This document shows positions 1-64,000 of a DNA stretch of 64,000 nucleotides, piece by piece. The translations under genes and the position numbers were made by a program. Numbering within the stretch: position 1 is the first letter of the stretch; every line of letters starts with the position of its first letter. Location: sequence record KJ019086.1; one strand, given 5' to 3'. Under the pieces are notes generated by a model. The model saw only the letters and a list, made by a program, of their open reading frames with translations, was not told the origin of the DNA and ran no database searches.

Positions 1-927
1 ATGTCATTCGCCAATTTAAAGAAGCAATCCTCCCTAGGGAGTCTCACCGAGAAGTTGGTGAAAGAAGTAGAGAAGATGAATAATACACAGTCCGGTGGTG
101 AAGACGACCGTTACTGGAAACTCACATGTGACAAGTCACAGAACGGATATGCAGTTATCCGTTTCCTCCCTGCACCAGACAGTGAGGATATGCCTTTCGT
201 GAAACTATACTCCCACGCCTTCCAATCAAAGGGTGGTTGGTTTATCGAAAACAGTCTAACTACACTCAATCAGAAAGATCCTGTATCTGAGTATAACTCT
301 GAACTCTGGAACAACGGAACTGAAGCAGGTAAAGAACAGGCACGTAAGCAGAAGCGTAAGCTCACCTATATCGCTAACATCTACGTAGTAAAGGATCCAG
401 CTAACCCTGAGAACGAAGGTGGAGTATTCCTCTACAAGTTCGGTAAGAAGATCTTTGACAAACTCATGAGTGCCATGCAACCTGAGTTTGAAGATGAAGA
501 TGCCATCAACCCCTTTGATTTCTGGGAAGGTGCAAACTTCAACCTCAAGGCTAAGAGCGTTGCAGGTTATCGTAACTACGACTCCTCTGGATTCGGTAAG
601 GTTACTTCCCTCAACGATGATGATGAGGTTCTAGAAGGTGTCTGGAAGAAAGAATACTCTCTTGCTGAACTCGTAGCCCCTGATCAGTTCAAGGACTATG
701 AGACACTCAAGAAGCGTATGAATCAAGTTCTAGGACTTGGTGGCACTTCACGTCCAGCACCACAAGAAGACACTGAAGACGATAACATTGAGTCTCAGTT
801 GCGTTCTTCACGTCCTGCCTTCGCTAAGGAAGAAAGCTCATACTCTGAACCTGAGCTACCTTCTATGAGTTCTAGTGATGAAGATCAATCTGCTCTCGAT
901 TATTTTCAATCTTTAGCCTCTGACTGA
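1..927 (+). CDS. gp32: T4 gp32-like single-stranded DNA-binding protein
   Basis: GYAVIRFLPAP, HAFQ-GGWFIENSLTT, KFGKKIFDK, PFDFWEGANF motifs and acidic tail ending YFQSLASD, typical of cyanophage gp32. Confidence 0.95.
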   Translation: MSFANLKKQSSLGSLTEKLVKEVEKMNNTQSGGEDDRYWKLTCDKSQNGYAVIRFLPAPDSEDMPFVKLYSHAFQSKGGWFIENSLTTLNQKDPVSEYNSELWNNGTEAGKEQARKQKRKLTYIANIYVVKDPANPENEGGVFLYKFGKKIFDKLMSAMQPEFEDEDAINPFDFWEGANFNLKAKSVAGYRNYDSSGFGKVTSLNDDDEVLEGVWKKEYSLAELVAPDQFKDYETLKKRMNQVLGLGGTSRPAPQEDTEDDNIESQLRSSRPAFAKEESSYSEPELPSMSSSDEDQSALDYFQSLASD

Positions 928-935
928 TAAGTTTC

Positions 936-960
936 GGGATCCTACGGGATCCCTTTTTTT
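936..960 (+). terminator. Rho-independent terminator after gp32
   Basis: Perfect stem GGGATCC/GGATCCC with TACG (UNCG-type) loop followed by a T-run. Confidence 0.9.
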
Positions 961-974
961 ATACAAATAAGATA

Positions 975-1175
975 ATGAAACTTACAAGAGGAACAAAGGT
1001 TATTGGTTGTCTAATGATTGCAGCTCTCTTCTATACGATGGGACTTAATCAACATAAATCAAACATCATCAGGTCTACAATTATTGATAAGTGTGCGGAT
1101 AAAACACCTAGAAGATATACCAGCTGCGCAGCTAATGTAATACAAAATATAAACAGCTGGACGAACAACAATTAA
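975..1175 (+). CDS. Hypothetical protein with N-terminal hydrophobic segment
   Basis: 66-aa ORF between the terminator and petE. Confidence 0.6.
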   Translation: MKLTRGTKVIGCLMIAALFYTMGLNQHKSNIIRSTIIDKCADKTPRRYTSCAANVIQNINSWTNNN

Positions 1176-1187
1176 CGGAGAAACATT

Positions 1188-1511
1188 ATGAAAATCGTAT
1201 TAGCTATTGTAGCTGCCTTCTTTCTTGCACTTCCTGCTTATGCTGCTGATGTTCAAATGGGTTTCAACGGAAACCTGGTATTTGAACCTAATGAACTCAC
1301 AATCTCCGCAGGAGATACAGTCCACTTTCTGAATGATATGCTTCCTCCACATAATATTATTGTGGAGGCTAGACCTGACCTTTCACGAGAGTCACTTATG
1401 TTTAACCCCGGTGAGTCACAAGATATTGTGTTCGCTGATGTAGGTGACTATGAGTTCTTCTGTGGTCCTCATCAGGGAGCCGGAATGACCGGAGTGATTC
1501 ACGTTGAGTGA
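1188..1511 (+). CDS. petE: Plastocyanin (auxiliary metabolic gene)
   Basis: Signal peptide ending AYA; type-1 copper ligands PPHN...FCGPHQGAGM; GGAG RBS. Confidence 0.95.
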   Translation: MKIVLAIVAAFFLALPAYAADVQMGFNGNLVFEPNELTISAGDTVHFLNDMLPPHNIIVEARPDLSRESLMFNPGESQDIVFADVGDYEFFCGPHQGAGMTGVIHVE

Positions 1512-1892
1512 TCAGTTCTGAACAAGATACTTTAGAGGTAGAGTCAATGCTGTCTTTACCTCTATAGTTTTTAACTCATAATACGAAGTTGCACTCTGGT
1601 TCCAGTCATACTGACGAACCTTATTTAAGTGCATATTATATCCAACAAACCCCCAGTTATACACTGCGTTCACCGATGTAATCGGATACTGATCGTAGAG
1701 TAGATTGGGGGTTTTTGCGTAGTAATTGTAAATATATACCTTTCCTGGTAGGGGTGCATTGACTTCAGTATCCTTGAGTCTAGCCATCACCAAGTCCATA
1801 ATATCATCAGACTTTTCTGTTCCAATTAGATTATCTAGAATAGGTTTCAGCCTATTAGAACTCTTCTGTTGGGATACCTTCTTTCTAGCCAT
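1512..1892 (-). CDS. T4 gp2-like DNA end protector protein
   Basis: YxAKTPNLLYDQYP and WGFVGYNMH motifs as in cyanophage gp2-like proteins; coupled to gp4. Confidence 0.65.
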   Translation of the reverse strand: MARKKVSQQKSSNRLKPILDNLIGTEKSDDIMDLVMARLKDTEVNAPLPGKVYIYNYYAKTPNLLYDQYPITSVNAVYNWGFVGYNMHLNKVRQYDWNQSATSYYELKTIEVKTALTLPLKYLVQN

Positions 1893-2325
1893 TCTTAAAT
1901 AGATCCTTTTCTGTTAGTATTCTGAACTCAAGTCCATTATCTTCGCAGAACTCCTCTGCCGCCCTCCACTTAGCAGTGTTTTGTGCGTAGAGTGACTCAG
2001 CAATCATCACATTCTTAGTCCGCTTGGTGTATTTGGGTGGACTACACTCACGGTGGGGTTTGATTTCAATGAGACACTTCTTAATTCCACCACCCTTCTT
2101 CACATACTCCACATAGAAATCTGGGAAATACCTGGCTACTTTTTTCTTCATGGGGTTCCAATACTTGATGGCGATTTCTTCAGAGCCCCAACGTTGGACA
2201 GTTTCTCTACTATCCAAATAAACCATGAATTTTCGTTCCCACCCAGATCTATAGATAATCTGATTGGGATTTCCAATATACTTTTTGGGATTAGAGGGTT
2301 TGTAAACACCCTTCATGCTTGCCAT
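1885..2325 (-). CDS. gp4: T4 gp4-like head completion nuclease
   Basis: YKPSNPKKYIGNP, IIYRSGWERKFM, YFPDF, IEIKP (TnsA-like PD-(D/E)xK). Confidence 0.92.
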   Translation of the reverse strand: MASMKGVYKPSNPKKYIGNPNQIIYRSGWERKFMVYLDSRETVQRWGSEEIAIKYWNPMKKKVARYFPDFYVEYVKKGGGIKKCLIEIKPHRECSPPKYTKRTKNVMIAESLYAQNTAKWRAAEEFCEDNGLEFRILTEKDLFKNG

Positions 2326-2355
2326 ATAAATAATAATAGTCCCTAGTAGTATTTA
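2325..2355. promoter_or_regulatory. Back-to-back T4-type late promoters
   Basis: TATAAATA at 2325-2332 (+) and TATTTA at 2350-2355 (TAAATA on -) in the 35-bp gap between divergent genes. Confidence 0.7.
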
Positions 2356-2360
2356 GTAGA

Positions 2361-3107
2361 GTGAGAAGAGATCTAACCCTACAGGATGTTCGTCCTCTAA
2401 TAGGGAACTTATCACGGACAAATATCTACCAAGTGCAATTTGGTGGATTGAGTCCTGGTCTTATTGGATATCTAGCTTCTAGGAGTGTTGGTCCCCAGTT
2501 TATCGCAGATGGTGCTGGTTTGATGTGCTATGAAGCTTCCCTACCAGGATCATCACTATCACAAGTTCAGAGTTCTAACTTCCACGGAGTGGTAGAGAAC
2601 TTCGCACACACAAGAGTATTCACACCCATTACCTTATCATTCTATTGTGACAGTGGTTATCAAACACTGAGAATGTTGGAACACTGGATGGAGTATGTTG
2701 TCAGTGGAAATGGAACAGCAGGAATGGCATATGGTGGAAATAACTATAACTATCGTCTAAAGTATCCCAATGACCCATCAGATGGGTATAAGTGTGACTC
2801 TACTAGTGTATATAAGTTTGAAGGTGACAGGGAAAATGGAAGTGTGATGGAGTATTCCTTCATTGGACTGTATCCTTCCAACCTATCCTCAGTCCCTGTT
2901 AGATACGGACCCAATAATGAGATTACTAGAGTAACTTGTAGTTTCTCCTATGATAGGTATGTTGCTGGATCTAAAAGAAGTTTTGATTGGGTTCTTGGTA
3001 ACTCTAACAATAGAGATCAATCTAACGGTAACTTTATTAATCAAACAGTTAGGGATCTTTTGGATGTTGGTGTTGACTTTGTTGGTAACATCCTAAACAG
3101 GAGATAA
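2361..3107 (+). CDS. Tail tube-like / gp54-like baseplate tail-tube initiator
   Basis: GTG start; CxEASLPGSS, F-HTRVFTPITLSFY, WMEY motifs of the gp19/gp54 fold; position before gp48. Confidence 0.7.
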   Translation: MRRDLTLQDVRPLIGNLSRTNIYQVQFGGLSPGLIGYLASRSVGPQFIADGAGLMCYEASLPGSSLSQVQSSNFHGVVENFAHTRVFTPITLSFYCDSGYQTLRMLEHWMEYVVSGNGTAGMAYGGNNYNYRLKYPNDPSDGYKCDSTSVYKFEGDRENGSVMEYSFIGLYPSNLSSVPVRYGPNNEITRVTCSFSYDRYVAGSKRSFDWVLGNSNNRDQSNGNFINQTVRDLLDVGVDFVGNILNRR

Positions 3108-3110
3108 ATA
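3104..3110 (+). promoter_or_regulatory. Late promoter
   Basis: ATAAATA immediately upstream of gp48. Confidence 0.55.
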
Positions 3111-3115
3111 GTAAT

Positions 3116-4075
3116 ATGGCAAAATCTAAGAAACAACTAAGATACCCACTTACTAGGATTGAGTCCAACTCCGACTATCTATCTATTAATGTGTGTAAAT
3201 ATAATCCACCAGGTTTTACTGGGGGTAACACTGCTGATACTATGTTCGATATCCCATCCAGCACTAGTATAGGTGGTGGTGGTAACTGCTCAAAGAAATC
3301 TATTGAGGGTAATATTTTATTGCCCATGCCTGATTCAATCGTAGACTCAAATATAACTAACTGGGAGAGTAATGAGATTAATAGTGTAGCTGCTTCTGCT
3401 ATTGGCAGTATCAAACAGGGATTGGAGGAATTTACACTAGATAGTATGATAAACAGCCCAGGCAAAAAACTCACAGATGGGTTAGCGCGTGCACAAACTA
3501 CAGCAAGTAACGCTTTAGACGCCGCAAAGGATCCAGCTGTTTCTGCTGCTTTGGAAAACTACTTTATTGGTAATGCTGTTAATCTATTTGGTGCAAACGT
3601 AGACGCAACATCACTCCTATCCAGAGAAAAGGGTTTAGTTCTTAACCCAAACATGGAGTTTCTATTCAAAGGTGTTCAACTTCGATCTTTCGACTTCACC
3701 TTTGTCATGAACCCCAGAAGTAGACAGGAGTCTATCGAGGTTAAATCTATCATCAATACTTTCAAGAAGAGAATGGCAGCTAAGAGTAGTGCTGAGGGAT
3801 CAGGACCTAGAGGGTTATTTGTCAAAGCGCCTGATGTATTTGAACTCCAATTTAAGAGGGGTTCTTCCAAACATCCTTTCTTATATACTATGAAGACTTG
3901 CGCACTCACAAAGATGACTGTAGATTATATGAGAACTGGTAATTATATCACATATGAGGATAGTACTCCAGTTCAATTAGCAATGGCTTTGAGTTTCACT
4001 GAACTCAACCCAATATACGCAGAGGATTATGATATGAATAACCTACCTGGTGCAGATGAAGGAGTTGGATTCTAA
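3116..4075 (+). CDS. gp48: Baseplate tail-tube cap gp48-like
   Basis: LRYP, LPMP, VLNPNMEFLFKGVQLRSFDFTF, CALTKMTVDY, LSFTELNPIY. Confidence 0.85.
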   Translation: MAKSKKQLRYPLTRIESNSDYLSINVCKYNPPGFTGGNTADTMFDIPSSTSIGGGGNCSKKSIEGNILLPMPDSIVDSNITNWESNEINSVAASAIGSIKQGLEEFTLDSMINSPGKKLTDGLARAQTTASNALDAAKDPAVSAALENYFIGNAVNLFGANVDATSLLSREKGLVLNPNMEFLFKGVQLRSFDFTFVMNPRSRQESIEVKSIINTFKKRMAAKSSAEGSGPRGLFVKAPDVFELQFKRGSSKHPFLYTMKTCALTKMTVDYMRTGNYITYEDSTPVQLAMALSFTELNPIYAEDYDMNNLPGADEGVGF

Positions 4076-4734
4076 TGACTTATTTTAGAGAGCTACCAAA
4101 CTTAGAGTACGAAAACTTTCTATCAGATTCTACTGGATCTGGTGATTATATCCTAATGAAGAATATCTTCGTTAGGGGGAAGCTTCGTGATGACTTACAA
4201 AATGTATTAACTCTATTCAATAAGTATATTATTGAAGAGGATGAGAGGCCAGATCAGATTGCTCTGAAACTATATGGTGATCCAGGTTTAGATTGGGTTA
4301 TTCGTATGGTGGGTGAAATTACTAACATGCCCAACGATTGGCCAATATCTTCACAACAACTCTATGAGTTCTGTGTGGAAAAGTATGATGGTGAGAAGGG
4401 TATGAATGGTGTTAAGTATTATCAAACTACTGAAGTTAAAGACTCACAGGGTAGAATATTACTAGCAGCTGGTCTCACAGTTGATAAGAACTTCACAATC
4501 CCTGATCCCGATCCAGATCACCAGGGTAATATTATTAATCCAACTGAACCAGTTACTAACTACGCATACGAAACCAATCTTAACGATAGTAAGAGGGAAC
4601 TATATGTATTGAAGAAGTCGTTCATTGGTCAGTTTGTGAGTGATATGAGAGATATTAATACATATGGATTCAACTCTGAGTTTGTGAATTCTAAAACTCT
4701 TCGTGTGGCAAACACTAGGGTAACCAATCCCTGA
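4075..4734 (+). CDS. gp53: Baseplate wedge protein gp53
   Basis: MTYFRELPN, ERPDQIALKLYGDP-LDWV (LysM-like), WP motif. Confidence 0.9.
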   Translation: MTYFRELPNLEYENFLSDSTGSGDYILMKNIFVRGKLRDDLQNVLTLFNKYIIEEDERPDQIALKLYGDPGLDWVIRMVGEITNMPNDWPISSQQLYEFCVEKYDGEKGMNGVKYYQTTEVKDSQGRILLAAGLTVDKNFTIPDPDPDHQGNIINPTEPVTNYAYETNLNDSKRELYVLKKSFIGQFVSDMRDINTYGFNSEFVNSKTLRVANTRVTNP

Positions 4735-4740
4735 TAAATA
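4734..4740 (+). promoter_or_regulatory. Late promoter
   Basis: ATAAATA upstream of gp26. Confidence 0.55.
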
Positions 4741-4770
4741 CAGCATACCTTTCTATATTATTCTTACATC

Positions 4771-5481
4771 ATGGCGTTACCTAAGATTGCCAAGATAACC
4801 TATGAATTGGTTATTCCTTCCACTGGCAAAAAGATTAAGTATAGACCTTTTCTAGTTAAAGAAGAGAAAGTTCTTATTCTTGCACAAGAATCTGGTTCCC
4901 AAACGGAAATGACCAGAGCTATTAAAGATGTTATCTCTGCTTGTGTTCAAACTCGTGGATTTAAGGTCGATCAGATGGCAACCTTTGATATTGAGTATGT
5001 CTTCTTAAACATTAGGGGGAGATCTGTCGGTGAATCTGTGGATGTTATCGTCACCTGTCCAGATGACGAAAAGACTACAGTTCCCGTTACTATTTATCTA
5101 GATGAAATTGAGGTTATCTTTGATGAAAACCACGAGGCAAACATCAAGTTAGATGATACTTACTCTGTACAGATGAAGTATCCCACTATGGAACAGGTCA
5201 TGGAAGCAGATGCTGACAACATCTCCATCCAAGAAAGTCTAGAACTGATTGCCAAGTGTATTGATCAGATTTATAGTGAAGAGGAATCTTTCGCCGCTTC
5301 TGATTCTTCACTGAAGGAACTTGTATCATGGGTAGAGGATCTGGAACCTAAACAGTTTACTAAACTAGAGAACTTCTTCACCACCATGCCTAAGTTATCA
5401 CATACTATTAATGTGATGAACCCAGAAACAGATGTTGAGAGTTCTGTCGTATTGGAGGGACTGGGTAGTTTTTTCGCGTAA
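4771..5481 (+). CDS. gp26: Baseplate hub subunit gp26
   Basis: MALPKI, YRPFLVKEEKVL, FDIEYVFLNIRGRSVGE, FFTTMPKLSH. Confidence 0.9.
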   Translation: MALPKIAKITYELVIPSTGKKIKYRPFLVKEEKVLILAQESGSQTEMTRAIKDVISACVQTRGFKVDQMATFDIEYVFLNIRGRSVGESVDVIVTCPDDEKTTVPVTIYLDEIEVIFDENHEANIKLDDTYSVQMKYPTMEQVMEADADNISIQESLELIAKCIDQIYSEEESFAASDSSLKELVSWVEDLEPKQFTKLENFFTTMPKLSHTINVMNPETDVESSVVLEGLGSFFA

Positions 5482-5483
5482 GT

Positions 5484-5663
5484 ATGGCTCACATGGATCT
5501 AGAGTCATACTATAAGACCAACTTTGCACTGATGCAACACCACAAGTACAACCTCTCCGATATTGAAGATATGATCCCATGGGAGAGGGACATCTATGTT
5601 ACTCTACTCAAGAACTGGATTGAGGAAGAGGAACAACGAATCGCACAACAGCAGAAAGGATGA
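5484..5663 (+). CDS. gp51: Baseplate hub assembly protein gp51 (59 aa, not in ORF track)
   Basis: Hand translation MAHMDLESYYKTNFALMQHHKYNLSDIEDMIPWERDIYVTLLKNWIEEEEQRIAQQQKG; stop overlaps next ATG. Confidence 0.85.
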   Translation: MAHMDLESYYKTNFALMQHHKYNLSDIEDMIPWERDIYVTLLKNWIEEEEQRIAQQQKG

Positions 5664-7594
5664 GTTTATTCACCTCCGCTACTTCAGGTGTAGATCCCCA
5701 AACAGGATCTTACCTCTCTAAGGAACAAAGAGTTGCGATGTTCCAATCCTCCCGTGGTCGTGGAGGTGGTGGAAGCGCTACGCCTGAAGGTAAAAGAGGT
5801 AAAGTTGCACCACAGAATGCCATTGTTGTAGCAAACAAGATGGCACAGGTGGTTCAGACACTCCAGACAAATACACAGGAGACTGTTCAAGCTGTTAATG
5901 TAAAGGTTCAAGAGAACGCACAAAATATTGAAAACCTCTACAAATCTGTTCAGAATAACAGATCAGCAGAGGCTAAGGAAGAAAAAGCAGAGACAAAAGA
6001 TTTAAGAGCAGACAGAGAGAATGCACTAAGGGCAGGTAAAGAGAAACTTATTGAGGGCATGTCATCAGCTGTTGCTGGTCTTGTCGGTGTAGGTAAGAGG
6101 GCAGCTGATGCTGCACTTAAACCCGTTATGGGTTTCTGGGAAAAGATTAAAGGATTCTTGCTTAATATAGCAGCAGCTTGGGCTATTAAGAATCTCCCAG
6201 TTATTATGGGTTATGTTGAAGATTTTGTTAGTTGGTTAGGTGACTTTAAGAGTTGGTTGCCTAAGTCTCTTACGGGTCTTCGTGGTGTATGGTCTATTGC
6301 GGATAATATTATCCGAGCAATGTGGCGCGGTTTCAGTCGTATTGGCGGCACAATATTCCGTATAGCTACATGGTTAACTAGAAAGCTATTTTCACTACTC
6401 AAGAGAATATTTGCACCTATTGGTAGATTTATTTCAAGAATAGTAGGTGGTATTGTTGACTTCCTGAGACCAATAGTATCTAGAGCACTGAGAGGTTTGG
6501 GTGATGCACTTGGTGGAATGGGGAACTCCATCAATCGAGCTTTTGGTGGTGGTGGTAGTTCCAGTAGTCTAGGTGGAGTTAAAGGTGGCGCTGGTGTTGA
6601 TCCTGGTCAGAAGGCAATAGCTGGAGCTGCCGAAGAAGGTGGCGGTCTTTTTGCAAGGTTCAACAGATTCCTCAAAGGGCTGACGCAGAAAGGCAAGGCT
6701 GCTTTTTCTAAAGGTCAAGAGTTATTTGCGAGTGGTGGTAAAAAGATTCAGCAGGGTATAGGTGCAATACAGGAAACCACCACTGGAGTTAAACCGCAAC
6801 CCGAAAAACATGCGGGATGGCTTAAAAAAGCACTAACTCCTATTGGTGACCTTCTTCCCGGTATGAAGGGAGCACTTAGTGGTATAGGTAAACTAGTCAA
6901 TGGTGTTCTTAAAGTTGTTCCTGGTATTGGTTTTGCTATTGATTTGGCTCTAAACAAGGGAATCAATGGTGATGACTGGACTACTGCTATTGTAGCCGCT
7001 CTTGGTTCCTCTGTCGCTGGTGGTATTGGTATTGCTGGTGGTGCTAAGATTGGTGGTGGAGTTGGTTTTGCTCTTGGTACTGCTATTCCTGGTATAGGTA
7101 ACATTGTTGGTGCCGCTATTGGTGCCGGTCTTGGTGGTATTATCGGTGGTATTGCTGGCGGTGCTCTTGGTGATACTGCAGCCAGAATGGGTCTGGATGC
7201 ATTAAATATAGGAGAAAGTGCTCAGTCGGAAAACAAACCAGCTGATGTGAGTTCTCCTGGAGGTGCGATGGATCTTGAGGGTGGTGCTCACGAAACAGTA
7301 CCTGCTAGTTCTGTGGGAGCTACAACTAACAATAACTCAACATCAGGTATGGTTAGTAGTGCAACCAGTGGTAGTAGCACACCAGAAGGTATGTCAGAAC
7401 CAAACGGTGGTAATACTACTTCTGTTGAAACCATTAATCTAGCTCCTAATGTTGTAGATAGTGGTAAGGAGGATAGTTCTGGAAAACTTGAAGTGCCGTC
7501 TATGATTGATGATAACCCCTTCTGGCAGACAGCAGATCCAGCTTCTGATATGTACAGGAGTTTCGCTTCAACTGAATATGAGTTGGTACACTAA
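5660..7594 (+). CDS. Putative tape-measure / gp29-like hub protein
   Basis: 644 aa, coiled-coil N-terminus, amphipathic and Gly-zipper hydrophobic segments, located after gp51. Confidence 0.5.
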   Translation: MSLFTSATSGVDPQTGSYLSKEQRVAMFQSSRGRGGGGSATPEGKRGKVAPQNAIVVANKMAQVVQTLQTNTQETVQAVNVKVQENAQNIENLYKSVQNNRSAEAKEEKAETKDLRADRENALRAGKEKLIEGMSSAVAGLVGVGKRAADAALKPVMGFWEKIKGFLLNIAAAWAIKNLPVIMGYVEDFVSWLGDFKSWLPKSLTGLRGVWSIADNIIRAMWRGFSRIGGTIFRIATWLTRKLFSLLKRIFAPIGRFISRIVGGIVDFLRPIVSRALRGLGDALGGMGNSINRAFGGGGSSSSLGGVKGGAGVDPGQKAIAGAAEEGGGLFARFNRFLKGLTQKGKAAFSKGQELFASGGKKIQQGIGAIQETTTGVKPQPEKHAGWLKKALTPIGDLLPGMKGALSGIGKLVNGVLKVVPGIGFAIDLALNKGINGDDWTTAIVAALGSSVAGGIGIAGGAKIGGGVGFALGTAIPGIGNIVGAAIGAGLGGIIGGIAGGALGDTAARMGLDALNIGESAQSENKPADVSSPGGAMDLEGGAHETVPASSVGATTNNNSTSGMVSSATSGSSTPEGMSEPNGGNTTSVETINLAPNVVDSGKEDSSGKLEVPSMIDDNPFWQTADPASDMYRSFASTEYELVH

Positions 7595-9555
7595 TGGCAC
7601 AACCACAAATTGCTGCAAACAAAACTAAAGCTCTGAGAATTGGTCAGAGGTTGATGGTTGGTGCCAAGAGTTTTGGTAAAGGTGTCAGGAATAGTGTTGA
7701 TACTTCACAACAGGTTATCACTCAGAGTGCTCGTAAGATCAAATCAGATCAGAAAAGAATCAACACAGAGAATAGGAAGCAGCAAAGGTTTGAGGAAGCA
7801 GTACGGGAAGAAACAGAGAGAAGACAGAAATCCCTAACAAAGGGTGCATATGGTGTTGGTAGTGCTGCCAAGAAGCTAACCGAGAAGGTTGTGGTGGATC
7901 CAATGAAAGCTATTTGGAACATTATTGCTGCTTGGGCTATTAAGAATCTCCCAACTATTGTTGATGAAGTTAGAAAATTTGTAAAGAAAGTGAGGATTGT
8001 AATAGCTGCTATTAATAACGCGTTTAGAGCAACTGGTAACCTATTTAAGGGGTGGTTATCATATGGACAGGCTTGGCTGACAAATATGGTTACCTTTGAC
8101 TGGGGTGACTCCACAGGTAGGTTGGAAGACGCACAGGCTGAAATAGATAATAGTTATGATGAATTAGATGCAAGTTGGAATACTATCTACAATGTATGGG
8201 GTAAGGAGGAAGAAGAGTTAGACAAAATGCTAACTTGGTTGGATAGTGGTAAGACTGTTAAACAGGCTACTGATGCTATTACACAAGGTATTCCATTGCC
8301 ACAGACACCTGCTTTTGGTGATGGTAGTAGGGAAGGTGGCGGAGGTTATGGTGGATCAGGCATCCAAATGAGTGCTGATGAGCAACAACTTACAGAGTCA
8401 TTGATTGCCGGTGAGGAGGGGGTAAGAACCAAAGCATATCAGGATAGTGAAGGTATTTGGACAATTGGTTATGGTCAGACTAGAATTAATGGTCGTGCAG
8501 TAAGACCAGGTGATACAATAACAAAAGCACAAGCATTGAGTGGTTTTAGAGGTGCTCTTGCAGAACACCAACAAAGGGCAATCAATCAACTTGGTGAGGA
8601 GAGATGGTCACAACTGGACGCAAGATCTAGAGCAGTTCTCACCTCTATAACATACAACTATGGTAGTATTCCTGGTAGAGTTCTACCTGCTGCTAAAACT
8701 GGTAATGCTGAAGACATTGCTGTAGCGATGAATAGTTTGTATGGAGATAATAGAGGAGTTCTAAAAGGTAGAAGACAGAGAGAGCAATCTATTCTTAGGG
8801 GCGGTACTTCTTCCTACTTAGATAAAGACTTTATGGCTGGTGGTCAATTTGCAGGCTCTGGTACTGGTCCTCTAGTCATGGGTGGTGGAAATGAATCTAG
8901 TTCAGGTTCAATATCTTCATCTGGAGGCACAACCAACACGACTGCAATGAAGAAAGGTGATATGGTTGGTGGTTTTAGTGTTAGTTCTGCATTTGGACGT
9001 AGAGCTGCACCTACTGCTGGTGCTAGTTCTAATCATGGGGGTCTTGATATTGCTACTCCACAAGGAACATACTTAGCTTTTGATGTTGATGTTGAGATTA
9101 TGTTCGCTGGTTCAGCTGGTGGATATGGATATGTCATTGATGCTTGGTCGGCATCATTAGGAATTCAGTTCCGTTGTGCTCACATGTCAGTATTAATGTG
9201 TAACCCAGGACAGAAAGTTCGTGCTGGAACTGCTGTTGGTAGAACTGGTGGTGCAGTGGGAAGTCGTGGAGCTGGTACATCCACTGGACCTCATCTTCAC
9301 TTTGAAGTGAGTAATCAGAAGGGTTCTGCTAACTATGGTGGTTCAAATAGTGCTAGTATGTTAGCCAGATACGCAAAACACTTAATCCTTAGCTCATCTA
9401 AACCACAACCACAGTCACTCAGACCAGCTACAGTGAGTTCTTCCTCACAGCAAACCGCTAATCAACTTAACTCTTCTGCTTCCTCCAGAAGAACTAATGG
9501 TAGGAGAACTGATCAAAAAATAATACTAATCAAGGAAAATACTATTATTAAATAA
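7594..9555 (+). CDS. Virion muralytic protein: GH24 lysozyme + M23 peptidase domains
   Basis: EEGVRTKAYQDSEGIWTIGYG gives the E-x8-D-x5-T triad of T4-type lysozymes; HGGLD (HxxxD) and GPHLHFEV (HxH) of M23. Confidence 0.85.
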   Translation: MAQPQIAANKTKALRIGQRLMVGAKSFGKGVRNSVDTSQQVITQSARKIKSDQKRINTENRKQQRFEEAVREETERRQKSLTKGAYGVGSAAKKLTEKVVVDPMKAIWNIIAAWAIKNLPTIVDEVRKFVKKVRIVIAAINNAFRATGNLFKGWLSYGQAWLTNMVTFDWGDSTGRLEDAQAEIDNSYDELDASWNTIYNVWGKEEEELDKMLTWLDSGKTVKQATDAITQGIPLPQTPAFGDGSREGGGGYGGSGIQMSADEQQLTESLIAGEEGVRTKAYQDSEGIWTIGYGQTRINGRAVRPGDTITKAQALSGFRGALAEHQQRAINQLGEERWSQLDARSRAVLTSITYNYGSIPGRVLPAAKTGNAEDIAVAMNSLYGDNRGVLKGRRQREQSILRGGTSSYLDKDFMAGGQFAGSGTGPLVMGGGNESSSGSISSSGGTTNTTAMKKGDMVGGFSVSSAFGRRAAPTAGASSNHGGLDIATPQGTYLAFDVDVEIMFAGSAGGYGYVIDAWSASLGIQFRCAHMSVLMCNPGQKVRAGTAVGRTGGAVGSRGAGTSTGPHLHFEVSNQKGSANYGGSNSASMLARYAKHLILSSSKPQPQSLRPATVSSSSQQTANQLNSSASSRRTNGRRTDQKIILIKENTIIK

Positions 9556-9557
9556 CC

Positions 9558-9565
9558 TATAAATA
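9558..9565 (+). promoter_or_regulatory. Late promoter
   Basis: TATAAATA upstream of 9590. Confidence 0.7.
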
Positions 9566-9589
9566 CCTAATATAGGTGTGTAAGGTGTA

Positions 9590-10939
9590 ATGTCTAAGAG
9601 ACCAGCAATATATAGAAAAGTCTCAGTAGTTACTAAAGATGGTTTTAGGGCAGATATTCGTCTTGCTTGTGTGTCAATTGACTTCTTTCAGGATATAATG
9701 TCACCTGCACTAACGGCAAAGATTATTATTGCCAATACTATGACTAATATTGAGGATGATCAGGGTGCCACCGTATCTCTCTATGAAGGATTGAAGTTGC
9801 GCGGTGGTGAGGCAGTTGAGATTGAAATAGAAGCAAATAGTGAAGATAACTTACCTATTGAATTTAATAATCCTGCGTTGTATGTCAGTGGTGTATCTGA
9901 AATGAGTAGGAAGTCACTCAAACAGTTCTTCACTATCAACTTATACACCAAGGAGGCATATGATAATGAGACTAAGTTCCTAGAGAAAGCATATCCAAAA
10001 GAATCTAGAGTGAGTGATCATGTTAGTACTATAGTTTCTGAGTCTTTTCCTACAACTACTCTCAATAAGGTAGATACTACCTCAAATACTTATGGTTTTT
10101 TGGGTAATCAACTCAAGCCATTCTATGCTCTTATCAGGTTAGCAAGTAAAGCAGTTCCTGAAGGTGCTGGTAGTGGTGGAAATAGTGCGACAGCTGGTTT
10201 CTTCTTCTACCAATCTATGAGTGGATTTAACTTTAGATCCATTGATAAAATGATGGGGGAAGAACCAAAGGCACAATATACTTACACTGAAGTTAGTTCA
10301 TCTGAAGAGACTGGAGATTTTGAAGCTACCCCAGAACTACCTTCTAATAGGTTTAAGATTGAGAAGTTTCACGTCACTAAAAACCAGAACCTCTTGAAGA
10401 ACCTTAGTCAAGGTGTATACGCCTCTGCTAAGAAGTTCTTTAACCCTGTAGATTTTACAGTCACCCCACCACAAGAGTTCTTCAGTGGTGATAAGTACAT
10501 CAGGGGTGTTAGTAACTTGGGTCAGGCTTTTGATCCACAAGACATCAGCTTAGTGGGTGATTCTTTGAGTTTCACTAATGTACCATCTAGGATTCTTAAT
10601 GAGGTATATGATATTGGAACTGTTGAGAAAGAAGTGAATCAGGAACCCACACAAAACCCTGATGAGTTTCTAGCACAGAGAAAGATGAGGTATAATACAT
10701 TATTCACTCAAGATGTTTATATTCAAGTTAGTGTTAATACTAATCTTGAGGCTGGTGATCTTGTTAAATGTCTATTCCCTAAAACTCAAGAGTGTCCTAC
10801 TGATGATATAGATCAGGATCAGTTAAGTGGTCTATATATGATTAAGGAAATTAGACATCACTTTGATACTAGGGGTTCTTATTCATCTATGAGACTACTT
10901 CGTGACACCTTTGGTTTATATGGAGTGAATAACAAATGA
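9590..10939 (+). CDS. Baseplate hub protein (gp27/gpD-like)
   Basis: LASKAVP, AGFFFYQ-GFNFRSID, LEAGD...SGLYMIKEIRH C-terminus; directly before gp5. Confidence 0.6.
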   Translation: MSKRPAIYRKVSVVTKDGFRADIRLACVSIDFFQDIMSPALTAKIIIANTMTNIEDDQGATVSLYEGLKLRGGEAVEIEIEANSEDNLPIEFNNPALYVSGVSEMSRKSLKQFFTINLYTKEAYDNETKFLEKAYPKESRVSDHVSTIVSESFPTTTLNKVDTTSNTYGFLGNQLKPFYALIRLASKAVPEGAGSGGNSATAGFFFYQSMSGFNFRSIDKMMGEEPKAQYTYTEVSSSEETGDFEATPELPSNRFKIEKFHVTKNQNLLKNLSQGVYASAKKFFNPVDFTVTPPQEFFSGDKYIRGVSNLGQAFDPQDISLVGDSLSFTNVPSRILNEVYDIGTVEKEVNQEPTQNPDEFLAQRKMRYNTLFTQDVYIQVSVNTNLEAGDLVKCLFPKTQECPTDDIDQDQLSGLYMIKEIRHHFDTRGSYSSMRLLRDTFGLYGVNNK

Positions 10940-12993
10940 CAATTAAACTTGGTAGAATCGCTGACATTGAACCACAAAAGGAACAGGTCGATGGTGGTGG
11001 ATGGGCGTGGAGATATAAAGTACGCATCCTAGACAAACACTCACAGGATAAGAATGTTCTTCCTGATGAGGATCTACCGTGGGCACAGGTTATTATGCCT
11101 GTCACGGCAGGTTCTGGTGCTGCTAACTATGCAGTATCGCCTATGATTAACCAGGGTGACACTGTAAGAATTGAGTATTATGATCTAGACGAACAACAAC
11201 CAGTTATTACAGGTATCCTCCCTAGAACTAAAAAGGTTTCTACAGGTCCAGTGGGTGAGAATAACGGATATCTACCACACACTGGTTATACAGAGAGGAG
11301 AGAGCCAAACTCCAAACAGGTAAAGGATGAGTCACATGAATCTAATAAGGAGAGTCAAGTATCTACAAGGTCAGATAGGTTCTCCAGTGTTTTTGGTGAT
11401 ACAACAGTTCTAGCAGATAGTTGTGATCCCAATGCCTACAAAATTAACGCAGTAACATCTGCTATCACTAATCTATTCAACCAGATTAATAACTTTGCTA
11501 ATCAAGCGTCATACATTGAGACTATCACACAAGCAACTATTGATAGAATTCATGCCATTGTAAATCCATATGTGGGACAAATCTTCAATGGATTGTTTGA
11601 GGGATTGGTTCCTATTCTCAACCAGGGTTTGGCTGCATTATACAAGAAAATATTCGCTCAAGTATTGGCTGCCACTAATGGTAATGTAATTGCTGCCACT
11701 GCTGCCGCAGAAGCAGCACTCATCGCACTTATGCCAGCTATTATGGCACTACAGGAAGCCATTCAGATGTTGGCATCTCTAACAGTTGAGCAAATGTTAG
11801 ACGAGATTGATTCCCTAGTTAGGGATGCAGTTGATAATAATGATGACTTCTCCCGTTGTGCGGCAGAAGACTTCGCTTCTGCTATGATCAACGATATTGT
11901 TGATAAGACTGATAATGGTATGCAACCACTACTAAACGCAGTCACTATTATTCTAGCACTCGCAAGTGTTGGTAGTGGATTCACCGCTGGTACTGCTATT
12001 CGTAGTACTTTGGATGTCCTAAAAGATCTCACATCTGCTCTACTTGCACCAGGTCAAAGTGGTGGTGGTAATTGTGGTGGAATCACAAAGGAATATGCAT
12101 TTGGTATAGGTCCTGTGAAGGATGTGGGTGATGTTATGGATGCTCTTCTAGAGTCAGCAAACATAGCAAAGTCACTAGTAGATGAGGCAAAGAAAACACA
12201 ACAGGAAGTTGATGGTCTCCTAGACACATTTGGTGACTTCCCATTTATGAGTTCCACTACAAATATTATATCTAATCTAGACAAGTGTTCCACACTAGAA
12301 CCTACTACTTGTTTTGGTCCTGAAGTTGTATTATTTGGTGGTAGAGGTGATGGTGCTGAAGCTCGTGCTATTATTGGCAACACAAAATCAAAATCAGATG
12401 ATAGAATTGCTGGTAATGCGCAGGGTGGCATTGTTGCTATTGAAGTTCTAGATGGTGGTTCAGGTTATGAGTATCCACCATATGTGGATATTAGAGATAA
12501 CTGTGGTCTAGGTATTGGTGGTGTTGGTAGAGCAGTCCTAAAGGGTGATAAGGTAGATAAAATCTATATGGTGAATATTGGTGAAGACTATCCTGGAGAT
12601 GCACCTGGGGACTTTATTGTTGATACTATTATCATCGTTGATGGTGGCATAGGATATGAACCAGGTATTACTCCTGGAGGTGAATATGAAGTTATTACTG
12701 ACCCAGATGGAACAGTAATTGATATTATTCCTACCAACCCAGTACCAATTCCTGGTCCTCCAACTATAAATATACCAGATGTATCTCCACCTATTCCACC
12801 AGGAGGTAATATCATTGATGGTAATGTTGTAGATGAGAATGGTAAAGTAATAGCACCCGCTAAGATTGGTACTGGTTTAGTGTTCTATCCAGTTATCAAA
12901 CAGATACCCCCACTTAAGGACCTCCTTGAGGGTAATGTTCCTGGATTTACACCGGAAGAAGTTGTATTCATTATTGATTGTATTCAGAGTTAG
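10936..12993 (+). CDS. gp5: gp5-like baseplate hub/spike protein, N-terminal OB-fold part
   Basis: RYKVRILDKH, DEDLPWAQV, GDTVRIEYYDLDEQQPVITGIL of gp5/VgrG OB fold; no lysozyme motif seen. Confidence 0.75.
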   Translation: MTIKLGRIADIEPQKEQVDGGGWAWRYKVRILDKHSQDKNVLPDEDLPWAQVIMPVTAGSGAANYAVSPMINQGDTVRIEYYDLDEQQPVITGILPRTKKVSTGPVGENNGYLPHTGYTERREPNSKQVKDESHESNKESQVSTRSDRFSSVFGDTTVLADSCDPNAYKINAVTSAITNLFNQINNFANQASYIETITQATIDRIHAIVNPYVGQIFNGLFEGLVPILNQGLAALYKKIFAQVLAATNGNVIAATAAAEAALIALMPAIMALQEAIQMLASLTVEQMLDEIDSLVRDAVDNNDDFSRCAAEDFASAMINDIVDKTDNGMQPLLNAVTIILALASVGSGFTAGTAIRSTLDVLKDLTSALLAPGQSGGGNCGGITKEYAFGIGPVKDVGDVMDALLESANIAKSLVDEAKKTQQEVDGLLDTFGDFPFMSSTTNIISNLDKCSTLEPTTCFGPEVVLFGGRGDGAEARAIIGNTKSKSDDRIAGNAQGGIVAIEVLDGGSGYEYPPYVDIRDNCGLGIGGVGRAVLKGDKVDKIYMVNIGEDYPGDAPGDFIVDTIIIVDGGIGYEPGITPGGEYEVITDPDGTVIDIIPTNPVPIPGPPTINIPDVSPPIPPGGNIIDGNVVDENGKVIAPAKIGTGLVFYPVIKQIPPLKDLLEGNVPGFTPEEVVFIIDCIQS

Positions 12994-12995
12994 AC

Positions 12996-13697
12996 ATGGC
13001 AGAACAAAATTGGGAAAGAAGAATACTCCAGAGTTTTGGTGCTAACTTTCGACTAGATGTTAGTAACCCACAGAAGACTGTTGGTGGTGAAGATGTATAT
13101 AACTTCTACTCTGTTACAGATGAGGAGAAAGTATGTCTAATGGGACAACAACAGGATGGTCTCTGGCGCCTCTACAATGATGATAAGGTAGAGATTGTAG
13201 GTGGTGCCAAAGTTGTTGAGGATGGTGTATGTGTAACTATTGTTGGTAAGAACGGTGATGTAGTTATTAACGCTGACAACAATGGGAGGGTTAGAATCCG
13301 TGGGCAGAATATCAACCTCCAGGCAGATGAGGATGTTAATATCACTGCGGGTAGGAATGTTAATATCAAATCTGGTTCTGGTAGAACTCTCCTTGCGGGC
13401 AATACCCTGGAGAAAGACGCACTCAAAGGTAATCTATTAGACCCAGAGAAACAATGGGCATGGAGAGTATTTGAAGGAACTGGACTACCTGCTGGTATGT
13501 TCCCACAACTCATGTCACCCTTCAGTGGTATTACAGACCTAGCGGGATCTATTGTTGGTGGAGTTGGGTTCGGTGATGCAATCAGTGGGGCTGTGAGTAG
13601 TGCAGTCAGTGGGGCAGTCAGTGGTGCTGTTGGTGGTGTCGCCGGTGGTGTCGCCGGTGATATTGCTGGTGACGCAATTGGTGGTATTATACCCTGA
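12996..13697 (+). CDS. gp5 C-terminal-like beta-helix spike protein
   Basis: Start moved to ATG 12996; repeated beta strands (NINLQADEDVNITAGRNVNIKSG) and Gly/Ala 4-residue repeats at the C-terminus. Confidence 0.55.
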   Translation: MAEQNWERRILQSFGANFRLDVSNPQKTVGGEDVYNFYSVTDEEKVCLMGQQQDGLWRLYNDDKVEIVGGAKVVEDGVCVTIVGKNGDVVINADNNGRVRIRGQNINLQADEDVNITAGRNVNIKSGSGRTLLAGNTLEKDALKGNLLDPEKQWAWRVFEGTGLPAGMFPQLMSPFSGITDLAGSIVGGVGFGDAISGAVSSAVSGAVSGAVGGVAGGVAGDIAGDAIGGIIP

Positions 13698-13703
13698 TAA
13701 ATA
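13697..13703 (+). promoter_or_regulatory. Late promoter of the collagen-fibre operon
   Basis: ATAAATA upstream of 13736. Confidence 0.6.
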
Positions 13704-13735
13704 TAAGAAGCACCTATAACTAGCACCTATTAGTA

Positions 13736-16525
13736 ATGGCAAGCATTCAATTCCCAGCAAATCCGAAAGTTGGTGATACTTACTACGACGTAGATACAAA
13801 TATAACTTACACCTGGGAGGGTGAATACTGGTTTGCAACAGGACCAGGCACAGGTATTGGTGCCACTGGAGCAACTGGAGCACAAGGAAATCAAGGTTCT
13901 AGTGGTGAAAAGGGTGAGCCAGGAACTCGCGGAATTAAAGGAGATACTGGATCTACTGGTTCTACCGGTCCCACAGGTCCTGGTGGTTTTATTGGATTAA
14001 CAGGTGCAACTGGTCCTCAAGGTTCTCCCGGTGGTGCTACCGGTGCTACAGGTAATATTGGTCCTTTAGGAACTACTGGTGCAACTGGTCCTGATGGTGC
14101 TAGTGGTGCTACAGGTATTCAGGGTCCTATTGGTACTCCAGGTGGTGCAACTGGCGCTACTGGTTTAGCTGGTCCTCCAGGAAATGTTGGTGCTACTGGT
14201 CCTCTCGGTCCTAATGGTACTCCAGGTGGTGCTACTGGTCCTCTTGGTCCTGTTGGTTCTACTGGAGCCACTGGTGCTGGTGCTACTGGCTCTGATGGTG
14301 CTACTGGTTCTACAGGTATTCAGGGACTACAAGGTTCCCCAGGTGGTGCAACTGGTGCTACTGGTATTGATGGTTTACTAGGTCCTATTGGTGCCACAGG
14401 TACTACAGGAGCTACCGGTGTTGATGGTCCTATTGGTGCCACAGGTACTACAGGTGCCACAGGTGAGACAGGTGATACAGGTTCAACCGGTGCTGCTGGT
14501 CCTACCGGTATTCCTGGAGCCACTGGTTTCACAGGTCCTGAAGGTGCTACGGGTTCCAAAGGTGATGAAGGTTCTACAGGTAGTACAGGTCCTCAAGGTT
14601 CTCCAGGTGGTGCCACTGGTGCTACTGGTGTTGATGGTCCTGTAGGTTCTACAGGTGCCACAGCTGCTACTGGTGCCACTGGTCCTGACGGTCCTACCGG
14701 TCCCGCAGGTCCTACAGGTTTATTAGGTGCCACTGGTGCTACTGGTGATGATGGTTCTACCGGAGCCACTGGTGCTACTGGTTTTGGTGCTACAGGTGCT
14801 GATGGTGCTACTGGTTCTACAGGTTCTACAGGTCCTGATGGTCCTCTTGGTTCTACTGGTGCCACTGGTATTGCAGGTGGTGTGAGTCATGTATGGTCAC
14901 CAGATGTTTCTATCCTAACTGCCAACAACTCTTTCCTATTCACCCACGATGTAGACGAAGATATTAAGATCCTAAAGATCTCCAAGTTTAGTTCAACATT
15001 CACCAATGAGGAGGCACTACTTAATAGTTTTGCAATCGGTGATTCACTTAGACTAACATCAGGTCCAGCAACATTCCAATATACTGTTAGAGCCAATGGT
15101 GGACTCACAGTATCATCTGGTGTTGACGTGTTTATGTTACTCGTCAGTGATGGTTTCTTAGCATCTGGTAGTGGAACACTCAATGGTTCAACAGTTGTTC
15201 TTCAACGTCCCACATCATCCACCTTCGCTACATTTAACTTCGGTGTATCCACTATCAACTGGCCTACTACTGATGGTGATGTAACTATTGACTATCCATT
15301 CCTAGTAAACAATGGTCCTAGGTATGTTGCATTCAATCAGAAGGATCTACTAGGTAGGGATGATGAGCAGTTCTTCTTTGAACCTTTAGTATCTACAGAC
15401 CTAAACTCATTCCAGTTCCAGGTTAAGACTACTAACTTCTTCAAATCAGAAATTGAAGGTGGTTACTACTATAGTGATATTGATGCCTATGTGTATCTAA
15501 CTGATATCACCGAACTATATTCAGATCCAAGTAATCCAGTAACCAGTGTGGGTTCACCTTGGAATGTTCAGGTTGTAGGTATTGCCTCCGCCATTCCTGG
15601 TGTTGCTGGTTCTCCAGGTGGTGCAACCGGTGCTACTGGTCCTGCTGGTCCTCCAAGTGGTGCAACTGGTGCTACAGGTGATCTTGGTCCTATTGGTCCC
15701 GGTGGTCCTACTGGTCCCGTTGGTGTTAACGGATCCCCAGGTTCACCCGGTGGTGCAACTGGTGCCACTGGTGCTGATGGTCCTGAAGGTGCTACTGGTT
15801 CTACAGGTGCAACAGGTGCATTCGTTACTGGTAGTAATCTTGTAGCAGGTATTATCACAGCCACCACATTCGATGGTGATGCTACATCATCTGATAAGAT
15901 TAAGACTAATCGGTCCAGCAGTGCGGCTGTTAACTATCTAACTTTCGTTTCTGATGATAACACTGGTGGTGCCGTTAGTGAAACCCTCAAGACAAACTTG
16001 AATGTAAGTTTCATTCCTTCTTCTGGTGATTTTATCGCTAGTAGGATTACAGCAAGTAACAACTTCTACCTGGGTGGTACTGAGGTCAATTCTTCAGCAT
16101 CTGAACTAAATGTGTTGGTTGGTGTTACTGACTTCTTAGATGAAGATAATATGGCATCCGATAGTCCTACGGCTATCCCATCACAACAATCAGTTAAGAG
16201 GTATGTTGACGCTAACGCTTTCTCTGGTATTACTACAGTTAGTATCCTAGTGGGCGCTGGTTCTAGTGATGTATACTTCGCAAGTTCTATTGTTCCAACT
16301 ACTAATGAGTCCATTGACTTGGGTAGTATTGACTATAAGTTCAGAGACCTCTACCTATCAGACACAACCATATATACTAACACTGGTGAACTTAGTGTAG
16401 GTTTGAATACCACAGCACCAACCGCAAAGGTTGTTCTTGGTCCAGCACTACAAACAATTGTTCAACAGTCCACTGATTTTGATGACTTTAAGATCAGAAT
16501 CGCAGCACAAAGTTGGGGTGGCTAA
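13736..16525 (+). CDS. Collagen-like tail fibre protein
   Basis: Two long interrupted Gly-X-Y tracts (GAT, GPx, GST), N-terminal FPANPKVGD...WEGEYW domain, C-terminal [11 protein letters not shown] fibre motif. Confidence 0.85.
13850..14880 (+). repeat. Collagen Gly-X-Y repeat tract 1 (approximate limits)
   Basis: Many GGTGCTACTGGT / GGTGCAACTGGT units; recurring [11 protein letters not shown]; second tract at about 15598-15820. Confidence 0.85.
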
Positions 16526-16528
16526 TTA

Positions 16529-16951
16529 ATGGGTTATCGTAATGAGAAAGCTCCCCACACTGGGAGCTTATTGGTAGGAACTGGGGGTAGAGTTACTTTT
16601 ACTGGTAGATCCTCTGGTGATATGAATAAGATTGCCACTTGGGGTGAAGAAGGGGGACAGATAGAATCTACCAACTTTTCTGATCTTCTGGCACTATACG
16701 AGGAGTCTTTCGCGGTATCTATTGTCAGTGAAGATGAACCTTCGCTAAGACCTTTGGGTGAAGACCTAAAACTAGGAGATCTGTGGTATAGTACGTCAGA
16801 ACGGAGACAGTATGTTTTTACAAATGGAATTGATGACCTTCCAGTCACCTTTAGAGGCTGGACACCTGTTATTTCAGGACTTAGTACGATTGCTAACGGA
16901 TTTATTGTATCCAATGGTATCATTGTTGGTGTGGCAGCAACAACTCCATAA
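16529..16951 (+). CDS. Fibre-associated hypothetical protein
   Basis: 140 aa directly after collagen gene; GDLWYST motif seen in phage fibre proteins. Confidence 0.55.
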   Translation: MGYRNEKAPHTGSLLVGTGGRVTFTGRSSGDMNKIATWGEEGGQIESTNFSDLLALYEESFAVSIVSEDEPSLRPLGEDLKLGDLWYSTSERRQYVFTNGIDDLPVTFRGWTPVISGLSTIANGFIVSNGIIVGVAATTP

Positions 16952-16986
16952 TATGGTATAATGGTGGGTAAGTATCTTATACCCAC

Positions 16987-17550
16987 ATGAGCCACGAGCA
17001 CGAAGATTACGAATTTGAAAAAGATTATTGGGGTGATTGTTGTAATACCTTCGATGAGGATCAGAAACACTATGTGTATGCCCGTCTAATGGGATTAGAA
17101 CAGGCACACTATAGTTTTCGTTTGCCTGGTATTTCTGTAATTGATATTGGTGGCGGTCCTTCTTCGATGTTATTGAAGACTGAAGGACTTACTAGAGGTT
17201 TGGTTGTAGATCCTATTTCATATCCCCAATGGACTAAAGATAGGTATTCAGTAAAGAATATTGAAGTCCATGTAGATGTTGGTGAGAATGTAACAGAGAC
17301 AGGATATGATGAGGTGTGGATATACAATTGTATGCAACACGCTATTGATCCAGAGAAGATTATTGCTAACGCAAGGGAAGCAGCACCAGTCCTAAGATTG
17401 TTTGAGTGGATTGATATTCCAGCACACGATGGTCACCCCCACGAACTAACAGAGCAATCACTAAATAAGTGGATTGGTCAAACCGGTAGTGTTACATCTC
17501 TAGCAGAGAGTGGTTGCTATGGTAAAGCATATTATGGAGTATTTGAGTGA
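16987..17550 (+). CDS. Class I SAM-dependent methyltransferase
   Basis: VIDIGGGP motif I, VVDP motif II, YDEVWIYNCMQH. Confidence 0.75.
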   Translation: MSHEHEDYEFEKDYWGDCCNTFDEDQKHYVYARLMGLEQAHYSFRLPGISVIDIGGGPSSMLLKTEGLTRGLVVDPISYPQWTKDRYSVKNIEVHVDVGENVTETGYDEVWIYNCMQHAIDPEKIIANAREAAPVLRLFEWIDIPAHDGHPHELTEQSLNKWIGQTGSVTSLAESGCYGKAYYGVFE

Positions 17551-18626
17551 GATTTCATCTATTAGGTTTGCCCCATACAGTAACCCACCCAGACTATACT
17601 GCTTGTGCATACACCATGAAGGTGTTGAAGTTTGGTAAGATGATGAAGGCGCGTGGTCATACAATTATTCACTATGGTCACGAAGATAGTAAGTTGGTAT
17701 GTGATGAGCATGTTTCAGTAACTACCAATGCAGACCTAGAGAAAGCATACGGCAGTTATGATTGGAGAAAGAACTTCTTCAAGTTCAATACATCGGATCA
17801 CGCATATCAGACATTCTATAAGAATGCTATTCGTGAAGTAGGTAAGCGTAAACAGAAGAATGATTTCATCCTACCTTTCTGGGGTAGTGGTACTCGTCCT
17901 GTATGTGATGCTCACCCAGAAATGATTTGTGTGGAACCCGGTATTGGTTATGCTGGTGGTCACTGGTCTCAGTGGAAAGTGTTTGAGAGTTACGCTATTC
18001 TCCATGCATACTGTAATCTAACATCAGTAGGAACCTGCAAACAGAGTTGGTATGATGTTGTTATCCCTAATTACTTTGACTTAGATGATTTCACCTACGC
18101 CCCAGAAACTAAGGAAGACTATTTTCTATTCTTGGGGCGTGTATATAGCGGTAAGGGCATTGATATTGCTGTACAGGTTACTGAACACATAGGTGCTAAA
18201 CTAAAAGTAGCAGGACAGAACCCAGAGAACAGAACTTTCCCACCACATGTGGAGTTTGTTGGATATGCTGATATTGAGATGAGACGGGAGTTGATGTCTA
18301 AAGCAAAGGCATCCTTTGTTGCATCACAATACCTAGAACCTTTCGGTGGTGTTCAGGTGGAGAACTTATTATCAGGAACTCCTACTATCACTACAGACTG
18401 GGGTGCTTTCGTTGAGAACAACCCAGACGGACTAACTGGTTTCCGTTGTCGTACATTCGGTGACTTTGTTGATGCCGCTAATAACATTGACCAGATATCT
18501 CCTGCAGTATGTCGCACTTTCGGTGAGCAGTTTGCACTGGAGAATATTGCTCCCAAGTACGAGAAGTATTTCCAGGATGTTCTCAATGTATATACTGGAA
18601 AGGGATGGTATGAACTAAATGAATGA
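17547..18626 (+). CDS. GT-B fold (GT4-like) glycosyltransferase
   Basis: FLGRV-GKG, EPFGGVQVENLLSGTPTITTDWGAFVE (E-x7-E-type signature). Confidence 0.88.
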   Translation: MRFHLLGLPHTVTHPDYTACAYTMKVLKFGKMMKARGHTIIHYGHEDSKLVCDEHVSVTTNADLEKAYGSYDWRKNFFKFNTSDHAYQTFYKNAIREVGKRKQKNDFILPFWGSGTRPVCDAHPEMICVEPGIGYAGGHWSQWKVFESYAILHAYCNLTSVGTCKQSWYDVVIPNYFDLDDFTYAPETKEDYFLFLGRVYSGKGIDIAVQVTEHIGAKLKVAGQNPENRTFPPHVEFVGYADIEMRRELMSKAKASFVASQYLEPFGGVQVENLLSGTPTITTDWGAFVENNPDGLTGFRCRTFGDFVDAANNIDQISPAVCRTFGEQFALENIAPKYEKYFQDVLNVYTGKGWYELNE

Positions 18627-19212
18627 ACTAATACAAACGATTGATTGTATTACTCAAACTGAAATCAATACAATCAAAGAATATGTCCAAGATGATTGGT
18701 GGCAACCTACTACTATCTTTGGAATGTCTGGTTGTGAAATTAATACAGATGTTAGATCCAATGATAGAATATCTCTCCATGATGATAGTATTGCCGCTCA
18801 GATTATTCATACGGGTATGAATAAGGCACTCCTTGAGTATAGAACACAACTCTATAATGTTGATCCATACTTCAACAATTACCCAGTTCCAGGATCATAT
18901 AGGACTAATTGTCATAGGGAAGGTATTCAACTCCTTAGATATAAAGAAGGACAACACTACAACTGGCATCACGATACTGCAGCAGATCGTGCAGTAAATG
19001 AGTATCACAGAACGATCTCTATTGTGTTATACTTATCAGATGACTTTGAGGGTGGTAGAACAGTATTCCCCCACAGAGCATACAAACCAAAAGCAGGACA
19101 GGCACTAATTTTTCCCTCTAACTGGTGTTTCCCACATAAGTGTGAACCAATCACAAAGGGTGTGAAGTTAGCATCTGTTTCCTGGTACTATTCACATTAT
19201 AACTATGACTGA
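18619..19212 (+). CDS. 2OG-Fe(II) oxygenase, prolyl-4-hydroxylase-like
   Basis: HHD...ISIVLYLSDDFEGGRTVF...FPH...K: HxD...H facial triad. Confidence 0.88.
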   Translation: MNELIQTIDCITQTEINTIKEYVQDDWWQPTTIFGMSGCEINTDVRSNDRISLHDDSIAAQIIHTGMNKALLEYRTQLYNVDPYFNNYPVPGSYRTNCHREGIQLLRYKEGQHYNWHHDTAADRAVNEYHRTISIVLYLSDDFEGGRTVFPHRAYKPKAGQALIFPSNWCFPHKCEPITKGVKLASVSWYYSHYNYD

Positions 19213-19381
19213 AAATAAGACTACACCACAAACAGTAGAAGAAGCAACTCATGCTGCTTTCACTGGAAAGATGAACATGATCAAGTGTGCAGAACACTGT
19301 GGGATGACGATAAAACAGTTTAAATTAACCTTCCGTGAGTATCTAAAATACCACCCAATAGACGAAAATTATCCTATCTAA
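19205..19381 (+). CDS. Small hypothetical protein (58 aa, not in ORF track)
   Basis: MTENKTTPQTVEEATHAAFTGKMNMIKCAEHCGMTIKQFKLTFREYLKYHPIDENYPI; HTH-like pattern. Confidence 0.6.
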   Translation: MTENKTTPQTVEEATHAAFTGKMNMIKCAEHCGMTIKQFKLTFREYLKYHPIDENYPI

Positions 19382-19384
19382 ATA
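19378..19384 (+). promoter_or_regulatory. Late promoter
   Basis: CTAAATA upstream of the 1955-aa gene. Confidence 0.55.
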
Positions 19385-19415
19385 TATGTAAGCAAGTATA
19401 TGATGGTACGGAACA

Positions 19416-22400
19416 TTGCCCCTTAATAAGTTAGAGAATTTCATTAAGAATACGGATGGACGTACTCTGTATGTTAATCCAAACGATCTTAATGCTACTG
19501 ATAGTATTACAAACCAAGGCACTTCCCTTACAGAACCCTTCAGAACTATTCAGAGGGCGTTAATTGAGAGTGCGCGTTTCTCATATGTGCGTGGTGATGA
19601 TAATGATCTCATCGAGAGAACCACCATCATGGTGTATCCCGGTGAGCATCCTATCGATAACCGTCCTGGTTTCGGTATTAAGACAGTAGGTAATAGTCCG
19701 GTAGCGGTAACTCCTTCAGGTGAGTTGATTGATCCGTTCCAAGCATTTAACCTGACTGATGCTAGTAACTTTGATATTGAGTCTAGTAATAACGTTCTCT
19801 ATAGATTTAACAGTATCTACGGTGGTGTTGTTGTTCCCCGTGGTACTTCTATCGTGGGTATGGACCTACGTAAGACAAAGATTCGTCCGATATATGTTCC
19901 CAACCCCACTGATGATTCAGTAGATTACTCAGCGATCTTCCGTATCACAGGTACTTGCTACTTCTGGCAGTTCACCATCTTTGATGGTAACGAGAATGGT
20001 GTAGTATTCACTGACCCAAGAGATTTCTCTGAGAATAACCAGTCCAGACCCACTTTCTCACACCACAAACTAACAGCATTTGAATACGCTGATGGTGTTA
20101 ACCCAGCGGTAGAATCAGGGTTTGAACTTACTGACCTTGCTATGTATTATAGTAAGTTGTCTAACGCATATAATGAAGCATCTGGTCGTCCTATTGATGA
20201 GAAGTATCCATCAGATCCTGGTGGTTTTTCACCACAACGTCCTGAGTTTGAGATTGTTGGTGCATTCGCAACTGACCCAATCAATATCACTCGTTTAATC
20301 TCTGGTGATGGTTTTGTCCCTGATGCTGTCATCACAGTAGATACACAGGTCCCACATGAACTAAACACTGGAACACCAATTAAGATTCGTGGTGTTGCCA
20401 TCAGTGACTATAATATCTCTACAAAAGTATCTGCAGTTCTTAGTCCTACTAGGTTTACGTATAACCTATCATTCGTAAGACCTAACCTACCAGCAGAACC
20501 TTCAGTATCCTCTGCAACTGTAACCGTTGAGACTGATACTGTAACAGGTGCTTCACCATACATCTTTAACTGTTCGATGAGATCAGTTTGGGGTATCAAT
20601 GGAATGCACGCCGATGGTGCCAAAGCAACTGGATTCCGTTCCATGGTTGTTGCTCAGTTCACCGCGATCTCCCTTCAAAAAGATGATAGATCCTTCGTTA
20701 CTTATAATAAACAGGCACGTAGATACGATGGTATCAACGTCAATAAGACTGTAAGGGGTGCTGAACTATCTGCACAGTCATCTTCTACTAACTCAGCAAC
20801 TGTATACCACCTAGATCCTGACGCTATCTATCGTCCTGACTGGGGTACAACTCACATCAAGATGAGTAATGATGCAGTCATTCAGATTGTGTCTGTATTC
20901 GCTATTGGTTTCAATCAACACTTTGCTTCTATTGGTGGAGCTGATGCATCAATCACAAACTCTAACTCCAACTTTGGTCAGTTTGCACTGAAAGCTGATG
21001 GATTCAAGAATGATGCTTTCCTCAAAGATGATAAAGGTTTCCTAACATCATTTGTTTCTCCTAAGAGTGCGTATAACCCAGAAACTGATGATATTGAGAT
21101 CATTGACTGGATCAACATTGACTTTGATCTAACTCGTAGTATTGCCTTTGCTAATCAACTCTATCTAACTGGTTATACTAACGCGGAAGATAAACCACCA
21201 GTAGTTAATCAGGGTTTCCGAATTGGTGCCAACTACAAAGAGAGTCTCATTCAGAGAACAACAGTTGGTGCTGGTGCAGATGTAACCTCATCAGTAAGAA
21301 TGTGTGATAATATTCTCGGTCCTGGTAACAATCAAGCAACTGGTAGTAGTGTCGCTAGAAAGGTATATCAAGTTCTAGCTGGACCTATCAACAATACCCT
21401 CTCACTGGGTGTTCATGGACTACTTAATGGTGAGAGTGTCAGAGTATTCTCATCAACAGGTGACCTACCTGAGAACCTAGAAAGAGGTGCCCTATACTAC
21501 GCAAATGTGGTTGATGGTGAGAATATTCGTATTGCTACTTCCGAGTCTAATGCACTCAACAACATCTTCCTCAACATCTATGGTGGTGTTGAACTTCGTG
21601 TTGAGTCTAGAGTTAATGATAAGGAAGCAGGTGAAAGAGGTCATCCCGTTCAGTATGACTACACTAACCAGAACTGGTTTGTTCATACTGATGCCAATAG
21701 TGATATCTATCAGTATATTGTAGCCAACCCAACCTCTACAGATGGTATTGACTTTGTATCCATATTCAAGAGATTTGGTGATAACAGGGCACTAGAAGAC
21801 AAACTATATCGCCTCAGGTATGTTATTCCTAAGGAGTCAAGGAACGCAAAACCACCTACCCCTGGTTATGTTCTACAAGCATCAGCAACAACAGGTGCTA
21901 GGAATAACGATGACTTTATCCTACAGGATATTGGTATCAATGACTATGAATATAACAGAAACCCACGTTATATTGTAAGTTGTACTGTTATTGCTAATGA
22001 AGTTGAGGTTCGTAGTGAGATTCCACACAACTTGAATGTTGGTGATAAGATTAAAATAGTGAATGTTGCCAGTACAAATAACACTGGCGCATCACAAATC
22101 AAAGGTTTCAATGGTGAGTTCCTAGTTACTAGAGTTATCAACTCTCGTGAGTTTAGGTATGATATTACTGATGTAAATGGTTTTAGTAGAAATCCTGGTA
22201 CCTTCACCAACAACATCAATGAAAGAAACATTCTTCTACCTCGTTATGAGAGAAAGGATCTACAGAGTAATGTATTCGTATATCGTATTGAAACTATCAC
22301 TGATTTCCTAGAAGGTGAGAGGGATGGTATCTACCACTTATTCCTTCTTAATGGTTCTAACCCAGTAACAGAGACATTCACTGATATCCAATACAATCAA

Positions 22401-25283
22401 CCTGTGGAAGATTTATATCCACAGATGGATCCTGATAACCTTATTCAGAACCCCCCTGCAACCACAACGTTTGCTAAGAGGGCACCCCTAGGTGATGTTA
22501 CTATTGATGAACAACAGAACTCCATTACTAAAGAGTCTGTTGATAAAATATACAAGACACTTAATGTTGGTATCATTGAGACTGCTACTGATGGCACTGT
22601 TGGTGCTGGTGGAACACGTACAACCACACTAACATTCCAAAGAGAGCACGAGTTCAACTCTGTGTATAGTTACACCACACTAGTTGGTGGTGGTGGATAT
22701 ACTGATGGTACTTTCTATGATGTTAAACTACTCAGTGAGTTTGGCACAGTATGGGGAGGTGCTTCTGCTGTTGTTACTGTTACTGCTGGTACAGTTACCG
22801 CAGTTACTATCATGGATCCTGGTTCAGGTTATTCTGCAGGTCAGACACTATTCATCGATGGAACTACAATTGGTGGTGGTACTAACGCTACTATTAGTAT
22901 TACTCAGGCAGACTTAGAGGATAACAAGCATAGTATCCTACAGATTTCTGGTGGTGCTTTGTATAACCCAGATTCATATGTAGTGATGACCAGTGTTGAG
23001 GATCAGTCTTCAGTTGGTGTTGCTAGAACTTCTGGAAGTCCTGCTATTATTCCTGGTATGTACGCATATCCAGCAGATAGTGGAACAGGTATTTCTTCAA
23101 CTACATATAACTCCGATACAGGTTTAACAACACTAGTATCTACAGGTAGTGCTGGTTTTGGTCTTCAGAGGGGTAACACTTTCGTTGTATTCAGTAGTAA
23201 CTATAGCTATCTCGGTAAGTTCTTTGTATCTAATGTTCCAACTCCAGATACATTGGAGTTCTACTCATACCGAGATCTAGGAACTGTATCTATTGTAGGT
23301 AAGACAGGTTTAGATGTAAATGATGCTAACACTGGTTCCTTAGGTGAGAACGTGGGTGTTAGAGCTACACCACTATATGATAACGGTGTATTCTATCTTG
23401 AACAGTCTTCAGGTACTGGAACACAACTAACAGTTAGGGCTGAAGATGGTGGTGTGGCTGGTAATGTAGACTCTAAGATGTACCTAGGAAGATACTTCCA
23501 AATGGGTTCTGAGATTATCAGAGTTGCTAGTAAGAACTTTGATGGAGCCAATAACAATATCGTAACTGTTATCCGTGGTGCTCTTGGTACCGTTGTTAGC
23601 AACCTTCCCATTAATACTAAGGTGAAGGCAATCAGACCTTCCGCACTAGAACTTAGAAGACCTTCTATTCTACGTGCCTCAGGTCACACCTTTGAATATC
23701 TTGGTTATGGTCCTGGTAACTATTCCACTTCATTACCACAACTACAGGTTAAGCAACTCCCAGATGATGAAATTTACCTAGTACAGGCTCAGGAACTATC
23801 CTGTGGTCAGGTTGTTTATACTGGTATGAGTGATAATGGTGACTTCTATATCGGTAATACCAAGTATTCCGCAACCTCAGGAACACAATCAACCTTTGAT
23901 GTTCCCATCCCAACTGTTGCTGGTCAACCAGGTAGTTCTAATAATGTTGTGTTTGATGAAGTTATCATCAACCGTCGTCTATTCGTATCTGGTGGTGAAA
24001 CTAATGAGGTTCAGTCACAGTTTGATGGTCCTGTTAAGTTTACCCAGTCTGTTACTATCCAGAACAATCTTTTCGTAACTGGTACAACTCAACTCAATAG
24101 AATTGAGATCACCAGTACAGAGAACGCAACCAGTTCTGCTAATGGTGGAGCACTAACTATCAGAGGTGGTGCTGCTATTGGTAAAGACTTCTATGTTGGT
24201 GGTGAAATGTACACCAACGCATATCAAATAGAAGATACAAGTGCAGTTCTTGAAATTGGTACTAACCAGTCATCTAAGGATATCTCTGTTGGTGGTTCAA
24301 CTGATACAGATAGAGTTGTTTTTAATACAACTAAACTAGCAACAGGTGAAGGTGCTGAAGAGGTAGTTAACGCAGACGCTGGTGTTGTTGTTGAGGGTGG
24401 ATTAGTTGTTCGTGATGTTATTATCGCGAAAGAGTTTAGAGGTGCTGGAACTGGTGGTGGTCCTGGTACTATCCTACTCTGGGGTGGTTCTACTAGTGCT
24501 CTCCCTGACAGATATCTACTCTGCAACGGAGCTACTCTCAATAAAAACACATATAACAAACTATTCGAAGCCATTGGTTATATCCATGGTGGTAGTGGTA
24601 ATAGTTTTAAGTTACCAGATTTGAGAAATAGGTTTATCCCTGGTGCTGGTAGTTCTTATGCGGTAGCTGCAAAAGGTGGGGATGATTCAGTTGTACTAAC
24701 TGAAACGCAGATGCCACGCCACACGCACTCAACTTCAGCAGTCAACGCACCACATACTCACCCAGTATCGTTTACTAGTGGAGCGGCAAATGCACCACAT
24801 AAACACCCAGCTGGCACAGGTGGCGGTGGAAATCATAACCACCCATCAGGTGGCACAGGTGGTGGTGGTAATCACAATCACCCATCAGGTGGCTCTAACA
24901 ATACAGGCAACCATGGACACCCGTATAGTGCTCCGGGGCAATCCAAAACTGATGTTGCTAATTCTAACGAGAAGAATGTAACTAGCAACGTCAATGCCTC
25001 AGGTGCAGGAACCGGTGGTGGTGGAGCACACTCCCACTCTGTTTCAGTTAACAGTACATCCTCAGCTCATAATCACCCAGTAAGTGTCAACTCTGGATCT
25101 TCAGCTCATAATCACCCTGTTAGTGTTAATTCAGCTAATGCACCACATTCCCACCCAATTAGTGGTAATGCAGGTTCTGCAAACGCACCTCACGTTCACC
25201 CAATTGGTAATACTGGTGGTACTGCTTCCTTTGACAATAGACCCAAATACTACGCTCTCTGCTATATTATCCAATCAGAGTGA
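19416..25283 (+). CDS. Large tail fibre / baseplate-associated protein with tail-collar domain and HxH needle
   Basis: Cyanophage-type N-terminus MPLNKLENFIKN; collar motif GTILLWGG...YLLCNG...FKLPDLRNRF; 11 HxH motifs; TTG start (in-frame TGA at 19401). Confidence 0.8.
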   Translation: MPLNKLENFIKNTDGRTLYVNPNDLNATDSITNQGTSLTEPFRTIQRALIESARFSYVRGDDNDLIERTTIMVYPGEHPIDNRPGFGIKTVGNSPVAVTPSGELIDPFQAFNLTDASNFDIESSNNVLYRFNSIYGGVVVPRGTSIVGMDLRKTKIRPIYVPNPTDDSVDYSAIFRITGTCYFWQFTIFDGNENGVVFTDPRDFSENNQSRPTFSHHKLTAFEYADGVNPAVESGFELTDLAMYYSKLSNAYNEASGRPIDEKYPSDPGGFSPQRPEFEIVGAFATDPINITRLISGDGFVPDAVITVDTQVPHELNTGTPIKIRGVAISDYNISTKVSAVLSPTRFTYNLSFVRPNLPAEPSVSSATVTVETDTVTGASPYIFNCSMRSVWGINGMHADGAKATGFRSMVVAQFTAISLQKDDRSFVTYNKQARRYDGINVNKTVRGAELSAQSSSTNSATVYHLDPDAIYRPDWGTTHIKMSNDAVIQIVSVFAIGFNQHFASIGGADASITNSNSNFGQFALKADGFKNDAFLKDDKGFLTSFVSPKSAYNPETDDIEIIDWINIDFDLTRSIAFANQLYLTGYTNAEDKPPVVNQGFRIGANYKESLIQRTTVGAGADVTSSVRMCDNILGPGNNQATGSSVARKVYQVLAGPINNTLSLGVHGLLNGESVRVFSSTGDLPENLERGALYYANVVDGENIRIATSESNALNNIFLNIYGGVELRVESRVNDKEAGERGHPVQYDYTNQNWFVHTDANSDIYQYIVANPTSTDGIDFVSIFKRFGDNRALEDKLYRLRYVIPKESRNAKPPTPGYVLQASATTGARNNDDFILQDIGINDYEYNRNPRYIVSCTVIANEVEVRSEIPHNLNVGDKIKIVNVASTNNTGASQIKGFNGEFLVTRVINSREFRYDITDVNGFSRNPGTFTNNINERNILLPRYERKDLQSNVFVYRIETITDFLEGERDGIYHLFLLNGSNPVTETFTDIQYNQPVEDLYPQMDPDNLIQNPPATTTFAKRAPLGDVTIDEQQNSITKESVDKIYKTLNVGIIETATDGTVGAGGTRTTTLTFQREHEFNSVYSYTTLVGGGGYTDGTFYDVKLLSEFGTVWGGASAVVTVTAGTVTAVTIMDPGSGYSAGQTLFIDGTTIGGGTNATISITQADLEDNKHSILQISGGALYNPDSYVVMTSVEDQSSVGVARTSGSPAIIPGMYAYPADSGTGISSTTYNSDTGLTTLVSTGSAGFGLQRGNTFVVFSSNYSYLGKFFVSNVPTPDTLEFYSYRDLGTVSIVGKTGLDVNDANTGSLGENVGVRATPLYDNGVFYLEQSSGTGTQLTVRAEDGGVAGNVDSKMYLGRYFQMGSEIIRVASKNFDGANNNIVTVIRGALGTVVSNLPINTKVKAIRPSALELRRPSILRASGHTFEYLGYGPGNYSTSLPQLQVKQLPDDEIYLVQAQELSCGQVVYTGMSDNGDFYIGNTKYSATSGTQSTFDVPIPTVAGQPGSSNNVVFDEVIINRRLFVSGGETNEVQSQFDGPVKFTQSVTIQNNLFVTGTTQLNRIEITSTENATSSANGGALTIRGGAAIGKDFYVGGEMYTNAYQIEDTSAVLEIGTNQSSKDISVGGSTDTDRVVFNTTKLATGEGAEEVVNADAGVVVEGGLVVRDVIIAKEFRGAGTGGGPGTILLWGGSTSALPDRYLLCNGATLNKNTYNKLFEAIGYIHGGSGNSFKLPDLRNRFIPGAGSSYAVAAKGGDDSVVLTETQMPRHTHSTSAVNAPHTHPVSFTSGAANAPHKHPAGTGGGGNHNHPSGGTGGGGNHNHPSGGSNNTGNHGHPYSAPGQSKTDVANSNEKNVTSNVNASGAGTGGGGAHSHSVSVNSTSSAHNHPVSVNSGSSAHNHPVSVNSANAPHSHPISGNAGSANAPHVHPIGNTGGTASFDNRPKYYALCYIIQSE
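24813..24890 (+). repeat. 39-bp imperfect tandem repeat x2 (GTGGGGNHNHPSG)
   Basis: Units 24813-24851 and 24852-24890 differ only at synonymous sites. Confidence 0.8.
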
Positions 25284-25286
25284 TGG

Positions 25287-25294
25287 TATAAATA
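25287..25294 (+). promoter_or_regulatory. Late promoter
   Basis: TATAAATA upstream of 25326. Confidence 0.7.
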
Positions 25295-25325
25295 TCTATA
25301 AGGTACTCTAACCATTTTATAGATA

Positions 25326-27434
25326 ATGGCGAATTTTAATAAGGCGTTTAACTTTAGAGGTGGCTTCCAAGTTGATGAAGACACCTTTTTGGTGCGCGGT
25401 TCTAACGTTGGTATCGGATCTTCTGTTCCATCAGAAAGACTAGATGTTGACGGTGTTATTAAAGCTCGCGGTTTAATTATTGACTCCACTGATGTTGTTG
25501 CCATTACTACCGCATATGTTGGTGTTGTAAGTGCAACTGAGGTTCAATCCGGTATATTCACTGGAACTCCAAAAAATGGTGGTATTGCTACTTACTATGG
25601 TGATGGATCACAACTAATCAATCTCCCCACATCTCAGTGGGTTGATATTGATGTAGGATTAGGCTTCACTAGTATCTACGCAGCTGGAAATGTTGGTGTT
25701 GATACTGTAGATCCTAGGTATAAGTTTCAGGTCGGTGGAGTTCCTTTCAAAACCAAAACTGGTCCCCTCTTACAAGCACAAGATGGTGTAGGTGTTGAGG
25801 ATGGTAACATTTATTTCTCTGGTATTGCCTCTGCCAGATTCAAACCCGGTCTAGAAAAGCAGGGTTTTGTGGGTTATGGTTCATATATTAATACATTAAA
25901 TGCAGCTGAACTCACCACTGGTGATATTCCTTCATATGCATATGGTGATCTTATTATCACCGAAGAAATTATAGCACCTAAACTAACAGGTATTGCATCA
26001 ACTGCTATCGGTGTTACAACTGATGCTCAGTTATCATTTGATACTGCAGTAGCAAACGAACTTAGAGCAAAGAATAGATTTATCAGTACAGAAGGTTATC
26101 TTCAGATTGGTACTGATGAAGATGTTGCTGGTGTAGGTGATATTGAAGTAGTAAAAGATACAGATAACTCCAACATCTATTCAATATCTAATACTCGAGC
26201 ACAAATTCTGGTGGGTAATGAGAGACCCGGTGGATCTAATCGTGGTATTGGTGGAATAAGGAAGGGCACATTTACTAGTGATCCACTCACATCAGCCACT
26301 GATGTAGATTTGGTTAACTATGATGTCGGTAACCTAAACTTCTATCTCCATAACGGATCTGGTGGTCAGGGTGCAACAACTGGTAAGTTCCGTTGGATAT
26401 ATGGCCAGAGAGATATTTCAGTTATGGAGCTGGATAAAGATGGTCAATTAGTTCTACCTGATAATGTAGTGGTTACAGGTCCACTCCTAAGTGTTGGTGG
26501 AAGTGCATATCTCAAGAATGGTGCTCAGTTAGATGGTGATCTAAATGTTACATCAGGTATTGGTTCTTTCGCTAATGATGTTAATATCTTTGGAGAACTC
26601 AGTGTAGGTAGTATCTCAATATCTGGTGTTGTTACATTTAGTGGTATTGACACAGATATCCTAACTGTAGGATCAGACACAGTTATTCAATCTGGCATTG
26701 CAACCATTGCAAGAATTATGGTTGTTAATGATACAACCAATTCAGTAGATATCGATGGTTCTCTTGAGTCATCAACATTAGTAACAACTAACGCTAGTTC
26801 TTCCACATTAGTATTCTCACAGAGTTTAACAGGACCGAATGGTTTCACAGTATCATCTGATGGTAGTGTAACAGCCTCTAGTGTGGATGTATCAGGTAAT
26901 ATAGGTGCTGGTGGGACTTTTGAAGGTGTTGATATTGTTACAAACACCGGAAGCATCAACGACCTCACTGTTAGTGAATTAATCGGATCTAAAGTCGATG
27001 TTAGTGAGGTCGAAACTGATAGTCTCAATGTAGCAAACTCATCCACAGTTAATGACCTAAGTGCTACTAGTATTGAGACCACATCCATTCAGGCAGACAC
27101 CACTGATTTCAATGCCATGGAAGCAACTGCCGCAAGTGTGGATAGTTTAGGTTCTAAGAGTGGATCAAAAGTAGATATATCTGATGATCTAGACTTACAG
27201 AACAACGATATCGATGGAGTTAATGAGATAAACGTTGAGAACCTCAACGCAAACGATAGGGTTTCTAGCTCCTTTGGGCGCTATGGTATTACTAACAACA
27301 ACTACGTTTCTATTGATTATGGGGACAGAGGTTTCGGTAGTCAAGATCTTCCAGCTATTACTTTCGAGGTGTTTGATGATAACAACGTTTCCCTAGGACA
27401 GACATACTTCAAACTATATACCCCTGTCCCCTGA
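25326..27434 (+). CDS. Virion structural / fibre-like protein
   Basis: MANFNKAFNFRGGFQVD, NVGIGSSVP repeats, YYGDGSQLINLP motif typical of cyanophage fibre proteins. Confidence 0.65.
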   Translation: MANFNKAFNFRGGFQVDEDTFLVRGSNVGIGSSVPSERLDVDGVIKARGLIIDSTDVVAITTAYVGVVSATEVQSGIFTGTPKNGGIATYYGDGSQLINLPTSQWVDIDVGLGFTSIYAAGNVGVDTVDPRYKFQVGGVPFKTKTGPLLQAQDGVGVEDGNIYFSGIASARFKPGLEKQGFVGYGSYINTLNAAELTTGDIPSYAYGDLIITEEIIAPKLTGIASTAIGVTTDAQLSFDTAVANELRAKNRFISTEGYLQIGTDEDVAGVGDIEVVKDTDNSNIYSISNTRAQILVGNERPGGSNRGIGGIRKGTFTSDPLTSATDVDLVNYDVGNLNFYLHNGSGGQGATTGKFRWIYGQRDISVMELDKDGQLVLPDNVVVTGPLLSVGGSAYLKNGAQLDGDLNVTSGIGSFANDVNIFGELSVGSISISGVVTFSGIDTDILTVGSDTVIQSGIATIARIMVVNDTTNSVDIDGSLESSTLVTTNASSSTLVFSQSLTGPNGFTVSSDGSVTASSVDVSGNIGAGGTFEGVDIVTNTGSINDLTVSELIGSKVDVSEVETDSLNVANSSTVNDLSATSIETTSIQADTTDFNAMEATAASVDSLGSKSGSKVDISDDLDLQNNDIDGVNEINVENLNANDRVSSSFGRYGITNNNYVSIDYGDRGFGSQDLPAITFEVFDDNNVSLGQTYFKLYTPVP

Positions 27435-27441
27435 AGAATAA

Positions 27442-27500
27442 TGTGACAGTCGACAAACTGGCACAGGGGGGTTGGCAAACCCCCTTTTTTGTGCTATAAT
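27442..27500 (+). promoter_or_regulatory. Element 1
   Basis: TGTGACA-N10-TGGCACA; TTGGCA in G/C hairpin + T6; N17; TATAAT. Confidence 0.85.
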
Positions 27501-27533
27501 AACAGGGTAGTCAAACAGAGAGGTTAGGTTCTA

Positions 27534-27884
27534 GTGGGTTTCCTGAAGTCTCTGTTTGCTACTGCCTTGGTGGGTATTGTTGGTGTGGTGTCTCCCGCCG
27601 AGGCAAGTGTGGGTGGTAATATGTCCCCAGTCGTAGAGGGTATGTGTATAAAGTACACACCCTTTGGCAATCTGCCATGTAAGATTAGAGTAGATGATAG
27701 TAAAGAATTAGTGTATATTACAGACGGATATAACACTATGACATATACCAAGCACCCATTCATACCATATGCGTGGACAATGTATGTGAATGAACAACGG
27801 ATATCTAATATGTTATGCTCCCTAGATAAGTATAACTTCTCTTGTTTCACCTCAATCCAATTTGTTCCTGATTATGAAAACTAA
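27534..27884 (+). CDS. Hypothetical secreted protein
   Basis: Signal peptide ending PAEA; first gene after element 1. Confidence 0.6.
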   Translation: MGFLKSLFATALVGIVGVVSPAEASVGGNMSPVVEGMCIKYTPFGNLPCKIRVDDSKELVYITDGYNTMTYTKHPFIPYAWTMYVNEQRISNMLCSLDKYNFSCFTSIQFVPDYEN

Positions 27885-28206
27885 ATCATTGATGCTCACC
27901 AGTTTGATGGTGGCAACGATAACCGCATCACCTGTCATGGCGTACGGATATCGCCAACCATACTATCAACAACCCCCAGTTGTTATTCAACAGCCAGCAC
28001 CTGTTATCATTCAACAACCAAGACCCAGTACCCTAGAAACTGTTTTGGGTATTGCAGTTATTGGTGCAGGTTTATACTGGAATAGTCCAGCATATCAGAA
28101 CGATCATGGATATTATAATGGAAATAGAAACCATCATCACAACCAATACCAAGGTGGCAAAACATATGTAATTTGTAATGATTACGGACGGAGGTATTAC
28201 TGCTGA
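27874..28206 (+). CDS. Hypothetical secreted/membrane protein, Q/P-rich
   Basis: ATG 27874; signal peptide ending VMA, PVVIQQP repeats. Confidence 0.6.
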   Translation: MKTKSLMLTSLMVATITASPVMAYGYRQPYYQQPPVVIQQPAPVIIQQPRPSTLETVLGIAVIGAGLYWNSPAYQNDHGYYNGNRNHHHNQYQGGKTYVICNDYGRRYYC

Positions 28207-28415
28207 TGGATTTTGTGGCATTTATGATTGATAAGGAAAACGCCTTATCACTGATACAATCACTTCACGAATCTGCCGATAAGTGTAGTAAAGATGGAAG
28301 ACGAATTATGGAAGCAAACTATACCAAACTAGCAGACATGATGATGGAACAATACCTAGTATCAGAGAGTATCCACAGGAAGAGAAAAAGAAATAACGGA
28401 GATTATATCGGCTAA
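28206..28415 (+). CDS. Hypothetical protein
   Basis: Translationally coupled 69-aa ORF. Confidence 0.55.
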   Translation: MDFVAFMIDKENALSLIQSLHESADKCSKDGRRIMEANYTKLADMMMEQYLVSESIHRKRKRNNGDYIG

Positions 28416-28987
28416 TGATTGACTATCTTACCATCCCTAATAGCTTATCAGACAAACTTTGTGACGACATCATTCATAAGTTTGACAGTGATGATAGAGT
28501 TGATTATGGTAAAATTAATATGGGAGATGTTGATACTGAGGTCAAAAGATGTAAAGAGTTGTTCATATCAATCCTAGATAACTGGCGAGATCTTGACAAT
28601 CAGGTATTCAATGCGTCGGTGAAGGGGTTAAGTCAATACCGTGAGTACATTAATGAGTTATACGATGCCGATTATCTTCTAGGATCAGATAATTCTGATC
28701 AAGGTTACCGGGTAAAGAGATACGATATTGGTGAAGATTACTTTCATTGGCATCATGATCTACGCATAGATGAAAACCGTAGGATGAGATCAGTTGCCTT
28801 CATATGGTATCTAAATGATGTGGAAGAGGGTGGTGAAACAGAATTTAGTAATGGTCTAAAGATACGTCCAGAGAAAGGTAAACTACTTCTATTTCCATCT
28901 ACATGGAACAACGTACACAGAGGGAATACACCAATAAGTAATACGAAGTATGCTATTACTAGTTTCCTCTATTCCTCCTACGATTAG
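28415..28987 (+). CDS. 2OG-Fe(II) oxygenase
   Basis: WHHD, FIWYLNDVEEGGETEF, HRG...KY. Confidence 0.9.
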   Translation: MIDYLTIPNSLSDKLCDDIIHKFDSDDRVDYGKINMGDVDTEVKRCKELFISILDNWRDLDNQVFNASVKGLSQYREYINELYDADYLLGSDNSDQGYRVKRYDIGEDYFHWHHDLRIDENRRMRSVAFIWYLNDVEEGGETEFSNGLKIRPEKGKLLLFPSTWNNVHRGNTPISNTKYAITSFLYSSYD

Positions 28988-29016
28988 GTGATATATACTA
29001 AGTATGGGATACTTCA

Positions 29017-29571
29017 GTGGCAAAGGGTTATCGAATCAGGGGAGACTTTATTGCAAGTCTCATTAAACAACACGACTGTAAGATTGGTTATGAAATTGGG
29101 GTATCCAATGGTGCAACTTTTGGTAAGATCTTAAAGAAATGTGATAATATTGAGTGGCATGGTGTAGATCCATGGGTTGTATGTCCCGAGTATGATAAAC
29201 GCCCCAATGGTAAGGGTAAGTGGAATCATGATAGTAACTATGAGAAAGTTCAGGAGATTGTTAGTAAGTATCCAAAGCGTGCATATACCCACCGCATGAC
29301 CTCTGTAGAGGCTGCAAAGGAGGTAGAGGATAGAAGTATTGATATTATCTTTATAGACGGTCTGCACACCTACGAGGGGGTGAAGGAAGATCTAGAGGCT
29401 TGGGTGCCAAAGATCAAAATAGGTGGTATAATCTCTGGACATGACTATAAAGGTATGAAGAGACATGAGGGTGTGACTATACGAGTGAATGAAGTATTTG
29501 GTGAAGAAAACATTACTACTGGTCCAGATGTGACCTGGTGGTTATACAAAACGGAGGAACACGATGACTGA
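29017..29571 (+). CDS. Class I SAM methyltransferase (Methyltransf_24-like)
   Basis: YEIGVSNG, GVDPW, DIIFIDGLHTYEGVKEDLEAW, GGIISGHDY. Confidence 0.88.
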   Translation: MAKGYRIRGDFIASLIKQHDCKIGYEIGVSNGATFGKILKKCDNIEWHGVDPWVVCPEYDKRPNGKGKWNHDSNYEKVQEIVSKYPKRAYTHRMTSVEAAKEVEDRSIDIIFIDGLHTYEGVKEDLEAWVPKIKIGGIISGHDYKGMKRHEGVTIRVNEVFGEENITTGPDVTWWLYKTEEHDD

Positions 29572-30325
29572 GGGTTATGTTGTTATTGCACTTGGCGATA
29601 AGTATGTTCAACTCGCCAAGAACTTTGAAGATACACTAAGACAAAACGGTGACAATCGTCCTGTTCATGTTGTCACTGAAGACATGATTGATAAGGATAA
29701 TGATAAGTATAGGGACTGTGATGTTCCCAACGAAAGGTATAACTGCTACCCCAAACTTCACTTCAATGAGTATGCGATATTTGATCATAGTATCCTAATC
29801 GATGCCGATGTTCTGTGCGTAGGTGATACCCAACACGTTTGGGATATGTGTAAAGAACAGGAACAGTTTATTCTTCACCGTGGGTGGGGACAAGTTACTA
29901 AATGGAATAGAGAACTACAGAAGAAAGTGTGGGACGTTCATGGGTTCGTACCTCCTCGCATTCACGGAGCTTTCTGTTATCTAAGGAAGGCAGATATCAA
30001 TGAAGACTTCTTTGAATTTATCCAAAATAATGTGTGGTTTCAGTATACTGAATGGTGTACGGAAGATGTCAAAGCAAGACATCACAGGTTAAGTAGATCA
30101 GACCAGGTGATATATGCTATTGGTTATGGTAAGTTTGATCTCATGCCCTGTCAGTTAATGGAAGTCCCTATTATGACTCATATATTGACAGCGGCACACG
30201 TTAATCCTCCATACGATAGAATCACTTTTAAGGATCAAATTGGACCCGATTTACAACATCCAGTGGCATTTGCCCATATCGAACAACTATTTCAGGAGAG
30301 CACCCCAGAAAGTTTTCTAAGGTGA
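29564..30325 (+). CDS. GT-A fold (GT8-like) glycosyltransferase
   Basis: YPKL...ILIDADVL (DxD), SDQ motif; stop codon lies in element 2. Confidence 0.65.
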   Translation: MTEGYVVIALGDKYVQLAKNFEDTLRQNGDNRPVHVVTEDMIDKDNDKYRDCDVPNERYNCYPKLHFNEYAIFDHSILIDADVLCVGDTQHVWDMCKEQEQFILHRGWGQVTKWNRELQKKVWDVHGFVPPRIHGAFCYLRKADINEDFFEFIQNNVWFQYTEWCTEDVKARHHRLSRSDQVIYAIGYGKFDLMPCQLMEVPIMTHILTAAHVNPPYDRITFKDQIGPDLQHPVAFAHIEQLFQESTPESFLR

Positions 30326-30379
30326 CAGTCCACAAACTGGCACACAGGGCTTGGCAACCCTCCAAAAAGGTGCTATACT
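30321..30379 (+). promoter_or_regulatory. Element 2
   Basis: GGTGACA-N10-TGGCACA; TTGGCA-N17-TATACT. Confidence 0.85.
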
Positions 30380-30405
30380 ATCCAAGTAACCAAAGGAAAT
30401 GATTT

Positions 30406-30627
30406 ATGAAACCAGCAGAAATTCTCTACGAAATGCAATCCATTCGTAAAGTCTGGCATAATAATAATTTCGTCATCAGTCCCGAACTAAACCGTCGCTA
30501 TTGTGAACTTCTTAAACTCCGCCGTGAACGAGTTTCTCAATTCTATAAAGAGGGAAGGGTCGCTACAGGATCACAGACCCCCGACCTCAAAGCCCGAGAG
30601 GCAGCCAGACAAGCCGAGGTTGGTTGA
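30406..30627 (+). CDS. Hypothetical protein
   Basis: First ORF after element 2; LLKLRRERV motif. Confidence 0.65.
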   Translation: MKPAEILYEMQSIRKVWHNNNFVISPELNRRYCELLKLRRERVSQFYKEGRVATGSQTPDLKAREAARQAEVG

Positions 30628-30631
30628 GCCT

Positions 30632-30871
30632 ATGCAGGAACTTCTAGATACTTTCTATACAACTCCCTATGGTGATTTTGCCATTAGAAAGACTCGTTTC
30701 GGTGTTCATACCTCATATGATCGAGAGGGAACCGATTTGGTGACAGGTTTAGAGTGGATTGACGTATTCACCACCACACCTTGTCACCTACAATGGGAGA
30801 AGGAGGGTTACAAACCCCCCGAAGGTACAGTTCAAGCAACCTATGATAGTGTAGTCTCTGGAAAACTCTAA
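30632..30871 (+). CDS. Hypothetical protein
   Basis: Start moved to ATG 30632 to avoid overlap; ends YDSVVSGKL. Confidence 0.6.
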   Translation: MQELLDTFYTTPYGDFAIRKTRFGVHTSYDREGTDLVTGLEWIDVFTTTPCHLQWEKEGYKPPEGTVQATYDSVVSGKL

Positions 30872-31218
30872 TGGAAGACCGAAAATCACAACTATACAGC
30901 ATCATGTATGATGCTATCAGTGAACTAACTGAGCACGAGAGTGCTGAGGATATCTTTGACAATATTGTAGAGTATTTTGCTCTACGTGTTGAAGAAGCCC
31001 GTACTGAGGTTGATACTTACACGGATATGTTAAACGTATTCCGTAAAGACAACCCAGTGAGAGACGTTCCTAGTGCAGATCCATACAAGAGAACTGAATG
31101 GGAACACGCATTTGGTGATATGGATGACATCAATCAAACATACATGCCATCAAACCAACACATCTGGAACGAGTTTCTTAAGAATATCAAATTCACGGAC
31201 AATCAAGATACTAAATAA
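30871..31218 (+). CDS. Hypothetical protein
   Basis: Coupled 115-aa ORF. Confidence 0.6.
   Translation: MEDRKSQLYSIMYDAISELTEHESAEDIFDNIVEYFALRVEEARTEVDTYTDMLNVFRKDNPVRDVPSADPYKRTEWEHAFGDMDDINQTYMPSNQHIWNEFLKNIKFTDNQDTK
31211..31217 (+). promoter_or_regulatory. Possible late promoter before CP12-like gene
   Basis: CTAAATA followed by AGGAG RBS; similar CTAAATA at 31863 and 34154. Confidence 0.5.
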
Positions 31219-31238
31219 ACACTATCAGGAGAAAAGAG

Positions 31239-31436
31239 ATGACTACTGACCCAAACGATAAGTACGCTAAGTTCAAAGTACCATTTGGCACTAATGAACA
31301 TCACGAAGATGATGAATGGGATCCTACAACTGAGGGTAAAATCTCTGATTGGCACAACCGACATCAAGATAAACTCTTAGATGAGTTTTGTGACACTCAC
31401 CCAGGCGCACCCCAATGTAAGGTGTTTGACGATTAG
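31239..31436 (+). CDS. CP12-like protein (Calvin-cycle inhibitor family C-terminus)
   Basis: C-terminal LLDEFCDTHPGAPQCKVFDD matches the CP12 FC-x3-P-x4-C-x-V[YF]DD motif; N-terminus divergent. Confidence 0.6.
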   Translation: MTTDPNDKYAKFKVPFGTNEHHEDDEWDPTTEGKISDWHNRHQDKLLDEFCDTHPGAPQCKVFDD

Positions 31437-31484
31437 CAAAGTGGCACAAGACCACTTGACAGTACCACATTATTAGGTTACAGT
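31425..31484 (+). promoter_or_regulatory. Element 3 (degenerate left arm)
   Basis: TTTGACG-N10-TGGCACA; TTGACA-N17-TACAGT. Confidence 0.65.
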
Positions 31485-31488
31485 ACAT

Positions 31489-31677
31489 TTGTTCAAGAGG
31501 TTTCTCATGACTACCGTTGTTGACTCAGAGGTTATCTTTGCTGACGCTTTCAGTGAAGATGGTATAGACTACGGAACTGGTTATTATGTAACTAAGTTCT
31601 ATAGCAATGGTATGACCGACCTATTTGGACCATACAATTTTGAGGAAGACGCCCTCAATCTTGCCACTGTTTATTGA
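31489..31677 (+). CDS. Hypothetical protein
   Basis: ORF after element 3; exact start uncertain. Confidence 0.45.
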   Translation: MFKRFLMTTVVDSEVIFADAFSEDGIDYGTGYYVTKFYSNGMTDLFGPYNFEEDALNLATVY

Positions 31678-31894
31678 TTCCTTCCTTTTTATTATGACTT
31701 TTGACACCTACGAAGACGAAAGTATCTTCACTATTCTCGGTATTGCCGAAGAAGGCGAAGAAGAAACAGAAAACCCCTATTCCACTGAGGATACTAAAAC
31801 ACTAAAAGAATATGGCTATTGATTTCTCGTTCATTCTAGGTTTAGTTTTCATTTGGTTGGGACTAAATATCCGTATAGTGAGAGAGGTGGAATA

Positions 31895-32182
31895 GTGGAT
31901 TTCAGGGTAACAGTAAGAACACACACCGGGGCAGTTAGAGTTGTCGAGGTGAGCAACATGCCGAACGAGGAGGCAGCCAGAGCGGAAGCTGTTGGTATGA
32001 CTTTCGGTAGGGTTCTGCAGGTTGAGTGTTTAGATGAGATCCCAGAACAATCCAAACCTAAAAAGAAAAGAGGACCAGTTCAAGAGATTGAACGAGAACT
32101 TAGACCAGGTGAAACCGAAACAATTGTAACAGGTTACAATAGCAACCCGTTAGCAGTGTTCTTCACTTTAGATGTTTTTTAG
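31895..32182 (+). CDS. Hypothetical protein
   Basis: GTG start after GAGG RBS and CTAAATA at 31863. Confidence 0.55.
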   Translation: MDFRVTVRTHTGAVRVVEVSNMPNEEAARAEAVGMTFGRVLQVECLDEIPEQSKPKKKRGPVQEIERELRPGETETIVTGYNSNPLAVFFTLDVF

Positions 32183-32214
32183 GGGTTGACACACCCCTTT
32201 TTTTGTGCTATACT
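32181..32214 (+). promoter_or_regulatory. Element 4 (hairpin-promoter only, palindrome absent)
   Basis: AGGGGT-TGACAC-ACCCCT-T-run containing TTGACA; N17; TATACT. Confidence 0.75.
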
Positions 32215-32235
32215 TATACCAATCGCAGGAGATCA

Positions 32236-32502
32236 ATGGAAGAAAACATGTCGATTTCGACAGAACTTCTAACCAGCATAAACGACGCCATGTATGTTGC
32301 CACTAACAACGCAGCTACTTACATGCACGGTGATAGAGGTGCTGACGCTATGTGTCTCCTAAACGAGTGGACTACAGAGGATGGTGAATGTTTACTCACA
32401 CAATATGCAAAGGGTGAAGTATGTGAGCACATGGGAACTTTCATGTTTATCAACCTAGAAGAAGAAACATGGGGTGAGTTTATTATATCCGATGATGAGT
32501 AA
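32236..32502 (+). CDS. Hypothetical acidic protein
   Basis: ATG after AGGAG. Confidence 0.6.
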   Translation: MEENMSISTELLTSINDAMYVATNNAATYMHGDRGADAMCLLNEWTTEDGECLLTQYAKGEVCEHMGTFMFINLEEETWGEFIISDDE

Positions 32503-32749
32503 ACTATATACTACAGACAATTATTCAGGTACAATGAACCTAACTGAACATCAAAAGATTCAACTCTCACAATTTATTCATGAGTCGTTCTCTACATTCT
32601 ATGAGGAGGAACTAAAGTTTCAAGTAGAAACTCTAAAAGATGATGATAAGTTGGATTGGACTTATACAATCACACCAAGAGACTCAGGGGAGATTTATGA
32701 TAAGGTTCAGGAATTATTCACACTGGAAAGGCGTGTGACAGTAGAATAA
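32492..32749 (+). CDS. Hypothetical protein
   Basis: Stop lies in element 5. Confidence 0.55.
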   Translation: MMSKLYTTDNYSGTMNLTEHQKIQLSQFIHESFSTFYEEELKFQVETLKDDDKLDWTYTITPRDSGEIYDKVQELFTLERRVTVE

Positions 32750-32793
32750 GTGACACAAGGGGGGTTGGCAAACCCCCTTTTTGCTGCCATAAT
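32734..32793 (+). promoter_or_regulatory. Element 5
   Basis: TGTGACA-N10-TGACACA; TTGGCA hairpin + T-run; N17; CATAAT. Confidence 0.85.
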
Positions 32794-32815
32794 ATACTCA
32801 TACACACAAAGACCC

Positions 32816-32944
32816 ATGAACGTCCCCAACTGGCAGAAGCACTCCAAGAAAGACCAGAAGGGTCGCGGAGTGAGCAAGGGTCAGATGAGAGCCCGCAAAC
32901 AGGCTCTACGTGCCCTGAAGGCAAAGCTCCTTGTGACAGTCTAG
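32816..32944 (+). CDS. Small basic protein (42 aa)
   Basis: MNVPNWQKHSKKDQKGRGVSKGQMRARKQALRALKAKLLVTV; start moved out of the element. Confidence 0.65.
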   Translation: MNVPNWQKHSKKDQKGRGVSKGQMRARKQALRALKAKLLVTV

Positions 32945-32991
32945 GAAGTGGCACAAGCCCCCTAGGCAAGACCCCCAAACCCTGCTATACT
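32932..32991 (+). promoter_or_regulatory. Element 6
   Basis: TGTGACA-N10-TGGCACA; TAGGCA-N17-TATACT. Confidence 0.85.
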
Positions 32992-33014
32992 AAACACATA
33001 CAAAGGAAACCACC

Positions 33015-33425
33015 ATGGCTCGTCACTCTGAAGTTCTCATCCAAGGCACCGAGGTTCCCGGTCTTCGCATGATCGTAACCGTTCCAGTCGATCACACCTG
33101 GGCATCAGAAACCGCCGAGAGCATCTATGGATTTGGTGGCAACACCCAATATATCTGGCGGAAGTCTTGGGAGACTAACCAACCCGCCCCCCGTGGTGGT
33201 GGTTCCTCCTCCTCCTCCTCTGGCATGGGTCCTGGAGCTATCCTGATGGGGATGATTGGTCTTATCCTGGTTGCTGGTATTGGTTCCGCCTTCGAGGGTA
33301 ACGACACCCCCTCAGCTCCTTCCTATGACGCTCCCGCACCTGTTGAGAGGTCATACGTTCCACAGGCACCCGCAGCCTCCTATGACAATGGCCCTTGTCT
33401 CACCGCTAACTTCGAACCTTGTTAA
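33015..33425 (+). CDS. Hypothetical membrane protein
   Basis: Central TM segment, Ser/Gly and Pro/Ala linkers. Confidence 0.65.
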   Translation: MARHSEVLIQGTEVPGLRMIVTVPVDHTWASETAESIYGFGGNTQYIWRKSWETNQPAPRGGGSSSSSSGMGPGAILMGMIGLILVAGIGSAFEGNDTPSAPSYDAPAPVERSYVPQAPAASYDNGPCLTANFEPC

Positions 33426-33426
33426 T

Positions 33427-33600
33427 ATGAATGACTTTCGCCCCCCGCATCACACCACTACTAAAGAAGAGTGGGAGTTTATTTTCCAAACACAGATACA
33501 TAACTGCGCCCAACTAAAGAACACAGAACTCCAACGTTTTGTGTGTGTAGATAGTATGGGCAACAAAACTACCAAATATGTTATAGAATACAATGACTGA
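33427..33600 (+). CDS. Hypothetical protein
   Basis: ATG 33427, 57 aa. Confidence 0.5.
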   Translation: MNDFRPPHHTTTKEEWEFIFQTQIHNCAQLKNTELQRFVCVDSMGNKTTKYVIEYND

Positions 33601-33883
33601 AAAAGAAGTAGAGCTACACTTTGGGAGTGAGTATGAGGCTGGCATTGACTATGGGGATAGTGATGATTCAGACATTTTAGACTACACCAAAGAAGTAAGT
33701 GTCACACTAACCCGTTCAGATTGGAATTGGTTTGTTACACTGATGTCAGACTCCGTTAATAAGATGGAGGCTGCAGTTTCTGCACAAGGTATGGATGCTG
33801 AGTCCTTCCTTTCTATTGATGTTCTTCGCACTATTCGTAATGAAATCGCAACTCAGAGTGGGCTCACTCAATACATTGATTGA
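33593..33883 (+). CDS. Hypothetical acidic protein
   Basis: Overlapping-start 96-aa ORF. Confidence 0.6.
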   Translation: MTEKEVELHFGSEYEAGIDYGDSDDSDILDYTKEVSVTLTRSDWNWFVTLMSDSVNKMEAAVSAQGMDAESFLSIDVLRTIRNEIATQSGLTQYID

Positions 33884-33884
33884 G

Positions 33885-34157
33885 ATGCCAGTAGTGGCAC
33901 CTAAAGGTTATCACTATGAGGCAGTAGAACACAAACAAAACGTAGTGGCTATTTGGTTATGTGGAGGTCCAACATACCTCTACAAGATGGGAGAAACTGC
34001 TAGAACTATTCACTCCTTCTATAATATTAAGAAGAAAACCTGGTATGCACCTATCAACTGCAAGAAGCCAGGTAAGGAGGTATCAGTGGATAAGATACGA
34101 CCTTACACATCAATGCAACTGAACTACAACCCTCTGGAGATGCTACTATATGGCTAA
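33885..34157 (+). CDS. Hypothetical protein
   Basis: Start moved to ATG 33885; APKGYHYE...YAPIN-KKPGK...PYTSMQLN. Confidence 0.65.
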   Translation: MPVVAPKGYHYEAVEHKQNVVAIWLCGGPTYLYKMGETARTIHSFYNIKKKTWYAPINCKKPGKEVSVDKIRPYTSMQLNYNPLEMLLYG

Positions 34158-34192
34158 ATATATGTTATAATATCATAACATATATCACGAAT

Positions 34193-34414
34193 ATGAAGTC
34201 CAAAGACCAATACAAGAAAGAGTTTCAATTCACACTGAATACATCCGATGATAAGATCGCGGAAGAGAATATTCTTCACGATTTCGCCAGAGAGGTTTCA
34301 GTTATTGATGCTTTCCTACAGGGTGGGAAGGTATCACTAAAGGAGGCAAAACAGCGTATCAAAGATGTATACAAAGTGTGGAAGAACTCACTGAAAAACA
34401 ACAACCAAATGTAA
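34193..34414 (+). CDS. Hypothetical protein
   Basis: 73 aa; upstream CTAAATA and TGTTATAAT. Confidence 0.6.
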   Translation: MKSKDQYKKEFQFTLNTSDDKIAEENILHDFAREVSVIDAFLQGGKVSLKEAKQRIKDVYKVWKNSLKNNNQM

Positions 34415-34801
34415 ATGGAACCTTTCCTGCGAATGGCTGTTGATGTAGCTGAGTCTTCACCTTCTAGAAAGAAGGTTGGAGCTGTTCTAATGAATAAGAA
34501 CAAAGTTATAGCAACAGCCACAAATCATGATTGTAAATCACACCCTCTACAAGCAAAGTGGGCAGACCGTGTGGGACTATCTGAAAAGATATATCTACAC
34601 GCTGAGATGTCAGCAATGATCAAAGCCCGTGATGACTCAGACAAAATCGTTGTAGTTAGACTAGGAGGACATTCTGGTCACGAACTACGACAATCACGTC
34701 CTTGTCCTATATGTGAATCATACCTGAAATATTCGGGTATTGAACACGTATATTATTCCACTGGGAATAACAAATTTACCTATGAATACTGGGGGAAATG
34801 A
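34415..34801 (+). CDS. Cytidine/dCMP deaminase-family zinc protein
   Basis: HAE and PCPIC (HxE...PCxxC) motifs, KVGAVL N-terminal strand. Confidence 0.85.
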   Translation: MEPFLRMAVDVAESSPSRKKVGAVLMNKNKVIATATNHDCKSHPLQAKWADRVGLSEKIYLHAEMSAMIKARDDSDKIVVVRLGGHSGHELRQSRPCPICESYLKYSGIEHVYYSTGNNKFTYEYWGK

Positions 34802-34998
34802 TGGAAACGTTCACAGCAACTTGTCCCAAAGACTACGACAGACATCACTATTCAGTTGTCAACAAAGACGGCACGAATAGGATGTTTAGTAGTTGGGAAC
34901 TCGCACAGAGTTACTGGTGGCATACTAACAAACTTGGTACACTATCACACATCGATGTGATAGACTATAAAGAACAATCAAGAGGTTTTGGAGCATGA
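34798..34998 (+). CDS. Hypothetical protein
   Basis: Coupled ORF; DYDRHHY motif. Confidence 0.6.
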   Translation: MMETFTATCPKDYDRHHYSVVNKDGTNRMFSSWELAQSYWWHTNKLGTLSHIDVIDYKEQSRGFGA

Positions 34999-35213
34999 AC
35001 ATGTTGGGTAAACAATCAGAGACTGGGATGAAAGTAACCTTTCTTGGTTATATCCCAGAACAAGTGAAGTTCGCAGGATCTGACACACCAGACAAACTGA
35101 ATACCACTACAACATATACCATTGAACAGGTAAAACGATTCAACTCGTATACCAAGATCAAACTAGTTGGTGATGATCTGTGGTATAATTCAGTTCACTT
35201 TAGAGTTACTTAA
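34995..35213 (+). CDS. Hypothetical protein
   Basis: Coupled ORF. Confidence 0.55.
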   Translation: MNMLGKQSETGMKVTFLGYIPEQVKFAGSDTPDKLNTTTTYTIEQVKRFNSYTKIKLVGDDLWYNSVHFRVT

Positions 35214-35413
35214 TGGATAACATCTATGGGCGTGAGTATCACAGACATGCTGTTGATTATGCTCTGATGATAGGTGAGTTAGAAGGAACTTACACTCACC
35301 TGAAACGAATGTCTTACTTTGAGGATGCTGCTATCCTTGAAGAAATGAAGAAACGTTACTACAAGATCTACTTCCGTACCTTACGTGAAGAAAGAGAAAA
35401 AGCAGAAAACTAA
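35213..35413 (+). CDS. Hypothetical protein
   Basis: Coupled ORF. Confidence 0.55.
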   Translation: MDNIYGREYHRHAVDYALMIGELEGTYTHLKRMSYFEDAAILEEMKKRYYKIYFRTLREEREKAEN

Positions 35414-35431
35414 CCTAATTGAGGATTTTGA

Positions 35432-35740
35432 ATGGTGTTAACTTGGACCGACGAAGAGAAAGTAAACCTAACCCGTGCAGAGGTTAGTATTCATGGGGAG
35501 AATATCACTCCAGATAAACTAGACAACAAAACTCTACCAACAGATATTCATGTCATTGAATATGAGATGGAAGGTGTAACTTACTACGACGCGGTTCGTG
35601 CCTACAAAATGGTTAGCATCTTTGATGTATATCACGATAAGCTAAAAGGTGGTGGTAAAGTTGTTAGAATCACCAACGGGTATGGTAGCATTAGACCTAA
35701 CCTGTGGAACAACAATAAGAGTGAGAAAGGTGATGAGTGA
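35432..35740 (+). CDS. Hypothetical protein
   Basis: GAGG RBS; YDAVRAYKMVSIFD-YHD...GYG-IRPNLW. Confidence 0.65.
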   Translation: MVLTWTDEEKVNLTRAEVSIHGENITPDKLDNKTLPTDIHVIEYEMEGVTYYDAVRAYKMVSIFDVYHDKLKGGGKVVRITNGYGSIRPNLWNNNKSEKGDE

Positions 35741-35912
35741 GAGGAAGGCAGAGGACTGGATTAGTGAGTGGAAAGGAATGAATGATGAGTTCATTGAAGA
35801 AGACACTATGTTTAGAGTTCAGATTCCCTCTGCTGAAAAGACACAAGAATGGATGGATAGAGAACCATTAATCTTAAAAGTAGATCACTCGAAGTATTAT
35901 TTTGATGACTGA
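35733..35912 (+). CDS. Hypothetical protein
   Basis: ATG 35733 overlapping upstream stop region. Confidence 0.5.
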   Translation: MSERKAEDWISEWKGMNDEFIEEDTMFRVQIPSAEKTQEWMDREPLILKVDHSKYYFDD

Positions 35913-36108
35913 AGAAGATCCAATGATCAACTGGAAACAGAAGATGATGAAACATTGCACCCACGATTGGGAAAAGCAACTATTACGTGAAGGTGCCACA
36001 TCATCTGTGACAGCAATGGGTATAATGTCACTAAAGAAACGATACAAAAGGATTATGGGTATTGATGATGATCCAAAGCCACCTGTAGTTCAGTACGCCT
36101 CCTATTGA
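35902..36108 (+). CDS. Hypothetical protein
   Basis: 68-aa ORF. Confidence 0.55.
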   Translation: MMTEEDPMINWKQKMMKHCTHDWEKQLLREGATSSVTAMGIMSLKKRYKRIMGIDDDPKPPVVQYASY

Positions 36109-36114
36109 TACTTT

Positions 36115-36519
36115 ATGAATAAGAACAAGCACAATGAGATTGTAGGATCTACAGTAGAAAGATCAGACGAGAGGATCAAAGACACTGGGGAGGTATTCAC
36201 TCCCCTAGAACTGTGTCGTGAGATGGTTAGTGAGATCCCCCTATCTACCCTGCAAGATCCTAACTCCACCTTTTTGGATAATTCTGCTGGCTGTGGCAAC
36301 TTCCTCATCGCCCTCAGGGACCGGCTATTGGAATATCATGAGTTATCACATATCGTAGACAATATGATCTACTGTGTGGAACTTATGGAGGACAACCATA
36401 GGGAAATATGTAAGACAATGGGTGTATCTACCGATCATCCACACTATGTGAGGGCAAATGCACTGGAATACGATTATAGCTTCGGCAACCCCGTTGGGTT
36501 GGAGAGTTTCTTCGTGTGA
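36115..36519 (+). CDS. Short N6-adenine DNA methyltransferase-like protein (SAM-binding half only)
   Basis: GEVFTP (motif X) and FLDNSAGCGNFL (motif I); no NPPY motif IV or TRD. Confidence 0.75.
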   Translation: MNKNKHNEIVGSTVERSDERIKDTGEVFTPLELCREMVSEIPLSTLQDPNSTFLDNSAGCGNFLIALRDRLLEYHELSHIVDNMIYCVELMEDNHREICKTMGVSTDHPHYVRANALEYDYSFGNPVGLESFFV

Positions 36520-36574
36520 CAGTTGAATAAGTGACACAAGGGGGGTAGGCACCCCCCTTTTTTTGTGCCATAAT
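36515..36574 (+). promoter_or_regulatory. Element 7
   Basis: TGTGACA-N10-TGACACA; TAGGCA hairpin + T7; N17; CATAAT. Confidence 0.85.
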
Positions 36575-36599
36575 ACAACCAAACAAACCCCATCAAGAC

Positions 36600-37136
36600 A
36601 TGTTCAGTTCAATCTTTTCTGATAATACACTACAGGATTATATCAACCAAAATATTAAAGATCCTTGGGTAGGCACACCTTTTGAGGGTTATGTGTTTAT
36701 GTCACCTAAACAAAAGGGTGAGTTTGGTGAGCGGTTTGTATCTAAGTTTATGACACTAGCTGGATGTAATGTTAAGAGAGCAAAGACATCTACATCAGGT
36801 CATGATCGTCTGATTGATGGTATCCTGACTGAGATTAAGTTTGGTGTTGCTATCCGCGATAAAAAAGATGGTGTTTGTGTTGATGGATTCATCATTAATC
36901 ACGTCTCCGTTGGTAAAGACTGGGAGCGTCTTATTTTCTGTGGCATTAACCCTGATGAGGATGATGTTCGTTTTGTTTTTATCACTAAGGAGGACTTTGA
37001 ATCACACCTCAAGAGTGATGACTGTTTATTCAATGTTCAGCAAGGTGGAAAGAAAGTCGGCAATGATGACTATATTTGCACCAAAGTATCAGAACTGTTG
37101 CAGACCAATATCGTTCGTCCGATTGATCAGTGGTGA
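36600..37136 (+). CDS. PD-(D/E)xK restriction-endonuclease-like protein
   Basis: KGEFGE, GHD, TEIKF pattern of type II REase cores. Confidence 0.6.
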   Translation: MFSSIFSDNTLQDYINQNIKDPWVGTPFEGYVFMSPKQKGEFGERFVSKFMTLAGCNVKRAKTSTSGHDRLIDGILTEIKFGVAIRDKKDGVCVDGFIINHVSVGKDWERLIFCGINPDEDDVRFVFITKEDFESHLKSDDCLFNVQQGGKKVGNDDYICTKVSELLQTNIVRPIDQW

Positions 37137-37196
37137 TGTTACACCTAAACAACTGGCACAAGGGGGGTAGGCACCCCCCTTTTTTTGTGCCATAAT
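37137..37196 (+). promoter_or_regulatory. Element 8
   Basis: TGTTACA-N10-TGGCACA; TAGGCA hairpin + T7; N17; CATAAT. Confidence 0.85.
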
Positions 37197-37222
37197 ACAG
37201 AGGTAAACAACGGGAACCACCC

Positions 37223-37600
37223 ATGCAACTACCTACCCCCCTGCTAAACAGAGGTTACATTGTAGATGGCAATACTGCCAGTAGGGTATATCAGCACGGT
37301 TTTATAGTAGAGTTAGAGGCACTAACTACCCTAAACATGCCCATAGGTTTACTAAACTATATTATAAACGAAAACGATATAGAGTGCCCCTGGGCACCAT
37401 CAGATGTAGAGCAGTTTGATACTATCTGGCACTATACTGTTACAGATATTAGAGGTGAGATACTAGATAATACATATGGTTTTACAACCTATTATATGTT
37501 TGACTCTATTAGAGAGATACATAACGCACTAACAGATATTACAGTAGATAATGCGTTAGATATTATGAATGGCACATCTGAACTATATGCCACCTGCTAA
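37223..37600 (+). CDS. Hypothetical protein
   Basis: Between elements 8 and 9; stop in element 9. Confidence 0.6.
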   Translation: MQLPTPLLNRGYIVDGNTASRVYQHGFIVELEALTTLNMPIGLLNYIINENDIECPWAPSDVEQFDTIWHYTVTDIRGEILDNTYGFTTYYMFDSIREIHNALTDITVDNALDIMNGTSELYATC

Positions 37601-37645
37601 ACTGGCACAGGGGGGCTAGGCACAGCCCCCTACACCTGCTATACT
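37586..37645 (+). promoter_or_regulatory. Element 9
   Basis: TATGCCA-N10-TGGCACA; TAGGCA-N17-TATACT. Confidence 0.85.
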
Positions 37646-37667
37646 AAACACATACCAAACCAATACT

Positions 37668-37844
37668 ATGTTTGAATTGATGTTATTGGCGGGGGTGGCA
37701 TTCACACCTCTCCAAGGATCAGAAACTATCAACCAATTTTGTTCTGAAGTTGTTGGTATCCCATACGCCAGTGATAACTTCACTGACCAAGAATGGGAAC
37801 GTTTTACTTATTGTCGTGAATCTATCAAGGTACCTCAAAAATGA
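37668..37844 (+). CDS. Small secreted/membrane protein (58 aa, not in ORF track)
   Basis: MFELMLLAGVAFTPLQGSETINQFCSEVVGIPYASDNFTDQEWERFTYCRESIKVPQK. Confidence 0.6.
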   Translation: MFELMLLAGVAFTPLQGSETINQFCSEVVGIPYASDNFTDQEWERFTYCRESIKVPQK

Positions 37845-38128
37845 AAGAATCAATTATCTCTGGCATCAAAGGCGCTCTAATCGGCACAGGTTCTGCACTC
37901 GTTGTGTTTGCTGGAATTGAGTTCTTCTTCCCTACCCCAGATACATACACAATCGATCTCAACAAAAGAGAAACTATCTCCCTAAAGATGTCTGTTATTC
38001 GCACACCCTGTGGATATGATTATTGTTTCATTCCTGCCATCAAAGAAGGAGAAGCAATTGAGATTGAAACACATAACCCAAACCCTGAGCCCGGTTTCCT
38101 TCGCCCTGTAGAATCTACTGATTATTGA
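37841..38128 (+). CDS. Hypothetical membrane protein
   Basis: N-terminal TM; ATGA overlap. Confidence 0.6.
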   Translation: MKESIISGIKGALIGTGSALVVFAGIEFFFPTPDTYTIDLNKRETISLKMSVIRTPCGYDYCFIPAIKEGEAIEIETHNPNPEPGFLRPVESTDY

Positions 38129-38129
38129 T

Positions 38130-38339
38130 ATGGATTATCAACCCCCAACTCTCTGTATTCGGAGTATTGAACCAGCTACAACTCCCGGTAGGTTCTTGTT
38201 AGATATGCCTTCACTTTGGAGAGAACCAGGAGCATTAGAGGTGGATCAATATACCATCGATTATGTTACTGGTGGGAAATATGAGGTTCCTAAATGTCCC
38301 CCAGGTTATCCAAATCCACCAACCCCTGATACACAATGA
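38130..38339 (+). CDS. Hypothetical protein
   Basis: 69-aa Pro-rich ORF. Confidence 0.55.
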   Translation: MDYQPPTLCIRSIEPATTPGRFLLDMPSLWREPGALEVDQYTIDYVTGGKYEVPKCPPGYPNPPTPDTQ

Positions 38340-38406
38340 CACCCGAAGAATTTGAAGAAAACGCAAGAATTATCACGGGTGACCCAACATGGTCACTAGA
38401 TGATGA

Positions 38407-38466
38407 TGTGACAGTTGAGGAAGTGTCACAAGCCCCCTTGGCAAACCCCCTGAAACCTGTTATCTT
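38407..38466 (+). promoter_or_regulatory. Element 10 (perfect palindrome)
   Basis: TGTGACA-N10-TGTCACA; TTGGCA-N17-TATCTT. Confidence 0.85.
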
Positions 38467-38526
38467 ATAGGAGTGGGAGAGATACACCCCCCACACCAAA
38501 CAAACCCCCTACAACCCCTTCTAAGT

Positions 38527-38877
38527 ATGAATCTCAAGGCACTGGCACTCACTTCCGTTCTCGCCGTTGGTGGTATCTTTGGATCAGTTGCACCAGCATC
38601 AGCTGGCACCTGTTGGTTTGAAAACTACAGTGGTAGTTTGTCTCCAACATATTGTTCCACATATGTTAGGACTAACGCTAACGGACACAGGGTTGTGGAT
38701 GTTGTTGACTATGAAGGAACCACAATGACGTTAGTATTCTGGACTGATAGTTCAGTTGAGATTCTTTACACTAACGGACAATACAATGGCCAAAGAGTTG
38801 TGGCAACTTGGTACTTCGATGATGATGGTGACCGTCGCATCTACGTTGGTGACTTTGAAATGAGTCTCCGAGTTTGA
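38527..38877 (+). CDS. Secreted hypothetical protein
   Basis: Start moved to ATG 38527; signal peptide MNLKALALT...APASA. Confidence 0.65.
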   Translation: MNLKALALTSVLAVGGIFGSVAPASAGTCWFENYSGSLSPTYCSTYVRTNANGHRVVDVVDYEGTTMTLVFWTDSSVEILYTNGQYNGQRVVATWYFDDDGDRRIYVGDFEMSLRV

Positions 38878-38884
38878 TAACACT

Positions 38885-38909
38885 GGAGGGTTTATAACCC
38901 TCCTTTTTT
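38885..38909 (+). terminator. Rho-independent terminator
   Basis: GGAGGGTT-TAT-AACCCTCC followed by T6. Confidence 0.85.
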
Positions 38910-38917
38910 ATGCCATG

Positions 38918-38946
38918 TTGCCATTGTAGCTGATATGTGTTATAAT
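38918..38946 (+). promoter_or_regulatory. Sigma70-like promoter without palindrome
   Basis: TTGCCA-N17-TATAAT. Confidence 0.75.
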
Positions 38947-38971
38947 ACCTTTGTCAGGATCAGTAGGGATT

Positions 38972-39241
38972 ATGAAACGCAAAGCAACCAGGAACTTTGA
39001 TCTTAGGATCAGGTTAGATAAGAACAAATGGAAAGTAGTTCAGTTAGAAGAGGGTAAGATAGTTACCCCAGCTAAGTTGAAAGAACTGAACGCTAGACAG
39101 ATAAGAGATTATACAGAAGAAGTTAAAGAGGTTGACTTAAGTTTTCTATCACCAGAAGATAAGCGTTACTACCGTAAACATAAGTCTAATCCAGATATGG
39201 ATTGGGCTCTAGATATTCTCTCCTACCCCCCAACTAAATGA
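38972..39241 (+). CDS. Hypothetical basic protein
   Basis: ATG 38972 downstream of promoter. Confidence 0.55.
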   Translation: MKRKATRNFDLRIRLDKNKWKVVQLEEGKIVTPAKLKELNARQIRDYTEEVKEVDLSFLSPEDKRYYRKHKSNPDMDWALDILSYPPTK

Positions 39242-39402
39242 AAAGCAAGTATGTAGAGCTTATGTCCTTATGGAAAAGAGCTATGTCAATGAACAACAAA
39301 GAGGAAGCATTCCGTCTAAAGAGTGAGGCTAACCAACTCATTATAGAAGGGAAGGTAACAGATAGGGAGATAACAGCAGGTAAGTTTATTGGTTGGCGTT
39401 GA
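39238..39402 (+). CDS. Hypothetical protein (54 aa, not in ORF track)
   Basis: MKSKYVELMSLWKRAMS..., ATG overlaps upstream stop. Confidence 0.5.
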   Translation: MKSKYVELMSLWKRAMSMNNKEEAFRLKSEANQLIIEGKVTDREITAGKFIGWR

Positions 39403-39412
39403 TTGATATAAA

Positions 39413-39574
39413 CTGATTTTCTCATATTCAGGGAGCACGGGGTGACCTGTTCTCCCTTTCTTTATGCCGATATGGTTTTTTATGAGTTTGGGTCTAGTGC
39501 CTGACTGGGTTCTCAGGGGGCAACAAACCCCATATCACCCTGATACCACCCCCCTACACAAAACCACAAACCAT
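39413..39574 (+). repeat. ~160-bp non-coding block, copy A (partner at 49221-49381)
   Basis: Ungapped alignment of conserved motifs with copy B; abuts element 11. Confidence 0.8.
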
Positions 39575-39634
39575 TGTGCCAGTTGGACTAGTGGCACAAC
39601 CCCCCTAGGCAAACCCACAGCAGTCGTGTATTGT
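39575..39634 (+). promoter_or_regulatory. Element 11 (perfect palindrome)
   Basis: TGTGCCA-N10-TGGCACA; TAGGCA-N17-TATTGT. Confidence 0.85.
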
Positions 39635-39680
39635 ATAGAAGTGGAGGGGAGACCCACCACACACACCATTCACCAAAACA

Positions 39681-39863
39681 ATGACTGAACAATCAACATT
39701 CTCAGTTCATTATTCAAGTGATGAACACGATCAAATCTTAACTGAAACTGATTCTCTCTTTGAAGCAACTTGTGAGTACTACGAGATGATCGAAGATTTA
39801 GAAGATGATGAATGGATTTCAATCTACAATGAAGATTACAAAATCCTCAAGATTTCAGAATGA
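39681..39863 (+). CDS. Small acidic hypothetical protein
   Basis: Flanked by 20-bp direct repeats at 39644 and 39862. Confidence 0.6.
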   Translation: MTEQSTFSVHYSSDEHDQILTETDSLFEATCEYYEMIEDLEDDEWISIYNEDYKILKISE

Positions 39864-39898
39864 GGGGAGACCCACCACACAAACCACTAACTAACCAA

Positions 39899-40081
39899 AT
39901 GAACCGTATCCAAATCAACAAAGAACTCACACAACTTCGCGAAGAACGTGAAAAAGCACAGCGTGAAGTTGATAACATTCAAGCATGTATGAATGAGTTG
40001 ATGAAGAAGCGTAATGAGTTGGATATGGAACAAGAAGAGCGTTCAGGTCAGATGTTATTCGACCAGATGTTCGGAGGTTGA
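39899..40081 (+). CDS. Small coiled-coil protein
   Basis: Start moved to ATG 39899; ends LFDQMFGG. Confidence 0.65.
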   Translation: MNRIQINKELTQLREEREKAQREVDNIQACMNELMKKRNELDMEQEERSGQMLFDQMFGG

Positions 40082-40110
40082 GTTAGTAACACAAACTATT
40101 CACTAAAACA

Positions 40111-40356
40111 ATGAACACAACAACAATCAACATTCTCAAATCACTGGACATTCTTTCCACTTTGATTCAAGCATTCTATGAGATTGGATATGAACTTGGC
40201 ACCTTCTATCGCAACCATCTTCACTCACATGTGAAGTTTGCTATTGAATACTCTGGTCTTGTTATTCGTGAGACCTATGATAACCGTCAAGAGTATTTCA
40301 CAAAACTGAATAACATCCGCAACCAAGCTGGTTCATACTTTGTCTATAACGTGTGA
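40111..40356 (+). CDS. Hypothetical protein
   Basis: Stop TGA is in the left arm of element 12. Confidence 0.6.
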   Translation: MNTTTINILKSLDILSTLIQAFYEIGYELGTFYRNHLHSHVKFAIEYSGLVIRETYDNRQEYFTKLNNIRNQAGSYFVYNV

Positions 40357-40411
40357 CAGTTGAGGAAGTGGCACAAGCCCCCTAGGCAAACCCCTCAGGG
40401 GGTGCTATACT
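40352..40411 (+). promoter_or_regulatory. Element 12
   Basis: TGTGACA-N10-TGGCACA; TAGGCA-N17-TATACT. Confidence 0.9.
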
Positions 40412-40436
40412 ATATTCATACCAAAGGGAACCACCC

Positions 40437-40679
40437 ATGACTCATCTTTCCTTCACTCAGACCACACAAAACGCACTCCGTGAGTTAGATCGTTTAGAGG
40501 GAATTAAAGTTAGACTCGCTGGTTTGATTGTTGATCTTAAAGAGACACCATCAGCTAACTCTGAGACTTGGGTCAGGATGTATACTGATCGCCTCGTTTC
40601 TAATGTTATCCCAGCCATCAAGGAAGTTAAAGAATATCTCACTAGTCAGGATGCACTAGTTACCAAAGCATCCAACTGA
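40437..40679 (+). CDS. Hypothetical protein
   Basis: Between elements 12 and 13. Confidence 0.6.
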   Translation: MTHLSFTQTTQNALRELDRLEGIKVRLAGLIVDLKETPSANSETWVRMYTDRLVSNVIPAIKEVKEYLTSQDALVTKASN

Positions 40680-40727
40680 CAAACTGGCACAAGGGGGGTT
40701 GGCAAGACCCCCCAAAACCCCTATACT
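40668..40727 (+). promoter_or_regulatory. Element 13 (degenerate left arm)
   Basis: GCATCCA-N10-TGGCACA; TTGGCA-N17-TATACT. Confidence 0.8.
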
Positions 40728-40756
40728 AAACACATACCAAACAAAGGGAACAACCC

Positions 40757-41008
40757 ATGGCTCAACAAATCAAAATGAGAACACGAGTTTATTCTGATGT
40801 GACAGTAAGAGATCCACAGAAATATTATGATAGTGTGTTTAGGGGATATAATGAATACTGGACACTATTAGATTCAGAAGATCCACAATGTATCTTAGTT
40901 GAGACTACAGCACAATATGATCTAAACCCAGGGGGTTTGGATAACTTATACGACTTGATTACTCCTGAAATGTATCAGTCAACATCAAGGACTTATGTGA
41001 AAGTATAA
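40757..41008 (+). CDS. Hypothetical protein
   Basis: Between elements 13 and 14. Confidence 0.6.
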   Translation: MAQQIKMRTRVYSDVTVRDPQKYYDSVFRGYNEYWTLLDSEDPQCILVETTAQYDLNPGGLDNLYDLITPEMYQSTSRTYVKV

Positions 41009-41010
41009 GG

Positions 41011-41069
41011 TGTGACAGTTGGAGAAGTGGCACACGCTTCCCCGCAAACCACCCCACACCTGCTATACT
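41011..41069 (+). promoter_or_regulatory. Element 14 (non-consensus -35)
   Basis: TGTGACA-N10-TGGCACA; CCCGCA-N17-TATACT with TG extension. Confidence 0.8.
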
Positions 41070-41090
41070 ATATTCATACCAAAGGAACCA

Positions 41091-41258
41091 ATGTTTAAGT
41101 CACAAGTTCAGCGAATCGTCCGCGACACTGTTATTGGTCAGAGTGCTTCACTCACACGCGAAGAGAAGTGGTCCGTGTTCATCCAAGTCTGTGATGGTCT
41201 CTACAGTGACGGTCGCATCACACTCAAGCAACATGAAAGTTGGACATCCCCTTTCTGA
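41091..41258 (+). CDS. Hypothetical protein (55 aa)
   Basis: Start moved to ATG 41091; ends WTSPF. Confidence 0.65.
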   Translation: MFKSQVQRIVRDTVIGQSASLTREEKWSVFIQVCDGLYSDGRITLKQHESWTSPF

Positions 41259-41267
41259 TCACCCTGA

Positions 41268-41327
41268 TGTGACAGTTGGACTAGTGGCACAAGCCCCCTA
41301 GGCAAACCCCTCCACACCTGCTATACT
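41268..41327 (+). promoter_or_regulatory. Element 15
   Basis: TGTGACA-N10-TGGCACA; TAGGCA-N17-TATACT. Confidence 0.9.
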
Positions 41328-41351
41328 ATATTCATACCAAAGGAACCCAAC

Positions 41352-41549
41352 ATGGTTATCGACACTGACAACTATTTCACCACTGACAACGATCTTCTTC
41401 AGGCAGTATCACAATTCATTCTCTCACTGAATAACAAACTTATCAGTCAGAATGAGAACTTCCAGAGAGATACTGGTATCACTACTCTTGATAGTTTCAA
41501 TGAGTGTCTTATCGCTGAATGTGAAGAATACAAGTGTTATGATGTATAA
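41352..41549 (+). CDS. Hypothetical protein
   Basis: First ORF after element 15. Confidence 0.55.
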   Translation: MVIDTDNYFTTDNDLLQAVSQFILSLNNKLISQNENFQRDTGITTLDSFNECLIAECEEYKCYDV

Positions 41550-41686
41550 TGAGATTACTTATTCTCTTCTTGTTTGTCACTGGGTTCCTAGTCCTTAGAT
41601 TCGGAGTTGTCCCCCATGACAACTACGTATTCGATTGTGACAACATCCCACAAACAACAATCAACACCATCGCCTGTGGTGGTTAA
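41549..41686 (+). CDS. Small membrane protein (45 aa, not in ORF track)
   Basis: MRLLILFLFVTGFLVLRFG..., TAATG overlap. Confidence 0.45.
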   Translation: MRLLILFLFVTGFLVLRFGVVPHDNYVFDCDNIPQTTINTIACGG

Positions 41687-41709
41687 CACTCAACCTCAAC
41701 TATTTCATC

Positions 41710-42219
41710 ATGACTGATACTAACAAGGCTCAAACAATTGAAGAGCTGAAAGCTGAAGTTTCTGAACTGAAGGCAGCTAGGAAGGAAGAACTTCTGGCAC
41801 AGGCAGAACAACGAAAGCAAGATGAGGAACTTCGTTCACTCGAACTTCAGAAACAAGCTCTAGAAAGTGGTTCCCTCCCCTCCCCCACAGGCACACCTCA
41901 GTCACTACAACGTAGGATGACTGATATTGAAAACGCACGAGTTCGCACCTGGGCATATGCACTAGGAGCTTATTTCACTGGTCCTATCATGCCAGCTGTG
42001 GTGGCTAATCGTACTAAGAATTGGACACCTTTCTGGGCTGGATTGGGTCTTGGTATTGTATCTCTCCCCCTAGCATTTGCTGACCTTGGTATCATCTCCT
42101 CTGTTCCTGCAGCTGCTTTAGGAACTGTACTTCAGGCTCAGAAATCTAACAAGAAGCGTGAGGAGTTGGGTATTGTTTCCCCTGAGGAAGCTGACCTCCT
42201 CCGGTTCAAACAGTTCTGA
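41710..42219 (+). CDS. Coiled-coil + membrane hypothetical protein
   Basis: N-terminal coiled coil, two hydrophobic segments. Confidence 0.7.
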   Translation: MTDTNKAQTIEELKAEVSELKAARKEELLAQAEQRKQDEELRSLELQKQALESGSLPSPTGTPQSLQRRMTDIENARVRTWAYALGAYFTGPIMPAVVANRTKNWTPFWAGLGLGIVSLPLAFADLGIISSVPAAALGTVLQAQKSNKKREELGIVSPEEADLLRFKQF

Positions 42220-42224
42220 TTAAG

Positions 42225-42253
42225 TTACATCTCTGACCTCCTCAGTTTATACT
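42225..42253 (+). promoter_or_regulatory. Possible sigma70-like promoter
   Basis: TTACAT-N17-TATACT upstream of 42317. Confidence 0.4.
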
Positions 42254-42316
42254 GACGACTAAACCAACTGAGAGCGCTGGTCCCCTCTCACAACTCACCT
42301 TATCTAACTATCTACT

Positions 42317-42862
42317 ATGGCTATTTTCTCCGAAGAGTTCACCAACAGCATCAAGTCTAAAGTTGATTCAGCAAAGAACAAAATCTCTAACATCAACATT
42401 GGGAAACAGAGTGTCGTTGCTATTGTGGGAGGTACTTTAGTATTCTCAACCCTCGCAGTTGGTGCAGTTGGTGCTACAGTTCGTCAGGTTGTTGGTTCTA
42501 ACATTGGCAAAGAATGTAATGTGGCTGTTGGTGACTATGTGAGGTTGGCTGAAGTTCAAGAGACACAACTACTCAAGGCTAATGGATATATTCAATCGGT
42601 TCTAGAAAACCCTTGGAGCGCCCTAGTCCTTGGTGCTAGGATGTCTGAGATGGCAGACGAGATGAGTGCTCGTTGGGATGAGATTGGTAAAGCTGATGAC
42701 ACTTACCTTGAATCATGTGTTCTTGATGGTGACTTCAAGCGTTGGGTATTTGGTGGATATGTTCAAGAGGATCGTGAAGTGAAGTGGGAAGCTCAAGCTA
42801 ACCTAGAGGAAACTCGTCAGGTTACAGTTAAACTCTCTGAGCAACTAGATAGCCGGTACTGA
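42317..42862 (+). CDS. Membrane-anchored hypothetical protein
   Basis: TM segment near residues 33-55; stop abuts element 16. Confidence 0.7.
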   Translation: MAIFSEEFTNSIKSKVDSAKNKISNINIGKQSVVAIVGGTLVFSTLAVGAVGATVRQVVGSNIGKECNVAVGDYVRLAEVQETQLLKANGYIQSVLENPWSALVLGARMSEMADEMSARWDEIGKADDTYLESCVLDGDFKRWVFGGYVQEDREVKWEAQANLEETRQVTVKLSEQLDSRY

Positions 42863-42922
42863 TGTGACAGTTGAATAAGTGGCACAAGGGGGGTTCGCAA
42901 CCCTCCTTTTTTATGCTATACT
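42863..42922 (+). promoter_or_regulatory. Element 16
   Basis: TGTGACA-N10-TGGCACA; TTCGCA hairpin + T-run; N17; TATACT. Confidence 0.85.
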
Positions 42923-42946
42923 ATATTCATACCAAAGGAACCACAC

Positions 42947-43198
42947 ATGCCCAACCCTTTCGAGTCACTGACCTCTGAGGAGTTTTCGTTTCTATCTGAC
43001 GCATGTGCCCTCTCTGAGCAAATGTGGAGGGAGCGCTCCCGTTCTATAAAAGCAGGGGAGCCACGTTGGTTTCTAGATGGTGAGCCCATGTTCACTGAAG
43101 AGGAATGTCGCTCAGAAATGAAACGATACCGTGAGCTACAGAAGCGAGTTTCCTGGTTCTCCCTCACACCAGAAGAGATGGAGCGTGTGACAGTCTAG
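42947..43198 (+). CDS. Hypothetical protein
   Basis: Ends RVTV-stop inside element 17. Confidence 0.6.
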   Translation: MPNPFESLTSEEFSFLSDACALSEQMWRERSRSIKAGEPRWFLDGEPMFTEEECRSEMKRYRELQKRVSWFSLTPEEMERVTV

Positions 43199-43245
43199 AA
43201 ACTGGCACAACCCCCCTAGACAAACCCCTCTTTTTCTGCTATACT
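43186..43245 (+). promoter_or_regulatory. Element 17
   Basis: TGTGACA-N10-TGGCACA; TAGACA-N17-TATACT. Confidence 0.9.
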
Positions 43246-43267
43246 ATTCACATACAGACAAAACACT

Positions 43268-44173
43268 ATGGCTAAGAATCTCCACCTAGAACACCCAGAA
43301 GACCAGCTCCTCACTGGTGACGATAGTGTCATCAGTTGGTTCTACGCAACCTCTAGTTCCTCTGTGAAGATGGATGGTAGTCCTGCAATAGTTTGGGGAA
43401 CTAACCCAGAAAATGGTGAGTTCTTTGTGGGAACTAAGTCAGTGTTCAATAAGAAGAAGATCAAGATATGTTATACCCAGAAAGATATTACAACCTTATA
43501 TGGTCATCAACCTAATGTGGTTGCTATCCTTACCGCCTGTTTGGCATATCTCCCCCGCACTGATGTAGTGTATCAGGGTGACTTTATTGGGTTTGGTGGT
43601 GATGATACCTACACCCCAAATACTGTCACCTATGTGTTCCCTGAGGTTATTCAGGAACGTGTTATCATGGCACCCCATACTTTCTATGTGGGTGAGAAGA
43701 TGACTGAGATGGATGCCTTCCCTATCTTATCCACTCTAGATGAATCACGTCATGTTCACTTTGTTCAACCCACTGTAGATATCTACAACGATAAGGCAAA
43801 CTGGGAAGAGTTTCAGCGTTGTTATGATGAAGTGAAAGAGGTAGATGGTTTCCTAGGTATCAAGAGAGCCGCAGAGGCAAAGATCATCATCAACCAGTTA
43901 CTTCGTAATAACAAGTATCTCAGTATCCCACTATTAACTGAGATCTTTGGTACTAAAGAGATGGCTATTCTCTACACCTTCGCACTACATGAGAAGTTCA
44001 GAATCCTTGAGGATGCTATCTACTACGATGGTCCTCAGTGTTTGTTAGATGGTGATGATGTAGAGTCTGAGGGTATTGTTAGAACCAACCAGTTTGGTTC
44101 TATGAAACTCGTCAATCGTTATATCTTCAGTGTAGCAAACTTCAACAACAGCAAGTTCAGAGAGGTGAAGTAA
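43268..44173 (+). CDS. Phage protein with ligase/capping-type nucleotidyltransferase motifs
   Basis: HLEHPED, VKMDGSPA (KxDG), YQGDF, EGIV, MKLVNR. Confidence 0.6.
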   Translation: MAKNLHLEHPEDQLLTGDDSVISWFYATSSSSVKMDGSPAIVWGTNPENGEFFVGTKSVFNKKKIKICYTQKDITTLYGHQPNVVAILTACLAYLPRTDVVYQGDFIGFGGDDTYTPNTVTYVFPEVIQERVIMAPHTFYVGEKMTEMDAFPILSTLDESRHVHFVQPTVDIYNDKANWEEFQRCYDEVKEVDGFLGIKRAAEAKIIINQLLRNNKYLSIPLLTEIFGTKEMAILYTFALHEKFRILEDAIYYDGPQCLLDGDDVESEGIVRTNQFGSMKLVNRYIFSVANFNNSKFREVK

Positions 44174-44367
44174 TGATTGACTTCGATACTCTAACTCACG
44201 AAGAACTAGAGAGACTATCTGATGACTGTGAAGACTTTCTTCTTCATAGAAATATACCTCTAAGGTCACATTCCTATGAGAATATCATCAGACATGCTAT
44301 TTTGGAAGGATACCAACTATCTCGGTATCCTGGTGTGACACCTGGGAAACTGGCACAAGACCCCTAG
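44173..44367 (+). CDS. Hypothetical protein
   Basis: Reads through the palindrome of element 18; stop is the TAG of the -35 box. Confidence 0.6.
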   Translation: MIDFDTLTHEELERLSDDCEDFLLHRNIPLRSHSYENIIRHAILEGYQLSRYPGVTPGKLAQDP

Positions 44368-44393
44368 ACAAACCAGACCACACCTGCTATACT
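44334..44393 (+). promoter_or_regulatory. Element 18
   Basis: TGTGACA-N10-TGGCACA; TAGACA-N17-TATACT. Confidence 0.9.
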
Positions 44394-44417
44394 ATATTCA
44401 TACCAAACAAACAACCC

Positions 44418-44675
44418 ATGCAACTCACAGCACAACACGCAAACATCGTTGTTGATTTCTACCCTGTAAAGTATTCTGATGGTACTATCAGTGAGCGTCT
44501 AATGTATAAAACAGTGAAGTTCGTTGGTTCACCTCCATCCAAGTCATATATCAACAAAGAATCCTTCGAAAAGGAAGTTGATTCCCGTGTTTATGGTTTT
44601 GGTTATGAGGTGACTGCTCTACATACAGAGCCACAACTCTTCAACTCTGCACTTGTTCAAACTCGCTGGTCATAA
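44418..44675 (+). CDS. Hypothetical protein
   Basis: MQLTAQHANIVVDFYPVKY... Confidence 0.65.
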   Translation: MQLTAQHANIVVDFYPVKYSDGTISERLMYKTVKFVGSPPSKSYINKESFEKEVDSRVYGFGYEVTALHTEPQLFNSALVQTRWS

Positions 44676-44677
44676 GT

Positions 44678-44869
44678 ATGAATTACACACAACGGTTGTA
44701 TGAGGCTGAACAACTCTCCACTATGTGTTACCTTTGTAATATTGACCTAACGGAATGTATTACAGAGGTTTCTGATTACCTAGAGTTGGGTTATAATGAC
44801 AGTAAAGATATTGCCTCAGGTACCTATAAAGTTCTCTCATCAATGAATCCCCATGAGCCTATCAAATGA
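44678..44869 (+). CDS. Hypothetical protein
   Basis: 63-aa ORF in operon. Confidence 0.5.
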   Translation: MNYTQRLYEAEQLSTMCYLCNIDLTECITEVSDYLELGYNDSKDIASGTYKVLSSMNPHEPIK

Positions 44870-45212
44870 ATCAATGAGCAAGCTTGTCGATAACATTGCC
44901 TCTGATGTTTTCCATCTTATTGCTTCTGACCCATACTATACTGAGACCTTTATGAATCTATTACCCGGTGCAATCACTGAGGTTATTGGTGATACTTCCC
45001 CTGAACTTATTGGTGAGTTGGGTGGTAGAATCATGGACAGAGTTGGGGTTGATGGATGTGATGTCAATTCCGATAAAGTATGGGAGCAAAGGTATAGATC
45101 TCTGTTTCACTATGTTAAAAAGAACTACGCATCAGAGTATGTTGATGGGGCAGAATATGGTCAGATGGGTACAATGTATGGAGATTTTACTAGCACCTCG
45201 GAGTTAGACTGA
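44853..45212 (+). CDS. Hypothetical acidic protein
   Basis: 119-aa ORF in operon. Confidence 0.6.
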   Translation: MSLSNESMSKLVDNIASDVFHLIASDPYYTETFMNLLPGAITEVIGDTSPELIGELGGRIMDRVGVDGCDVNSDKVWEQRYRSLFHYVKKNYASEYVDGAEYGQMGTMYGDFTSTSELD

Positions 45213-45415
45213 TGCCATCGTTCACGCCATATGGAAGATACCAACTGACTTCAGTTCAGGTGGATTTAATCCTACACTGCATGAGTGAGTATAAAGGACT
45301 CACCACACAGGAAGATAACGAGAGGAGAAAGATTGTAGAAGAACTTAGCAACTCTTTTACTGATACTGACCCATCAGATCCTTACCTAGATCATTACTAT
45401 ACTTGTGACTATTGA
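45212..45415 (+). CDS. Hypothetical protein
   Basis: TGATG coupling. Confidence 0.55.
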   Translation: MPSFTPYGRYQLTSVQVDLILHCMSEYKGLTTQEDNERRKIVEELSNSFTDTDPSDPYLDHYYTCDY

Positions 45416-45789
45416 TGACTGAACTCTTTCCATTTCCTGGTTTCCAGTATAGATTAGACTATACAGATAACGGAACCCCAAAGTTATGTTGGTTTGAATG
45501 TGAGGATCATTTATCCAAACATATATCTAGATACAAACTAACAAAGAAAACTCACAGGGCAAAGATCCAAACCCCTCGCGGTGTGAAGTTGGCGAAAGAC
45601 CCGCTAGCCACCAAACCAGCCAGGAAACGGAAAACCACCCCCCAGAAACCCAGTGATACCAAGGGTTCTAAAGTATCAAAAACACAAAAATCCATAACGA
45701 AGGGCAAGAAGGTAGAAACACCCACCCCCTCCCGTAGGAAAGCGAAGAAATCAGTTTTTAGTACCGTGGAGGACTTCTTTACCAAATGA
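45412..45789 (+). CDS. Hypothetical protein with Lys/Pro-rich C-terminal tail
   Basis: FPFPGFQYRL...CWFECEDHL N-domain; K/R/T/P-rich tail. Confidence 0.7.
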   Translation: MMTELFPFPGFQYRLDYTDNGTPKLCWFECEDHLSKHISRYKLTKKTHRAKIQTPRGVKLAKDPLATKPARKRKTTPQKPSDTKGSKVSKTQKSITKGKKVETPTPSRRKAKKSVFSTVEDFFTK

Positions 45790-45977
45790 TTGTACCTAAC
45801 GAATCAGAATTGCTTCACCTAAAGATACAAGCAGCAATGAGGGAGAATGCTTTTCCTCACAATCAGTTGATGTATCTGGGTGAGAGAGAAGATCAACACT
45901 GGTATCTAATAGCAGGAAAACATGAAGTGCCAGTAACAATGTTAGAAGGATTTGAGAGGATTGATGATGAAGAATGA
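45786..45977 (+). CDS. Hypothetical protein
   Basis: LHLKIQAAMRE...HWYLIAGKHEVPV. Confidence 0.6.
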   Translation: MIVPNESELLHLKIQAAMRENAFPHNQLMYLGEREDQHWYLIAGKHEVPVTMLEGFERIDDEE

Positions 45978-46115
45978 TAAACTAAAGACATATCACCTAA
46001 AGGTAAAGTTTATGGATGAACTAACCTATGGTCAGTTTATTACAGCACCCAGTGAAGAGGAAGCCATGAGACTTTTCATTGAGGAGTATATCTACATCGC
46101 GTCTGAGAGAGAAAC

Positions 46116-46307
46116 ATGAACTATAATAAGGTGGCTGAGGCTCTTCATGAAGAAGTAACTGATTATATCTTTAAGAACCATTATCACCATATCAAATCAG
46201 TTTATACTGATGTTGTTGAGGAATACATAGAGAGGGAAGTGGGTCCTCTAACTGAGAAGAACCACAAACAACTAGTTAAACAACTCGTTAAATTCTACAT
46301 CTCCTGA
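46116..46307 (+). CDS. Hypothetical protein
   Basis: 63-aa ORF. Confidence 0.55.
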   Translation: MNYNKVAEALHEEVTDYIFKNHYHHIKSVYTDVVEEYIEREVGPLTEKNHKQLVKQLVKFYIS

Positions 46308-46321
46308 TTGAGCTTTTCGTT

Positions 46322-46531
46322 ATGTCTTCACCATCAGCATTCACACCAGCATTAGGTCTAGAAGTTGAATACAGGGGCTTTGTGGGTTATATCAAGTTTA
46401 TAGATGAAGAATATTTAACAGTGTGTGTGAAGAAGAAAGAGCACCAAATGTTTGGTGATGTTTGTATGGTTGTGTATCCAAGTCAGTGGGAACACATTAA
46501 ACTAATGGGCGGACCTCACAGAGACCGCTAG
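46322..46531 (+). CDS. Hypothetical protein (SH3-like pattern)
   Basis: GLEVEY-GFVGYIKFI-EEYLTVC; stop is left arm of element 19. Confidence 0.6.
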   Translation: MSSPSAFTPALGLEVEYRGFVGYIKFIDEEYLTVCVKKKEHQMFGDVCMVVYPSQWEHIKLMGGPHRDR

Positions 46532-46588
46532 GACAGCTGAGGAAGTGGCACAAGGGGGCTAGGCAAGCCCCCTTTGTCGTGCTATACT
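46529..46588 (+). promoter_or_regulatory. Element 19
   Basis: TAGGACA-N10-TGGCACA; TAGGCA hairpin; N17; TATACT. Confidence 0.85.
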
Positions 46589-46615
46589 ATATTCATACCA
46601 AAGGGAACCACCCCC

Positions 46616-46762
46616 ATGACTATCAACTTTAAAAGTCTATTCATCACCACTTGTGTGGGTCTCACCCTAATACTAGGGAGCTTCGCTTTTACCAGTGATT
46701 ATGGTACTGAGACCGGGCGTGGCGAACAGACTGAGAGCCCTTACTACGGACCCGCTTTCTAA
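46616..46762 (+). CDS. Small secreted/membrane protein (48 aa)
   Basis: Start moved to ATG 46616; MTINFKSLFITTCVGLTLILGSFAFT. Confidence 0.55.
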   Translation: MTINFKSLFITTCVGLTLILGSFAFTSDYGTETGRGEQTESPYYGPAF

Positions 46763-46807
46763 AGTGGCACAAGGGGGGTTGGCAATACCCTCTACACCTG
46801 CTATACT
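46748..46807 (+). promoter_or_regulatory. Element 20 (left arm lost)
   Basis: TGGCACA at 46765; TTGGCA-N17-TATACT. Confidence 0.8.
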
Positions 46808-46830
46808 AAACACATACCAAACAAAGAACC

Positions 46831-47007
46831 ATGTTCAAACTTCAACTCAAGTGGCAGAAAGAAGGTGAGTGGATTGATACAGTATACGCTCCTACAGAAT
46901 ACGCAACAGCTTTCTTTCGTTGGAGACAGTACCAAGAGCTTTGGGGTGATACTCACACCTATCGCCTCCTCGATGTGACACCTCAGGAAGTGGCACAAGC
47001 CTCCTAG
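46831..47007 (+). CDS. Hypothetical protein (58 aa, not in ORF track)
   Basis: MFKLQLKWQKEGEWIDTVY...; reads through element 21 palindrome. Confidence 0.55.
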   Translation: MFKLQLKWQKEGEWIDTVYAPTEYATAFFRWRQYQELWGDTHTYRLLDVTPQEVAQAS

Positions 47008-47033
47008 GCAAACCACCCCACACCTGCTATACT
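46974..47033 (+). promoter_or_regulatory. Element 21
   Basis: TGTGACA-N10-TGGCACA; TAGGCA-N17-TATACT. Confidence 0.9.
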
Positions 47034-47056
47034 AAACACATACCAAACAAAGAACC

Positions 47057-47338
47057 ATGAATTTCAAGTCCTTCCTTCTTTCCTCACTCATCGTCACCAC
47101 CGGGCTAGTAGCCTCAGCACCAGGAGCCAAAGCCGCTGAATGTTTCATGGGTGATGGCTATCGGGTTTGTATGGAGAGCTTAGGCATGAATCGTTGGGAA
47201 GTATCCTTCGAGAACAACCATGGCTCAGAGTTTATGGAGGTTCAGTGTATTGGCAAGAGTGTGAGTGATTGGACATCACGAGGTGATTTGAGTCAGTCTG
47301 AGGCAAACTATCTCGCAGAACAGTTCTGTTCCTGGTAA
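47057..47338 (+). CDS. Secreted 4-Cys protein
   Basis: Signal peptide MNFKSFLL...APGAKA; similar to 50744-51061. Confidence 0.7.
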   Translation: MNFKSFLLSSLIVTTGLVASAPGAKAAECFMGDGYRVCMESLGMNRWEVSFENNHGSEFMEVQCIGKSVSDWTSRGDLSQSEANYLAEQFCSW

Positions 47339-47371
47339 GATATAACAACTAACCAACTCTACACTATTATC

Positions 47372-47530
47372 ATGTTTGTATCCTTCACTGAAATCCAAGA
47401 CTACATTCGCGAAGACCAATACACATATAGTGAGCGTCAGTTCCGCTCACGCAAATACAACAAAAACGAACGTCGTTATCAGCGTCGTCAGAAGCAACAA
47501 CAAAGAGAACGCAACTACGATAGCGTGTGA
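47372..47530 (+). CDS. Small R/Q-rich protein (52 aa, not in ORF track)
   Basis: MFVSFTEIQDYIREDQY...RERNYDSV; stop in element 22. Confidence 0.55.
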   Translation: MFVSFTEIQDYIREDQYTYSERQFRSRKYNKNERRYQRRQKQQQRERNYDSV

Positions 47531-47584
47531 CAGTTGGAGAAGTGGCACACACTTCTCCACAAACCCCCCAGGGGGTGCTATACT
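47526..47584 (+). promoter_or_regulatory. Element 22 (non-consensus -35)
   Basis: TGTGACA-N10-TGGCACA; TCCACA-N17-TATACT. Confidence 0.8.
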
Positions 47585-47609
47585 ATATTCATACCAAAGG
47601 GAACCACCC

Positions 47610-47834
47610 ATGACCACCACCACTCCAAACCTCTACAACGAAGCTATCCGTCGTTTGGCTGACGGTTTCTCCTCAGAGTTCGCTGAGTTCTGTGCAGGAG
47701 ACGAGAGGGTTCATGAGATCATGATGGACCTCGCTAGTGAGTTTGTAGAAACCAATATCCCTGTAGTGAGTGAGGAGAGCCAAACCGATGTGGCATCTGA
47801 GCTCCTCATGAGTATCACAGTCACCAAGGTGTGA
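47610..47834 (+). CDS. Hypothetical acidic protein
   Basis: Start moved to ATG 47610; stop in element 23. Confidence 0.65.
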   Translation: MTTTTPNLYNEAIRRLADGFSSEFAEFCAGDERVHEIMMDLASEFVETNIPVVSEESQTDVASELLMSITVTKV

Positions 47835-47889
47835 CAGTCTAGGAACTGGCACAAGGGGGGTTGGCAACACCCCCCAAAACCTCTATACT
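47830..47889 (+). promoter_or_regulatory. Element 23
   Basis: TGTGACA-N10-TGGCACA; TTGGCA hairpin; N17; TATACT. Confidence 0.9.
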
Positions 47890-47914
47890 AAACACATACC
47901 AAACAACCCAGACC

Positions 47915-48463
47915 ATGAACTTCAAGAAACTCCTCCTTTCCACTCTCGCACTTGGTTCAGTTGTAGCCCCTTCAGCAAACGCTGGTTATACCTATGAGGG
48001 TTATCACTTGATGGATGGTTCTGACTTTCCTGGTTATGAGAGAGTGGCAACCCCAATGATTCAGGCTCTCAATGAAATGGGTGTTCCTGTTGTTGATGGT
48101 GGTAAGAATAACGTAGAAATGTGTATTCCTGAAGAGGAAAAGATGACTCTTGGTTTCTACGTTCCAGCATCCAATGTGATGGTTATCTGTACCAAGTCTA
48201 TCCCAGGTTGGCTTCAGATGGAGACACTTACCCACGAAACAGTTCATGTCATCCAAGACGCACGGGCTGGTATTGATAACGGAGATTTGGGAGAGGCACC
48301 AACCGATCACCTTATCACCCTCGCTAATGAGATGGATCCCGATAAGATGAATATCATCTACAGCCTCTACGATGAGTCTGATTACGCAGTAGAGATTGAA
48401 GCTTTCTACTTTGAAACAGAACCCCAGGTGGTTATGAATGAGATCCAACGTTGGGCATTCTGA
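47915..48463 (+). CDS. Secreted HExxH zinc metallopeptidase-like protein
   Basis: Start moved to ATG 47915; signal peptide ending SANA; THETVHVIQ and downstream EIEA glutamate. Confidence 0.65.
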   Translation: MNFKKLLLSTLALGSVVAPSANAGYTYEGYHLMDGSDFPGYERVATPMIQALNEMGVPVVDGGKNNVEMCIPEEEKMTLGFYVPASNVMVICTKSIPGWLQMETLTHETVHVIQDARAGIDNGDLGEAPTDHLITLANEMDPDKMNIIYSLYDESDYAVEIEAFYFETEPQVVMNEIQRWAF

Positions 48464-48505
48464 TACACTAAGTAACACTCACCAAACACACTAACTAACA
48501 ACATC

Positions 48506-48892
48506 ATGGGCACACGTTCACGCATCGGTTATCAACTTCCAACTGGCAATATCGTTTCTGTGTATCATCATTGGGATTCCTATCCTACGTGGTTGGGTAA
48601 GAGACTCACCAAAAACTATATCACTGATAAAACTATCACCGAACTGATTGATGGTGGTGATATGTCATCTATCGAGAGTAATCGCGACTGGGATCTTAAT
48701 GAAGTTGCCCCACATGTTCAGTATTATTCACAACGTGGTGACACTGGATGTGAACCCCTCCTTCACAAAAACCAAAGAGAGTTTATCAAAACCACTGTAG
48801 ACTGTTGGGGTGAGTATTCCTACCTATACAGGAATGGACGTTGGTTCTGTTATGATGAGAAGGGTAAGTCTGTTTCACTGAAGAACTTATGA
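48506..48892 (+). CDS. Conserved-looking phage hypothetical protein
   Basis: MGTRSRIG...SVYHHWDSYPTWLG...LIDGGDMS...EYSYLY. Confidence 0.75.
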   Translation: MGTRSRIGYQLPTGNIVSVYHHWDSYPTWLGKRLTKNYITDKTITELIDGGDMSSIESNRDWDLNEVAPHVQYYSQRGDTGCEPLLHKNQREFIKTTVDCWGEYSYLYRNGRWFCYDEKGKSVSLKNL

Positions 48893-49224
48893 TTAGCAAA
48901 CTGTTTTCACTATCTCTTGTTCTTGTGGGTTCTATCTTACCCGCACAGGCATACCCCAATATCGTATATTGGGAACGCATTGATTGTAACCTCATCACCG
49001 AAACTATCCAGAAGTGTGATAGGTACAATGGGCAGAATGGAGTTTTCATCGAATCATACTATCTGGACATATACACAAACGAACATAGCTTTATAGATCC
49101 ACGAGGACCTGAAATAGTTGTACCTGATGTAATAGAAGAAGAGACACTAGATGATATCCAACCTGATGTAGAATACAACGAACCGATAACAACAACAGAC
49201 CCACTCCTGAATGATAGTTACTGA
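48889..49224 (+). CDS. Secreted hypothetical protein
   Basis: Signal peptide ending PAQA; acidic tail. Confidence 0.55.
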   Translation: MISKLFSLSLVLVGSILPAQAYPNIVYWERIDCNLITETIQKCDRYNGQNGVFIESYYLDIYTNEHSFIDPRGPEIVVPDVIEEETLDDIQPDVEYNEPITTTDPLLNDSY

Positions 49225-49381
49225 TTTTTCCATATTCCTGTCGGCAACCACCTCCTATCATACCCCCTGCCAAACCGATATGGTTTTTTCACCTTTCCCG
49301 TCTAGTGGCTCACTGGTGTCTCAGCGAGGCACAAATGAGATTTCACCCCCATACCCCCAGACAGAGCAAAACTCATAACCA
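49221..49381 (+). repeat. ~160-bp non-coding block, copy B (partner at 39413-39574)
   Basis: Same motif order and spacing as copy A; abuts element 24. Confidence 0.8.
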
Positions 49382-49440
49382 TGTGACAGTTGGATTAGTG
49401 GCACACGAAAGCCCGCAAACCCCTCAGGGGGTGCTATACT
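49382..49440 (+). promoter_or_regulatory. Element 24 (non-consensus -35)
   Basis: TGTGACA-N10-TGGCACA; CCCGCA-N17-TATACT. Confidence 0.85.
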
Positions 49441-49462
49441 AAACCCATACACAACAAAACCA

Positions 49463-49819
49463 ATGATCTACTCTATCACTCACCAGGAGACTGGCATTAC
49501 GTATTCAGTTAGCACTGAAGATATTCGTAAAGTTGCTAACATCCTCCCAATGAACTCTGAGGAGTTGGCTGACATGATGACAGGTCTGAATTGTGACTCA
49601 TATGCAGATATGGCAGAAGAGTATATTGAAGAAGTTGCGGATATGTATGATGATGTGACACTGGCAACTGATAAGTTTATGAGTAGCACTGATGAAAGGG
49701 CACAAACAACGTTCGCCTACTATCGTATCATGAACTGTGATAACTCTGATGAAGTGACTACACAATATTGGCGTGATGACGCTATGGCTATGATCACTGA
49801 CTACAATGATCGCAAATGA
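49463..49819 (+). CDS. Hypothetical acidic protein
   Basis: First ORF after element 24. Confidence 0.6.
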   Translation: MIYSITHQETGITYSVSTEDIRKVANILPMNSEELADMMTGLNCDSYADMAEEYIEEVADMYDDVTLATDKFMSSTDERAQTTFAYYRIMNCDNSDEVTTQYWRDDAMAMITDYNDRK

Positions 49820-50127
49820 AACGCTACGGACTTTATTGGCTGAGAGCTATCACCCTAGGTGCTGGTCTAAACTTTGTTCTGACTGGTTATCTCATGGGTC
49901 ACCAAAAGTGGAAGTTTCAACATGCAGCTCCACTCTCAGCGTTTATCTGCGTGAATCTATCGTATGTGGCGGATCGTCTTATCTTTGGCGATAAGAAGGA
50001 ACCTGAAGATTTAGATCCAGATACTATTGTTATATCAACCCCACATTGTTGCCCCGTATGTTCAGAGTATCCTTGCACTTGTGACAGTTGGGAAAGTGGC
50101 ACAACCCCCCTAGGCAACACCCTCTGA
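49816..50127 (+). CDS. Hypothetical membrane protein with C-terminal Cys cluster
   Basis: Two hydrophobic segments; CCPVC..CTC; reads into element 25. Confidence 0.5.
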   Translation: MKRYGLYWLRAITLGAGLNFVLTGYLMGHQKWKFQHAAPLSAFICVNLSYVADRLIFGDKKEPEDLDPDTIVISTPHCCPVCSEYPCTCDSWESGTTPLGNTL

Positions 50128-50139
50128 ACCTGCTATACT
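50080..50139 (+). promoter_or_regulatory. Element 25
   Basis: TGTGACA-N10-TGGCACA; TAGGCA-N17-TATACT. Confidence 0.9.
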
Positions 50140-50163
50140 AAACACATACCAAAGGAACCAACC

Positions 50164-50361
50164 ATGAAAGTCTCTCAGGAAGTTTTCAAGAGTTACATTC
50201 AGATACTGGATGAAAACACACAAACATCATGGGATATCCTAAATGTTTTGAATGATATTGTTAGAGGTGACTGGGATAACTCAGTCCAGTATTGTTTGGA
50301 AAATCCATCAGGCGACCCTATGGATGATTTCAACTACGCAGGCAGTCGCCACCACTATTGA
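50164..50361 (+). CDS. Hypothetical protein
   Basis: Ends DDFNYAGSRHHY. Confidence 0.65.
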   Translation: MKVSQEVFKSYIQILDENTQTSWDILNVLNDIVRGDWDNSVQYCLENPSGDPMDDFNYAGSRHHY

Positions 50362-50390
50362 TCACTAACTCACCACACTAACTAACAACT

Positions 50391-50675
50391 ATGACACGCA
50401 CTCCAATGACAGTCACCCTCAAGCGTAGCGACTGGGAATGTTATACAGACACCCCCGATACTATCATCGAAACTATCAACTCATACTTCTCTTATGTGTT
50501 ATCAACTAAAGATAACGCGTTTGATGCACAGTCTGAGATATTCAAGTTTCTGAATATGTTTAGTGAGTTTGGGTTTATGGATAGTGAGTGCCTAGAATGT
50601 GCAACTAGAGTCATCAACAGATATTTCGATTCATACCTCTCCCGCTGGAGTCAGGTGGGTGATGTGACAGTCTAG
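50391..50675 (+). CDS. Hypothetical protein
   Basis: Ends DVTV-stop inside element 26. Confidence 0.65.
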   Translation: MTRTPMTVTLKRSDWECYTDTPDTIIETINSYFSYVLSTKDNAFDAQSEIFKFLNMFSEFGFMDSECLECATRVINRYFDSYLSRWSQVGDVTV

Positions 50676-50721
50676 GAAGTGGCACACGCTTTCCCGCAAA
50701 CCCCTCAGGGGGTGCTATACT
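50663..50721 (+). promoter_or_regulatory. Element 26 (non-consensus -35)
   Basis: TGTGACA-N10-TGGCACA; CCCGCA-N17-TATACT. Confidence 0.85.
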
Positions 50722-50743
50722 ATATTCATACCAAAGGAACCAA

Positions 50744-51061
50744 ATGAATTTCAGAACACTAGCACTCACCACCACCCTGGCTCTCTCCACTGTCCTAGGT
50801 GGTTTGGCTCCTGAAGCTAAGTCAGCTGACTTTTGTGACAACATCCCCGGCAACTCGGGATACGTTTGTGTTACCATGGGTCTCTGGTTCGACTTGGTTG
50901 AGGCAGACATACCCGCCTTTGGTGGTAAAGAGTCATTACACATCACCTGTGACAATGGCTGGTCATATCGATCTAATGGTAACTGGAACAAAGACGCCGC
51001 TTCCCTTGTGGCTAAGGAATACTGTGAAGGTGCTGGCTGGAACAGCCACTCCGAGGTGTGA
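50744..51061 (+). CDS. Secreted 4-Cys protein
   Basis: Signal peptide MNFRTLAL...APEAKS; similar to 47057-47338; stop in element 27. Confidence 0.7.
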   Translation: MNFRTLALTTTLALSTVLGGLAPEAKSADFCDNIPGNSGYVCVTMGLWFDLVEADIPAFGGKESLHITCDNGWSYRSNGNWNKDAASLVAKEYCEGAGWNSHSEV

Positions 51062-51116
51062 CAGTCTAGGAAGTGGCACAAGCCCCCTAGGCAAGACCCC
51101 TCGGGTCTGCTATACT
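51057..51116 (+). promoter_or_regulatory. Element 27
   Basis: TGTGACA-N10-TGGCACA; TAGGCA-N17-TATACT. Confidence 0.9.
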
Positions 51117-51140
51117 ATATTCATACCAAACAAAGAAACC

Positions 51141-51407
51141 ATGTTTCCACACCTCCACATCTCTGAATCCAACCTCGGACCTCACACCTCCACGTTTTTC
51201 AAAGTATCATCACAACCACAAGATGAGTGGCAGAATGGCATTTTCCATAACTCACCTTATGGTATCTTTCACCTTCATTCTGAGAAAGGTGTTTATAAGT
51301 TGGAACTATCTTCCTCAGGTTTGAATACACCTAAGTTCAGGAAGTGTAAGTGTGAAGATGAACTTACCGCACTCACTAAGATTCGTCAGTGGATGGATAA
51401 GTTCTGA
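51141..51407 (+). CDS. Hypothetical protein
   Basis: Start moved to ATG 51141; WQNGIFHNSPY motif. Confidence 0.65.
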   Translation: MFPHLHISESNLGPHTSTFFKVSSQPQDEWQNGIFHNSPYGIFHLHSEKGVYKLELSSSGLNTPKFRKCKCEDELTALTKIRQWMDKF

Positions 51408-51442
51408 TATTATCTAACACAAACCACTCACAACAAACTATC

Positions 51443-51616
51443 ATGAACCGACTAGAACTACTGACCCAACGTGAACAACTGATGGAGAGGATTGACTCTA
51501 TCTGTGATGAATTCTTTTATAAGAACTATAATGGAGATACATCAGAAGCAGATGAATTAGTTCGTATTCTATGTGATGCTGTTTGTGAAACCATAGACCC
51601 AGCGGGCATGGTGTGA
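51443..51616 (+). CDS. Small acidic protein (57 aa, not in ORF track)
   Basis: MNRLELLTQREQLMEEIDSI...LCDAVCETID; stop in element 28. Confidence 0.6.
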   Translation: MNRLELLTQREQLMERIDSICDEFFYKNYNGDTSEADELVRILCDAVCETIDPAGMV

Positions 51617-51671
51617 CAGTTGGAGAAGTGGCACAAGCCCCCTAGGCAAACCCCTCCATACCTGCTATACT
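51612..51671 (+). promoter_or_regulatory. Element 28
   Basis: Identical to element 29 over 61 bp. Confidence 0.9.
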
Positions 51672-51696
51672 ATATTCATACCAAAGGAAACCGACC

Positions 51697-51960
51697 ATGT
51701 TCCAAGTCTGTACCGAAGACGCTCTAGATCACCGCTACACAATTGATGAGTTTGAGACACTGGAAGAAGCCCAATCTTGTTATAACGAGTGTGTGAAGGT
51801 TGGAGCTGAGGGTTATGAGATTTCGGTTGAGTTAGAGGAAATCATTGGCGATCATGATGATTACGTTTCCATCGAGTTCACCGAGTGGTTTACACAAGAG
51901 AGTTGGGAGGAAGCACATCCATGGAATGATAAGGAAGGAGTTTGGGAGAACGTTGACTGA
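51697..51960 (+). CDS. Very acidic hypothetical protein
   Basis: 87 aa between identical elements 28 and 29. Confidence 0.65.
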   Translation: MFQVCTEDALDHRYTIDEFETLEEAQSCYNECVKVGAEGYEISVELEEIIGDHDDYVSIEFTEWFTQESWEEAHPWNDKEGVWENVD

Positions 51961-51961
51961 C

Positions 51962-52021
51962 TGTGACAGTTGGAGAAGTGGCACAAGCCCCCTAGGCAAA
52001 CCCCTCCATACCTGCTATACT
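51962..52021 (+). promoter_or_regulatory. Element 29
   Basis: TGTGACA-N10-TGGCACA; TAGGCA-N17-TATACT. Confidence 0.9.
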
Positions 52022-52048
52022 AAACACATACCAAACAAAGGAAACCAC

Positions 52049-52390
52049 ATGACCACCACCCAAACCAAAACCGAGTTCCTCACCGAGGCAATGATCGAAC
52101 AGGTGAACAACCTCTGGAAGGTTTATAACGTGGAGTCAGGTCACACCATCACCCCACTTCTTAAGTATGAAGTGGCTAAGAAGTACATCAAGGTCTATCG
52201 TTTAGACGTTGTGAATGGTGAGATTCGTGACGGTCGTTCAGTGTTTATGTTTATCGATAAGGAGACTGGTGCAGTTCTGAAACCAGCCTCATGGAGAGCA
52301 CCCGCTAAGGGTATCCGGTTCTACATTGAACAGTTGGCTGAGTCTCCTGAGCTCGTGGATCAGTATGGTAGTTTCCTCTACCGTCGCTGA
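52049..52390 (+). CDS. Conserved-looking phage hypothetical protein
   Basis: Start moved to ATG 52049; KKYIKV...FIDKETGAVLKPASWRAPAKGIR. Confidence 0.75.
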   Translation: MTTTQTKTEFLTEAMIEQVNNLWKVYNVESGHTITPLLKYEVAKKYIKVYRLDVVNGEIRDGRSVFMFIDKETGAVLKPASWRAPAKGIRFYIEQLAESPELVDQYGSFLYRR

Positions 52391-52450
52391 TGTGACAGCC
52401 ACCAAAGTGGCACAGGGGGGCTAGGCAGCTCCCCTTCTTTATGCTATACT
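52391..52450 (+). promoter_or_regulatory. Element 30
   Basis: TGTGACA-N10-TGGCACA; TAGGCA hairpin; N17; TATACT. Confidence 0.9.
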
Positions 52451-52472
52451 ATATTCATACCAAAGGAACCAG

Positions 52473-53726
52473 ATGGCTCTCACTCTCCGCCCCCACCAAC
52501 TAGAAGCACTTCAGGTGATGGCTGAGACTCGTCTTGGTCAGATATTAGTTCCGACTGGTGGCGGCAAGACTCTTATCGCTATCATGGACGTTGTGAGGAC
52601 TCTAGAGAACGCAGGAACCCCTCAGACTATCGTTGTGGTGGCACCTAGGATATTGTTAGCCCAGCAACTCTGTAGTGAGTATATGGAGGTTCTGAGTGAT
52701 AGGTTCGCCAACGTTATCCCCGCCCATATTCACTCAGGTCACACACCTCACTTCAGCACCACTAACATTCAGAAGATCCATCTTTTTGAGAAGATGATGG
52801 ATACCGCCAACCTCCACCGCATATACTTCACCACATACAACTCACTTCCACGTTTAGCAGAAGCAGGTGTGAGTGTCGATACTATTATGTTTGATGAGGC
52901 ACATAACTCGACTCGTAATGACTTCTATCCCGCTACCAAGTATTTCTCACAGACCGCTAGTCGTTGTTATTTCTTTACAGCAACTCCCCGTCACTCGGTA
53001 ACATCCAAGAGACACGGAATGAACGAGTCTGATGTATATGGTCAGGTCATCTACAATGTTCCTGCCCCTACACTTGTTCAGGGTGGGTTTATCATCCCCC
53101 CACAGGTTCGTGTTAAAGAGATGGAGTTTGTAGCTAAACATGAGCTCATCTCACAACGTGATACAAACCACCTCATCTCTTGTATTGATGACAACCACAC
53201 GAGCAAAGTTCTAGTTTGTGCTAAGTCAGTCAAACAGATCATGCGTATGTTTAGTGAGACCGATATCAGCCAACAACTTGATGATCGTGGTTTCTCCTAT
53301 ATGTACATCTCAGCTAAGACTGGTGGTGTTATCAATGGCAAGAAAGTATCACGTACTATGTTCTTCGATACTCTAAATGAGTGGGGTAAGGATAACAACA
53401 AGAAGTTTATTGTTCTTCATCATTCTATTCTCTCTGAGGGTATCAATGTAAGTGGTCTAGAGTCAGCTATCTTCTTACGTACTATGGATCACATTACTAT
53501 CAGTCAAACGATTGGTCGTGTGATTCGACTTCACAAGGATGATGCTAAAGCTATGAGAGATGGTTCGATTCGCCCCGGTGATCTTAACTCCTATACTAAG
53601 TCCTTTGGTTTGTGTATTGTTCCAGTTTATTCTAAAACACAACAAACAGTTGCCAAGTCTCTTCAGGCAGTTGTTAATACCGTCTTTGTGGAAGGTGAAG
53701 CAGCAACCACAGTTGTGAGGCGTTAG
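52473..53726 (+). CDS. Superfamily 2 DEAH-box helicase (ResIII-like)
   Basis: LRPHQ, VPTGGGKT (Walker A), FDEAH, FTATP, LSEGINV, QTIGRVIR. Confidence 0.9.
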   Translation: MALTLRPHQLEALQVMAETRLGQILVPTGGGKTLIAIMDVVRTLENAGTPQTIVVVAPRILLAQQLCSEYMEVLSDRFANVIPAHIHSGHTPHFSTTNIQKIHLFEKMMDTANLHRIYFTTYNSLPRLAEAGVSVDTIMFDEAHNSTRNDFYPATKYFSQTASRCYFFTATPRHSVTSKRHGMNESDVYGQVIYNVPAPTLVQGGFIIPPQVRVKEMEFVAKHELISQRDTNHLISCIDDNHTSKVLVCAKSVKQIMRMFSETDISQQLDDRGFSYMYISAKTGGVINGKKVSRTMFFDTLNEWGKDNNKKFIVLHHSILSEGINVSGLESAIFLRTMDHITISQTIGRVIRLHKDDAKAMRDGSIRPGDLNSYTKSFGLCIVPVYSKTQQTVAKSLQAVVNTVFVEGEAATTVVRR

Positions 53727-53834
53727 TATGAATTATCAAAACCAAGCTCTTGTGATACTTCTAGGTCTAATGGTTATAGCTGGTATTAACGTAATTCACT
53801 ATGAACAACAATGGCAATGTAGGATGCATCAAAC

Positions 53835-54545
53835 CTATTGTTTTGTTTCTGAATAATACCATAGGTAACCCTTCCAACGCGAACCCCATTTGATAGAAGT
53901 ACAAATACCCTTCCCACGATCCTCCTCATTAAAGGATCTCATCGCATCACTAATAGAGTCAAAGACGGGAGTAACATGACCAGTCTTATGAACTCCATAG
54001 ACTTGTTTCTTATTCTTAGCGTGTTTATGAATCCACCATTTGTAACCATATGCCGAACCCTCTCTTGTGATACTTCTCCTGATATTTGATGGCCTACCAT
54101 TCACAAACTCAGCGGCAGCAACCCAACCGTGAAAGGTTTTGATCTTACCCGTTTCCAAGCACCTACACTTGATCACGTTCTTATCATGTTTCTTAGGTTT
54201 CTTCTTTCGTTGATAACCCCAACGCCTATCCCCATTATGATATGACTCTTTATTATTCAGCTTCCTACCAGTATGTTCTAACACCAAATTGTTATATTCA
54301 GGTTGATACTTATTCATCCAATATTCCACTCTCTCTTTAACCTTATTATCATTCACTTCTTCTAGTATGCGTATAGTGAAGTCATCGGAGTTATAGTAAC
54401 CCAACGCATTCGACAGTGGAGTATTTTCCTCCTTATGATTTTCCAATATCCCAGCCCAAACTTTATTGAGGGGAAGCGTATCATAACCGATGTATTTGTG
54501 AGAGGTTTGTCTATTCAAGATGATGTAGATGTTTGTGATGCTCAC
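53835..54545 (-). CDS. GIY-YIG-like homing endonuclease with NUMOD1-type C-terminal repeats, possibly inactive
   Basis: NIYIILN...KYIG; two C-terminal units (TFHGWVAAAEF...SAYGYKW; VFDSISDAMR...WKGYLW); only minus-strand gene in the region. Confidence 0.7.
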   Translation of the reverse strand: MSITNIYIILNRQTSHKYIGYDTLPLNKVWAGILENHKEENTPLSNALGYYNSDDFTIRILEEVNDNKVKERVEYWMNKYQPEYNNLVLEHTGRKLNNKESYHNGDRRWGYQRKKKPKKHDKNVIKCRCLETGKIKTFHGWVAAAEFVNGRPSNIRRSITREGSAYGYKWWIHKHAKNKKQVYGVHKTGHVTPVFDSISDAMRSFNEEDRGKGICTSIKWGSRWKGYLWYYSETKQ

Positions 54546-54660
54546 GGAAGATACTCTCTATTCTGGTTGTATATATAAACATTATCTTTTTTTATCACAT
54601 GTGCCTGTTTATCTCCCTTATGAATGTTATAATAGGAAAGGAGAGAAAGAGATGAATAAG

Positions 54661-54951
54661 CAATGGAATCACCTAGGTAAGAGTTATCTAATAGAAGGAA
54701 CTAAACAATACATCAACCAATGGAATCACCTAAGAGAAGGTATCACTAATCCCCTATAGAAAGACCCAATAGAATGTAATCTAATCCATTGTAATCACCT
54801 ATAGGATAGTATCATATAACGAGGTCTTTACATCTCACTAAGCTCCTCCTAAACTCCACTGCCCGTTGCATATAAAGATCCATAGAAAGGTCTCTGCCCA
54901 CTGAGCCTAAACCTCTCTGCCCGTTGCAACCTAAGCCCGTTATAACACGGG
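54661..54951. repeat. Cluster of short direct repeats in AT-rich intergenic DNA
   Basis: CAATGGAATCACCTA at 54661 and 54718 (degenerate at 54787); CTGCCCGTTGCA at 54859 and 54917. Confidence 0.7.
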
Positions 54952-55002
54952 ACTTCGGAAATGTCAAGGGATCTCCGAAAAACTTAATATTTCCGAGACA
55001 CC

Positions 55003-55062
55003 CCAGACACCCACGGAACTGGCACAAACCCCCTTGGCAAACCCCCCGAAATGGCATATACT
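55003..55062 (+). promoter_or_regulatory. Element 31 (degenerate left arm)
   Basis: CCAGACA-N10-TGGCACA; TTGGCA-N17-TATACT. Confidence 0.8.
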
Positions 55063-55087
55063 ATATTCATACACAAGGGAACCACCC

Positions 55088-55321
55088 ATGGAATTCATCC
55101 AAACTGACTACCCCGCTAACATGGCTCCCAATGTTATGGAGAGGAACTATGGTCGGGGTATCATCCTGACTCAGGTTAATGAGGATGGTGTCATTCCATT
55201 CTCAGTATTCAATTTCAAAAAAGAGGATTGGAACTGGGGAGCTGACTACTACATGACCGAGCATAACTTTTATACACTAGAGGAGGCAGAGGCGGTAGTG
55301 ACTCAGCTCGTAGCCAGCTGA
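55088..55321 (+). CDS. Hypothetical protein
   Basis: Start moved to ATG 55088; stop in element 32. Confidence 0.6.
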   Translation: MEFIQTDYPANMAPNVMERNYGRGIILTQVNEDGVIPFSVFNFKKEDWNWGADYYMTEHNFYTLEEAEAVVTQLVAS

Positions 55322-55369
55322 ACCACTGGCACATGGGGGCTAGGCACAGCCCCCTCTATACCCTATACT
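55310..55369 (+). promoter_or_regulatory. Element 32
   Basis: GTAGCCA-N10-TGGCACA; TAGGCA hairpin; N17; TATACT. Confidence 0.85.
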
Positions 55370-55395
55370 ATATTCATACCAAAGGGAACCACCCC

Positions 55396-55554
55396 ATGAC
55401 CAAAGCAACTCAGAGACCTTCCACCCAGAGCCGTTACACCAGTCAGGTAGCCATGGATCGTAAGGCAGCAGCACTCCAGAGGGCTGAGGAGCGTCGCCTC
55501 ACGGGTTCTGCCGACGTGGATCAGGTGAACCGCCTCTACACTGTGACACTCTGA
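55396..55554 (+). CDS. Small hypothetical protein (52 aa)
   Basis: Start moved to ATG 55396; stop in element 33. Confidence 0.55.
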   Translation: MTKATQRPSTQSRYTSQVAMDRKAAALQRAEERRLTGSADVDQVNRLYTVTL

Positions 55555-55601
55555 TAACCGGCGCACAGGGGGTTGACAATACACCCCCATGGCTCTATAC
55601 T
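55542..55601 (+). promoter_or_regulatory. Element 33 (degenerate right arm)
   Basis: TGTGACA-N12-GCGCACA; TTGACA hairpin; N17; TATACT. Confidence 0.75.
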
Positions 55602-55625
55602 ACACTCATACACAGATCCAACCCC

Positions 55626-55787
55626 ATGAACAGCCAACAGCATCTAGACTCCCTGGTATCCTCACTAGCCCAGGACGGTTGCCAAGAGATCGCAGTTATC
55701 AAGCTCCCTTCCCAAGCGAAGAGGAACCACAAGACCCTGTTCAGCCCACCTAATAGGAAAGGACCTCGGGCTAAGGTTTCAGCCTAA
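55626..55787 (+). CDS. Small hypothetical protein (53 aa, not in ORF track)
   Basis: MNSQQHLDSLVSSLAQDGCQEIAVIKLPSQAKR... Confidence 0.5.
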   Translation: MNSQQHLDSLVSSLAQDGCQEIAVIKLPSQAKRNHKTLFSPPNRKGPRAKVSA

Positions 55788-55824
55788 CTCCCCCATTCAC
55801 TCATCCCCCTACACTCTGAGAACT

Positions 55825-56007
55825 ATGAACAACATCGATAACTTAGCTATGGATCGCCTGGATCAGTTGGCTTCCATGGTTATCCATCACACGGCGAATG
55901 GAAACGAATCACTCGCTGAACTCTGTGACCAGGAGGCAAGGGACCTACTGAACGAACTGGAATCCGAGGACTATACCTTCTGGACTATGAACCTGTTGGA
56001 AGCCTAG
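55825..56007 (+). CDS. Small acidic protein
   Basis: Last ORF of the early array. Confidence 0.55.
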   Translation: MNNIDNLAMDRLDQLASMVIHHTANGNESLAELCDQEARDLLNELESEDYTFWTMNLLEA

Positions 56008-56477
56008 GGACAGGTTAGGGGGCTGATCGACAGTCCCCCGAATCGACAGGTCCCCCGCCCGTTGAGCCGATACCCCCGGATCGCGATACCAAAAGCAATA
56101 GGGGACCCAACTCGCAACCTACAAACGTTTCCCAGCGGGCTATAATTATCGATTCCATTTTATTTTTCCCAGGGTCACCGAGCCCACAGAGTCGCCTATA
56201 TTATTCCCTTCCCAGTTTCCCAGGGTCTCCCAAAATTTTCCCCAGTAAAAATATTCCCCATAAGGTTATGCAATAAACACGGAGTGTTTCTCGTAGGGAA
56301 CCGTAGAGGAACAATCTGTTTCTCTTCACCCCCTAGGGGCTCTCCGTATCTCTCTGTCACTCTCCCATTATAACATACAATACTCTACATTACATACAGT
56401 TACTCTGAGAATACAAACACAGAGATATAGTATAAAATGTAGAAGTTCTATATACAACAGTTGTTACCCCTATATGA
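56008..56477. other. ~470-bp non-coding gap with TTCCCAG repeats at the early/core boundary
   Basis: No credible ORF; TTCCCAG at 56129, 56166, 56209, 56217; ATCGACAG twice. Confidence 0.55.
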
Positions 56478-56642
56478 ATGAAAAAGGAAAACACGTTTAT
56501 CACTGAGTTACAAGAGAATGTCTCCACGGGAGATCTAATGGCTTCTATTCCCCCACAGATCCTCTCAGAGATGGGATGGTATGAGGGCACGGAGGTACGT
56601 TGGGTCATCGATGGAAACGAGTTAGTTCTTATGGAGTCTTAG
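56478..56642 (+). CDS. AbrB/MazE-like small DNA-binding protein (54 aa, not in ORF track)
   Basis: MKKENTFITELQENVSTGDLMASIPPQILSEMGWYEGTEVRWVIDGNELVLMES fits the IP-x6-GW-x-EG-x-x-V swapped-hairpin pattern. Confidence 0.65.
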   Translation: MKKENTFITELQENVSTGDLMASIPPQILSEMGWYEGTEVRWVIDGNELVLMES

Positions 56643-56653
56643 AGACTAAAAAA

Positions 56654-56845
56654 ATGGCACAAAAAACATCCCTGTATCATATCTACGTCAACAAAGAGCC
56701 CATCTATGTCAATCTAGATGAGGATGATTTTAAGCGAGAATATAGTTACCTGTTGGGGTTTTTGGAGTTGACTAATCTAAAGAAAGATGCTACAATAGAG
56801 TATGAGGAATGTGAGACTATTCTTGGTTTAGAATCGTCTTACTAA
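56654..56845 (+). CDS. Hypothetical protein
   Basis: Start moved to ATG 56654; YHIY...ESSY. Confidence 0.65.
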   Translation: MAQKTSLYHIYVNKEPIYVNLDEDDFKREYSYLLGFLELTNLKKDATIEYEECETILGLESSY

Positions 56846-56886
56846 TCCTCTACATACTAGTATGAACACATTAATGGAGTATTGAA

Positions 56887-57654
56887 ATGGCAAAGGGTTT
56901 CACCGTGAAGGCGAAGACACCCCCTAAAGGAACCGAAGCTAAAAAGGCATCGGAATGGGATTATGATAAGGCTAAGGAGATTATGCGTGGTAAGAGCGTA
57001 GTATTCTGTCTCCCTGGTCGTGGCGTTAGTTATACGTATCTAAAGAACTTTGTTCAGCTATGCTTTGACTTAGTTCAAATGGGAGCTTCGATTCAGATCT
57101 CTCAAGACTATAGTTCAATGGTTAACTTTGCACGTTGTAAGTGCTTAGGTGCCAACGTCCTACGGGGTCCTGATCAGATTCCATGGGATGGTCGACTTAA
57201 GTACGATTACCAACTCTGGATTGATAGTGATATCGTATTCAACACTGAGAAGTTCCTACAACTTGTTCTAATGGACAAGGACATCGCTTCTGGTTGGTAT
57301 TGTACTGAAGACGGACGTACCTCCTCTGTAGCCCACTGGTTAGAGGAAGATGACTTTGCCAAGAATGGTGGTGTTATGAACCATGAGAACCTAGAAACAA
57401 TGGCTAAGCGTAAGAAGCCTTTCACGGTTGACTACACTGGCTTCGGTTGGGTCCTTATCAAGAATGGTGTCTTTGAGCACCCTGAGATGAAGTATCCATG
57501 GTTCGCACCTAAGATGCAGATCTTTGAATCTGGTGATGTACAGGATATGTGTGGTGAAGACGTTAGCTTCTGTTTAGATGCTATCGAAGCTGGATTTGAG
57601 ATCTGGTGCGACCCTCGTATCCGTGTTGGACATGAGAAGTCACGAGTGATCTAA
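56887..57654 (+). CDS. Cyanophage GT-A-like (glycosyltransferase-fold) protein
   Basis: MAKGFTVKAK N-terminus; LWIDSDIVF (DxD), DYTGFG, GEDVSFC, RVGHEK. Confidence 0.75.
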   Translation: MAKGFTVKAKTPPKGTEAKKASEWDYDKAKEIMRGKSVVFCLPGRGVSYTYLKNFVQLCFDLVQMGASIQISQDYSSMVNFARCKCLGANVLRGPDQIPWDGRLKYDYQLWIDSDIVFNTEKFLQLVLMDKDIASGWYCTEDGRTSSVAHWLEEDDFAKNGGVMNHENLETMAKRKKPFTVDYTGFGWVLIKNGVFEHPEMKYPWFAPKMQIFESGDVQDMCGEDVSFCLDAIEAGFEIWCDPRIRVGHEKSRVI

Positions 57655-57818
57655 TGGACCACTTGTATGATATAATCATAGAAGGTCAGGTTATTCATAA
57701 GGGAGTATGTGAAGAGGAGTTTCTAGATCTTATGGAGATCTTCTCTTCCAACTATTATGAATGTGGGTTCCCCCATCCTGACACCATCTCTCACACAATG
57801 TATACTAAGGAGAACTAA
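57654..57818 (+). CDS. Small hypothetical protein (54 aa, not in ORF track)
   Basis: TAATG coupling on both sides; YYECGFPHP. Confidence 0.6.
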   Translation: MDHLYDIIIEGQVIHKGVCEEEFLDLMEIFSSNYYECGFPHPDTISHTMYTKEN

Positions 57819-57949
57819 TGTACGGAAACACTAAGACTCAGGATGCGGCAAGACCTAAGAGAACCTCTCAAGGTCGTTCAGCAAACACTAAGATGAGTGC
57901 TACCTCACGAAACTCTCGTAAGAAGAGATACAAAGGGCAGGGGAAGTGA
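57818..57949 (+). CDS. Small basic protein (43 aa, not in ORF track)
   Basis: PKRTSQGRSANTKMSATSRNSRKKRYKGQGK. Confidence 0.65.
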   Translation: MYGNTKTQDAARPKRTSQGRSANTKMSATSRNSRKKRYKGQGK

Positions 57950-58407
57950 TCCACTACGGACACTTATCTAATGGTAGGATGTCTCCAAAGAATGTTTTGG
58001 AGCGTCTTATCATTAACTCTGTTGGTGAAACTGATGAAGAGTGTTGGGAGACCACACTGAAAAGTGGTGGTGGTTTCGGACACACAAGAATAAGGTTAGA
58101 TGATGGAACTAGAATGATGGTACATCGTCTTTCGTGGGAAGCACATAACGCTGAACCTATTCCTGATGGAATGTTAGTATTACATAAGTGTGATAATCCT
58201 AAATGTTTCAATCCTCATCATCTATTCTTAGGGACACAAACAGACAATATGAGAGATAAGGTAGATAAGGGTAGAGCAAACTTCTACTCTAAACTAACCC
58301 CAGAGCAGAGAGTTCTTATTAGACACTCTACAGAGGATAATAAGACACTCTCACGAAAGTTTGGAGTTACTACCGCTCGTATTAGACAACTAAAACAAGG
58401 TAGATAA
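57946..58407 (+). CDS. HNH homing endonuclease
   Basis: VHRLSWE, VLHKCDNPKCFNPHHLFLGTQTDNMRD; C-terminal HTH-like segment. Confidence 0.9.
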   Translation: MIHYGHLSNGRMSPKNVLERLIINSVGETDEECWETTLKSGGGFGHTRIRLDDGTRMMVHRLSWEAHNAEPIPDGMLVLHKCDNPKCFNPHHLFLGTQTDNMRDKVDKGRANFYSKLTPEQRVLIRHSTEDNKTLSRKFGVTTARIRQLKQGR

Positions 58408-58414
58408 GATATCT

Positions 58415-58445
58415 AACCACCTCTAAATACTAGGGGTGGTTTTTT
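58415..58445 (+). terminator. Hairpin terminator containing a late-promoter motif in its loop
   Basis: AACCACCTCT...AGGGGTGGTT stem + T-run; CTAAATA at 58423-58429. Confidence 0.6.
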
Positions 58446-58459
58446 AGTGCTATTTCTTT

Positions 58460-59068
58460 ATGGAAGTGTTGCATGAGTTTTTGAATGTACATCCAGATGA
58501 CATGTGGGTGTATAACAAACTACAACTTTGTCGTAAGTTGGAGTATATCTGTGGACCTCTAGGGGCACCAGTACCCTTTCCTGGTTGGTATATCCTTAAG
58601 CCTGCTATAAACTTCCTTGGTATGGGAAGAAACTCAAGAAAGATATGGTTAACTCCTGAAGATAAGACAGAAAACTTTGGAATACCGGGTGAGTTTTGGT
58701 CTGAGTTCTTTGTAGGGGAACATATTAGTATAGATTATCACAAAAGACATCAGATATTAACTGTCAAGGGATACCCAGAGGATAAGAAACACATCTCTGA
58801 GTGCTCTAGATGGAAGAAGTGGACTAAAGTTGATAGAGAAGTACCATTCCCAGAAGTATTAGGGGATGTATGGAGGAACTATGCTACTATTAACATTGAA
58901 TGCATTGGTGGAAATATGATTGAAGCCCATGTTAGGGGTAACCCTGACTTTGTTTGGGGTAATGAAGAAGCTATTCCAGTGTGGAAAGGTGATAGAATAG
59001 ATCCACCGGATGGTTATACATATGTCAAGAGTCCAGATTACGAAAGAGTTGGGTTCTACATCAAGTAA
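58460..59068 (+). CDS. Hypothetical protein (ATP-grasp-like pattern)
   Basis: WVYNKL, CGP-G, KPAINFLGMG, EFF-GEHISIDY, IEAHVRGNPDF. Confidence 0.7.
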   Translation: MEVLHEFLNVHPDDMWVYNKLQLCRKLEYICGPLGAPVPFPGWYILKPAINFLGMGRNSRKIWLTPEDKTENFGIPGEFWSEFFVGEHISIDYHKRHQILTVKGYPEDKKHISECSRWKKWTKVDREVPFPEVLGDVWRNYATINIECIGGNMIEAHVRGNPDFVWGNEEAIPVWKGDRIDPPDGYTYVKSPDYERVGFYIK

Positions 59069-59135
59069 ATAAAGTATCAGGGGATAGAAACCCCCTTAAA
59101 AGTTCTATAACTGTTGTTTTTAGGACTATAGTACT

Positions 59136-59273
59136 ATGGGAAGACCAGTAGATCGATCAGAAGGAGTTCTTTTAGTCACCGATTATGGTGCTCTTGAGTG
59201 GGCATTGAAGAAAAAGAAGGAAATGGCGAAGAGATGTCCGTCATGTTCTTGTCAGACAAAGGCAACTTCCTGA
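59136..59273 (+). CDS. Small hypothetical protein (45 aa, not in ORF track)
   Basis: MGRPVDRSEGVLLVTDYG...; preceded by TAAATA (59066) and a hairpin. Confidence 0.5.
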   Translation: MGRPVDRSEGVLLVTDYGALEWALKKKKEMAKRCPSCSCQTKATS

Positions 59274-59280
59274 TAATACA

Positions 59281-59297
59281 CTAAATACAACTAAATA
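59281..59297 (+). promoter_or_regulatory. Tandem late promoters of the wedge operon
   Basis: CTAAATA at 59281 and 59291. Confidence 0.6.
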
Positions 59298-59307
59298 CGC
59301 AACAATA

Positions 59308-59712
59308 ATGGCAGAAGTCACACGTATTTCTAGGGCATTTAAGGACATTAGTCTCTCGTTCAAACCTCATCCGGTTACGGGAGATATTTCTGTGCTCAAA
59401 AACGAGAGAGCGATCAACAAATCTGTACAGAATATCGTCGAAACCATTCCTGGTGAGAAGTTTTTCAATCCTAACTTTGGTTCTGACGTTAGATCAATGC
59501 TTTTTGAGTTAGTTGACTTTGGTAGTTCCGCATTAATTGAGGATCAGATCCTAACTTCCATTAATAACTACGAACCAAGAGTTAATAAAGTAAAAGTATC
59601 GGTAGATCCGAGACCTGATACTAATGAATTCGAGGTTACTGTTAATTATGAAATCATAGGACAACCATTTCCTTCCCAAACATTCACATTCATCTTAGAG
59701 GCAACTAGGTAA
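59308..59712 (+). CDS. gp25: Baseplate wedge subunit gp25
   Basis: FKDISLSF, GEKFFNPNFGSDV, YEPRV. Confidence 0.93.
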   Translation: MAEVTRISRAFKDISLSFKPHPVTGDISVLKNERAINKSVQNIVETIPGEKFFNPNFGSDVRSMLFELVDFGSSALIEDQILTSINNYEPRVNKVKVSVDPRPDTNEFEVTVNYEIIGQPFPSQTFTFILEATR

Positions 59713-61637
59713 TGGCATTTACTAAGTTCACTAACCTAGATTACGACCAGATTAAGGCGTCTATTAAGGATTATCTAAGAGCAAACTCAGATTTCACTGG
59801 GTTTGACTTTGATGGTTCTAACTTTTCTGTGCTAATTGATACTTTAGCATACAACGCCTACATCAACTCAGTAAATGCCAACATGATTGTCAATGAATCC
59901 TTTTTGGATTCAGCAGTCGTTAGGAGAAACGTGGTTTCTCTTGCTGGAAATATCGGATATCTACCAAGATCAAAGAAAGCAGCACAAGCAAAGATTACAC
60001 TTACTATTGCAACCGCCTCAGATACTCCTACGCTCACCCTGAAGGCGGGTTTGGTGTGTGTTGGGGCACAAGATAACACAAACTATGTGTTCTCCATTCC
60101 AGAGGATATTACGACACTAGTAAATGATGGGGTTGCTCAGTTTGGAACTACTGAAGATCCCATTACTGTCTACCAAGGAACATATTTACAGAACTCCTTT
60201 ACCTATGATGGGTCCTTAGATCAGAGATTCATCATTACCAACTCCAATATGGACTACAGTACCCTTGTGGTGCGTGTTAAAGATCAAAATGAACAGACTC
60301 CTGGTAAAGTCTGGAACAGAGTAGAGAATATTATCAAGATCAATAGGGATAGTGAGATATATTTCTTAGCAGAAGTTGAAAAGGAGTACTATGAACTCCT
60401 ATTTGGTGATGGAATCTTTGGTAAGAAGCTAAAACAGGGACAACAACCTGTTGCGAGTTACATTTTGACTGATGGGTCATCAGGAAATGGACCTTCTAAG
60501 TTCAGTTATTCGGGTTCTGTGGTTAGTTCGACTGGTGGAGTGATAATCCCTACCAATACCATCGATATAACCACTGTAGAGAGTGCTAGGAATGGTGCAA
60601 ATATTGAATCTGTTGACTCTGTAAGGTATTATGCACCCAAACTCTATGGTGCTCAGTATAGAAGTGTAACTGCTCGTGATTACGAGGGTATTATTAAGGA
60701 AATTTACCCAAATACGGAGTCTGTCTCTGTTGTTGGTGGTGAAGAACTCGATCCACCCCAGTTTGGTAACGTTTTAATCAGTATCAAACCGGTAAATGGT
60801 ACCGAAGTCTCTGATTTTGACAAAAAGAACATATTGGAGGGGTTGAAACAGTACACAATCGCTGGAATCAACCAACAACTAGTGGATCTTAAGATTCTAT
60901 TCGTCGAATTGGACTCTTATGTCTACTATGATGTAACTAAAGTGGCATCTGCTGACTCTTTGAAGACAGAAGTCATTGGTTCACTCAATACTTACGCAAA
61001 ATCAGTCGATCTTAACAAGTTTGGCGGTAGATTCAAGTATTCGAAGGCACAGAAGGTAATTGACGACACCAGTATCGCTGTTACCTCCAATATTACTCGT
61101 GTTGTTATCCGTAGAAACCTATCTGCAGCGATTGGGCAGTTTGCACAGTATGAATTGTGCTTTGGTAACGGTTTTCACATCAAAGCATCAGGTGGAAACA
61201 TCAAAACCACTGGTTTCCGAATTACTGGGTTGAATGATGTTGTATACTTAACAGATACACCAAATAAAGATGCAAATGGAAATGTAGATAACTCAGGGAA
61301 GGGTAAGATTTCCGTAATTACTGGAATTGCCGATGATAATGGTAGTTTCCGATATACTGTTGTTATTGATAAGGCAGGAACAGTGGATTATACAAAAGGA
61401 GAGATAATGTTGAACACTTTACAGATAAGTTCTACTGTTAAACCCAATAGAATTGTTGAAGTGCAGGCATACCCAACATCTAATGATATTATTGGTTTGA
61501 AGGACCTTTATGTGTCACTAGCTGTTCCTGATAGTGAGATAAATATGGTTAAGGATACTATTACCAGTGGTGAGCAAATCTCTGGTGTAGGATTCAAAGT
61601 AACCTCCAGTTACGGCAACGGCAAGTTAACACGGTAA
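59712..61637 (+). CDS. gp6: Baseplate wedge subunit gp6
   Basis: LDYDQIKASIKDYLR, FDGSNFSVLIDTLAYN, FLDSA, QYRSVTARDY, DPPQFG. Confidence 0.93.
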   Translation: MAFTKFTNLDYDQIKASIKDYLRANSDFTGFDFDGSNFSVLIDTLAYNAYINSVNANMIVNESFLDSAVVRRNVVSLAGNIGYLPRSKKAAQAKITLTIATASDTPTLTLKAGLVCVGAQDNTNYVFSIPEDITTLVNDGVAQFGTTEDPITVYQGTYLQNSFTYDGSLDQRFIITNSNMDYSTLVVRVKDQNEQTPGKVWNRVENIIKINRDSEIYFLAEVEKEYYELLFGDGIFGKKLKQGQQPVASYILTDGSSGNGPSKFSYSGSVVSSTGGVIIPTNTIDITTVESARNGANIESVDSVRYYAPKLYGAQYRSVTARDYEGIIKEIYPNTESVSVVGGEELDPPQFGNVLISIKPVNGTEVSDFDKKNILEGLKQYTIAGINQQLVDLKILFVELDSYVYYDVTKVASADSLKTEVIGSLNTYAKSVDLNKFGGRFKYSKAQKVIDDTSIAVTSNITRVVIRRNLSAAIGQFAQYELCFGNGFHIKASGGNIKTTGFRITGLNDVVYLTDTPNKDANGNVDNSGKGKISVITGIADDNGSFRYTVVIDKAGTVDYTKGEIMLNTLQISSTVKPNRIVEVQAYPTSNDIIGLKDLYVSLAVPDSEINMVKDTITSGEQISGVGFKVTSSYGNGKLTR

Positions 61638-61649
61638 TAGGTATTAAAC

Positions 61650-64000
61650 ATGATCGGTACTGAGCTAGGTATTGACGTGAGAGTTAAGATTCAGGATGTG
61701 GTTTCCTCACAACTTCCTGATTATATTTTAAGTGAAGCTCCACTCACCGACGATTTTCTAAAACAGTTTTACATATCTCAGGAATACCAAGGCGGTACTG
61801 TAGATTTTGCGTCAAACCTAGATCAATACCTCTCTCTGACAACACTTGGCAGTGAGAATCTTTATACTGCCTTTGAACTTACACAAGATGTAAGTATTGA
61901 TGATACTATTATTCATGTTAATACTACAAGTACCTTCCCCAACGAATGGGGTCTTCTAAAGATTGATGATGAGATTGTCACCTATACCGGTCTCACCACA
62001 AACACCTTCACTGGAGTTGTAAGAGGTTTCAGTGGTATTTCTAGTTACAGAGATTCTGATAATCCTTCCGAACTTGTATTTGAAACCACAACCGCTGCCA
62101 CTCACACTACAGAAACCAATGTTGAGAATCTATCAACACTCTTCCTAAAGAATTTCTACGACAAACTCAAGTATACCTTTGCTCCTGGTTTTGAGAACCT
62201 AGAGTTCAATAGTGAAGTTAGTGTTGGTCAGTGGATTCGTCAGGCAAGATCATTCTACCAATCTAAGGGTAGTGAGGAGTCCTTCAAGATTCTATTCAGA
62301 GTATTATATGGTGAAGATCCTCTAGTTATTGATCTAGAGCAGTTCCTTATCAAACCTTCCCAAGCAGAGTACTCTAGAAGGGACTATGCGGTTGCTATTC
62401 CAGTCAGTGGTAACCCTATAACCCTCAAGGGTAAGACAGTGTATCAGAGTGATGCAGAGGACGTGTTTGGTGCCATCTCAGAGATTGAGACATTTACTAG
62501 AGATAACAAATTATATTACAGAATCTACTTCTTTGTTAGTAATGATGAAATTGCTAATGAGAGAAAACTATTCACTATCCCTGGTAGATCAAGAACACAG
62601 AGAGGATGGAATCAGGGTGACACTACAATCACTGTAGATACTACTCTTGGGTTTAGGGATAACAACGAGTTTATCACTGAAGATGGAACTAAGTTTACAT
62701 ACTTGGAGAGAACTGTTAATCAGTTCCTAGGTGTTGAATGTAGTGATACAGAGAAAACACTAGGTACTAATGAAGATATCATTGATGATATTACTATCTT
62801 TGGTATTAATGATGATGGTGAGACTGTCTCACTACGTATGACTGGTGTTATCTCTGATATTGAGTTCCCCGATGAAGTCCCATTCACTACACCTGGGGAG
62901 AAGATATCTGTAGATACCTTAGGTGAGAATATCATCTCTGCTGATGTAACTAGAAGTGAGCCTACACAGAGACAGATCATTGCTAATAGTTTCATCTATA
63001 ACACTTCAGTAAGAATGGAAGTAGATGAACTCAATGGTTCTGATTTCCAAATCAATACTGCCTACTTAGATAAAGCTTTCATTTCTCCTGGTGACTCTGT
63101 TGATATTCTCCAAAGAGGCTCGCAGCTTGTCTATGTCGCTAATCGCAAAGTAACCTCAGTTGACTATCTCAATAGTATTATAACAATCAATGACTCATTT
63201 GGCATCCCTTTAGATCAATCACTTGATATCAGAAGGAATCAGAACTATGCAAAGAGTAGCACTACAGATATTGAGTATGGTCAGAACTCTGTTCTATCCA
63301 ATGTTCTGAACCTTTATGATGCAACAGAGTTTGATGGTAACTTCTATGTTGCAACTAACTCCCTACCTTCCTATGATATGGAAGTTAAAGTTGTTGAGAG
63401 TATTCTTACTGGAGTTACTACTTCTAACTTTGAAGGATATAACTCATTCACTGATCAGTACTCAACAATTATCTTTGATTCTGCCACTTCATTCATAACT
63501 GGTGATCTAATTTCATATAGAGTTATCTCAGTAGAAAGAACAGGTATTCCCCTTATCACTGAAGGTGAATACTTTGTAGAGGTTCTCAGCAACCCCAGAA
63601 AGATTAAACTATATGTATCACCTTCCTTCATTGGAAGTGATAACTTTGTTGGATTCGTGTATAACGATGCAGTAGGTGCTCATGCATTCACTCTAGAGGA
63701 ACAGAAAGATAGAAGAATCAATACTAAGAATGTATTCAAGAAGATTCCCTTCACAGCAACCAAACAGAATATCACTATCCCTAGAACACCCGATGTAACC
63801 CCCTCAGGTTCCCCTGTGGCAGTTCTTACTAATGGTGTAGAGGTATTGTCATATAAGTCACCAGATAAGGTGTTCTTGGGTCCTTTAGAAGAAGTTGTTC
63901 CTGTTGCTTCTGGTGAGGGTTATAGTGTTATTGGACCACCCAATATCCTAATCACACCACCTAATATTCAAGTTACAGATCCAACTGGTATTCCTACTGA
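61650..64000 (+). CDS. Large baseplate wedge protein (gp7-like), 5' part only
   Basis: Open from ATG 61650 to window end (absent from ORF track because no stop); SQLPDY, FLKQFYISQEYQGG, FYQSKGSEESFKILFRVLYG; follows gp6. Confidence 0.8.
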   Translation, partial: MIGTELGIDVRVKIQDVVSSQLPDYILSEAPLTDDFLKQFYISQEYQGGTVDFASNLDQYLSLTTLGSENLYTAFELTQDVSIDDTIIHVNTTSTFPNEWGLLKIDDEIVTYTGLTTNTFTGVVRGFSGISSYRDSDNPSELVFETTTAATHTTETNVENLSTLFLKNFYDKLKYTFAPGFENLEFNSEVSVGQWIRQARSFYQSKGSEESFKILFRVLYGEDPLVIDLEQFLIKPSQAEYSRRDYAVAIPVSGNPITLKGKTVYQSDAEDVFGAISEIETFTRDNKLYYRIYFFVSNDEIANERKLFTIPGRSRTQRGWNQGDTTITVDTTLGFRDNNEFITEDGTKFTYLERTVNQFLGVECSDTEKTLGTNEDIIDDITIFGINDDGETVSLRMTGVISDIEFPDEVPFTTPGEKISVDTLGENIISADVTRSEPTQRQIIANSFIYNTSVRMEVDELNGSDFQINTAYLDKAFISPGDSVDILQRGSQLVYVANRKVTSVDYLNSIITINDSFGIPLDQSLDIRRNQNYAKSSTTDIEYGQNSVLSNVLNLYDATEFDGNFYVATNSLPSYDMEVKVVESILTGVTTSNFEGYNSFTDQYSTIIFDSATSFITGDLISYRVISVERTGIPLITEGEYFVEVLSNPRKIKLYVSPSFIGSDNFVGFVYNDAVGAHAFTLEEQKDRRINTKNVFKKIPFTATKQNITIPRTPDVTPSGSPVAVLTNGVEVLSYKSPDKVFLGPLEEVVPVASGEGYSVIGPPNILITPPNIQVTDPTGIPT

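Follow-up and report, generated by a model that had tools for sequence, protein, structure and literature searches.

The analysed window comprised bases 1–64000 of record KJ019086.1, from the Synechococcus phage ACG-2014f isolate Syn7803US17, a T4-like cyanomyovirus. The initial annotation had called five open reading frames (ORFs) here, all of which were confirmed on the plus strand with identical boundaries and agreed with the GenBank annotation. They encode a collagen-like fibre protein of 929 aa (13736..16525), a small protein of 140 aa (16529..16951), a 187-aa protein with a predicted class I SAM-dependent methyltransferase fold (16987..17550), a GT-B fold, GT4-type glycosyltransferase (GT) of 359 aa with a GTG start (17547..18626), and a 197-aa 2OG-Fe(II) oxygenase of the protein prolyl 4-hydroxylase (P4H) type (18619..19212). 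The identities assigned to the three enzymes held at family or fold level, as did the overlap of their genes, which measured 4 nt between methyltransferase and GT and 8 nt between GT and oxygenase. The oxygenase stop in turn overlaps a small conserved ORF of 58 aa by 8 nt (19205..19381, plus strand; phrog_1920), and this is followed by the gene for a giant fibre protein of 1955 aa (19416..25283, plus strand), annotated as ‘putative short tail fiber’. A relative of the 58-aa ORF was also found between the oxygenase and giant fibre genes of phage S-CAM7 and of the related locus L164.

The collagen gene product matched Pfam Collagen with 139 bits (cut-off 27.2; E = 3.4e-41) as well as PHROG tail-fibre families. 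It is composed of a head (aa 1–41; 13736–13858), a first collagen region (aa 42–383; 13859–14884), a globular middle (aa 384–621; 14885–15598), a second collagen region (aa 622–696; 15599–15823) and a C-terminal domain (aa 697–929; 15824–16522), all on the plus strand. S-CAM7 gp014 matched the head (69% identity) and the middle (38% identity), and S-CAM7 gp015 aligned with the start of the C-terminal domain. In total, 134 Gly-X-Y triplets were distributed over 13 runs, the longest with 29 triplets. The dominance of Gly-X-Thr noted earlier was borne out: Thr occupied the Y position in 58 of the 134 triplets, Pro occupied it in 12 and Lys in only 3, and the triplets included GAT (32), GST (13) and GPT (5). 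Chance cannot produce such a repeat pattern. No collagen repeats were found in the small ORF at 16529..16951. Its description as fibre-associated stands with a correction to the wording, as residues 1–56 correspond to the N-terminal end of the second S-CAM7 collagen fibre (gp015, 636 aa; 41% identity over 56 aa, E = 9e-12). It also matched phrog_3608 over its full length and, N-terminally, PHROG families of 944–1044 aa, and the relatives L164 and L165 carry a 157-aa ORF at the equivalent position.

One late promoter had been proposed to precede all five genes. The motif GATAAATA (13696..13703, plus strand), 32 nt upstream of the collagen start codon, fits the late consensus of cyanomyoviruses, NATAAATA (PMC2984593), and differs from the exact T4 octamer; it presumably acts as a promoter. 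In the first 40 kb of the window, ATAAATA was located 12–39 nt upstream of six plus-strand structural genes. The claim was incomplete, however, because a conserved host-type element also lies before the enzyme cassette: the extended −10-like sequence TGGTATAAT (16954..16962, plus strand), 25 nt upstream of the methyltransferase start codon. The element is also conserved ahead of the first gene of the enzyme cassette in S-CAM7 and in six further marine relatives (L005, L006, L007, L020, L164, and L165). The sequence TGNTATAAT occurred in 13 copies in the window vs. 3.9 expected, a number reached in no shuffle, and its other plus-strand copies were situated 22–33 nt upstream of small-gene starts. 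We infer that TGGTATAAT at 16954–16962 acts as a promoter and that the enzyme genes probably have their own host-type promoter, which suggests that they are expressed separately from the fibre, and perhaps earlier. A CTAAATA motif, possibly a late-promoter variant, was present 38 nt upstream of the giant fibre gene (19378..19384, plus strand); in S-CAM7, CTAAATA also precedes the collagen and giant fibre genes.

The methyltransferase (16987–17550) had no match in Pfam, NCBIfam or PDB sequences. Its AlphaFold model (pLDDT 91, pTM 0.88) gave 410 Foldseek matches at E ≤ 0.001, and the best 50 matches in the PDB were all class I SAM methyltransferases. None of the 692 homologues in its family had a Pfam match, and D53, G55, G57, and D75 are invariant. 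The model thus indicates a class I SAM-methyltransferase fold in a family outside Pfam coverage. The GT (17547–18626) matched Glycos_transf_1 (PF00534) with 47.6 bits (cut-off 26.4), PF13692 also scored above its cut-off, and the motif E264-x7-E272 was invariant across three phage orthologues. The nearest solved structures were 7fg9 (glucosylsucrose synthase, PMC9909042) and a tetrahydrobiopterin glucosyltransferase, which work on small molecules (sucrose and tetrahydrobiopterin). Only the C-terminal domain, the donor-binding half, aligned with them, and therefore the acceptor cannot be read from the sequence.

The GT and the methyltransferase form a real unit. The methyltransferase family of the window was fused to the GT family, on either side, in 12 of the best 150 GT-family representatives, while other representatives carried fused Methyltransf_23/11/25/31, FkbM, Methyltransf_24, further GTs or sulfotransferases. 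A methyltransferase was fused or adjacent in 24 of 40 clusters of close GT relatives, the 40 including 14 with a C-terminal methyltransferase fusion, 10 with an adjacent gene of the window type and 2 with FkbM. Fusion of the GT to a 2OG oxygenase domain (PF13640) was encountered once, in P0159. Methylation of the fibre protein itself, as put forward initially, is less likely than methylation of a sugar, given that the GT family is repeatedly fused or adjacent to several kinds of methyltransferase and to further GTs.

Among GenBank phages, the GT was present in only three lineages, namely ACG-2014f, S-CAM7, and the unrelated myovirus S-CBWM1, whose GT is 31% identical, and a Thr-rich collagen fibre adjoins it in each. 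In an IMG/VR set of 40 GT clusters, 13 of which had full flanks (8 kb or more to each side), a collagen ORF with 40 or more triplets was found in 17 clusters, and in 9 of the 13 with full flanks. These 17 ORFs were always on the same strand as the GT, 15 of them within 3.5 kb, and the GT-collagen loci varied both in gene order (six or more arrangements) and in fibre head (four or more unrelated types). The collagen ORF was absent from the available sequence in 23 of the 40 clusters (4 of the 13 with full flanks). Enrichment in G-(A/S/T)-T is specific to the collagen adjoining the GT. With 90%-identity clusters taken as independent and kinship ignored, as in all co-occurrence and composition statistics here, the median fraction of Thr at Y was 0.53 near the GT vs. 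0.14 in GT-less cyanomyovirus loci (p = 2e-7), and the median share of G-[AST]-T among collagen triplets was 0.46 vs. 0.02 elsewhere. Within the one fibre-head family common to both groups the contrast was weaker (0.38 vs. 0.21, n = 6 vs. 40).

In cyano- and pelagimyophages, glycosyltransferases encoded in host-recognition clusters, like the lipopolysaccharide genes of P-SSM2, are commonly viewed as acting on the host surface (PMC7029224, PMC2984593, PMC12801897). Accordingly, the GT and methyltransferase might put a methylated sugar on the lipopolysaccharide or some other envelope glycan of the infected host, e.g., for a superinfection block or altered grazing; their siting among fibre genes would then reflect the plasticity of the host-recognition cluster, and the oxygenase would be an unrelated auxiliary gene. 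Envelope glycan synthesis is a common GT4 role, the weak NCBIfam matches of the GT were to such enzymes, and early action on the host fits the host-type promoter element. Some GT relatives also sit away from structural genes, next to replication, terminase or small early-type genes. However, no flippase, polymerase, sugar-nucleotide or lipid-carrier genes were annotated around the cassette, and remodelling of the host surface leaves unexplained both the G-(A/S/T)-T composition common to GT-adjoining collagens, with their unrelated heads and six gene orders, and the position of the GT again after a collagen fibre in S-CBWM1. We consider this explanation unlikely.

The oxygenase (18619–19212) matched 2OG-FeII_Oxy_3 (PF13640) with 66.7 bits (cut-off 27), and its best match among PDB sequences was the Bacillus anthracis P4H (E = 2.5e-8). 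Residues H117, D119, H173, and K183 were invariant across 35 homologues. Top fold matches of the predicted model (pLDDT 92.5) were the PBCV-1 collagen P4H, a Chlamydomonas P4H, PHD2, a Dictyostelium PHD, and the Pseudomonas and B. anthracis P4Hs. A target outside the virion would be conceivable in several forms, i.e., DNA hypermodified through base oxidation, glycosylation and methylation, a small molecule such as a glucosylated solute or pteridine, or a host protein, as in prolyl hydroxylation of EF-Tu. DNA hypermodification in Rhizobium phage RL38J1 involves a 7fg9-like GT-B enzyme (PMC13326640), the solved GTs nearest to that of the window are small-molecule glucosyltransferases of cyanobacteria, and bacterial P4Hs among the structural neighbours of the oxygenase modify EF-Tu according to their PDB entry titles. 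On the other hand, the top 48 structural neighbours of the oxygenase model were all protein prolyl hydroxylases and not of TET/JBP or AlkB types, the methyltransferase matched no DNA methyltransferase family in Pfam, NCBIfam or Foldseek searches, nucleotide-metabolism genes were absent among the adjacent annotated genes, and a review reports no evidence of DNA glycosylation by cyanomyoviruses (PMC2984593). These DNA, small-molecule and host-protein targets, which also leave the collagen association unexplained, are very improbable.

Co-occurrence with collagen, expected of the three enzymes as a trio, was found for the GT, but the three do not form a unit: the oxygenase adjoined the GT in only 2 of 40 GT clusters, an arrangement confined to phages like ACG-2014f and S-CAM7. 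The oxygenase family has its most constant neighbour in the giant fibre gene, a homologue of which lay downstream in 37 of 44 orthologue clusters, compared to 25 of 44 with a collagen gene. In P-SSM2, an orthologue occupies the same fibre slot after five Pro-rich collagen genes, with a giant fibre homologue downstream; the homologue in L164 contains a phage Collar domain. Pro made up at least 0.04 of Y positions in 15 of 25 oxygenase-linked collagens vs. 3 of 15 others (p = 0.011; 90%-identity clusters taken as independent), and 10 of the 25 had almost no Pro at Y. This neighbourhood could indicate that glycosylation instead targets a different virion protein, e.g., the giant fibre or another component of the baseplate, capsid or tail, and collagen-free GT relatives do adjoin terminase/portal genes, a gp9/10-like baseplate protein, or virion structural proteins. 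A precedent is glycosylation of mycobacteriophage virions, where phage-encoded GTs decorate the phage’s own virion proteins (Freeman et al. 2023, Cell Host Microbe, as cited in PMC12801897), a process only predicted for the cyanophage. With T at 8.9% and P at 4.8%, however, the giant fibre is not especially rich in either residue, and such targets would leave the association of G-(A/S/T)-T-rich collagen with the GT unaccounted for, which makes them distinctly unlikely.

O-glycosylation of the collagen-like fibre with methylated sugars is the best-supported reading, and we give it a somewhat less than even chance of being correct. We propose that a glycan-decoration cassette is embedded here in the fibre section of a T4-like cyanophage's late structural operon; a comparison covering hundreds of related phage loci points to, but does not prove, self-decoration of the fibre with methylated sugars. 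Acting in the cytoplasm, before the fibre is assembled or while this happens, the GT4 enzyme would transfer sugar from a nucleotide sugar to the hydroxyl of Y-position Thr in the G-(A/S/T)-T triplets, and its methyltransferase partner would O-methylate the transferred sugar and not the protein. The P4H-like oxygenase may hydroxylate prolyl residues of a fibre protein, either in the collagen fibre, at its 12 X-Pro-Gly sites, or in the downstream giant fibre. The expected result is that the collagen triple helix, which is poor in proline, would be stabilised and shielded on the surface of the virion. Of the original idea of a self-decorated fibre, the enzyme identities and the GT-collagen association are supported; the trio as a unit is not, methylation of the protein is less likely than that of the sugar, and the single late promoter is incomplete.

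Comparable systems are known from spores and giant viruses. In Clostridioides difficile, SgtA, encoded beside bclA3, attaches O-linked GlcNAc to Thr of collagen-repeat peptides (PMC7157674). Both BclA3/SgtA and B. anthracis BclA share with the phage a Gly-X-Thr collagen-like filament with an adjoining GT gene, although on a spore surface rather than a tail fibre, for which the glycan is only predicted. SgtA has a GT-A fold with TPR repeats (PMC7157674), whereas the phage GT is of the GT-B/GT4 type without TPR, and therefore the two are analogous, not homologous. Mimivirus likewise encodes collagen-like proteins together with a modifying 2OG oxygenase and GT, and L230 hydroxylates and glucosylates the viral collagen (PMC9614988), a modification only predicted in the phage; P0159, a relative of the phage GT, likewise has a 2OG oxygenase domain fused to it. 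L230 combines PLOD-like lysyl and GLT25D1-like GT domains and targets Lys at Y, whereas the phage oxygenase is prolyl-4-hydroxylase-like, the GT is a GT4, and Lys at Y is confined to the 3 triplets mentioned above. The targets in the mycobacteriophage study are reportedly the C-terminal tails of capsid and tail-tube proteins in siphoviruses of actinobacteria, and we know of no collagen-like fibres, dedicated methyltransferase partner or prolyl hydroxylase in that system. In a cytoplasmic pathway known from Dictyostelium Skp1, a protein Pro is hydroxylated and the hydroxyl thus created is then glycosylated. PBCV-1 vCPH and Chlamydomonas Cr-P4H-1, which ranked among the closest folds to the phage oxygenase, were only 15–23% identical to it, and unlike these viral and algal P4Hs it has a non-collagen giant fibre as its most constant gene neighbour.

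The window matched bases 1–64000 of KJ019086.1 (Synechococcus phage ACG-2014f isolate Syn7803US17; a T4-like cyanomyovirus, Kyanoviridae, Atlauavirus) at 100% identity, and the collagen and enzyme genes belong to that part of the structural module which encodes baseplate and fibres. All on the + strand, a gp5-like hub gene (10936–12993) is followed by a gene for a 233-aa protein, the collagen gene (13736–16525), an ORF of 140 aa (16529–16951), the genes for a methyltransferase (16987–17550), a glycosyltransferase (GT; 17547–18626) and a 2OG oxygenase (18619–19212), a 58-aa ORF (19205–19381; phrog_1920) and a 'giant' fibre gene (19416–25283; 1955 aa). One more fibre-like gene follows, and a strong hairpin with a T-run (27465–27486) closes the block. 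GenBank labels in this stretch are 'collagen triple helix repeat protein', 'hypothetical protein', 'group 1 glycosyl transferase' and 'PiuC'. The overlaps among the three enzyme genes reported in the initial annotation were confirmed (4 nt between methyltransferase and GT, 8 nt between GT and oxygenase), and the oxygenase gene additionally overlaps the next ORF by 8 nt. This 58-aa ORF is conserved in S-CAM7 (locus L003, 11640–11765) and translationally coupled to the oxygenase; the order oxygenase, 58-aa-type ORF, giant fibre is common to ACG-2014f, S-CAM7 and a further related phage locus, L164. An Rfam search of 12–28 kb of the window gave no match.

The collagen protein scored 139.2 bits against the Pfam Collagen model (PF01391; cut-off 27.2). 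Its 134 Gly-X-Y triplets form two blocks (aa 42–383 and 622–696) with a globular domain between them, and the longest run has 29 triplets. Position Y is occupied by Thr in 58 triplets, by Pro in 12 and by Lys in 3, and the dominant triplets are GAT (32) and GST (13). S-CAM7 carries two collagen genes (L003, 4078–8961), encoding the fibres gp014 and gp015 (636 aa), where ACG-2014f has one plus the 140-aa ORF (13736–16951). Residues 1–56 of this ORF resemble the N-terminus of gp015 (41% identity, E = 9e-12); it keeps the gp015 head only, without a collagen part. In the ACG-2014f collagen protein, the head and middle domain resemble gp014 and the first part of the C-terminal domain aligns with gp015. 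The difference between the two phages looks like a rearrangement through the collagen repeats.

The GT was assigned to the GT-B/GT4 group by its matches to Glycos_transf_1 (47.6 bits vs. a threshold of 26.4) and Glyco_trans_1_4 (also above threshold), and E264 and E272 of the E-x7-E motif are invariant across three phage orthologues. Alignment to solved enzymes covers the C-terminal donor-binding domain only, and the nearest of these enzymes have small-molecule substrates. Only three phage lineages in GenBank carry this GT: ACG-2014f, S-CAM7 and S-CBWM1. The S-CAM7 enzyme is 86% identical and stands in the order collagen, collagen, GT, second GT-like gene, oxygenase, in a cassette without the methyltransferase. 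S-CBWM1 is a myovirus outside the Kyanoviridae; its GT (31% identity) directly follows a 329-aa collagen 'tail fiber' in which the fraction of Y positions held by Thr is 0.43.

More than 470 relatives of the GT were present in IMG/VR, and the best 80 loci (71–100% identical to the query, at least 66% pairwise) were grouped into 40 clusters at 90% identity. In 17 of these clusters a collagen ORF with 40 or more triplets was present, always on the GT strand, within 3.5 kb of the GT in 15 and within 150 nt in 5. When at least 8 kb of sequence was available on both sides, 9 of 13 clusters had a collagen ORF; 23 of the 40 had none in the available sequence, and some GT relatives sit among replication or small early-type genes. 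Gene orders varied: collagen before GT; GT before two collagens; heme oxygenase, GT, gp9/10-like gene, small ORF and collagen; or a 2489-aa collagen four genes upstream of the GT. Since the GT-linked collagens also have at least four unrelated N-terminal heads, the link of the GT is to the collagen part rather than to one inherited fibre gene. In one group of contigs (L010, L047, L048 and L061), one of them 352 kb long, the gene immediately ahead of the GT encodes a heme oxygenase (PF01126; e.g., L048 9456–9995), with a baseplate gene of the gp9/10 type and a collagen fibre next in order. Close GT relatives are 66–76% identical despite unrelated neighbouring genes, a pattern that suggests strong constraint and frequent transfer of the GT among aquatic phages.

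Collagens near the GT also differed in composition. With p-values that ignore shared ancestry, the median fraction of Thr at Y was 0.53 near the GT (17 clusters) vs. 0.14 at GT-less cyanomyovirus loci (23 clusters; Mann-Whitney p = 2e-7), and the median share of G-[AST]-T triplets was 0.46 (41 distinct ORFs) vs. 0.02 (71 ORFs; p = 3e-18); the Thr contrast was weaker inside the one fibre-head family present in both groups (0.38, n = 6, vs. 0.21, n = 40; p = 0.002). Beside these associations stands the literature's default reading, in which such enzymes would remodel the host envelope: GTs in the host-recognition clusters of marine myoviruses are routinely read as host-surface modifiers (PMC7029224, PMC2984593). 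For the present genes we regard host envelope remodelling as unlikely.

The locus resembles the BclA/SgtA system in that a GT gene adjoins the gene for a collagen-like protein carrying Thr at Y; for BclA3, the GT encoded next door, SgtA, makes Thr O-GlcNAc on the collagen repeats (PMC7157674). Homology to SgtA was rejected, as SgtA combines GT-A and TPR domains (PMC7157674) and the phage GT is of the GT-B/GT4 type with no GT-A or TPR match.

A search of 1.8 billion representatives with the GT returned 883 clusters at 50% identity (E ≤ 1e-30), and 116 of the best 150 GT-family representatives (P0121–P0270) were multidomain proteins. A Pfam scan of 60 of the multidomain representatives found fusions to four kinds of methyltransferase, to GT2, GT25 and DXD glycosyltransferases, to sulfotransferases and, once, to a PF13640 oxygenase. 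The methyltransferase family of the window was fused to the GT, on either side, in 12 of the best 150 representatives. The gene surroundings of three fusion representatives added little, the sequence being short or without informative neighbours. Among the 40 IMG/VR clusters, a window-type methyltransferase gene adjoins the GT in 10 and a Methyltransf_23/11-type domain is fused to the GT C-terminus in 14; a second GT was found in 8 and an FkbM-type gene in 2. Judged from these fusions and adjacencies, the GT and the methyltransferase are one unit.

The fold of the methyltransferase was predicted with high confidence (pLDDT 91), and all 50 Foldseek PDB matches listed were class I SAM methyltransferases (TM 0.47–0.65; best E among them 1.4e-7). 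At E ≤ 0.001 the model had 410 structural matches, sugar and natural-product O-methyltransferases included. Residues D53, I54, G55, G57, P58 and D75, which make up the Gly-rich motif I and the acidic residue ending strand 2, are invariant in 30 homologues, and the motif I stretch can be aligned with its counterpart in a genuine Methyltransf_23 domain. Comparison with a fused methyltransferase domain by hhalign gave a probability of 58% over 32 columns. Pfam, NCBIfam and PDB sequence and profile searches yielded no match to a curated family, those in the PDB returning spurious repeat proteins and one marginal motif-I match. The family is tight, with at least 692 proteins, none of them with a Pfam match, and no curated library would have made the assignment. 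The initial annotation was nevertheless right to call a methyltransferase, as the invariant motif I, the fold match and the fusions to the GT family attest. It had further proposed that the fibre protein itself is methylated. Because the GT fusion partners are company typical of glycan assembly and tailoring, we infer instead that the enzyme is a sugar O-methyltransferase rather than a protein methyltransferase.

The oxygenase has a PF13640 (2OG-FeII_Oxy_3) domain in which the iron triad and the 2-oxoglutarate residue (H117, D119, H173 and K183) are invariant across 35 homologues. The top 48 Foldseek matches to its model (pLDDT 92.5) were all protein prolyl hydroxylases, the best being vCPH, the viral collagen prolyl hydroxylase of PBCV-1 (E = 2.6e-11). 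Prolyl 4-hydroxylases (P4Hs) of B. anthracis (top match), Chlamydomonas and PBCV-1 were likewise the best PDB sequence matches. The neighbours listed for the oxygenase, by sequence or by fold, are prolyl hydroxylases and hydroxylases of the PiuC type, with no lysyl hydroxylase among them. Full-length orthologues occur in S-CAM7 (58% identity), P-SSM2 (47%) and many marine contigs in addition to ACG-2014f. Another cyanomyovirus, S-SCSM2R, has a different 2OG oxygenase, annotated as prolyl 3,4-dihydroxylase, which section 7 of PMC12801897 places in the virion proteome.

Of the 44 oxygenase clusters, 37 have a giant fibre gene just downstream and 25 a collagen ORF with 30 or more triplets. The collagen ORF usually lies immediately ahead of the oxygenase, as in 17 of the 24 clusters whose upstream sequence extends to 5 kb or more. 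In P-SSM2 (locus L084, 5277–13118), five consecutive collagen-like genes separate the gp5 hub from the oxygenase orthologue. Given this placement, the oxygenase is, on gene order, a fixture of the fibre slot in these cyanomyoviruses. The P-SSM2 collagens are Pro-rich, four of them strongly (Pro at X 0.59–0.72, at Y 0.18–0.29), and this P-SSM2 stretch contains no glycosyltransferase. A Pro fraction at Y of at least 0.04 was found in 15 of 25 oxygenase-linked collagens vs. 3 of 15 others (p = 0.011, shared ancestry ignored). The co-occurrence with collagens that the initial annotation proposed as a test of the trio held for the GT. The trio itself is not a unit, the GT being present in only 5 of the 44 oxygenase clusters. 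As a target of the oxygenase, collagen is plausible though less well supported. The giant fibre and a host protein such as EF-Tu, which PDB entry titles describe as modified by bacterial P4Hs, are further candidates. That a virion protein other than the collagen fibre is the target of the pathway would fit the constant giant-fibre neighbour and sits less easily with the Thr-rich collagens beside the GT; we hold it to be rather improbable.

Non-virion targets have a precedent in Rhizobium phage RL38J1, where DNA hypermodification uses a 7fg9-like GT (PMC13326640). Against this stand an oxygenase that is P4H-like rather than of a TET/JBP or nucleotide-level type, neighbours that are fibre genes and not genes of nucleotide metabolism, and a methyltransferase that matched no DNA methyltransferase family in Pfam or NCBIfam, and on these grounds DNA hypermodification was rejected as the main reading; non-virion targets as a class, DNA included, appear improbable.

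The best-supported reading, to which we give a chance somewhat short of even, is a three-part decoration of the fibres. The GT would O-glycosylate Thr at Y of the G-(A/S/T)-T collagen fibre, the methyltransferase would then methylate the fibre-borne sugar, and the P4H-like enzyme would hydroxylate a prolyl residue of a fibre protein. More tentatively, and with greater doubt, a widespread and horizontally mobile GT-methyltransferase module of aquatic phages may put methylated O-glycans on Thr of a distinctive, proline-poor G-(A/S/T)-T collagen, to which marine cyanomyoviruses would add a viral prolyl 4-hydroxylase; the glycan would replace hydroxyproline in stabilising the triple helix, and this would be the first bacteriophage collagen maturation pathway described. 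Thr glycosylation in collagen, virus-encoded enzymes that modify collagen, and glycosylation of phage virions are already known separately, and we found no linking of these genes with one another in the searchable literature. Mimivirus L230 is an analogue with a PLOD-like lysyl hydroxylase and a GLT25D1-like GT, acting on Lys at Y (PMC9614988); lysyl hydroxylation of this type was rejected for the phage, with its P4H-like oxygenase, GT4 enzyme and Lys at only 3 of 134 Y positions. A third analogue is the virion glycosylation of mycobacteriophages, as cited in PMC12801897. As far as tested, the enzymes of the SgtA/BclA3, L230 and mycobacteriophage systems are not homologous to those of the phage.

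The range of host cells to which a phage attaches is set by its tail fibres, and the most abundant phototrophs of the sea are under cyanophage control. If the fibres carry phage-made methylated sugars, their chemistry, stability and recognition could not be read from protein sequence alone. Many GTs in the 'host-recognition clusters' of marine myoviruses (PMC7029224, PMC2984593) would then need re-reading, and aquatic phages would join the mycobacteriophages, for which phage-encoded virion glycosylation has been documented so far. Candidate glycosylated collagens of viruses can be picked out by the G-(A/S/T)-T signature, a simple marker at sequence level. Whatever the substrate, a fold and a functional partner are now assigned to a methyltransferase family that lies outside the curated libraries.

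Transcription signals were examined as motifs. The element GATAAATA at 13696–13703 agrees with the late consensus of cyanomyoviruses, NATAAATA (PMC2984593); the T4 late octamer in its exact form does not occur at 13697 and shows no enrichment across the window. ATAAATA stands 12–39 nt ahead of six + strand structural genes in the first 40 kb. The initial annotation had placed the whole block under a single late promoter near 13697. Its late-type motif stands, yet a host-type element it had missed, TGGTATAAT (16954–16962), also precedes the enzyme genes, 25 nt ahead of the methyltransferase start. The motif TGNTATAAT occurs 13 times in the window vs. 3.9 expected, a count that no shuffle reached, with + strand sites that include 16954, 27492, 29424, 34163, 35181, 38938, 54625 and 57668. 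These + strand copies lie mostly 22–33 nt ahead of gene starts, among them small genes downstream of the fibre operon, and TGNTATAAT may thus define a class of early or host-type promoters in ACG-2014f. The element ahead of the first enzyme gene is also found in S-CAM7 and six further marine loci, in which that gene can be the GT rather than the methyltransferase. Transcription from the putative late promoter may read through into the enzyme genes, and these probably have a separate promoter of host type in addition. Literature searches found nothing in main text on the expression timing of the P-SSM2 oxygenase orthologue. Simple sigma-70 and terminator scans revealed no excess, and the latter no convincing terminator from the collagen gene to 27.4 kb. 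At 27465–27500, the G+C-rich hairpin and its T-run overlap a near-consensus host-type promoter (TTGGCA, 17 nt, TATAAT, with TG); the late fibre operon ends here, and a long run of small genes begins.

Follow-up and report, generated by a model that had tools for sequence, protein, structure and literature searches.

The first 64 kb of Synechococcus phage ACG-2014f (KJ019086.1), a marine cyanophage, carry ahead of 32 small genes a repeated unit of about 85 bp that consists of a 24-bp palindrome, a bacterial-type promoter and a short leader; these 64 kb are the stretch that we analysed and are referred to as the window. We propose, with a probability of about 0.6, that each unit is a portable promoter cassette in which a sigma-70-type promoter is combined with an operator read by a dimeric protein, likely an activator, and which also serves as a patch of homology.

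The repeats and their geometry are confirmed. When mismatches were allowed and a downstream promoter was required, we found 32 cassettes, with palindrome starts from 27442 to 55542; all are on the + strand, as stated in the initial annotation, which had however counted 33. The exact pattern TGTGMCA-N10-TGDCACA occurs at 22 distinct sites (27442-52391), against 0.02 expected from shuffles. Arm mismatches number zero in 22 cassettes, one in three, two in three and three in two, and two cassettes keep the right arm only (40668, 46748); the right, promoter-proximal arm is the better conserved. The left arm starts 54 bp before the start of the -10 hexamer in 25 of the 32 cassettes and 53 bp before it in seven, in agreement with the 59-60 bp given earlier for the distance to the end of the -10. 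A -35-like hexamer follows the palindrome after 6-7 bp, the same 17-bp spacer as reported before leads to the -10, and the latter is typically TGnTATACT, its TGn extension (described as present in most copies) being found in 24 of 32. A CA-rich leader runs up to the ATG, and the annotated start codon lies 80-87 nt past the left-arm start in 27 of 32 cassettes.

In the window the palindrome takes the form TGTGACA-N10-TGGCACA. This A/G asymmetry between the arms is a feature of the ACG-2014f lineage only, the general consensus being the perfect TGTGCCA...TGGCACA, and the two copies singled out earlier as perfect palindromes, at 38407 and 39575, do have fully complementary arms. The arms are conserved as claimed, but the N10 does not vary freely: palindrome positions 8-10 and 15-17 are semi-conserved (S-T-Y ... 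A-A-S). In 25 of 28 cases the palindrome is found at the 3' end of the preceding ORF, and in ACG-2014f the N10 often carries the stop codon of that ORF. About a third of the window copies have a G6...C6 hairpin around the -35, some with a T-run, and the sub-modules of the cassette are found in all four combinations. Counted in and just beyond the region, cassettes stand at 31 of 81 CDS starts; that they organise the whole region was therefore an overstatement. Three promoters in the region have no palindrome (upstream of the CDS at 32236, 34193 and 38972), and elsewhere in the genome there are three extra copies, upstream of cobS, psbA and one hypothetical gene.

Table 1. Cassettes and related features of the window.
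Coordinates	Strand	Feature
27442..27536	+	Cassette 1 (palindrome to start codon); G-type spacer hairpin and T-run over -35; -10 TATAAT
30321..30408	+	Cassette; left arm with 1 mismatch
31425..31509	+	Degenerate cassette, 2 mismatches; TTGACA-17-TACAGT
32734..32818	+	Cassette; terminator-like hairpin around -35
32932..33017	+	Cassette; C-type spacer
36515..36602	+	Cassette; hairpin and T-run; strain breakpoint
37137..37225	+	Cassette; hairpin and T-run; strain breakpoint
37586..37670	+	Cassette; 1 mismatch
38407..38529	+	Subclass copy; perfect arms; -10 TATCTT, then ATAGGAGTGG and long CA-rich leader; shared with Syn9
39575..39683	+	Subclass copy; perfect arms TGTGCCA...TGGCACA; -10 TATTGT; long leader
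40352..40439	+	Cassette; left-arm TGA is stop codon of upstream ORF
40668..40759	+	Cassette; right arm alone intact
41011..41093	+	Cassette; borders ORF replaced in strains C8 and US26
41268..41354	+	Cassette; same ORF preceded by different cassette variant in strain C8
42863..42949	+	Cassette that is itself an indel; missing in strains C8 and US26, where both genes overlap as ATGA
43186..43270	+	Cassette
44334..44420	+	Cassette
46529..46618	+	Cassette, 2 mismatches; left-arm TAG is upstream stop codon
46748..46833	+	Cassette; right arm alone intact
46974..47059	+	Cassette
47526..47612	+	Cassette
47830..47917	+	Cassette
49382..49465	+	Cassette; missing together with its ORF in strains C8 and US26
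50080..50166	+	Cassette
50663..50746	+	Cassette; strain breakpoint at its ATG
51057..51143	+	Cassette; strain breakpoint
51612..51699	+	Cassette; both edges are strain breakpoints
51962..52051	+	Cassette; strain breakpoint
52391..52475	+	Cassette ahead of helicase gene; hairpin-type spacer
55003..55090	+	Cassette; left arm degenerate
55310..55398	+	Cassette; left arm degenerate
55542..55628	+	Last cassette; TTGACA-17-TATACT
32160..32238	+	Promoter without palindrome; hairpin, TTGACA in loop, T-run, TGcTATACT; classical PeSL-like layout
38885..38974	+	Promoter without palindrome; GGAGGG...CCCTCC hairpin and T-run, then TTGCCA-17-TATAAT
56478..56642	+	AbrB/MazE/SpoVT-fold protein, 54 aa

The palindrome and its fixed -10 recur in other phages. 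An unbiased scan of IMG/VR contigs for the palindrome, N29-30 and TATAAT gave at least 120 stretches with TATAAT exactly 29-30 bp downstream of the palindrome (general consensus TGTGCCAgTTnnnnAAgTGGCACA) and at least 161 unique sites; the GC content of these loci is 32-52%. A -10 hexamer stands at offset 53/54 in 62 of 157 exact IMG/VR palindromes, against 1-2 at each other offset. Among the matches listed, 156 sites have full flanks, of which 117 show a spacing of N29 and 39 of N30; the spacer, -35, flanks, leader and genes vary between contigs, and the palindrome, spacing and -10 are conserved. One palindrome-bearing contig is a fragment of a T4-like cyanophage next to gp25/gp6. The suggested identity with an element of Syn9 was not borne out: the first 100 kb of that phage, syntenic region included, hold only two copies, both of the special subclass. 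In the literature apart from the key Syn9 papers, no published description of the element was found. Nor was the palindrome-plus-promoter composite found in the marine Synechococcus and Prochlorococcus chromosomes (GTDB species representatives), so a host regulon of the same layout is not evident there. Because the cassettes mark gene swaps (see below) and the palindrome recurs in many unrelated marine phage contigs, it is probably the docking site of a transcription regulator.

The way in which the arms vary argues for recognition of the palindrome by a protein as duplex DNA and not as a hairpin. Arm positions 5 and 20 vary independently (p = 0.31), the covariation score over the 32 window copies is 0.028 as against 0.040 when shuffled, and the pairs 5-20 and 8-17 are mostly unpaired in these copies. 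Among the IMG/VR matches listed, positions 8 and 17 tend to carry identical bases on a given strand (GG 73 and CC 27, versus GC 14 and CG 18), and a mid-stem A.G mismatch is present in 21 of 27 distinct ACG-2014f copies. It is the absence of arm covariation, together with two symmetric positions that are preferentially non-complementary, that points to a protein reading the duplex. The dimeric protein at a fixed site envisaged earlier fits a symmetric site at about -66 to -43 with strict spacing and no covariation. A simple symmetric homodimer model does not predict the same-base preference at positions 8 and 17.

We consider it unlikely that the palindrome acts instead as an RNA or single-stranded DNA hairpin which stabilises, terminates or processes the upstream mRNA, equivalent to the PeSL stem-loop and merely followed by the promoter. 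Such a role would suit its place at the end of the upstream ORF, where PeSLs carry their stem-loop; moreover, the predicted folding energy of a perfect copy is about -12 kcal/mol, and that of the 24-mers is -8.1 kcal/mol compared with -2.1 for shuffles. However, the covariation expected of a stem is absent, and non-pairing combinations at 8/17 and the A.G mismatch predominate. What is more, no T-run follows the palindrome, and a separate G/C hairpin would be the terminator in some copies; sequence, not mere pairing, is kept across unrelated contigs; an element of the upstream mRNA has no need of a distance to the -10 fixed to within 1 bp; and no Rfam family matched.

If the palindrome is a protein-binding operator, as we favour, each cassette would be a portable expression unit for one small gene or short operon. 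Its core would be a promoter of sigma-70 type that the host RNA polymerase uses (-35-like TAGGCA or TTGGCA, 17 bp, extended -10 TGnTATACT), with a predicted transcription start about 7 nt downstream of the -10 and a CA-rich leader of about 18-20 nt with an AAGGA-type ribosome site. The 24-bp two-fold-symmetric operator (general consensus TGTGCCAgTT-N4-AAgTGGCACA) would most likely be read as duplex by a dimeric DNA-binding protein that touches RNA polymerase, activates it and switches the whole gene set together. We infer polymerase contact and an activator role from a -10 distance that varies by no more than 1 bp and from the poor -35 of the wider family; a co-ordinating repressor is less likely. 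A site centred near -54 is non-canonical for known class I and class II activators. In ACG-2014f the palindrome would also supply the stop codon of the preceding gene, in its left arm or N10, and the G6...C6 hairpin, sometimes with its T-run, should terminate read-through.

Among the IMG/VR matches listed, the wider-family -35 has a mean score of 3.07 of 6, where shuffled spacers give 2.38; TGn is rare (23 of 156). With a poor -35 and so few TGn extensions these promoters look factor-dependent rather than constitutive early; the genes of ACG-2014f may be early, as first designated, or may have factor-dependent "middle" promoters. The window cassettes have decent -35 hexamers and TGn, so an activator may be unnecessary there. 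Our search found no phage regulator linked to the palindrome. The AbrB/MazE-fold gene, the only gene with a DNA-binding fold found near the cassettes, is a weak candidate for the binding factor: almost all members of the clade carry it, and the 100 nt before it contain no palindrome, the closest being 240 nt away; thus it neither discriminates nor shows autoregulation.

Breakpoints, taken as the boundaries of indels or replacements relative to four sister strains, were assigned to a cassette if they lay within 10 bp of it. Twenty-six of 38 did, against 4.5 expected, and none of 10,000 permutations reached 26; with gene junctions as the null (31 of 81 with a cassette) the enrichment is weaker, albeit still clear. 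That cassettes mark sites of gene swapping between strains, and with it the recombination scaffold proposed in the initial annotation, is well supported. Any conserved repeat, and gene junctions generally, attract breakpoints. The cassettes themselves are gained, lost and converted between strains; a cassette-only indel was seen, and the same ORF stands behind different cassette variants in two strains. Being nearly identical over about 85 bp before 32 genes, the cassettes would act as homology patches by way of which co-infecting relatives swap, lose, insert and convert both genes and cassettes.

That a site-specific recombinase or nuclease moves the cassettes by acting on the palindrome, as at an integron attC or a homing site, the link to the promoter being secondary, appears very unlikely to us. 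Inter-strain homology does restart at the left edge of the palindrome, indels of the cassette only and of cassette plus ORF exist, the conserved internal mismatches recall structure-specific sites, and the region contains or adjoins genes for HNH and NUMOD-type endonucleases. Yet the annotation of the 227-kb genome lists no integrase or recombinase, and recombination leaves unexplained the 1-bp-fixed -10 spacing of the at least 120 IMG/VR stretches. The reassortment of sub-modules in all combinations suggests that homologous exchange takes place over the full length of the cassette and not at one site. A functionless palindrome, hitch-hiking in a recently amplified promoter repeat and kept alike by gene conversion, is highly improbable: conversion between copies does occur, and within the genome the whole cassette is conserved, presumably neutral spacer bases included, but this idea is already contradicted by the other contigs, which conserve only palindrome, spacing and -10; right arms that stay intact where left arms decay also speak against it.

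Among known systems, CRP/FNR-family sites (TGTGA-N6-TCACA, or GTA-N8-TAC for NtcA, at class I and class II promoters) share with the palindrome the outer TGTG...CACA bases, the two-fold symmetry and a fixed promoter position. In contrast to them, the palindrome has 14 bases, not 6, between the pentamers, a centre near -54 instead of -41.5 or -61.5, and a longer half-site, TGTGCCA(S)TT. The CRP-like letters with N14 had been remarked on before, and a CRP-type site is ruled out by this spacing and centre. The Bacillus subtilis MtlR operator, TTGTCACA-GTCA-TGTGCCAA (PMC3217849), has the same half-site letters (TGTGNCA / TGNCACA) and adjoins the -35 of an activator-dependent promoter; its half-sites are, however, in everted order with a 4-bp gap, its organism and PRD-type regulator family are unrelated, and the likeness is one of resemblance only.

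Like T4 MotA-dependent middle promoters, which pair a MotA box at -30 with a sigma-70 -10, the wider family combines a good -10 and a poor -35 with an extra element at fixed distance and would control a block of pre-replicative genes, but the element is a 24-bp palindrome upstream of the -35 and not a 9-bp box at -30; motA and asiA are absent from cyanomyoviruses (review, PMC2984593).

The parallel with PeSL (promoter-early stem-loop) cassettes drawn at the outset is apt; these are described from the T4-type phages RB49/phi1, T4/PST and KVP40/nt-1 (Arbiol et al. 2010, PMC2839356; Comeau et al. 2014, PMC4122927). The host of ACG-2014f is by contrast a cyanobacterium, and the only cyanophage for which the literature consulted addresses PeSLs, S-PM2, is said to lack a dense set (PMC4503421). 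Unlike the PeSL stem-loop, which is defined by structure only, the cassette element is a sequence-specific palindrome without G/C stem or T-run, found in highly dissimilar phage contigs with a fixed spacing to the -10, and the terminator hairpin, where present, encloses the -35 rather than preceding it. As in PeSLs, many near-identical composite units with a sigma-70-type promoter and N17 spacer are oriented as their genes, cluster in the hyperplastic small-ORF region of a T4-like genome, lie at indel or replacement boundaries between close relatives, and in some copies combine terminator hairpin and promoter. Gene shuffling at units that are themselves gained, lost and converted has likewise been described for the PeSLs of T4-type phages.

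The window has the coordinates of KJ019086.1 and is 100% identical to ACG-2014f isolate Syn7803US17 (Kyanoviridae, Atlauavirus). Between the tail-fibre genes and the baseplate gene gp25 lie approximately 85 small genes, mostly unannotated and nearly all on the plus strand. Searching for the exact palindrome TGTGMCA-N10-TGDCACA gave 22 distinct sites where chance predicts 0.02; all of them are in the interval 27442-52391. With mismatches allowed and a downstream promoter made obligatory, 32 cassette copies were found, every one on the plus strand. The initial annotation had listed 33 copies, all on that strand; the common strand stands and the count is corrected to 32. Genome-wide there are 35 copies, 32 of them in this 28-kb small-ORF region, and no opposite-facing copy was found among the three that lie in the rest of the 227-kb genome.

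A typical cassette reads TGTGACAGTTGGAGAAGTGGCACA, agccccc, TAGGCA, 17 bp ending in TGc, TATACT, atattcataccaaaggaacc and ATG. The -10 hexamer starts 54 bp from the start of the left arm in 25 copies and 53 bp from it in the other 7, which bears out the near-fixed spacing noted in the initial annotation; in 27 of the 32 copies the annotated start codon is 80-87 nt from the start of the left arm. All 32 have a TAnnnT -10 hexamer, a 17-bp spacer and a -35-like hexamer; the latter matches the consensus at 4.25 of 6 positions on average, and TGn is present in 24 copies. Cassettes precede 31 of the 81 CDS starts counted. Three promoters of the region lack the palindrome, and in two of these a classical hairpin plus T-run takes its place. 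Of the two arms, the right, promoter-proximal one shows the stronger conservation, and in four copies the left arm has decayed while the right arm is kept.

The palindrome also lies at the end of the preceding gene. The upstream ORF ends within it in 18 of 28 cases, its stop codon being either the TGA of TGTGAca (7) or a TAG, TGA or TAA in N10 (11), and in 7 further cases of the 28 the stop codon is located no more than 10 bp 5' of the palindrome. The preference for A in the left arm of the ACG-2014f lineage is probably due to this use of TGA as a stop codon. Some palindromes carry stops in all three frames (for an example see the table), and therefore terminate any ORF placed 5' of them. Downstream of the palindrome, G-type spacers (aGGGGGG-T(T/A)GGCA-CCCCCC) can fold into a hairpin whose loop holds the -35, and C-type spacers show no pairing. 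Such a G-rich/C-rich hairpin encloses the -35 in about 13 copies, only 6-7 or so of the copies having a T-run. The leaders are likewise of two types (ATATTC... and AAACAC...), and all four combinations of spacer and leader are present, from which it follows that the copies recombine with one another.

Two copies with perfect arms form a subclass. Their -10 is weak (TATCTT / TATTGT / TATTCT); ATAGGAGTGG(a/g)AG and a long CA-rich leader come after it. Conservation of the subclass extends from ACG-2014f to Syn9 (NC_008296, 48558 and 52996), and GGAGTGG leaders resembling it occur in four IMG/VR contigs (L034, L043, L061, L119). Syn9 has a small-ORF region at the equivalent location; in its first 100 kb, the syntenic region included, there are two copies only.

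Coordinates of features in KJ019086.1
Feature	Coordinates	Strand	Size	Remarks
Tail-fibre genes	end 27434			boundary of cassette region
Cassettes, 32 copies	27442-55542	+		
Cassette-bounded slot	36115-36519			cargo in window: fragment-like N6-methylase ORF and 178-aa ORF
Perfect-arm copy	38407-38529			
Perfect-arm copy	39575-39683			
Palindrome with three-frame stops	42863-42886			TGTGACAGTTGAATAAGTGGCACA; TGA 3-5, TGA 10-12, TAA 14-16
'cox1-i7 protein' gene	53835-54545	-		weak NUMOD1 match; sole minus-strand gene of region
Non-coding gap	56008-56477		470 bp	directly 5' of AbrB-like gene
AbrB-like gene	56478-56642		54 aa	AbrB/MazE/SpoVT fold
HNH endonuclease gene	57979-58407	+		E = 5e-13
gp25, baseplate	59308			boundary of cassette region
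Copy outside region	114666			5' of cobS
Sigma-70-family protein gene	140330-141022		230 aa	L252:26330-27022, outside window
Copy outside region	157925			5' of hypothetical gene
Copy outside region	172672			5' of psbA

To relate the cassettes to differences between strains, we compared 27.0-59.5 kb with the equivalent region of four sister strains, C8, US26, C16 and C9. Of 38 unique indel or replacement breakpoints (27.4-55.7 kb), 26 fall within 10 bp of a cassette, where 4.5 are expected, the cassettes with their 10-bp margin making up 12% of the region; none of 10,000 permutations reached this number. Alignment ends are drawn to any repeat, and gene junctions are generally favoured as breakpoints; the excess persists against a gene-junction null (68% of breakpoints on cassettes versus 38% of junctions with a cassette). 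Homology between strains typically stops at a start codon and restarts with the left edge of the palindrome that follows; the exchanged units are thus whole ORFs. What is more, the cassettes themselves are subject to change: the one at 42863 is an indel, its flanking genes overlapping as ATGA in C8, and the ORF at 41352 has a different cassette variant in the window than in C8. The recombination scaffold proposed in the initial annotation is thus supported by the breakpoints as well as by cassette indel and conversion. With 45 sequenced strains on one host, the ACG-2014f population is an unusually clean natural experiment, and its strains show how promoter cassettes serve as the points at which genes are shuffled in an abundant ocean virus.

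One cassette-bounded slot differs in cargo between the strains, holding a DNA methyltransferase and a helicase in C9 (L166:9876-13244) and two large ORFs with no function assigned in C16. The 'cox1-i7' and HNH genes are of the free-standing homing-endonuclease type and are located in or beside the shuffled region, and further HNH insertions vary between ACG-2014f strains. The non-coding gap beside the AbrB-like gene has AT-rich stretches and two short direct repeats, cgacag(g)tccccc in three copies and ttcccag in about five; it may harbour an origin, some other control region or a non-coding RNA.

The palindrome is not confined to ACG-2014f. Among the IMG/VR matches listed, exact arms occur at no fewer than 157 sites; a -10 hexamer is found at offset 53/54 in 62 of these and at any other offset in only one or two. 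A second scan, with arm positions 5 and 20 free and TATAAT required 29-30 bp downstream, gave at least 161 unique sites in loci of 32-52% GC. The consensus among the matches listed is TGTGCCAgTTnnnnAAgTGGCACA, N29 (117 sites) or N30 (39), TATAAT and an A/C-rich leader. In these matches the 29-30 bp between palindrome and -10 are not conserved, the -35 averages 3.07 of 6 matches (2.38 when shuffled), and TGn is present in 23 of 156 sites. Conservation of the palindrome and the -10 across contigs, with none in between, therefore marks an old, selected element, of which ACG-2014f is the extreme case of amplification. Of the contigs with several copies, one is a piece of a T4-like cyanophage genome next to gp25/gp6; for another, no relative was found among sequenced phages. 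Two IMG/VR stretches (L070:770-2340, from 3300031784_003461, and L064, from 3300008113_001711) contain tandem arrays of 2-6 palindromes, each followed by TTGACA, with a 58-bp period. These lie 5' of small minus-strand genes on an AT-rich contig, unlike the cassette layout and resembling operator arrays, and no regulator gene was found near them.

Is the palindrome read as DNA or as RNA? Among the IMG/VR matches listed, positions 5 and 20 vary independently (C/G 85, A/G 36, C/T 24, A/T 16; p = 0.31). At positions 8 and 17, identical bases on one strand (GG 73, CC 27) outnumber complementary ones (GC 14, CG 18; p = 7e-7), and this holds at one count per locus. For the 32 window copies, shuffled sequences average a higher covariation score than the real ones, pairs 5-20 and 8-17 are mostly unpaired, and no Rfam family reached its gathering score in the 64-kb window. 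We consider an RNA element unlikely. Conserved letters without compensatory change, together with a -10 spacing fixed to 1 bp, agree with recognition of duplex DNA by a protein placed at a set position with respect to RNA polymerase. A simple symmetric dimer does not explain the same-base preference at 8/17. With respect to these positions the palindrome has an inherent asymmetry, and it lies in either orientation to the promoter, at about 3:1; no link was detected between the GG/CC class and N29/N30 spacing.

As a test for a host regulon of the same layout, we scanned 185,579 species genomes (GTDB representatives) for the palindrome, N29/30 and TATAMT, and obtained 39 stretches. None of the marine Synechococcus or Prochlorococcus chromosomes among these representatives yielded the composite, so that, for this geometry, there is no sign of a host regulon. 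The cyanophage-like hits are contigs resembling phage DNA in MAGs or assemblies. Those with several units, which have cyanophage-type leaders, include a 188-kb contig of Nonlabens xiamenensis (NZ_RMVE01000006.1; L124/L158), a 194-kb contig of a Synechococcus MAG (JBJBBP010000001.1; L122/L155), Flavobacteriales TMED113 (L127/L135/L157) and L131, L132, L140 and L149. These contigs are probably cyanophage DNA, mis-binned or co-assembled.

Pfam scans of 30 ORFs of the region detected no helix-turn-helix regulator. The AbrB-like protein has a Pfam E-value of 1e-4, below the cut-off; its predicted structure (pLDDT 91) finds MazE, AbrB-N, SpoVT and VapB as top PDB fold matches (probability 0.94-1.0). 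The gene, whose Syn9 homologue is gp92, is present in 40 of 42 related loci anchored on gp25, approximately 2-2.7 kb 5' of it. Its presence does not track motif number in the 42 loci, and the 100 nt upstream of each of 76 homologues contain no palindrome, the nearest being 240 nt away, so no link to the palindrome was made. As a binding candidate, the predicted protein would be a lead rather than a finding. The genome also encodes, in addition to the T4-type late sigma gp55, a 230-aa sigma-70-family protein (region 2, E = 4e-13; region 4, E = 5e-7), for which no connection to the TATAAT-type -10 was seen.

Cyanomyoviruses lack motA, asiA and Alt/Mod, and how their early and middle transcription works is unclear according to a review (PMC2984593). 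We infer that the cassettes would act early from their sigma-70-type promoter and small-ORF context, as for S-PM2 and Syn9 in that work. The weak -35 of the wider family looks like that of factor-dependent promoters; the window copies, with a better -35 and TGn, could fire unaided. We propose, tentatively and with a probability of roughly 0.3, that TGTGCCAgTT-N4-AAgTGGCACA, 29-30 bp 5' of the -10, is the operator of an undescribed transcription factor, phage-encoded or virion-delivered, in many marine and freshwater T4-like cyanophages; that it replaces the -35 and switches on delayed-early or 'middle' genes, including psbA and cobS in ACG-2014f; and that it was amplified there into a mobile family of 32 cassettes. 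If true, the palindrome system would be the functional counterpart of MotA/AsiA, absent from cyanophages. For the question of how T4-like cyanophages time their pre-replicative genes, such an operator, of defined sequence and at a set distance from the -10 in hundreds of cyanophage contigs, offers a concrete handle: the 24-mer could serve as bait for the factor, and the members of the regulon could be listed straight from genome sequences.

Several known systems share features with the cassettes. Integron attC sites, imperfect palindromes that go with a tyrosine-recombinase integrase, lie like the palindrome at the 3' ends of ORFs; the cassettes do not fit this type, since no integrase is annotated in KJ019086.1, and the site is phase-locked to the promoter. 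CRP/FNR-type sites (TGTGA-N6-TCACA or GTA-N8-TAC, 16-22 bp, centred at -41.5, -61.5 or one turn further) use similar pentamers, here 14 bp apart, and the palindrome centre at about -54.5 or -53.5 (start assumed 7 nt after the -10) is off those positions. The B. subtilis MtlR operator has half-site letters in common, in everted order with a 4-bp gap (PMC3217849). As for a sigma-54 promoter (TGGCAC at -24, TTGC at -12, start about 12 nt downstream), no TTGC lies 4-5 nt past TGGCACA, and the conserved TATAAT/TATACT 29-30 nt downstream also contradicts it; sigma-54 is not known from cyanobacteria. The T4 MotA/AsiA middle promoter is dismissed, its box (a/t)(a/t)(a/t)TGCTTtA, centred at -30, not being in the spacer consensus. 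Geometry thus excludes the CRP-type, sigma-54 and MotA-type readings alike.

The closest likeness is to the promoter-early stem-loop (PeSL) cassettes, for which similar shuffling has been reported in RB49/phi1, T4/PST and KVP40/nt-1 (PMC2839356, PMC4122927); in S-PM2 a dense PeSL set was reported absent (PMC4503421). Neither the palindrome nor PeSL-like cassettes of a cyanophage turned up in the publications searched; an earlier account in the Syn9 literature is possible. Like PeSLs, the cassettes have a sigma-70-like promoter in each copy (32 of 32), are clustered in many copies in a hyperplastic region, co-oriented with the genes, and lie at indel and replacement boundaries between close relatives (26 of 38). 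The PeSL stem-loop, a G/C stem just 5' of the promoter and often with a T-run, is matched in part by the roughly 13 hairpins, which enclose the -35. On the other hand, the universal upstream element here is a sequence-conserved palindrome with internal mismatch, no T-run and no covariation. By analogy, with three of the four PeSL features compared being present, the cassettes are a PeSL-like system in function and evolutionary behaviour, which would bring cyanophages into the PeSL concept alongside enterobacterial and vibrio phages.

Follow-up and report, generated by a model that had tools for sequence, protein, structure and literature searches.

Many small, unrelated genes of this phage stop inside, or directly against, copies of one repeated sequence, which raises the question of whether the repeats are boundaries at which genes are gained and lost or merely promoters in a tightly packed genome. 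The DNA originates from Synechococcus phage ACG-2014f, isolate Syn7803US17, a T4-like cyanomyovirus with a genome of 227 kb (KJ019086.1). The window, that is, the whole 64 kb stretch analysed, was identical to this record across 25000-58000, so its coordinates are those of the record. An nhmmer search with a profile of the element recovered exactly 33 copies within 27442-55616, all on the plus strand, and no further ones in the rest of the window (Table 1). The heptamer TGTGACA occurred 33 times, compared with 18.1 ± 3.9 in shuffled sequences. The copies form an array between tail-fibre genes on one side and the baseplate module (gp25/gp6) on the other, in the hyperplastic early-gene region of this cyanomyovirus.

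Table 1. The early-gene array and its 33 element copies. Positions marked rel count from the first T of TGTGACA (rel 1); single coordinates in brackets are the ends of upstream CDSs.
Feature	Coordinates	Strand	Remarks
Hyperplastic early-gene array	27442..55625	+	~80 small plus-strand ORFs, interspersed with the 33 copies
Element copy	27442..27533	+	terminator type, G/C hairpin and T-run around -35; upstream stop at rel -7
Element copy	30321..30405	+	CDS 29564..30325 stops at the TGA of its left arm, GGTGACA
Element copy, degenerate	31425..31506	+	left arm TTTGACG; spacer TAG is the upstream stop (31436)
Partial copy	32155..32235	+	promoter and terminator hairpin, no bipartite motif; upstream stop at rel 28 (32182)
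Element copy	32734..32815	+	terminator type; spacer TAA (32749), tail VTVE*
Element copy	32932..33014	+	spacer TAG (32944), tail VTV*
Element copy	36515..36599	+	terminator type; CDS 36115..36519 stops at the left-arm TGA; borders on the left the most variable slot, with four alternative contents in sister genomes
Element copy	37137..37222	+	terminator type; left arm TGTTACA; flush stop (37136)
Element copy	37586..37667	+	left arm TATGCCA, degraded by coding; spacer TAA (37600)
Element copy	38407..38526	+	perfect palindrome TGTGACA..TGTCACA; weak -10; long leader
Element copy	39575..39680	+	TGTGCCA..TGGCACA; long leader
Element copy	40352..40436	+	hairpin between -35 and -10; left-arm TGA stop (40356)
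Element copy	40668..40756	+	degenerate left arm; spacer TGA (40679)
Element copy	41011..41090	+	brackets a one-gene cassette with the 41268 copy
Element copy	41268..41351	+	downstream partner in the 41011/41268 cassette deletion
Element copy	42863..42946	+	terminator type; flush upstream stop (42862)
Element copy	43186..43267	+	spacer TAG (43198), tail VTV*
Element copy	44334..44417	+	upstream CDS enters by 11 codons and ends at the -35 TAG (44367)
Element copy	46529..46615	+	left arm TAGGACA, stop (46531); extra cassette here in one sister genome
Element copy	46748..46830	+	degenerate left arm; spacer TAA (46762)
Element copy	46974..47056	+	-35 TAG is the upstream stop (47007)
Element copy	47526..47609	+	left-arm TGA stop (47530)
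Element copy	47830..47914	+	G/C hairpin without T-run; left-arm TGA stop (47834)
Element copy	49382..49462	+	missing with gene 49463..49819 from three sister genomes and metagenome contigs
Element copy	50080..50163	+	traversed by CDS 49816..50127; left-arm TGT encodes the family's invariant last Cys
Element copy	50663..50743	+	spacer TAG (50675), tail VTV*; a gene-replacement slot begins here
Element copy	51057..51140	+	left-arm TGA stop (51061); gene-element joint reassorts among sister genomes
Element copy	51612..51696	+	left-arm TGA stop (51616)
Element copy	51962..52048	+	one to three extra cassettes here in three sister genomes
Element copy	52391..52472	+	terminator type; flush stop (52390); 5′ of helicase gene 52473..53726
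Element copy	55003..55087	+	degenerate left arm; follows the array's only minus-strand gene
Element copy	55310..55395	+	degenerate left arm; spacer TGA (55321)
Element copy	55542..55625	+	spacer TGA (55554)

The element is about 85 nt long, precedes each small gene or short operon and shows its composite anatomy directly in the sequence. The 5′ part is a bipartite motif, TGTG[A/C]CA-GT-N5-AA-[G/C]TGGCACA (in short TGTGACA-N10-TGGCACA), in an upstream region that is not AT-rich. It is followed by a sigma-70-type promoter with a -35 box TAGGCA or TTGGCA, a 17-nt spacer and TGnTATACT, the TG before the -10 box being present in most copies. The 3′ part is a conserved leader of about 20 nt with a Shine-Dalgarno sequence (AAGGA, 5-10 nt before the ATG). 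About 21 of the 33 copies (about two thirds) carried a G5-6/C5-6 stem-loop around the -35 box or between the boxes. A T-run followed the hairpin in about 8 copies, which are therefore terminator-like. No stable hairpin was present in about 12, and copy 51612 had a folding z-score of -0.5. Matches to promoter and terminator consensus sequences in the window coincided with the element positions, and on these matches the elements are regarded as putative early promoters and the hairpin copies as putative terminators. Copy 52391..52472 is predicted to drive the helicase gene downstream of it.

The bipartite motif, with a conserved A/G mismatch, was found across hundreds of divergent environmental cyanomyovirus contigs and was essentially absent from bacterial genomes. 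Conservation was 95-100% per position whether a copy was entered by an ORF, in any of the three frames, or lay beyond the end of the ORF. Most ORFs do not reach the right arm, which was conserved even better than the left arm. Positions 5 and 20 were combined as A-G in 167 copies, C-G in 52, A-T in 9 and C-T in 8, so that the mismatch predominates and the counts show no covariation of arm pairing. Pairing of the two arms into a structured RNA or hairpin is not supported, as there were no compensatory changes and the typical hairpin reached only -5.8 kcal/mol. The element had no match in Rfam. It is conceivable, if doubtful, that the motif is the recognition site of a phage-encoded protein, either carried in the virion or produced very early, which would control the early promoters and also direct recombination or gene conversion to the borders of cassettes. 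If so, the embedded stops, with A and not C at position 5, would be a selected fail-safe that terminates any captured ORF.

Stop positions were measured on the deposited CDSs. The upstream CDS ended inside or flush against the element in 26 of 33 copies, where a first-pass annotation had counted about 25, and every coordinate listed there was recovered. Including stops up to 10 nt 5′ of the left arm, the number rose to 30 of 33. Seven CDSs ended at the left-arm TGA (rel 3-5), ten at stops in the N10 spacer with their last base at rel 12-16 and two at the -35 TAG (rel 32-34), and three stops were flush (rel 0; Table 1). Stops beyond the earlier list were 46531 (rel 3), 32182 (rel 28), 50127 (rel 48) and 38470 (rel 64), the last one belonging to CDS 38336..38470, which enters its element by 21 codons. 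The same preference was seen in 189 non-identical copies with an upstream ORF from divergent IMG/VR contigs: 58 had the stop at rel 5, 60 had it in the spacer and 20 had it flush, and 138 of the 189 had it at rel 0-17. The annotation had cautioned that extreme compaction could give a similar pattern, and for the stop positions alone this holds. Gene junctions without an element were equally tight, with a median gap of -1 nt (48 junctions) versus 79.5 nt at the 30 junctions with one, about the length of the remaining element, so compaction suffices to explain where the stops fall. Position 5 of the left arm, where an A makes TGA, was A in 58 of the 60 copies that ORFs enter in this frame versus 84 of 129 others, with kinship of the copies ignored; this bias suggests that the stop itself is under selection and is not predicted by pure compaction.

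Unrelated genes share element-encoded C-termini, as had been proposed. VTV* was found three times and VTVE* once, and a final V* was present in six of the seven CDSs ending at the left-arm TGA, the exception being R* at 30325 with its altered arm. A longer pair of the shared type was VTPGKLAQDP* and VTPQEVAQAS*. In the comparison of C-termini that the annotation suggested, the element-encoded tails were missing from homologues in other contexts. The tail of CDS 49816..50127, about 10-14 residues ending in SGTTPLGNTL, was missing from distant homologues, which end 0-10 residues past the last invariant Cys and mostly have 87-94 aa versus 103 here. Close relatives that keep a long tail have a translated element as that tail. 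Members of the CDS 44173..44367 family had a conserved core and each a different tail. Judged from this distribution, element-encoded tails are neither ancestral nor conserved.

Comparison of the window with six sister genomes yielded 27 distinct indels or replacements of at least 40 bp. Both ends lay in elements in 18 of the 27, one end in two and neither end in seven. With element windows making up 12.6% of the array, chance would put both ends of an event in elements about 1.6% of the time (binomial P ~1e-26). This enrichment is not attributable to mechanism alone, because survival bias, with only expression-keeping indels persisting, could add to it. Breakpoints between strains were strongly non-random, in line with the proposed cassette array of the PeSL (promoter-early stem-loop) type; random breakpoints had been named as the contrary outcome. 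The seven events away from elements comprised two HNH endonuclease insertions, the rest lying at short non-element repeats or gene junctions. Overlaps at the joints were 74-84 nt, which equals the element length and points to repeat-to-repeat deletion. The one-gene cassette between the 41011 and 41268 copies was precisely missing from four sister genomes. Copy 42863..42946 was missing, together with about 13 nt, from four sister genomes, in which the flanking genes overlap by ATGA. A repeat of about 25 nt in the leader of copy 39575..39680 is found again at 39861 and has mediated a deletion seen in sister genomes. One slot bounded by the same two elements held four alternative gene contents. 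Element-bounded indels were also found between environmental contig pairs (8 of 54, with about 0.1 expected), and metagenome contigs broke at elements and joined different ones. Judged by these comparisons, the elements are the main substrate of gene gain, loss and replacement. A single joint that goes back, from 51094 to 47579, was observed between elements in contigs assembled from public runs; its flanks were short, and it does not qualify as evidence of a circle.

The first-pass annotation had placed the crossovers at or near the left arm. Some joints do lie there, but this is not the rule. All five crossovers mapped in chimeric elements fell in the -10/leader part, where upstream parental sequence gives way once to downstream parental sequence, and other joints were at the spacer/right-arm boundary or in the left arm. 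Replaced segments had their right-hand ends on the left arm (rel -6 to +15), and variable segments had their left-hand ends at the ATG, not at the left arm. For spacer and core as well as for core and leader, all four combinations were seen (four-gamete pattern). The elements are mosaics with sub-modules that reassort freely, and exchange has taken place to either side of the core. Copy 55542..55625 is a fusion of two elements, since 490-860 bp lie between its left part and its -10/leader in the sister genomes.

These findings are probably best explained by a compact genome in which dispersed promoter elements are a substrate for homologous recombination, giving a PeSL-like array. Host RNA polymerase would initiate early transcription at the elements, and hairpin copies would block read-through from upstream, the job described for PeSLs. 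The compaction that was observed would bring every ORF against the next functional sequence. The first 16 nt of the element would tolerate coding, with a TGA in one frame and often TAA, TAG or TGA in the others; an incoming ORF would stop at whichever comes first, so that the element would encode its final 1-15 residues. General homologous recombination of the phage would act on the dispersed repeats of about 85 nt anywhere along their length, and its products would be precise cassette deletions and insertions, replacements bounded by ATG and left arm, and mosaic elements. That compaction is the whole explanation is unlikely. The elements would then be ordinary early promoters without a role in recombination, with stop overlap and indel clustering both due to selection for a small expressed genome. 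The tight element-free junctions, the sufficiency of compaction for stop placement, the seven indels away from elements and a different repeated promoter element in phage S-CAM7, also abutted by TGA stops, agree with this. It leaves unaccounted for the joint overlaps of element length, a signature of repeat-to-repeat recombination, as well as the single parental switches in chimeric elements, the four-gamete patterns among their modules and the four gene contents between the same two elements.

An integron-like site-specific system, in which the palindrome would be an attC-like site for a dedicated phage recombinase and ORFs would end at the cassette boundary, is very unlikely. The right-hand ends of replaced segments, one deletion joint exactly at the left-arm TGA, the slot before gene 51141, where upstream gene and element reassort at the left arm, and the highly conserved, mismatched and phage-restricted motif would suit it. 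The five crossovers mapped in chimeric elements, however, all lay outside the palindrome, exchange occurred on both sides of the core, variable segments began at the ATG, each cassette has its own promoter, the arms lacked pairing covariation and short non-element repeats yielded the same type of deletion. Nor was an integrase or recombinase annotated in 25-58 kb or present among ten proteins scanned. Spread crossovers and mosaics fit homologous recombination between dispersed repeats and not such a system. Less probable still is a relic, with left arm and spacer as the non-regulatory 3′ end of an ancestral gene (C-D-S-W, TGT GAC AGT TGG) that was copied along with a spreading promoter. Many distant homologues of CDS 49816..50127 end in C-[D/E]-S-W with the last Cys invariant, including one with a 3′ terminator hairpin and no right arm; another, with a different element type 3′ of it, ends in C-D, and the commonest left arm and spacer of the window read CDSW in frame 1. 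Neutral relics would decay, which does not agree with the per-position conservation in all entry frames and after the ORF end, or with a right arm that is conserved even better outside most ORFs.

Among known systems, integron attC arrays resemble the region in their tandem same-orientation arrangement of small, mostly unknown genes, in an imperfect inverted repeat after each gene that often contains a stop codon and in cassette content that varies between close relatives. The integron analogy of the first-pass annotation goes no further. Most integron cassettes lack a promoter and are read from Pc, whereas each unit here has its own promoter; crossovers here spread over the element without a fixed point, its arms lack structural covariation and an integrase of the IntI type was neither annotated in 25-58 kb nor found among the ten proteins scanned of the 227-kb genome. 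The equivalent genome region of Synechococcus phage S-CAM7 (Mazuvirus) holds a repeated early-promoter element with a similar -10 and leader (CCTATACT...CATA), G/C hairpins with T-runs and abutting upstream TGA stops. Its upstream motif differs (CCACTGAAC...CAGGGCACC), and TGTGACA-N10-TGGCACA was absent within the 22 kb examined.

PeSLs have been described in the T4-like phages RB49/phi1, T4/PST and KVP40/nt-1 (Arbiol et al. 2010, PMC2839356; Comeau et al. 2014, PMC4122927). The array shares with them the dense same-strand arrangement in a hyperplastic region of small ORFans (here 33 copies over 27.4-55.6 kb), the near-consensus sigma-70 promoter with 17-nt spacing directly 5′ of a small ORF and the Shine-Dalgarno sequence at the 3′ end. 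About 21 of 33 copies also have poly-G/poly-C stem-loops around the -35 box or between the boxes as in PeSLs, here putative terminators or attenuators. Degraded half-elements are present, and elements bound indels and gene replacements between close relatives. Unlike in PeSLs, upstream ORFs here mostly overlap the element rather than ending 5′ of it, hairpins with a following T-run are limited to about 8 of 33 copies, and the upstream region is the conserved TGTGACA-N10-TGGCACA instead of being AT-rich. The last difference may be a group-specific trait and not a defining one, because PeSL sequences differ between phage groups. Excised mini-circles from recombination between neighbouring elements belong to the description of PeSLs. 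The host here is a cyanobacterium; the one paper found on a cyanophage (S-PM2) that mentions PeSLs reported no dense array (PMC4503421). PeSL cassettes themselves were already known, and new are a PeSL-type array in a cyanophage and its phage-specific upstream bipartite motif.

Sequence comparison showed that the window was base-for-base identical to GenBank KJ019086.1 from 25000 to 58000, with coordinates unchanged. The record belongs to isolate Syn7803US17 of Synechococcus phage ACG-2014f, a T4-like cyanomyovirus (Kyanoviridae, Atlauavirus). The phage collection held 45 records of the ACG-2014f group with 94-99.9% identity, which made possible the comparison between related phages proposed in the first-pass annotation. 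An nhmmer profile was made from the obvious copies of the element, a repeated promoter unit of about 85 nt in front of small early genes. It detected exactly 33 copies in 64 kb, all on the plus strand between 27442 and 55616. Copies are named by their start coordinate, and positions within a copy (rel) are counted from the first T of the left arm (Table). A G5-6/C5-6 hairpin with the -35 box in its loop was present in approximately 16 copies. It was followed by a T-run in about eight of these, which by their sequence look like intrinsic terminators. About five further copies had a hairpin between both promoter boxes and about 12 had none. Elements 38407 and 39575 showed weak -10 boxes and long leaders that were purine-rich and then CA-rich (GGAGTGGGAGAGA...CCCCCCACAC). 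Similar leaders recurred in divergent environmental copies (IMG/VR loci L113, L042 and L089) and could represent a conserved 5'-UTR structure or a small RNA.

Table. Parts of the element, events at or away from elements and the repeat of phage S-CAM7 (rel, position within an element copy; other positions are window coordinates unless an accession is given).
Feature	Position	Detail
Left arm	rel 1-7	TGTGACA
Spacer	between left and right arms	10 nt
Right arm	rel 18-24	TGGCACA
-35 box	rel 32-37	TAGGCA/TTGGCA, then 17-nt spacer
-10 box	rel 55-60	TGnTATACT
Leader		conserved, ATACCAAAGGAACC-like; ATG at ~rel 82-90
Long leaders	38460-38526; 39630-39680	elements 38407 and 39575, respectively
Precise one-cassette loss/gain	41011/41268; 36515/37586; 46529; 51962	joint overlap 74-84 nt
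Gene replacement		unlike DNA from ATG (rel 58-97) to next left arm (rel -6 to +15)
Whole-element presence/absence	42863	
Element and gene indel	49382	
HNH insertions in sister genomes	L004:13531-13998; L002:28724-29119	KJ019058.1 and KJ019059.1, respectively
Window sites of HNH insertions	39411/39467; 51398/51443	not element-bounded
S-CAM7 element (L134)	KU686213.1 28000-50000	intergenic repeat CCACTGAAC..CAGGGCACC..AATGCCCTATACT
S-CAM7 terminator-type variant	KU686213.1 28000-50000	AGTGTCCACTGCCCC..GGGGC and T-run

The window was compared with six sister genomes of other ACG-2014f isolates by chained BLAST alignments, and all differences of at least 40 bp inside the array were catalogued. An end was assigned to an element when it fell at rel -10 to +97 in either genome. 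The breakpoints were far from random, with both ends in elements in 18 of 27 distinct events, one end in two and neither end in seven. Element windows made up 12.6% of the array, and the chance expectation for both ends was approximately 1.6% of events (binomial P ~1e-26). Without five debatable events, 13/27 were still element-bounded at both ends. The slot 3' of element 36515 held two small genes in the window; in other isolates, it was occupied either by a methyltransferase with a helicase or by a pair of large unknown genes, or it was empty. Events away from elements included short-repeat deletions, for example at a ~25-nt repeat at 39649 and 39861, and two HNH endonuclease insertions, one with its own element. 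This second insertion carried a complete element, which would then drive the downstream gene. Among environmental contig pairs, 8/54 indels were element-bounded where ~0.1 were expected. Metagenome contigs also broke at elements and joined different elements; their flanks were short, making this weak evidence and unusable for circles. The 45 sequenced wild isolates of one phage group amount to a natural experiment, and each event of cassette turnover can be counted in them individually.

The first-pass annotation had read the array as cassettes exchanged by crossover at or near the left arm, comparable to promoter-early stem-loops (PeSLs) of T4-like phages or to integrons. Five chimeric elements matched the upstream parent up to and including the -35 or -10 box and switched to the downstream parent at the leader. 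When the same slot was compared across genomes, left arm and spacer usually travelled with the upstream ORF, the leader with the downstream ORF and the core with either neighbouring ORF. All four combinations of the spacer, core and leader classes occurred. Some joints were located at the boundary of spacer and right arm and others at the left arm; at one joint, the native TGA of the gene coincided with the TGA of the arm. Such spread joints and reassorted modules are not the outcome expected of a recombinase that crosses over at one fixed point. The pattern is as would be expected of general homologous recombination together with gene conversion between dispersed repeats, and less than 50 bp of homology suffices for recombination in T4-like phages (cited in PMC2839356). 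The cassette reading stood in its PeSL form, with element-bounded events; the left-arm crossover rule was not supported by the spread of the joints, and the integron part was not upheld.

The first pass had also stated that upstream genes take their stop codons from the element, and all stop coordinates agreed with the deposited CDS calls. Seven stops were the TGA of the left arm, ten were located in the spacer, two were the TAG of the -35 box and three were flush with the element. Four more CDSs ended at rel 3, 28, 48 and 64. Altogether, 26/33 upstream stops were inside or flush, and 30/33 were inside the element or at most 10 nt upstream of the left arm. The common element-encoded C-termini (V*, VTV*, VTVE*, VTP..AQ..*) were real. 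Among 189 non-identical environmental copies having an upstream ORF, 58 had the stop at rel 5, 60 had it in the spacer, 20 had it flush and 18 had it at most 10 nt before the arm. The stop-in-element pattern is a property of the whole element family.

The overlap of stop codons is best explained by genome compaction, a caveat already raised with the original claim and in line with the tight gaps at element-free junctions. The 48 array junctions without an element had a median gap of -1 nt, with genes overlapping or abutting. The median was 79.5 nt at the 30 junctions with an element, approximately the length from its spacer to the ATG. ORFs would abut the next functional sequence and end at the first in-frame stop of the element. 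A 'designed' three-frame stop was rejected, with stops in all frames within rel 1-35 in only 3/33 window and 31/237 environmental copies. The enrichment of spacer stops over shuffles is circular because ORFs end in the spacer. A hint beyond compaction came from left-arm position 5, which was A (TGA) in 58/60 copies entered in that frame versus 84/129 otherwise (Fisher P = 5e-7); since the copies are phylogenetically non-independent, this bias was taken as a lead only.

Homologues of two protein families, drawn from two database protein searches, showed that the tails were not ancestral. CDS 49816..50127 enters element 50080 for 15 codons. Its homologues at 55-77% identity mostly comprised 87-94 aa versus 103 and stopped 0-10 residues past the last invariant Cys of the family; in the window, the left-arm TGT encodes this Cys. 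The long tail, corresponding to the translated right arm and -35 box, was kept only in the closest relatives. The family of CDS 44173..44367 had a core up to ..KFDR and a different tail in every member. Almost no homologues were detected when eight ORFs with such tails were compared with the IMG/VR loci by local tblastn. For annotation, caution is advised, as many small proteins of cyanophages end in 1-15 residues that are encoded by promoter sequence. Members of the CDS 49816..50127 family (homologues P0001-P0046) occurred widely among environmental contigs of cyanophages. This small protein, in which MKRYxLYWLRA..TLGAGLN is invariant at the N-terminus and the C-terminal motif is CPxC...YPCxC, resembles a membrane protein whose end is zinc-ribbon-like.

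Other features of the window were recorded alongside. The sole minus-strand gene of the array, 53835-54545, lay between a helicase gene and element 55003 and comprised 711 nt, or 522 nt in some sister genomes; its annotation as 'cox1-i7 protein' suggests a homing-endonuclease-like gene. The most broadly common gene of the array was 43268-44173 (DUF6267/phrog_455), with protein-level matches in 48/118 divergent IMG/VR loci. About 155 nt without an annotated gene (49225-49381) were conserved in sister genomes, even those without element 49382, and held a 55-codon ORF (49211..49378) ending 4 nt upstream of the left arm. The region 14001-16000 had a GC content of 0.485 and an AT skew of -0.17, versus ~0.40-0.44 and ~0 in the rest of the window.

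The strict 20-base two-arm pattern matched IMG/VR viral contigs in at least 120 stretches; in nucleotide alignments, 105 of the 120 aligned to ACG-2014f over less than 10% of their length. Proteins in common with the window, such as the DUF6267 protein, gp25 and gp6, were present in 91/118 loci, which identifies these as the equivalent region of other cyanomyoviruses. The nhmmer search detected 378 copies in these contigs, with the consensus TGTG[A/C]CA-GT-N5-AA-[G/C]TGGCACA and the TTG of the -35 box eight bases further. The search of cultured phages recovered the full element from the 45 ACG-2014f records only. The ACG-2014f-type element was missing from the 22 kb examined of the related phage S-CAM7, which had a different repeated promoter element with adjoining TGA stops in the equivalent region. 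In several copies, the upstream TGA was flush with this element.

A hairpin formed by the two arms was rejected, as the mismatch A at 5/G at 20 was the commonest state (167/237) and minor arm variants occurred without covariation. The typical arm hairpin had only -5.8 kcal/mol, and Rfam gave no match in the window. The bipartite motif is more likely a putative protein-binding site. A host transcription-factor site common to host promoters was likewise rejected, the strict motif being nearly missing from bacterial and archaeal genomes, with six matches in 596 Gb and none in marine Synechococcus; the search used the strict motif, and a host factor with looser sites is compatible with this result. 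Several of the six matches lay on short contigs in bins of freshwater lineages, assigned to Polynucleobacter, Nanopelagicaceae and Pirellulales MAGs (L129, L130 and L132). These contigs may be phage DNA from lake metagenomes that was placed in the wrong bin, in which case the element family would probably extend to freshwater phages. Literature searches gave no report of the motif in a cyanophage context. This upstream motif, conserved throughout the element family, is the most interesting point of the element. Strongly conserved, phage-specific and present in hundreds of environmental contigs, it can be used to find cyanophage early genes in metagenomes and to identify the factor reading it.

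PeSLs combine a strong sigma-70-like promoter with a poly-G/poly-C stem-loop that surrounds the boxes or lies between them; they occur at high density in hyperplastic regions and bound indels and replacements (PMC2839356, PMC4122927). The ACG-2014f element appears to share the promoter, density and indel-boundary features, and about 21 of its 33 copies have a G/C hairpin at the promoter boxes. It differs in its conserved bipartite motif, where PeSLs have an AT-rich stretch, in the routine overlap by upstream ORFs and in its cyanobacterial host. The sole cyanophage paper found to mention PeSLs reports no dense array in S-PM2 (PMC4503421), and the genome paper of the ACG-2014f isolates does not mention promoters or PeSLs. 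Unlike integrons, the array has no fixed crossover point and its cassettes are not promoterless; no integrase was seen in the examined part of the genome. The PeSL model of modular gene shuffling, developed for coliphages and vibriophages, is thereby extended to the cyanomyoviruses of the sea, a group that ranks among the ocean's most abundant viruses.
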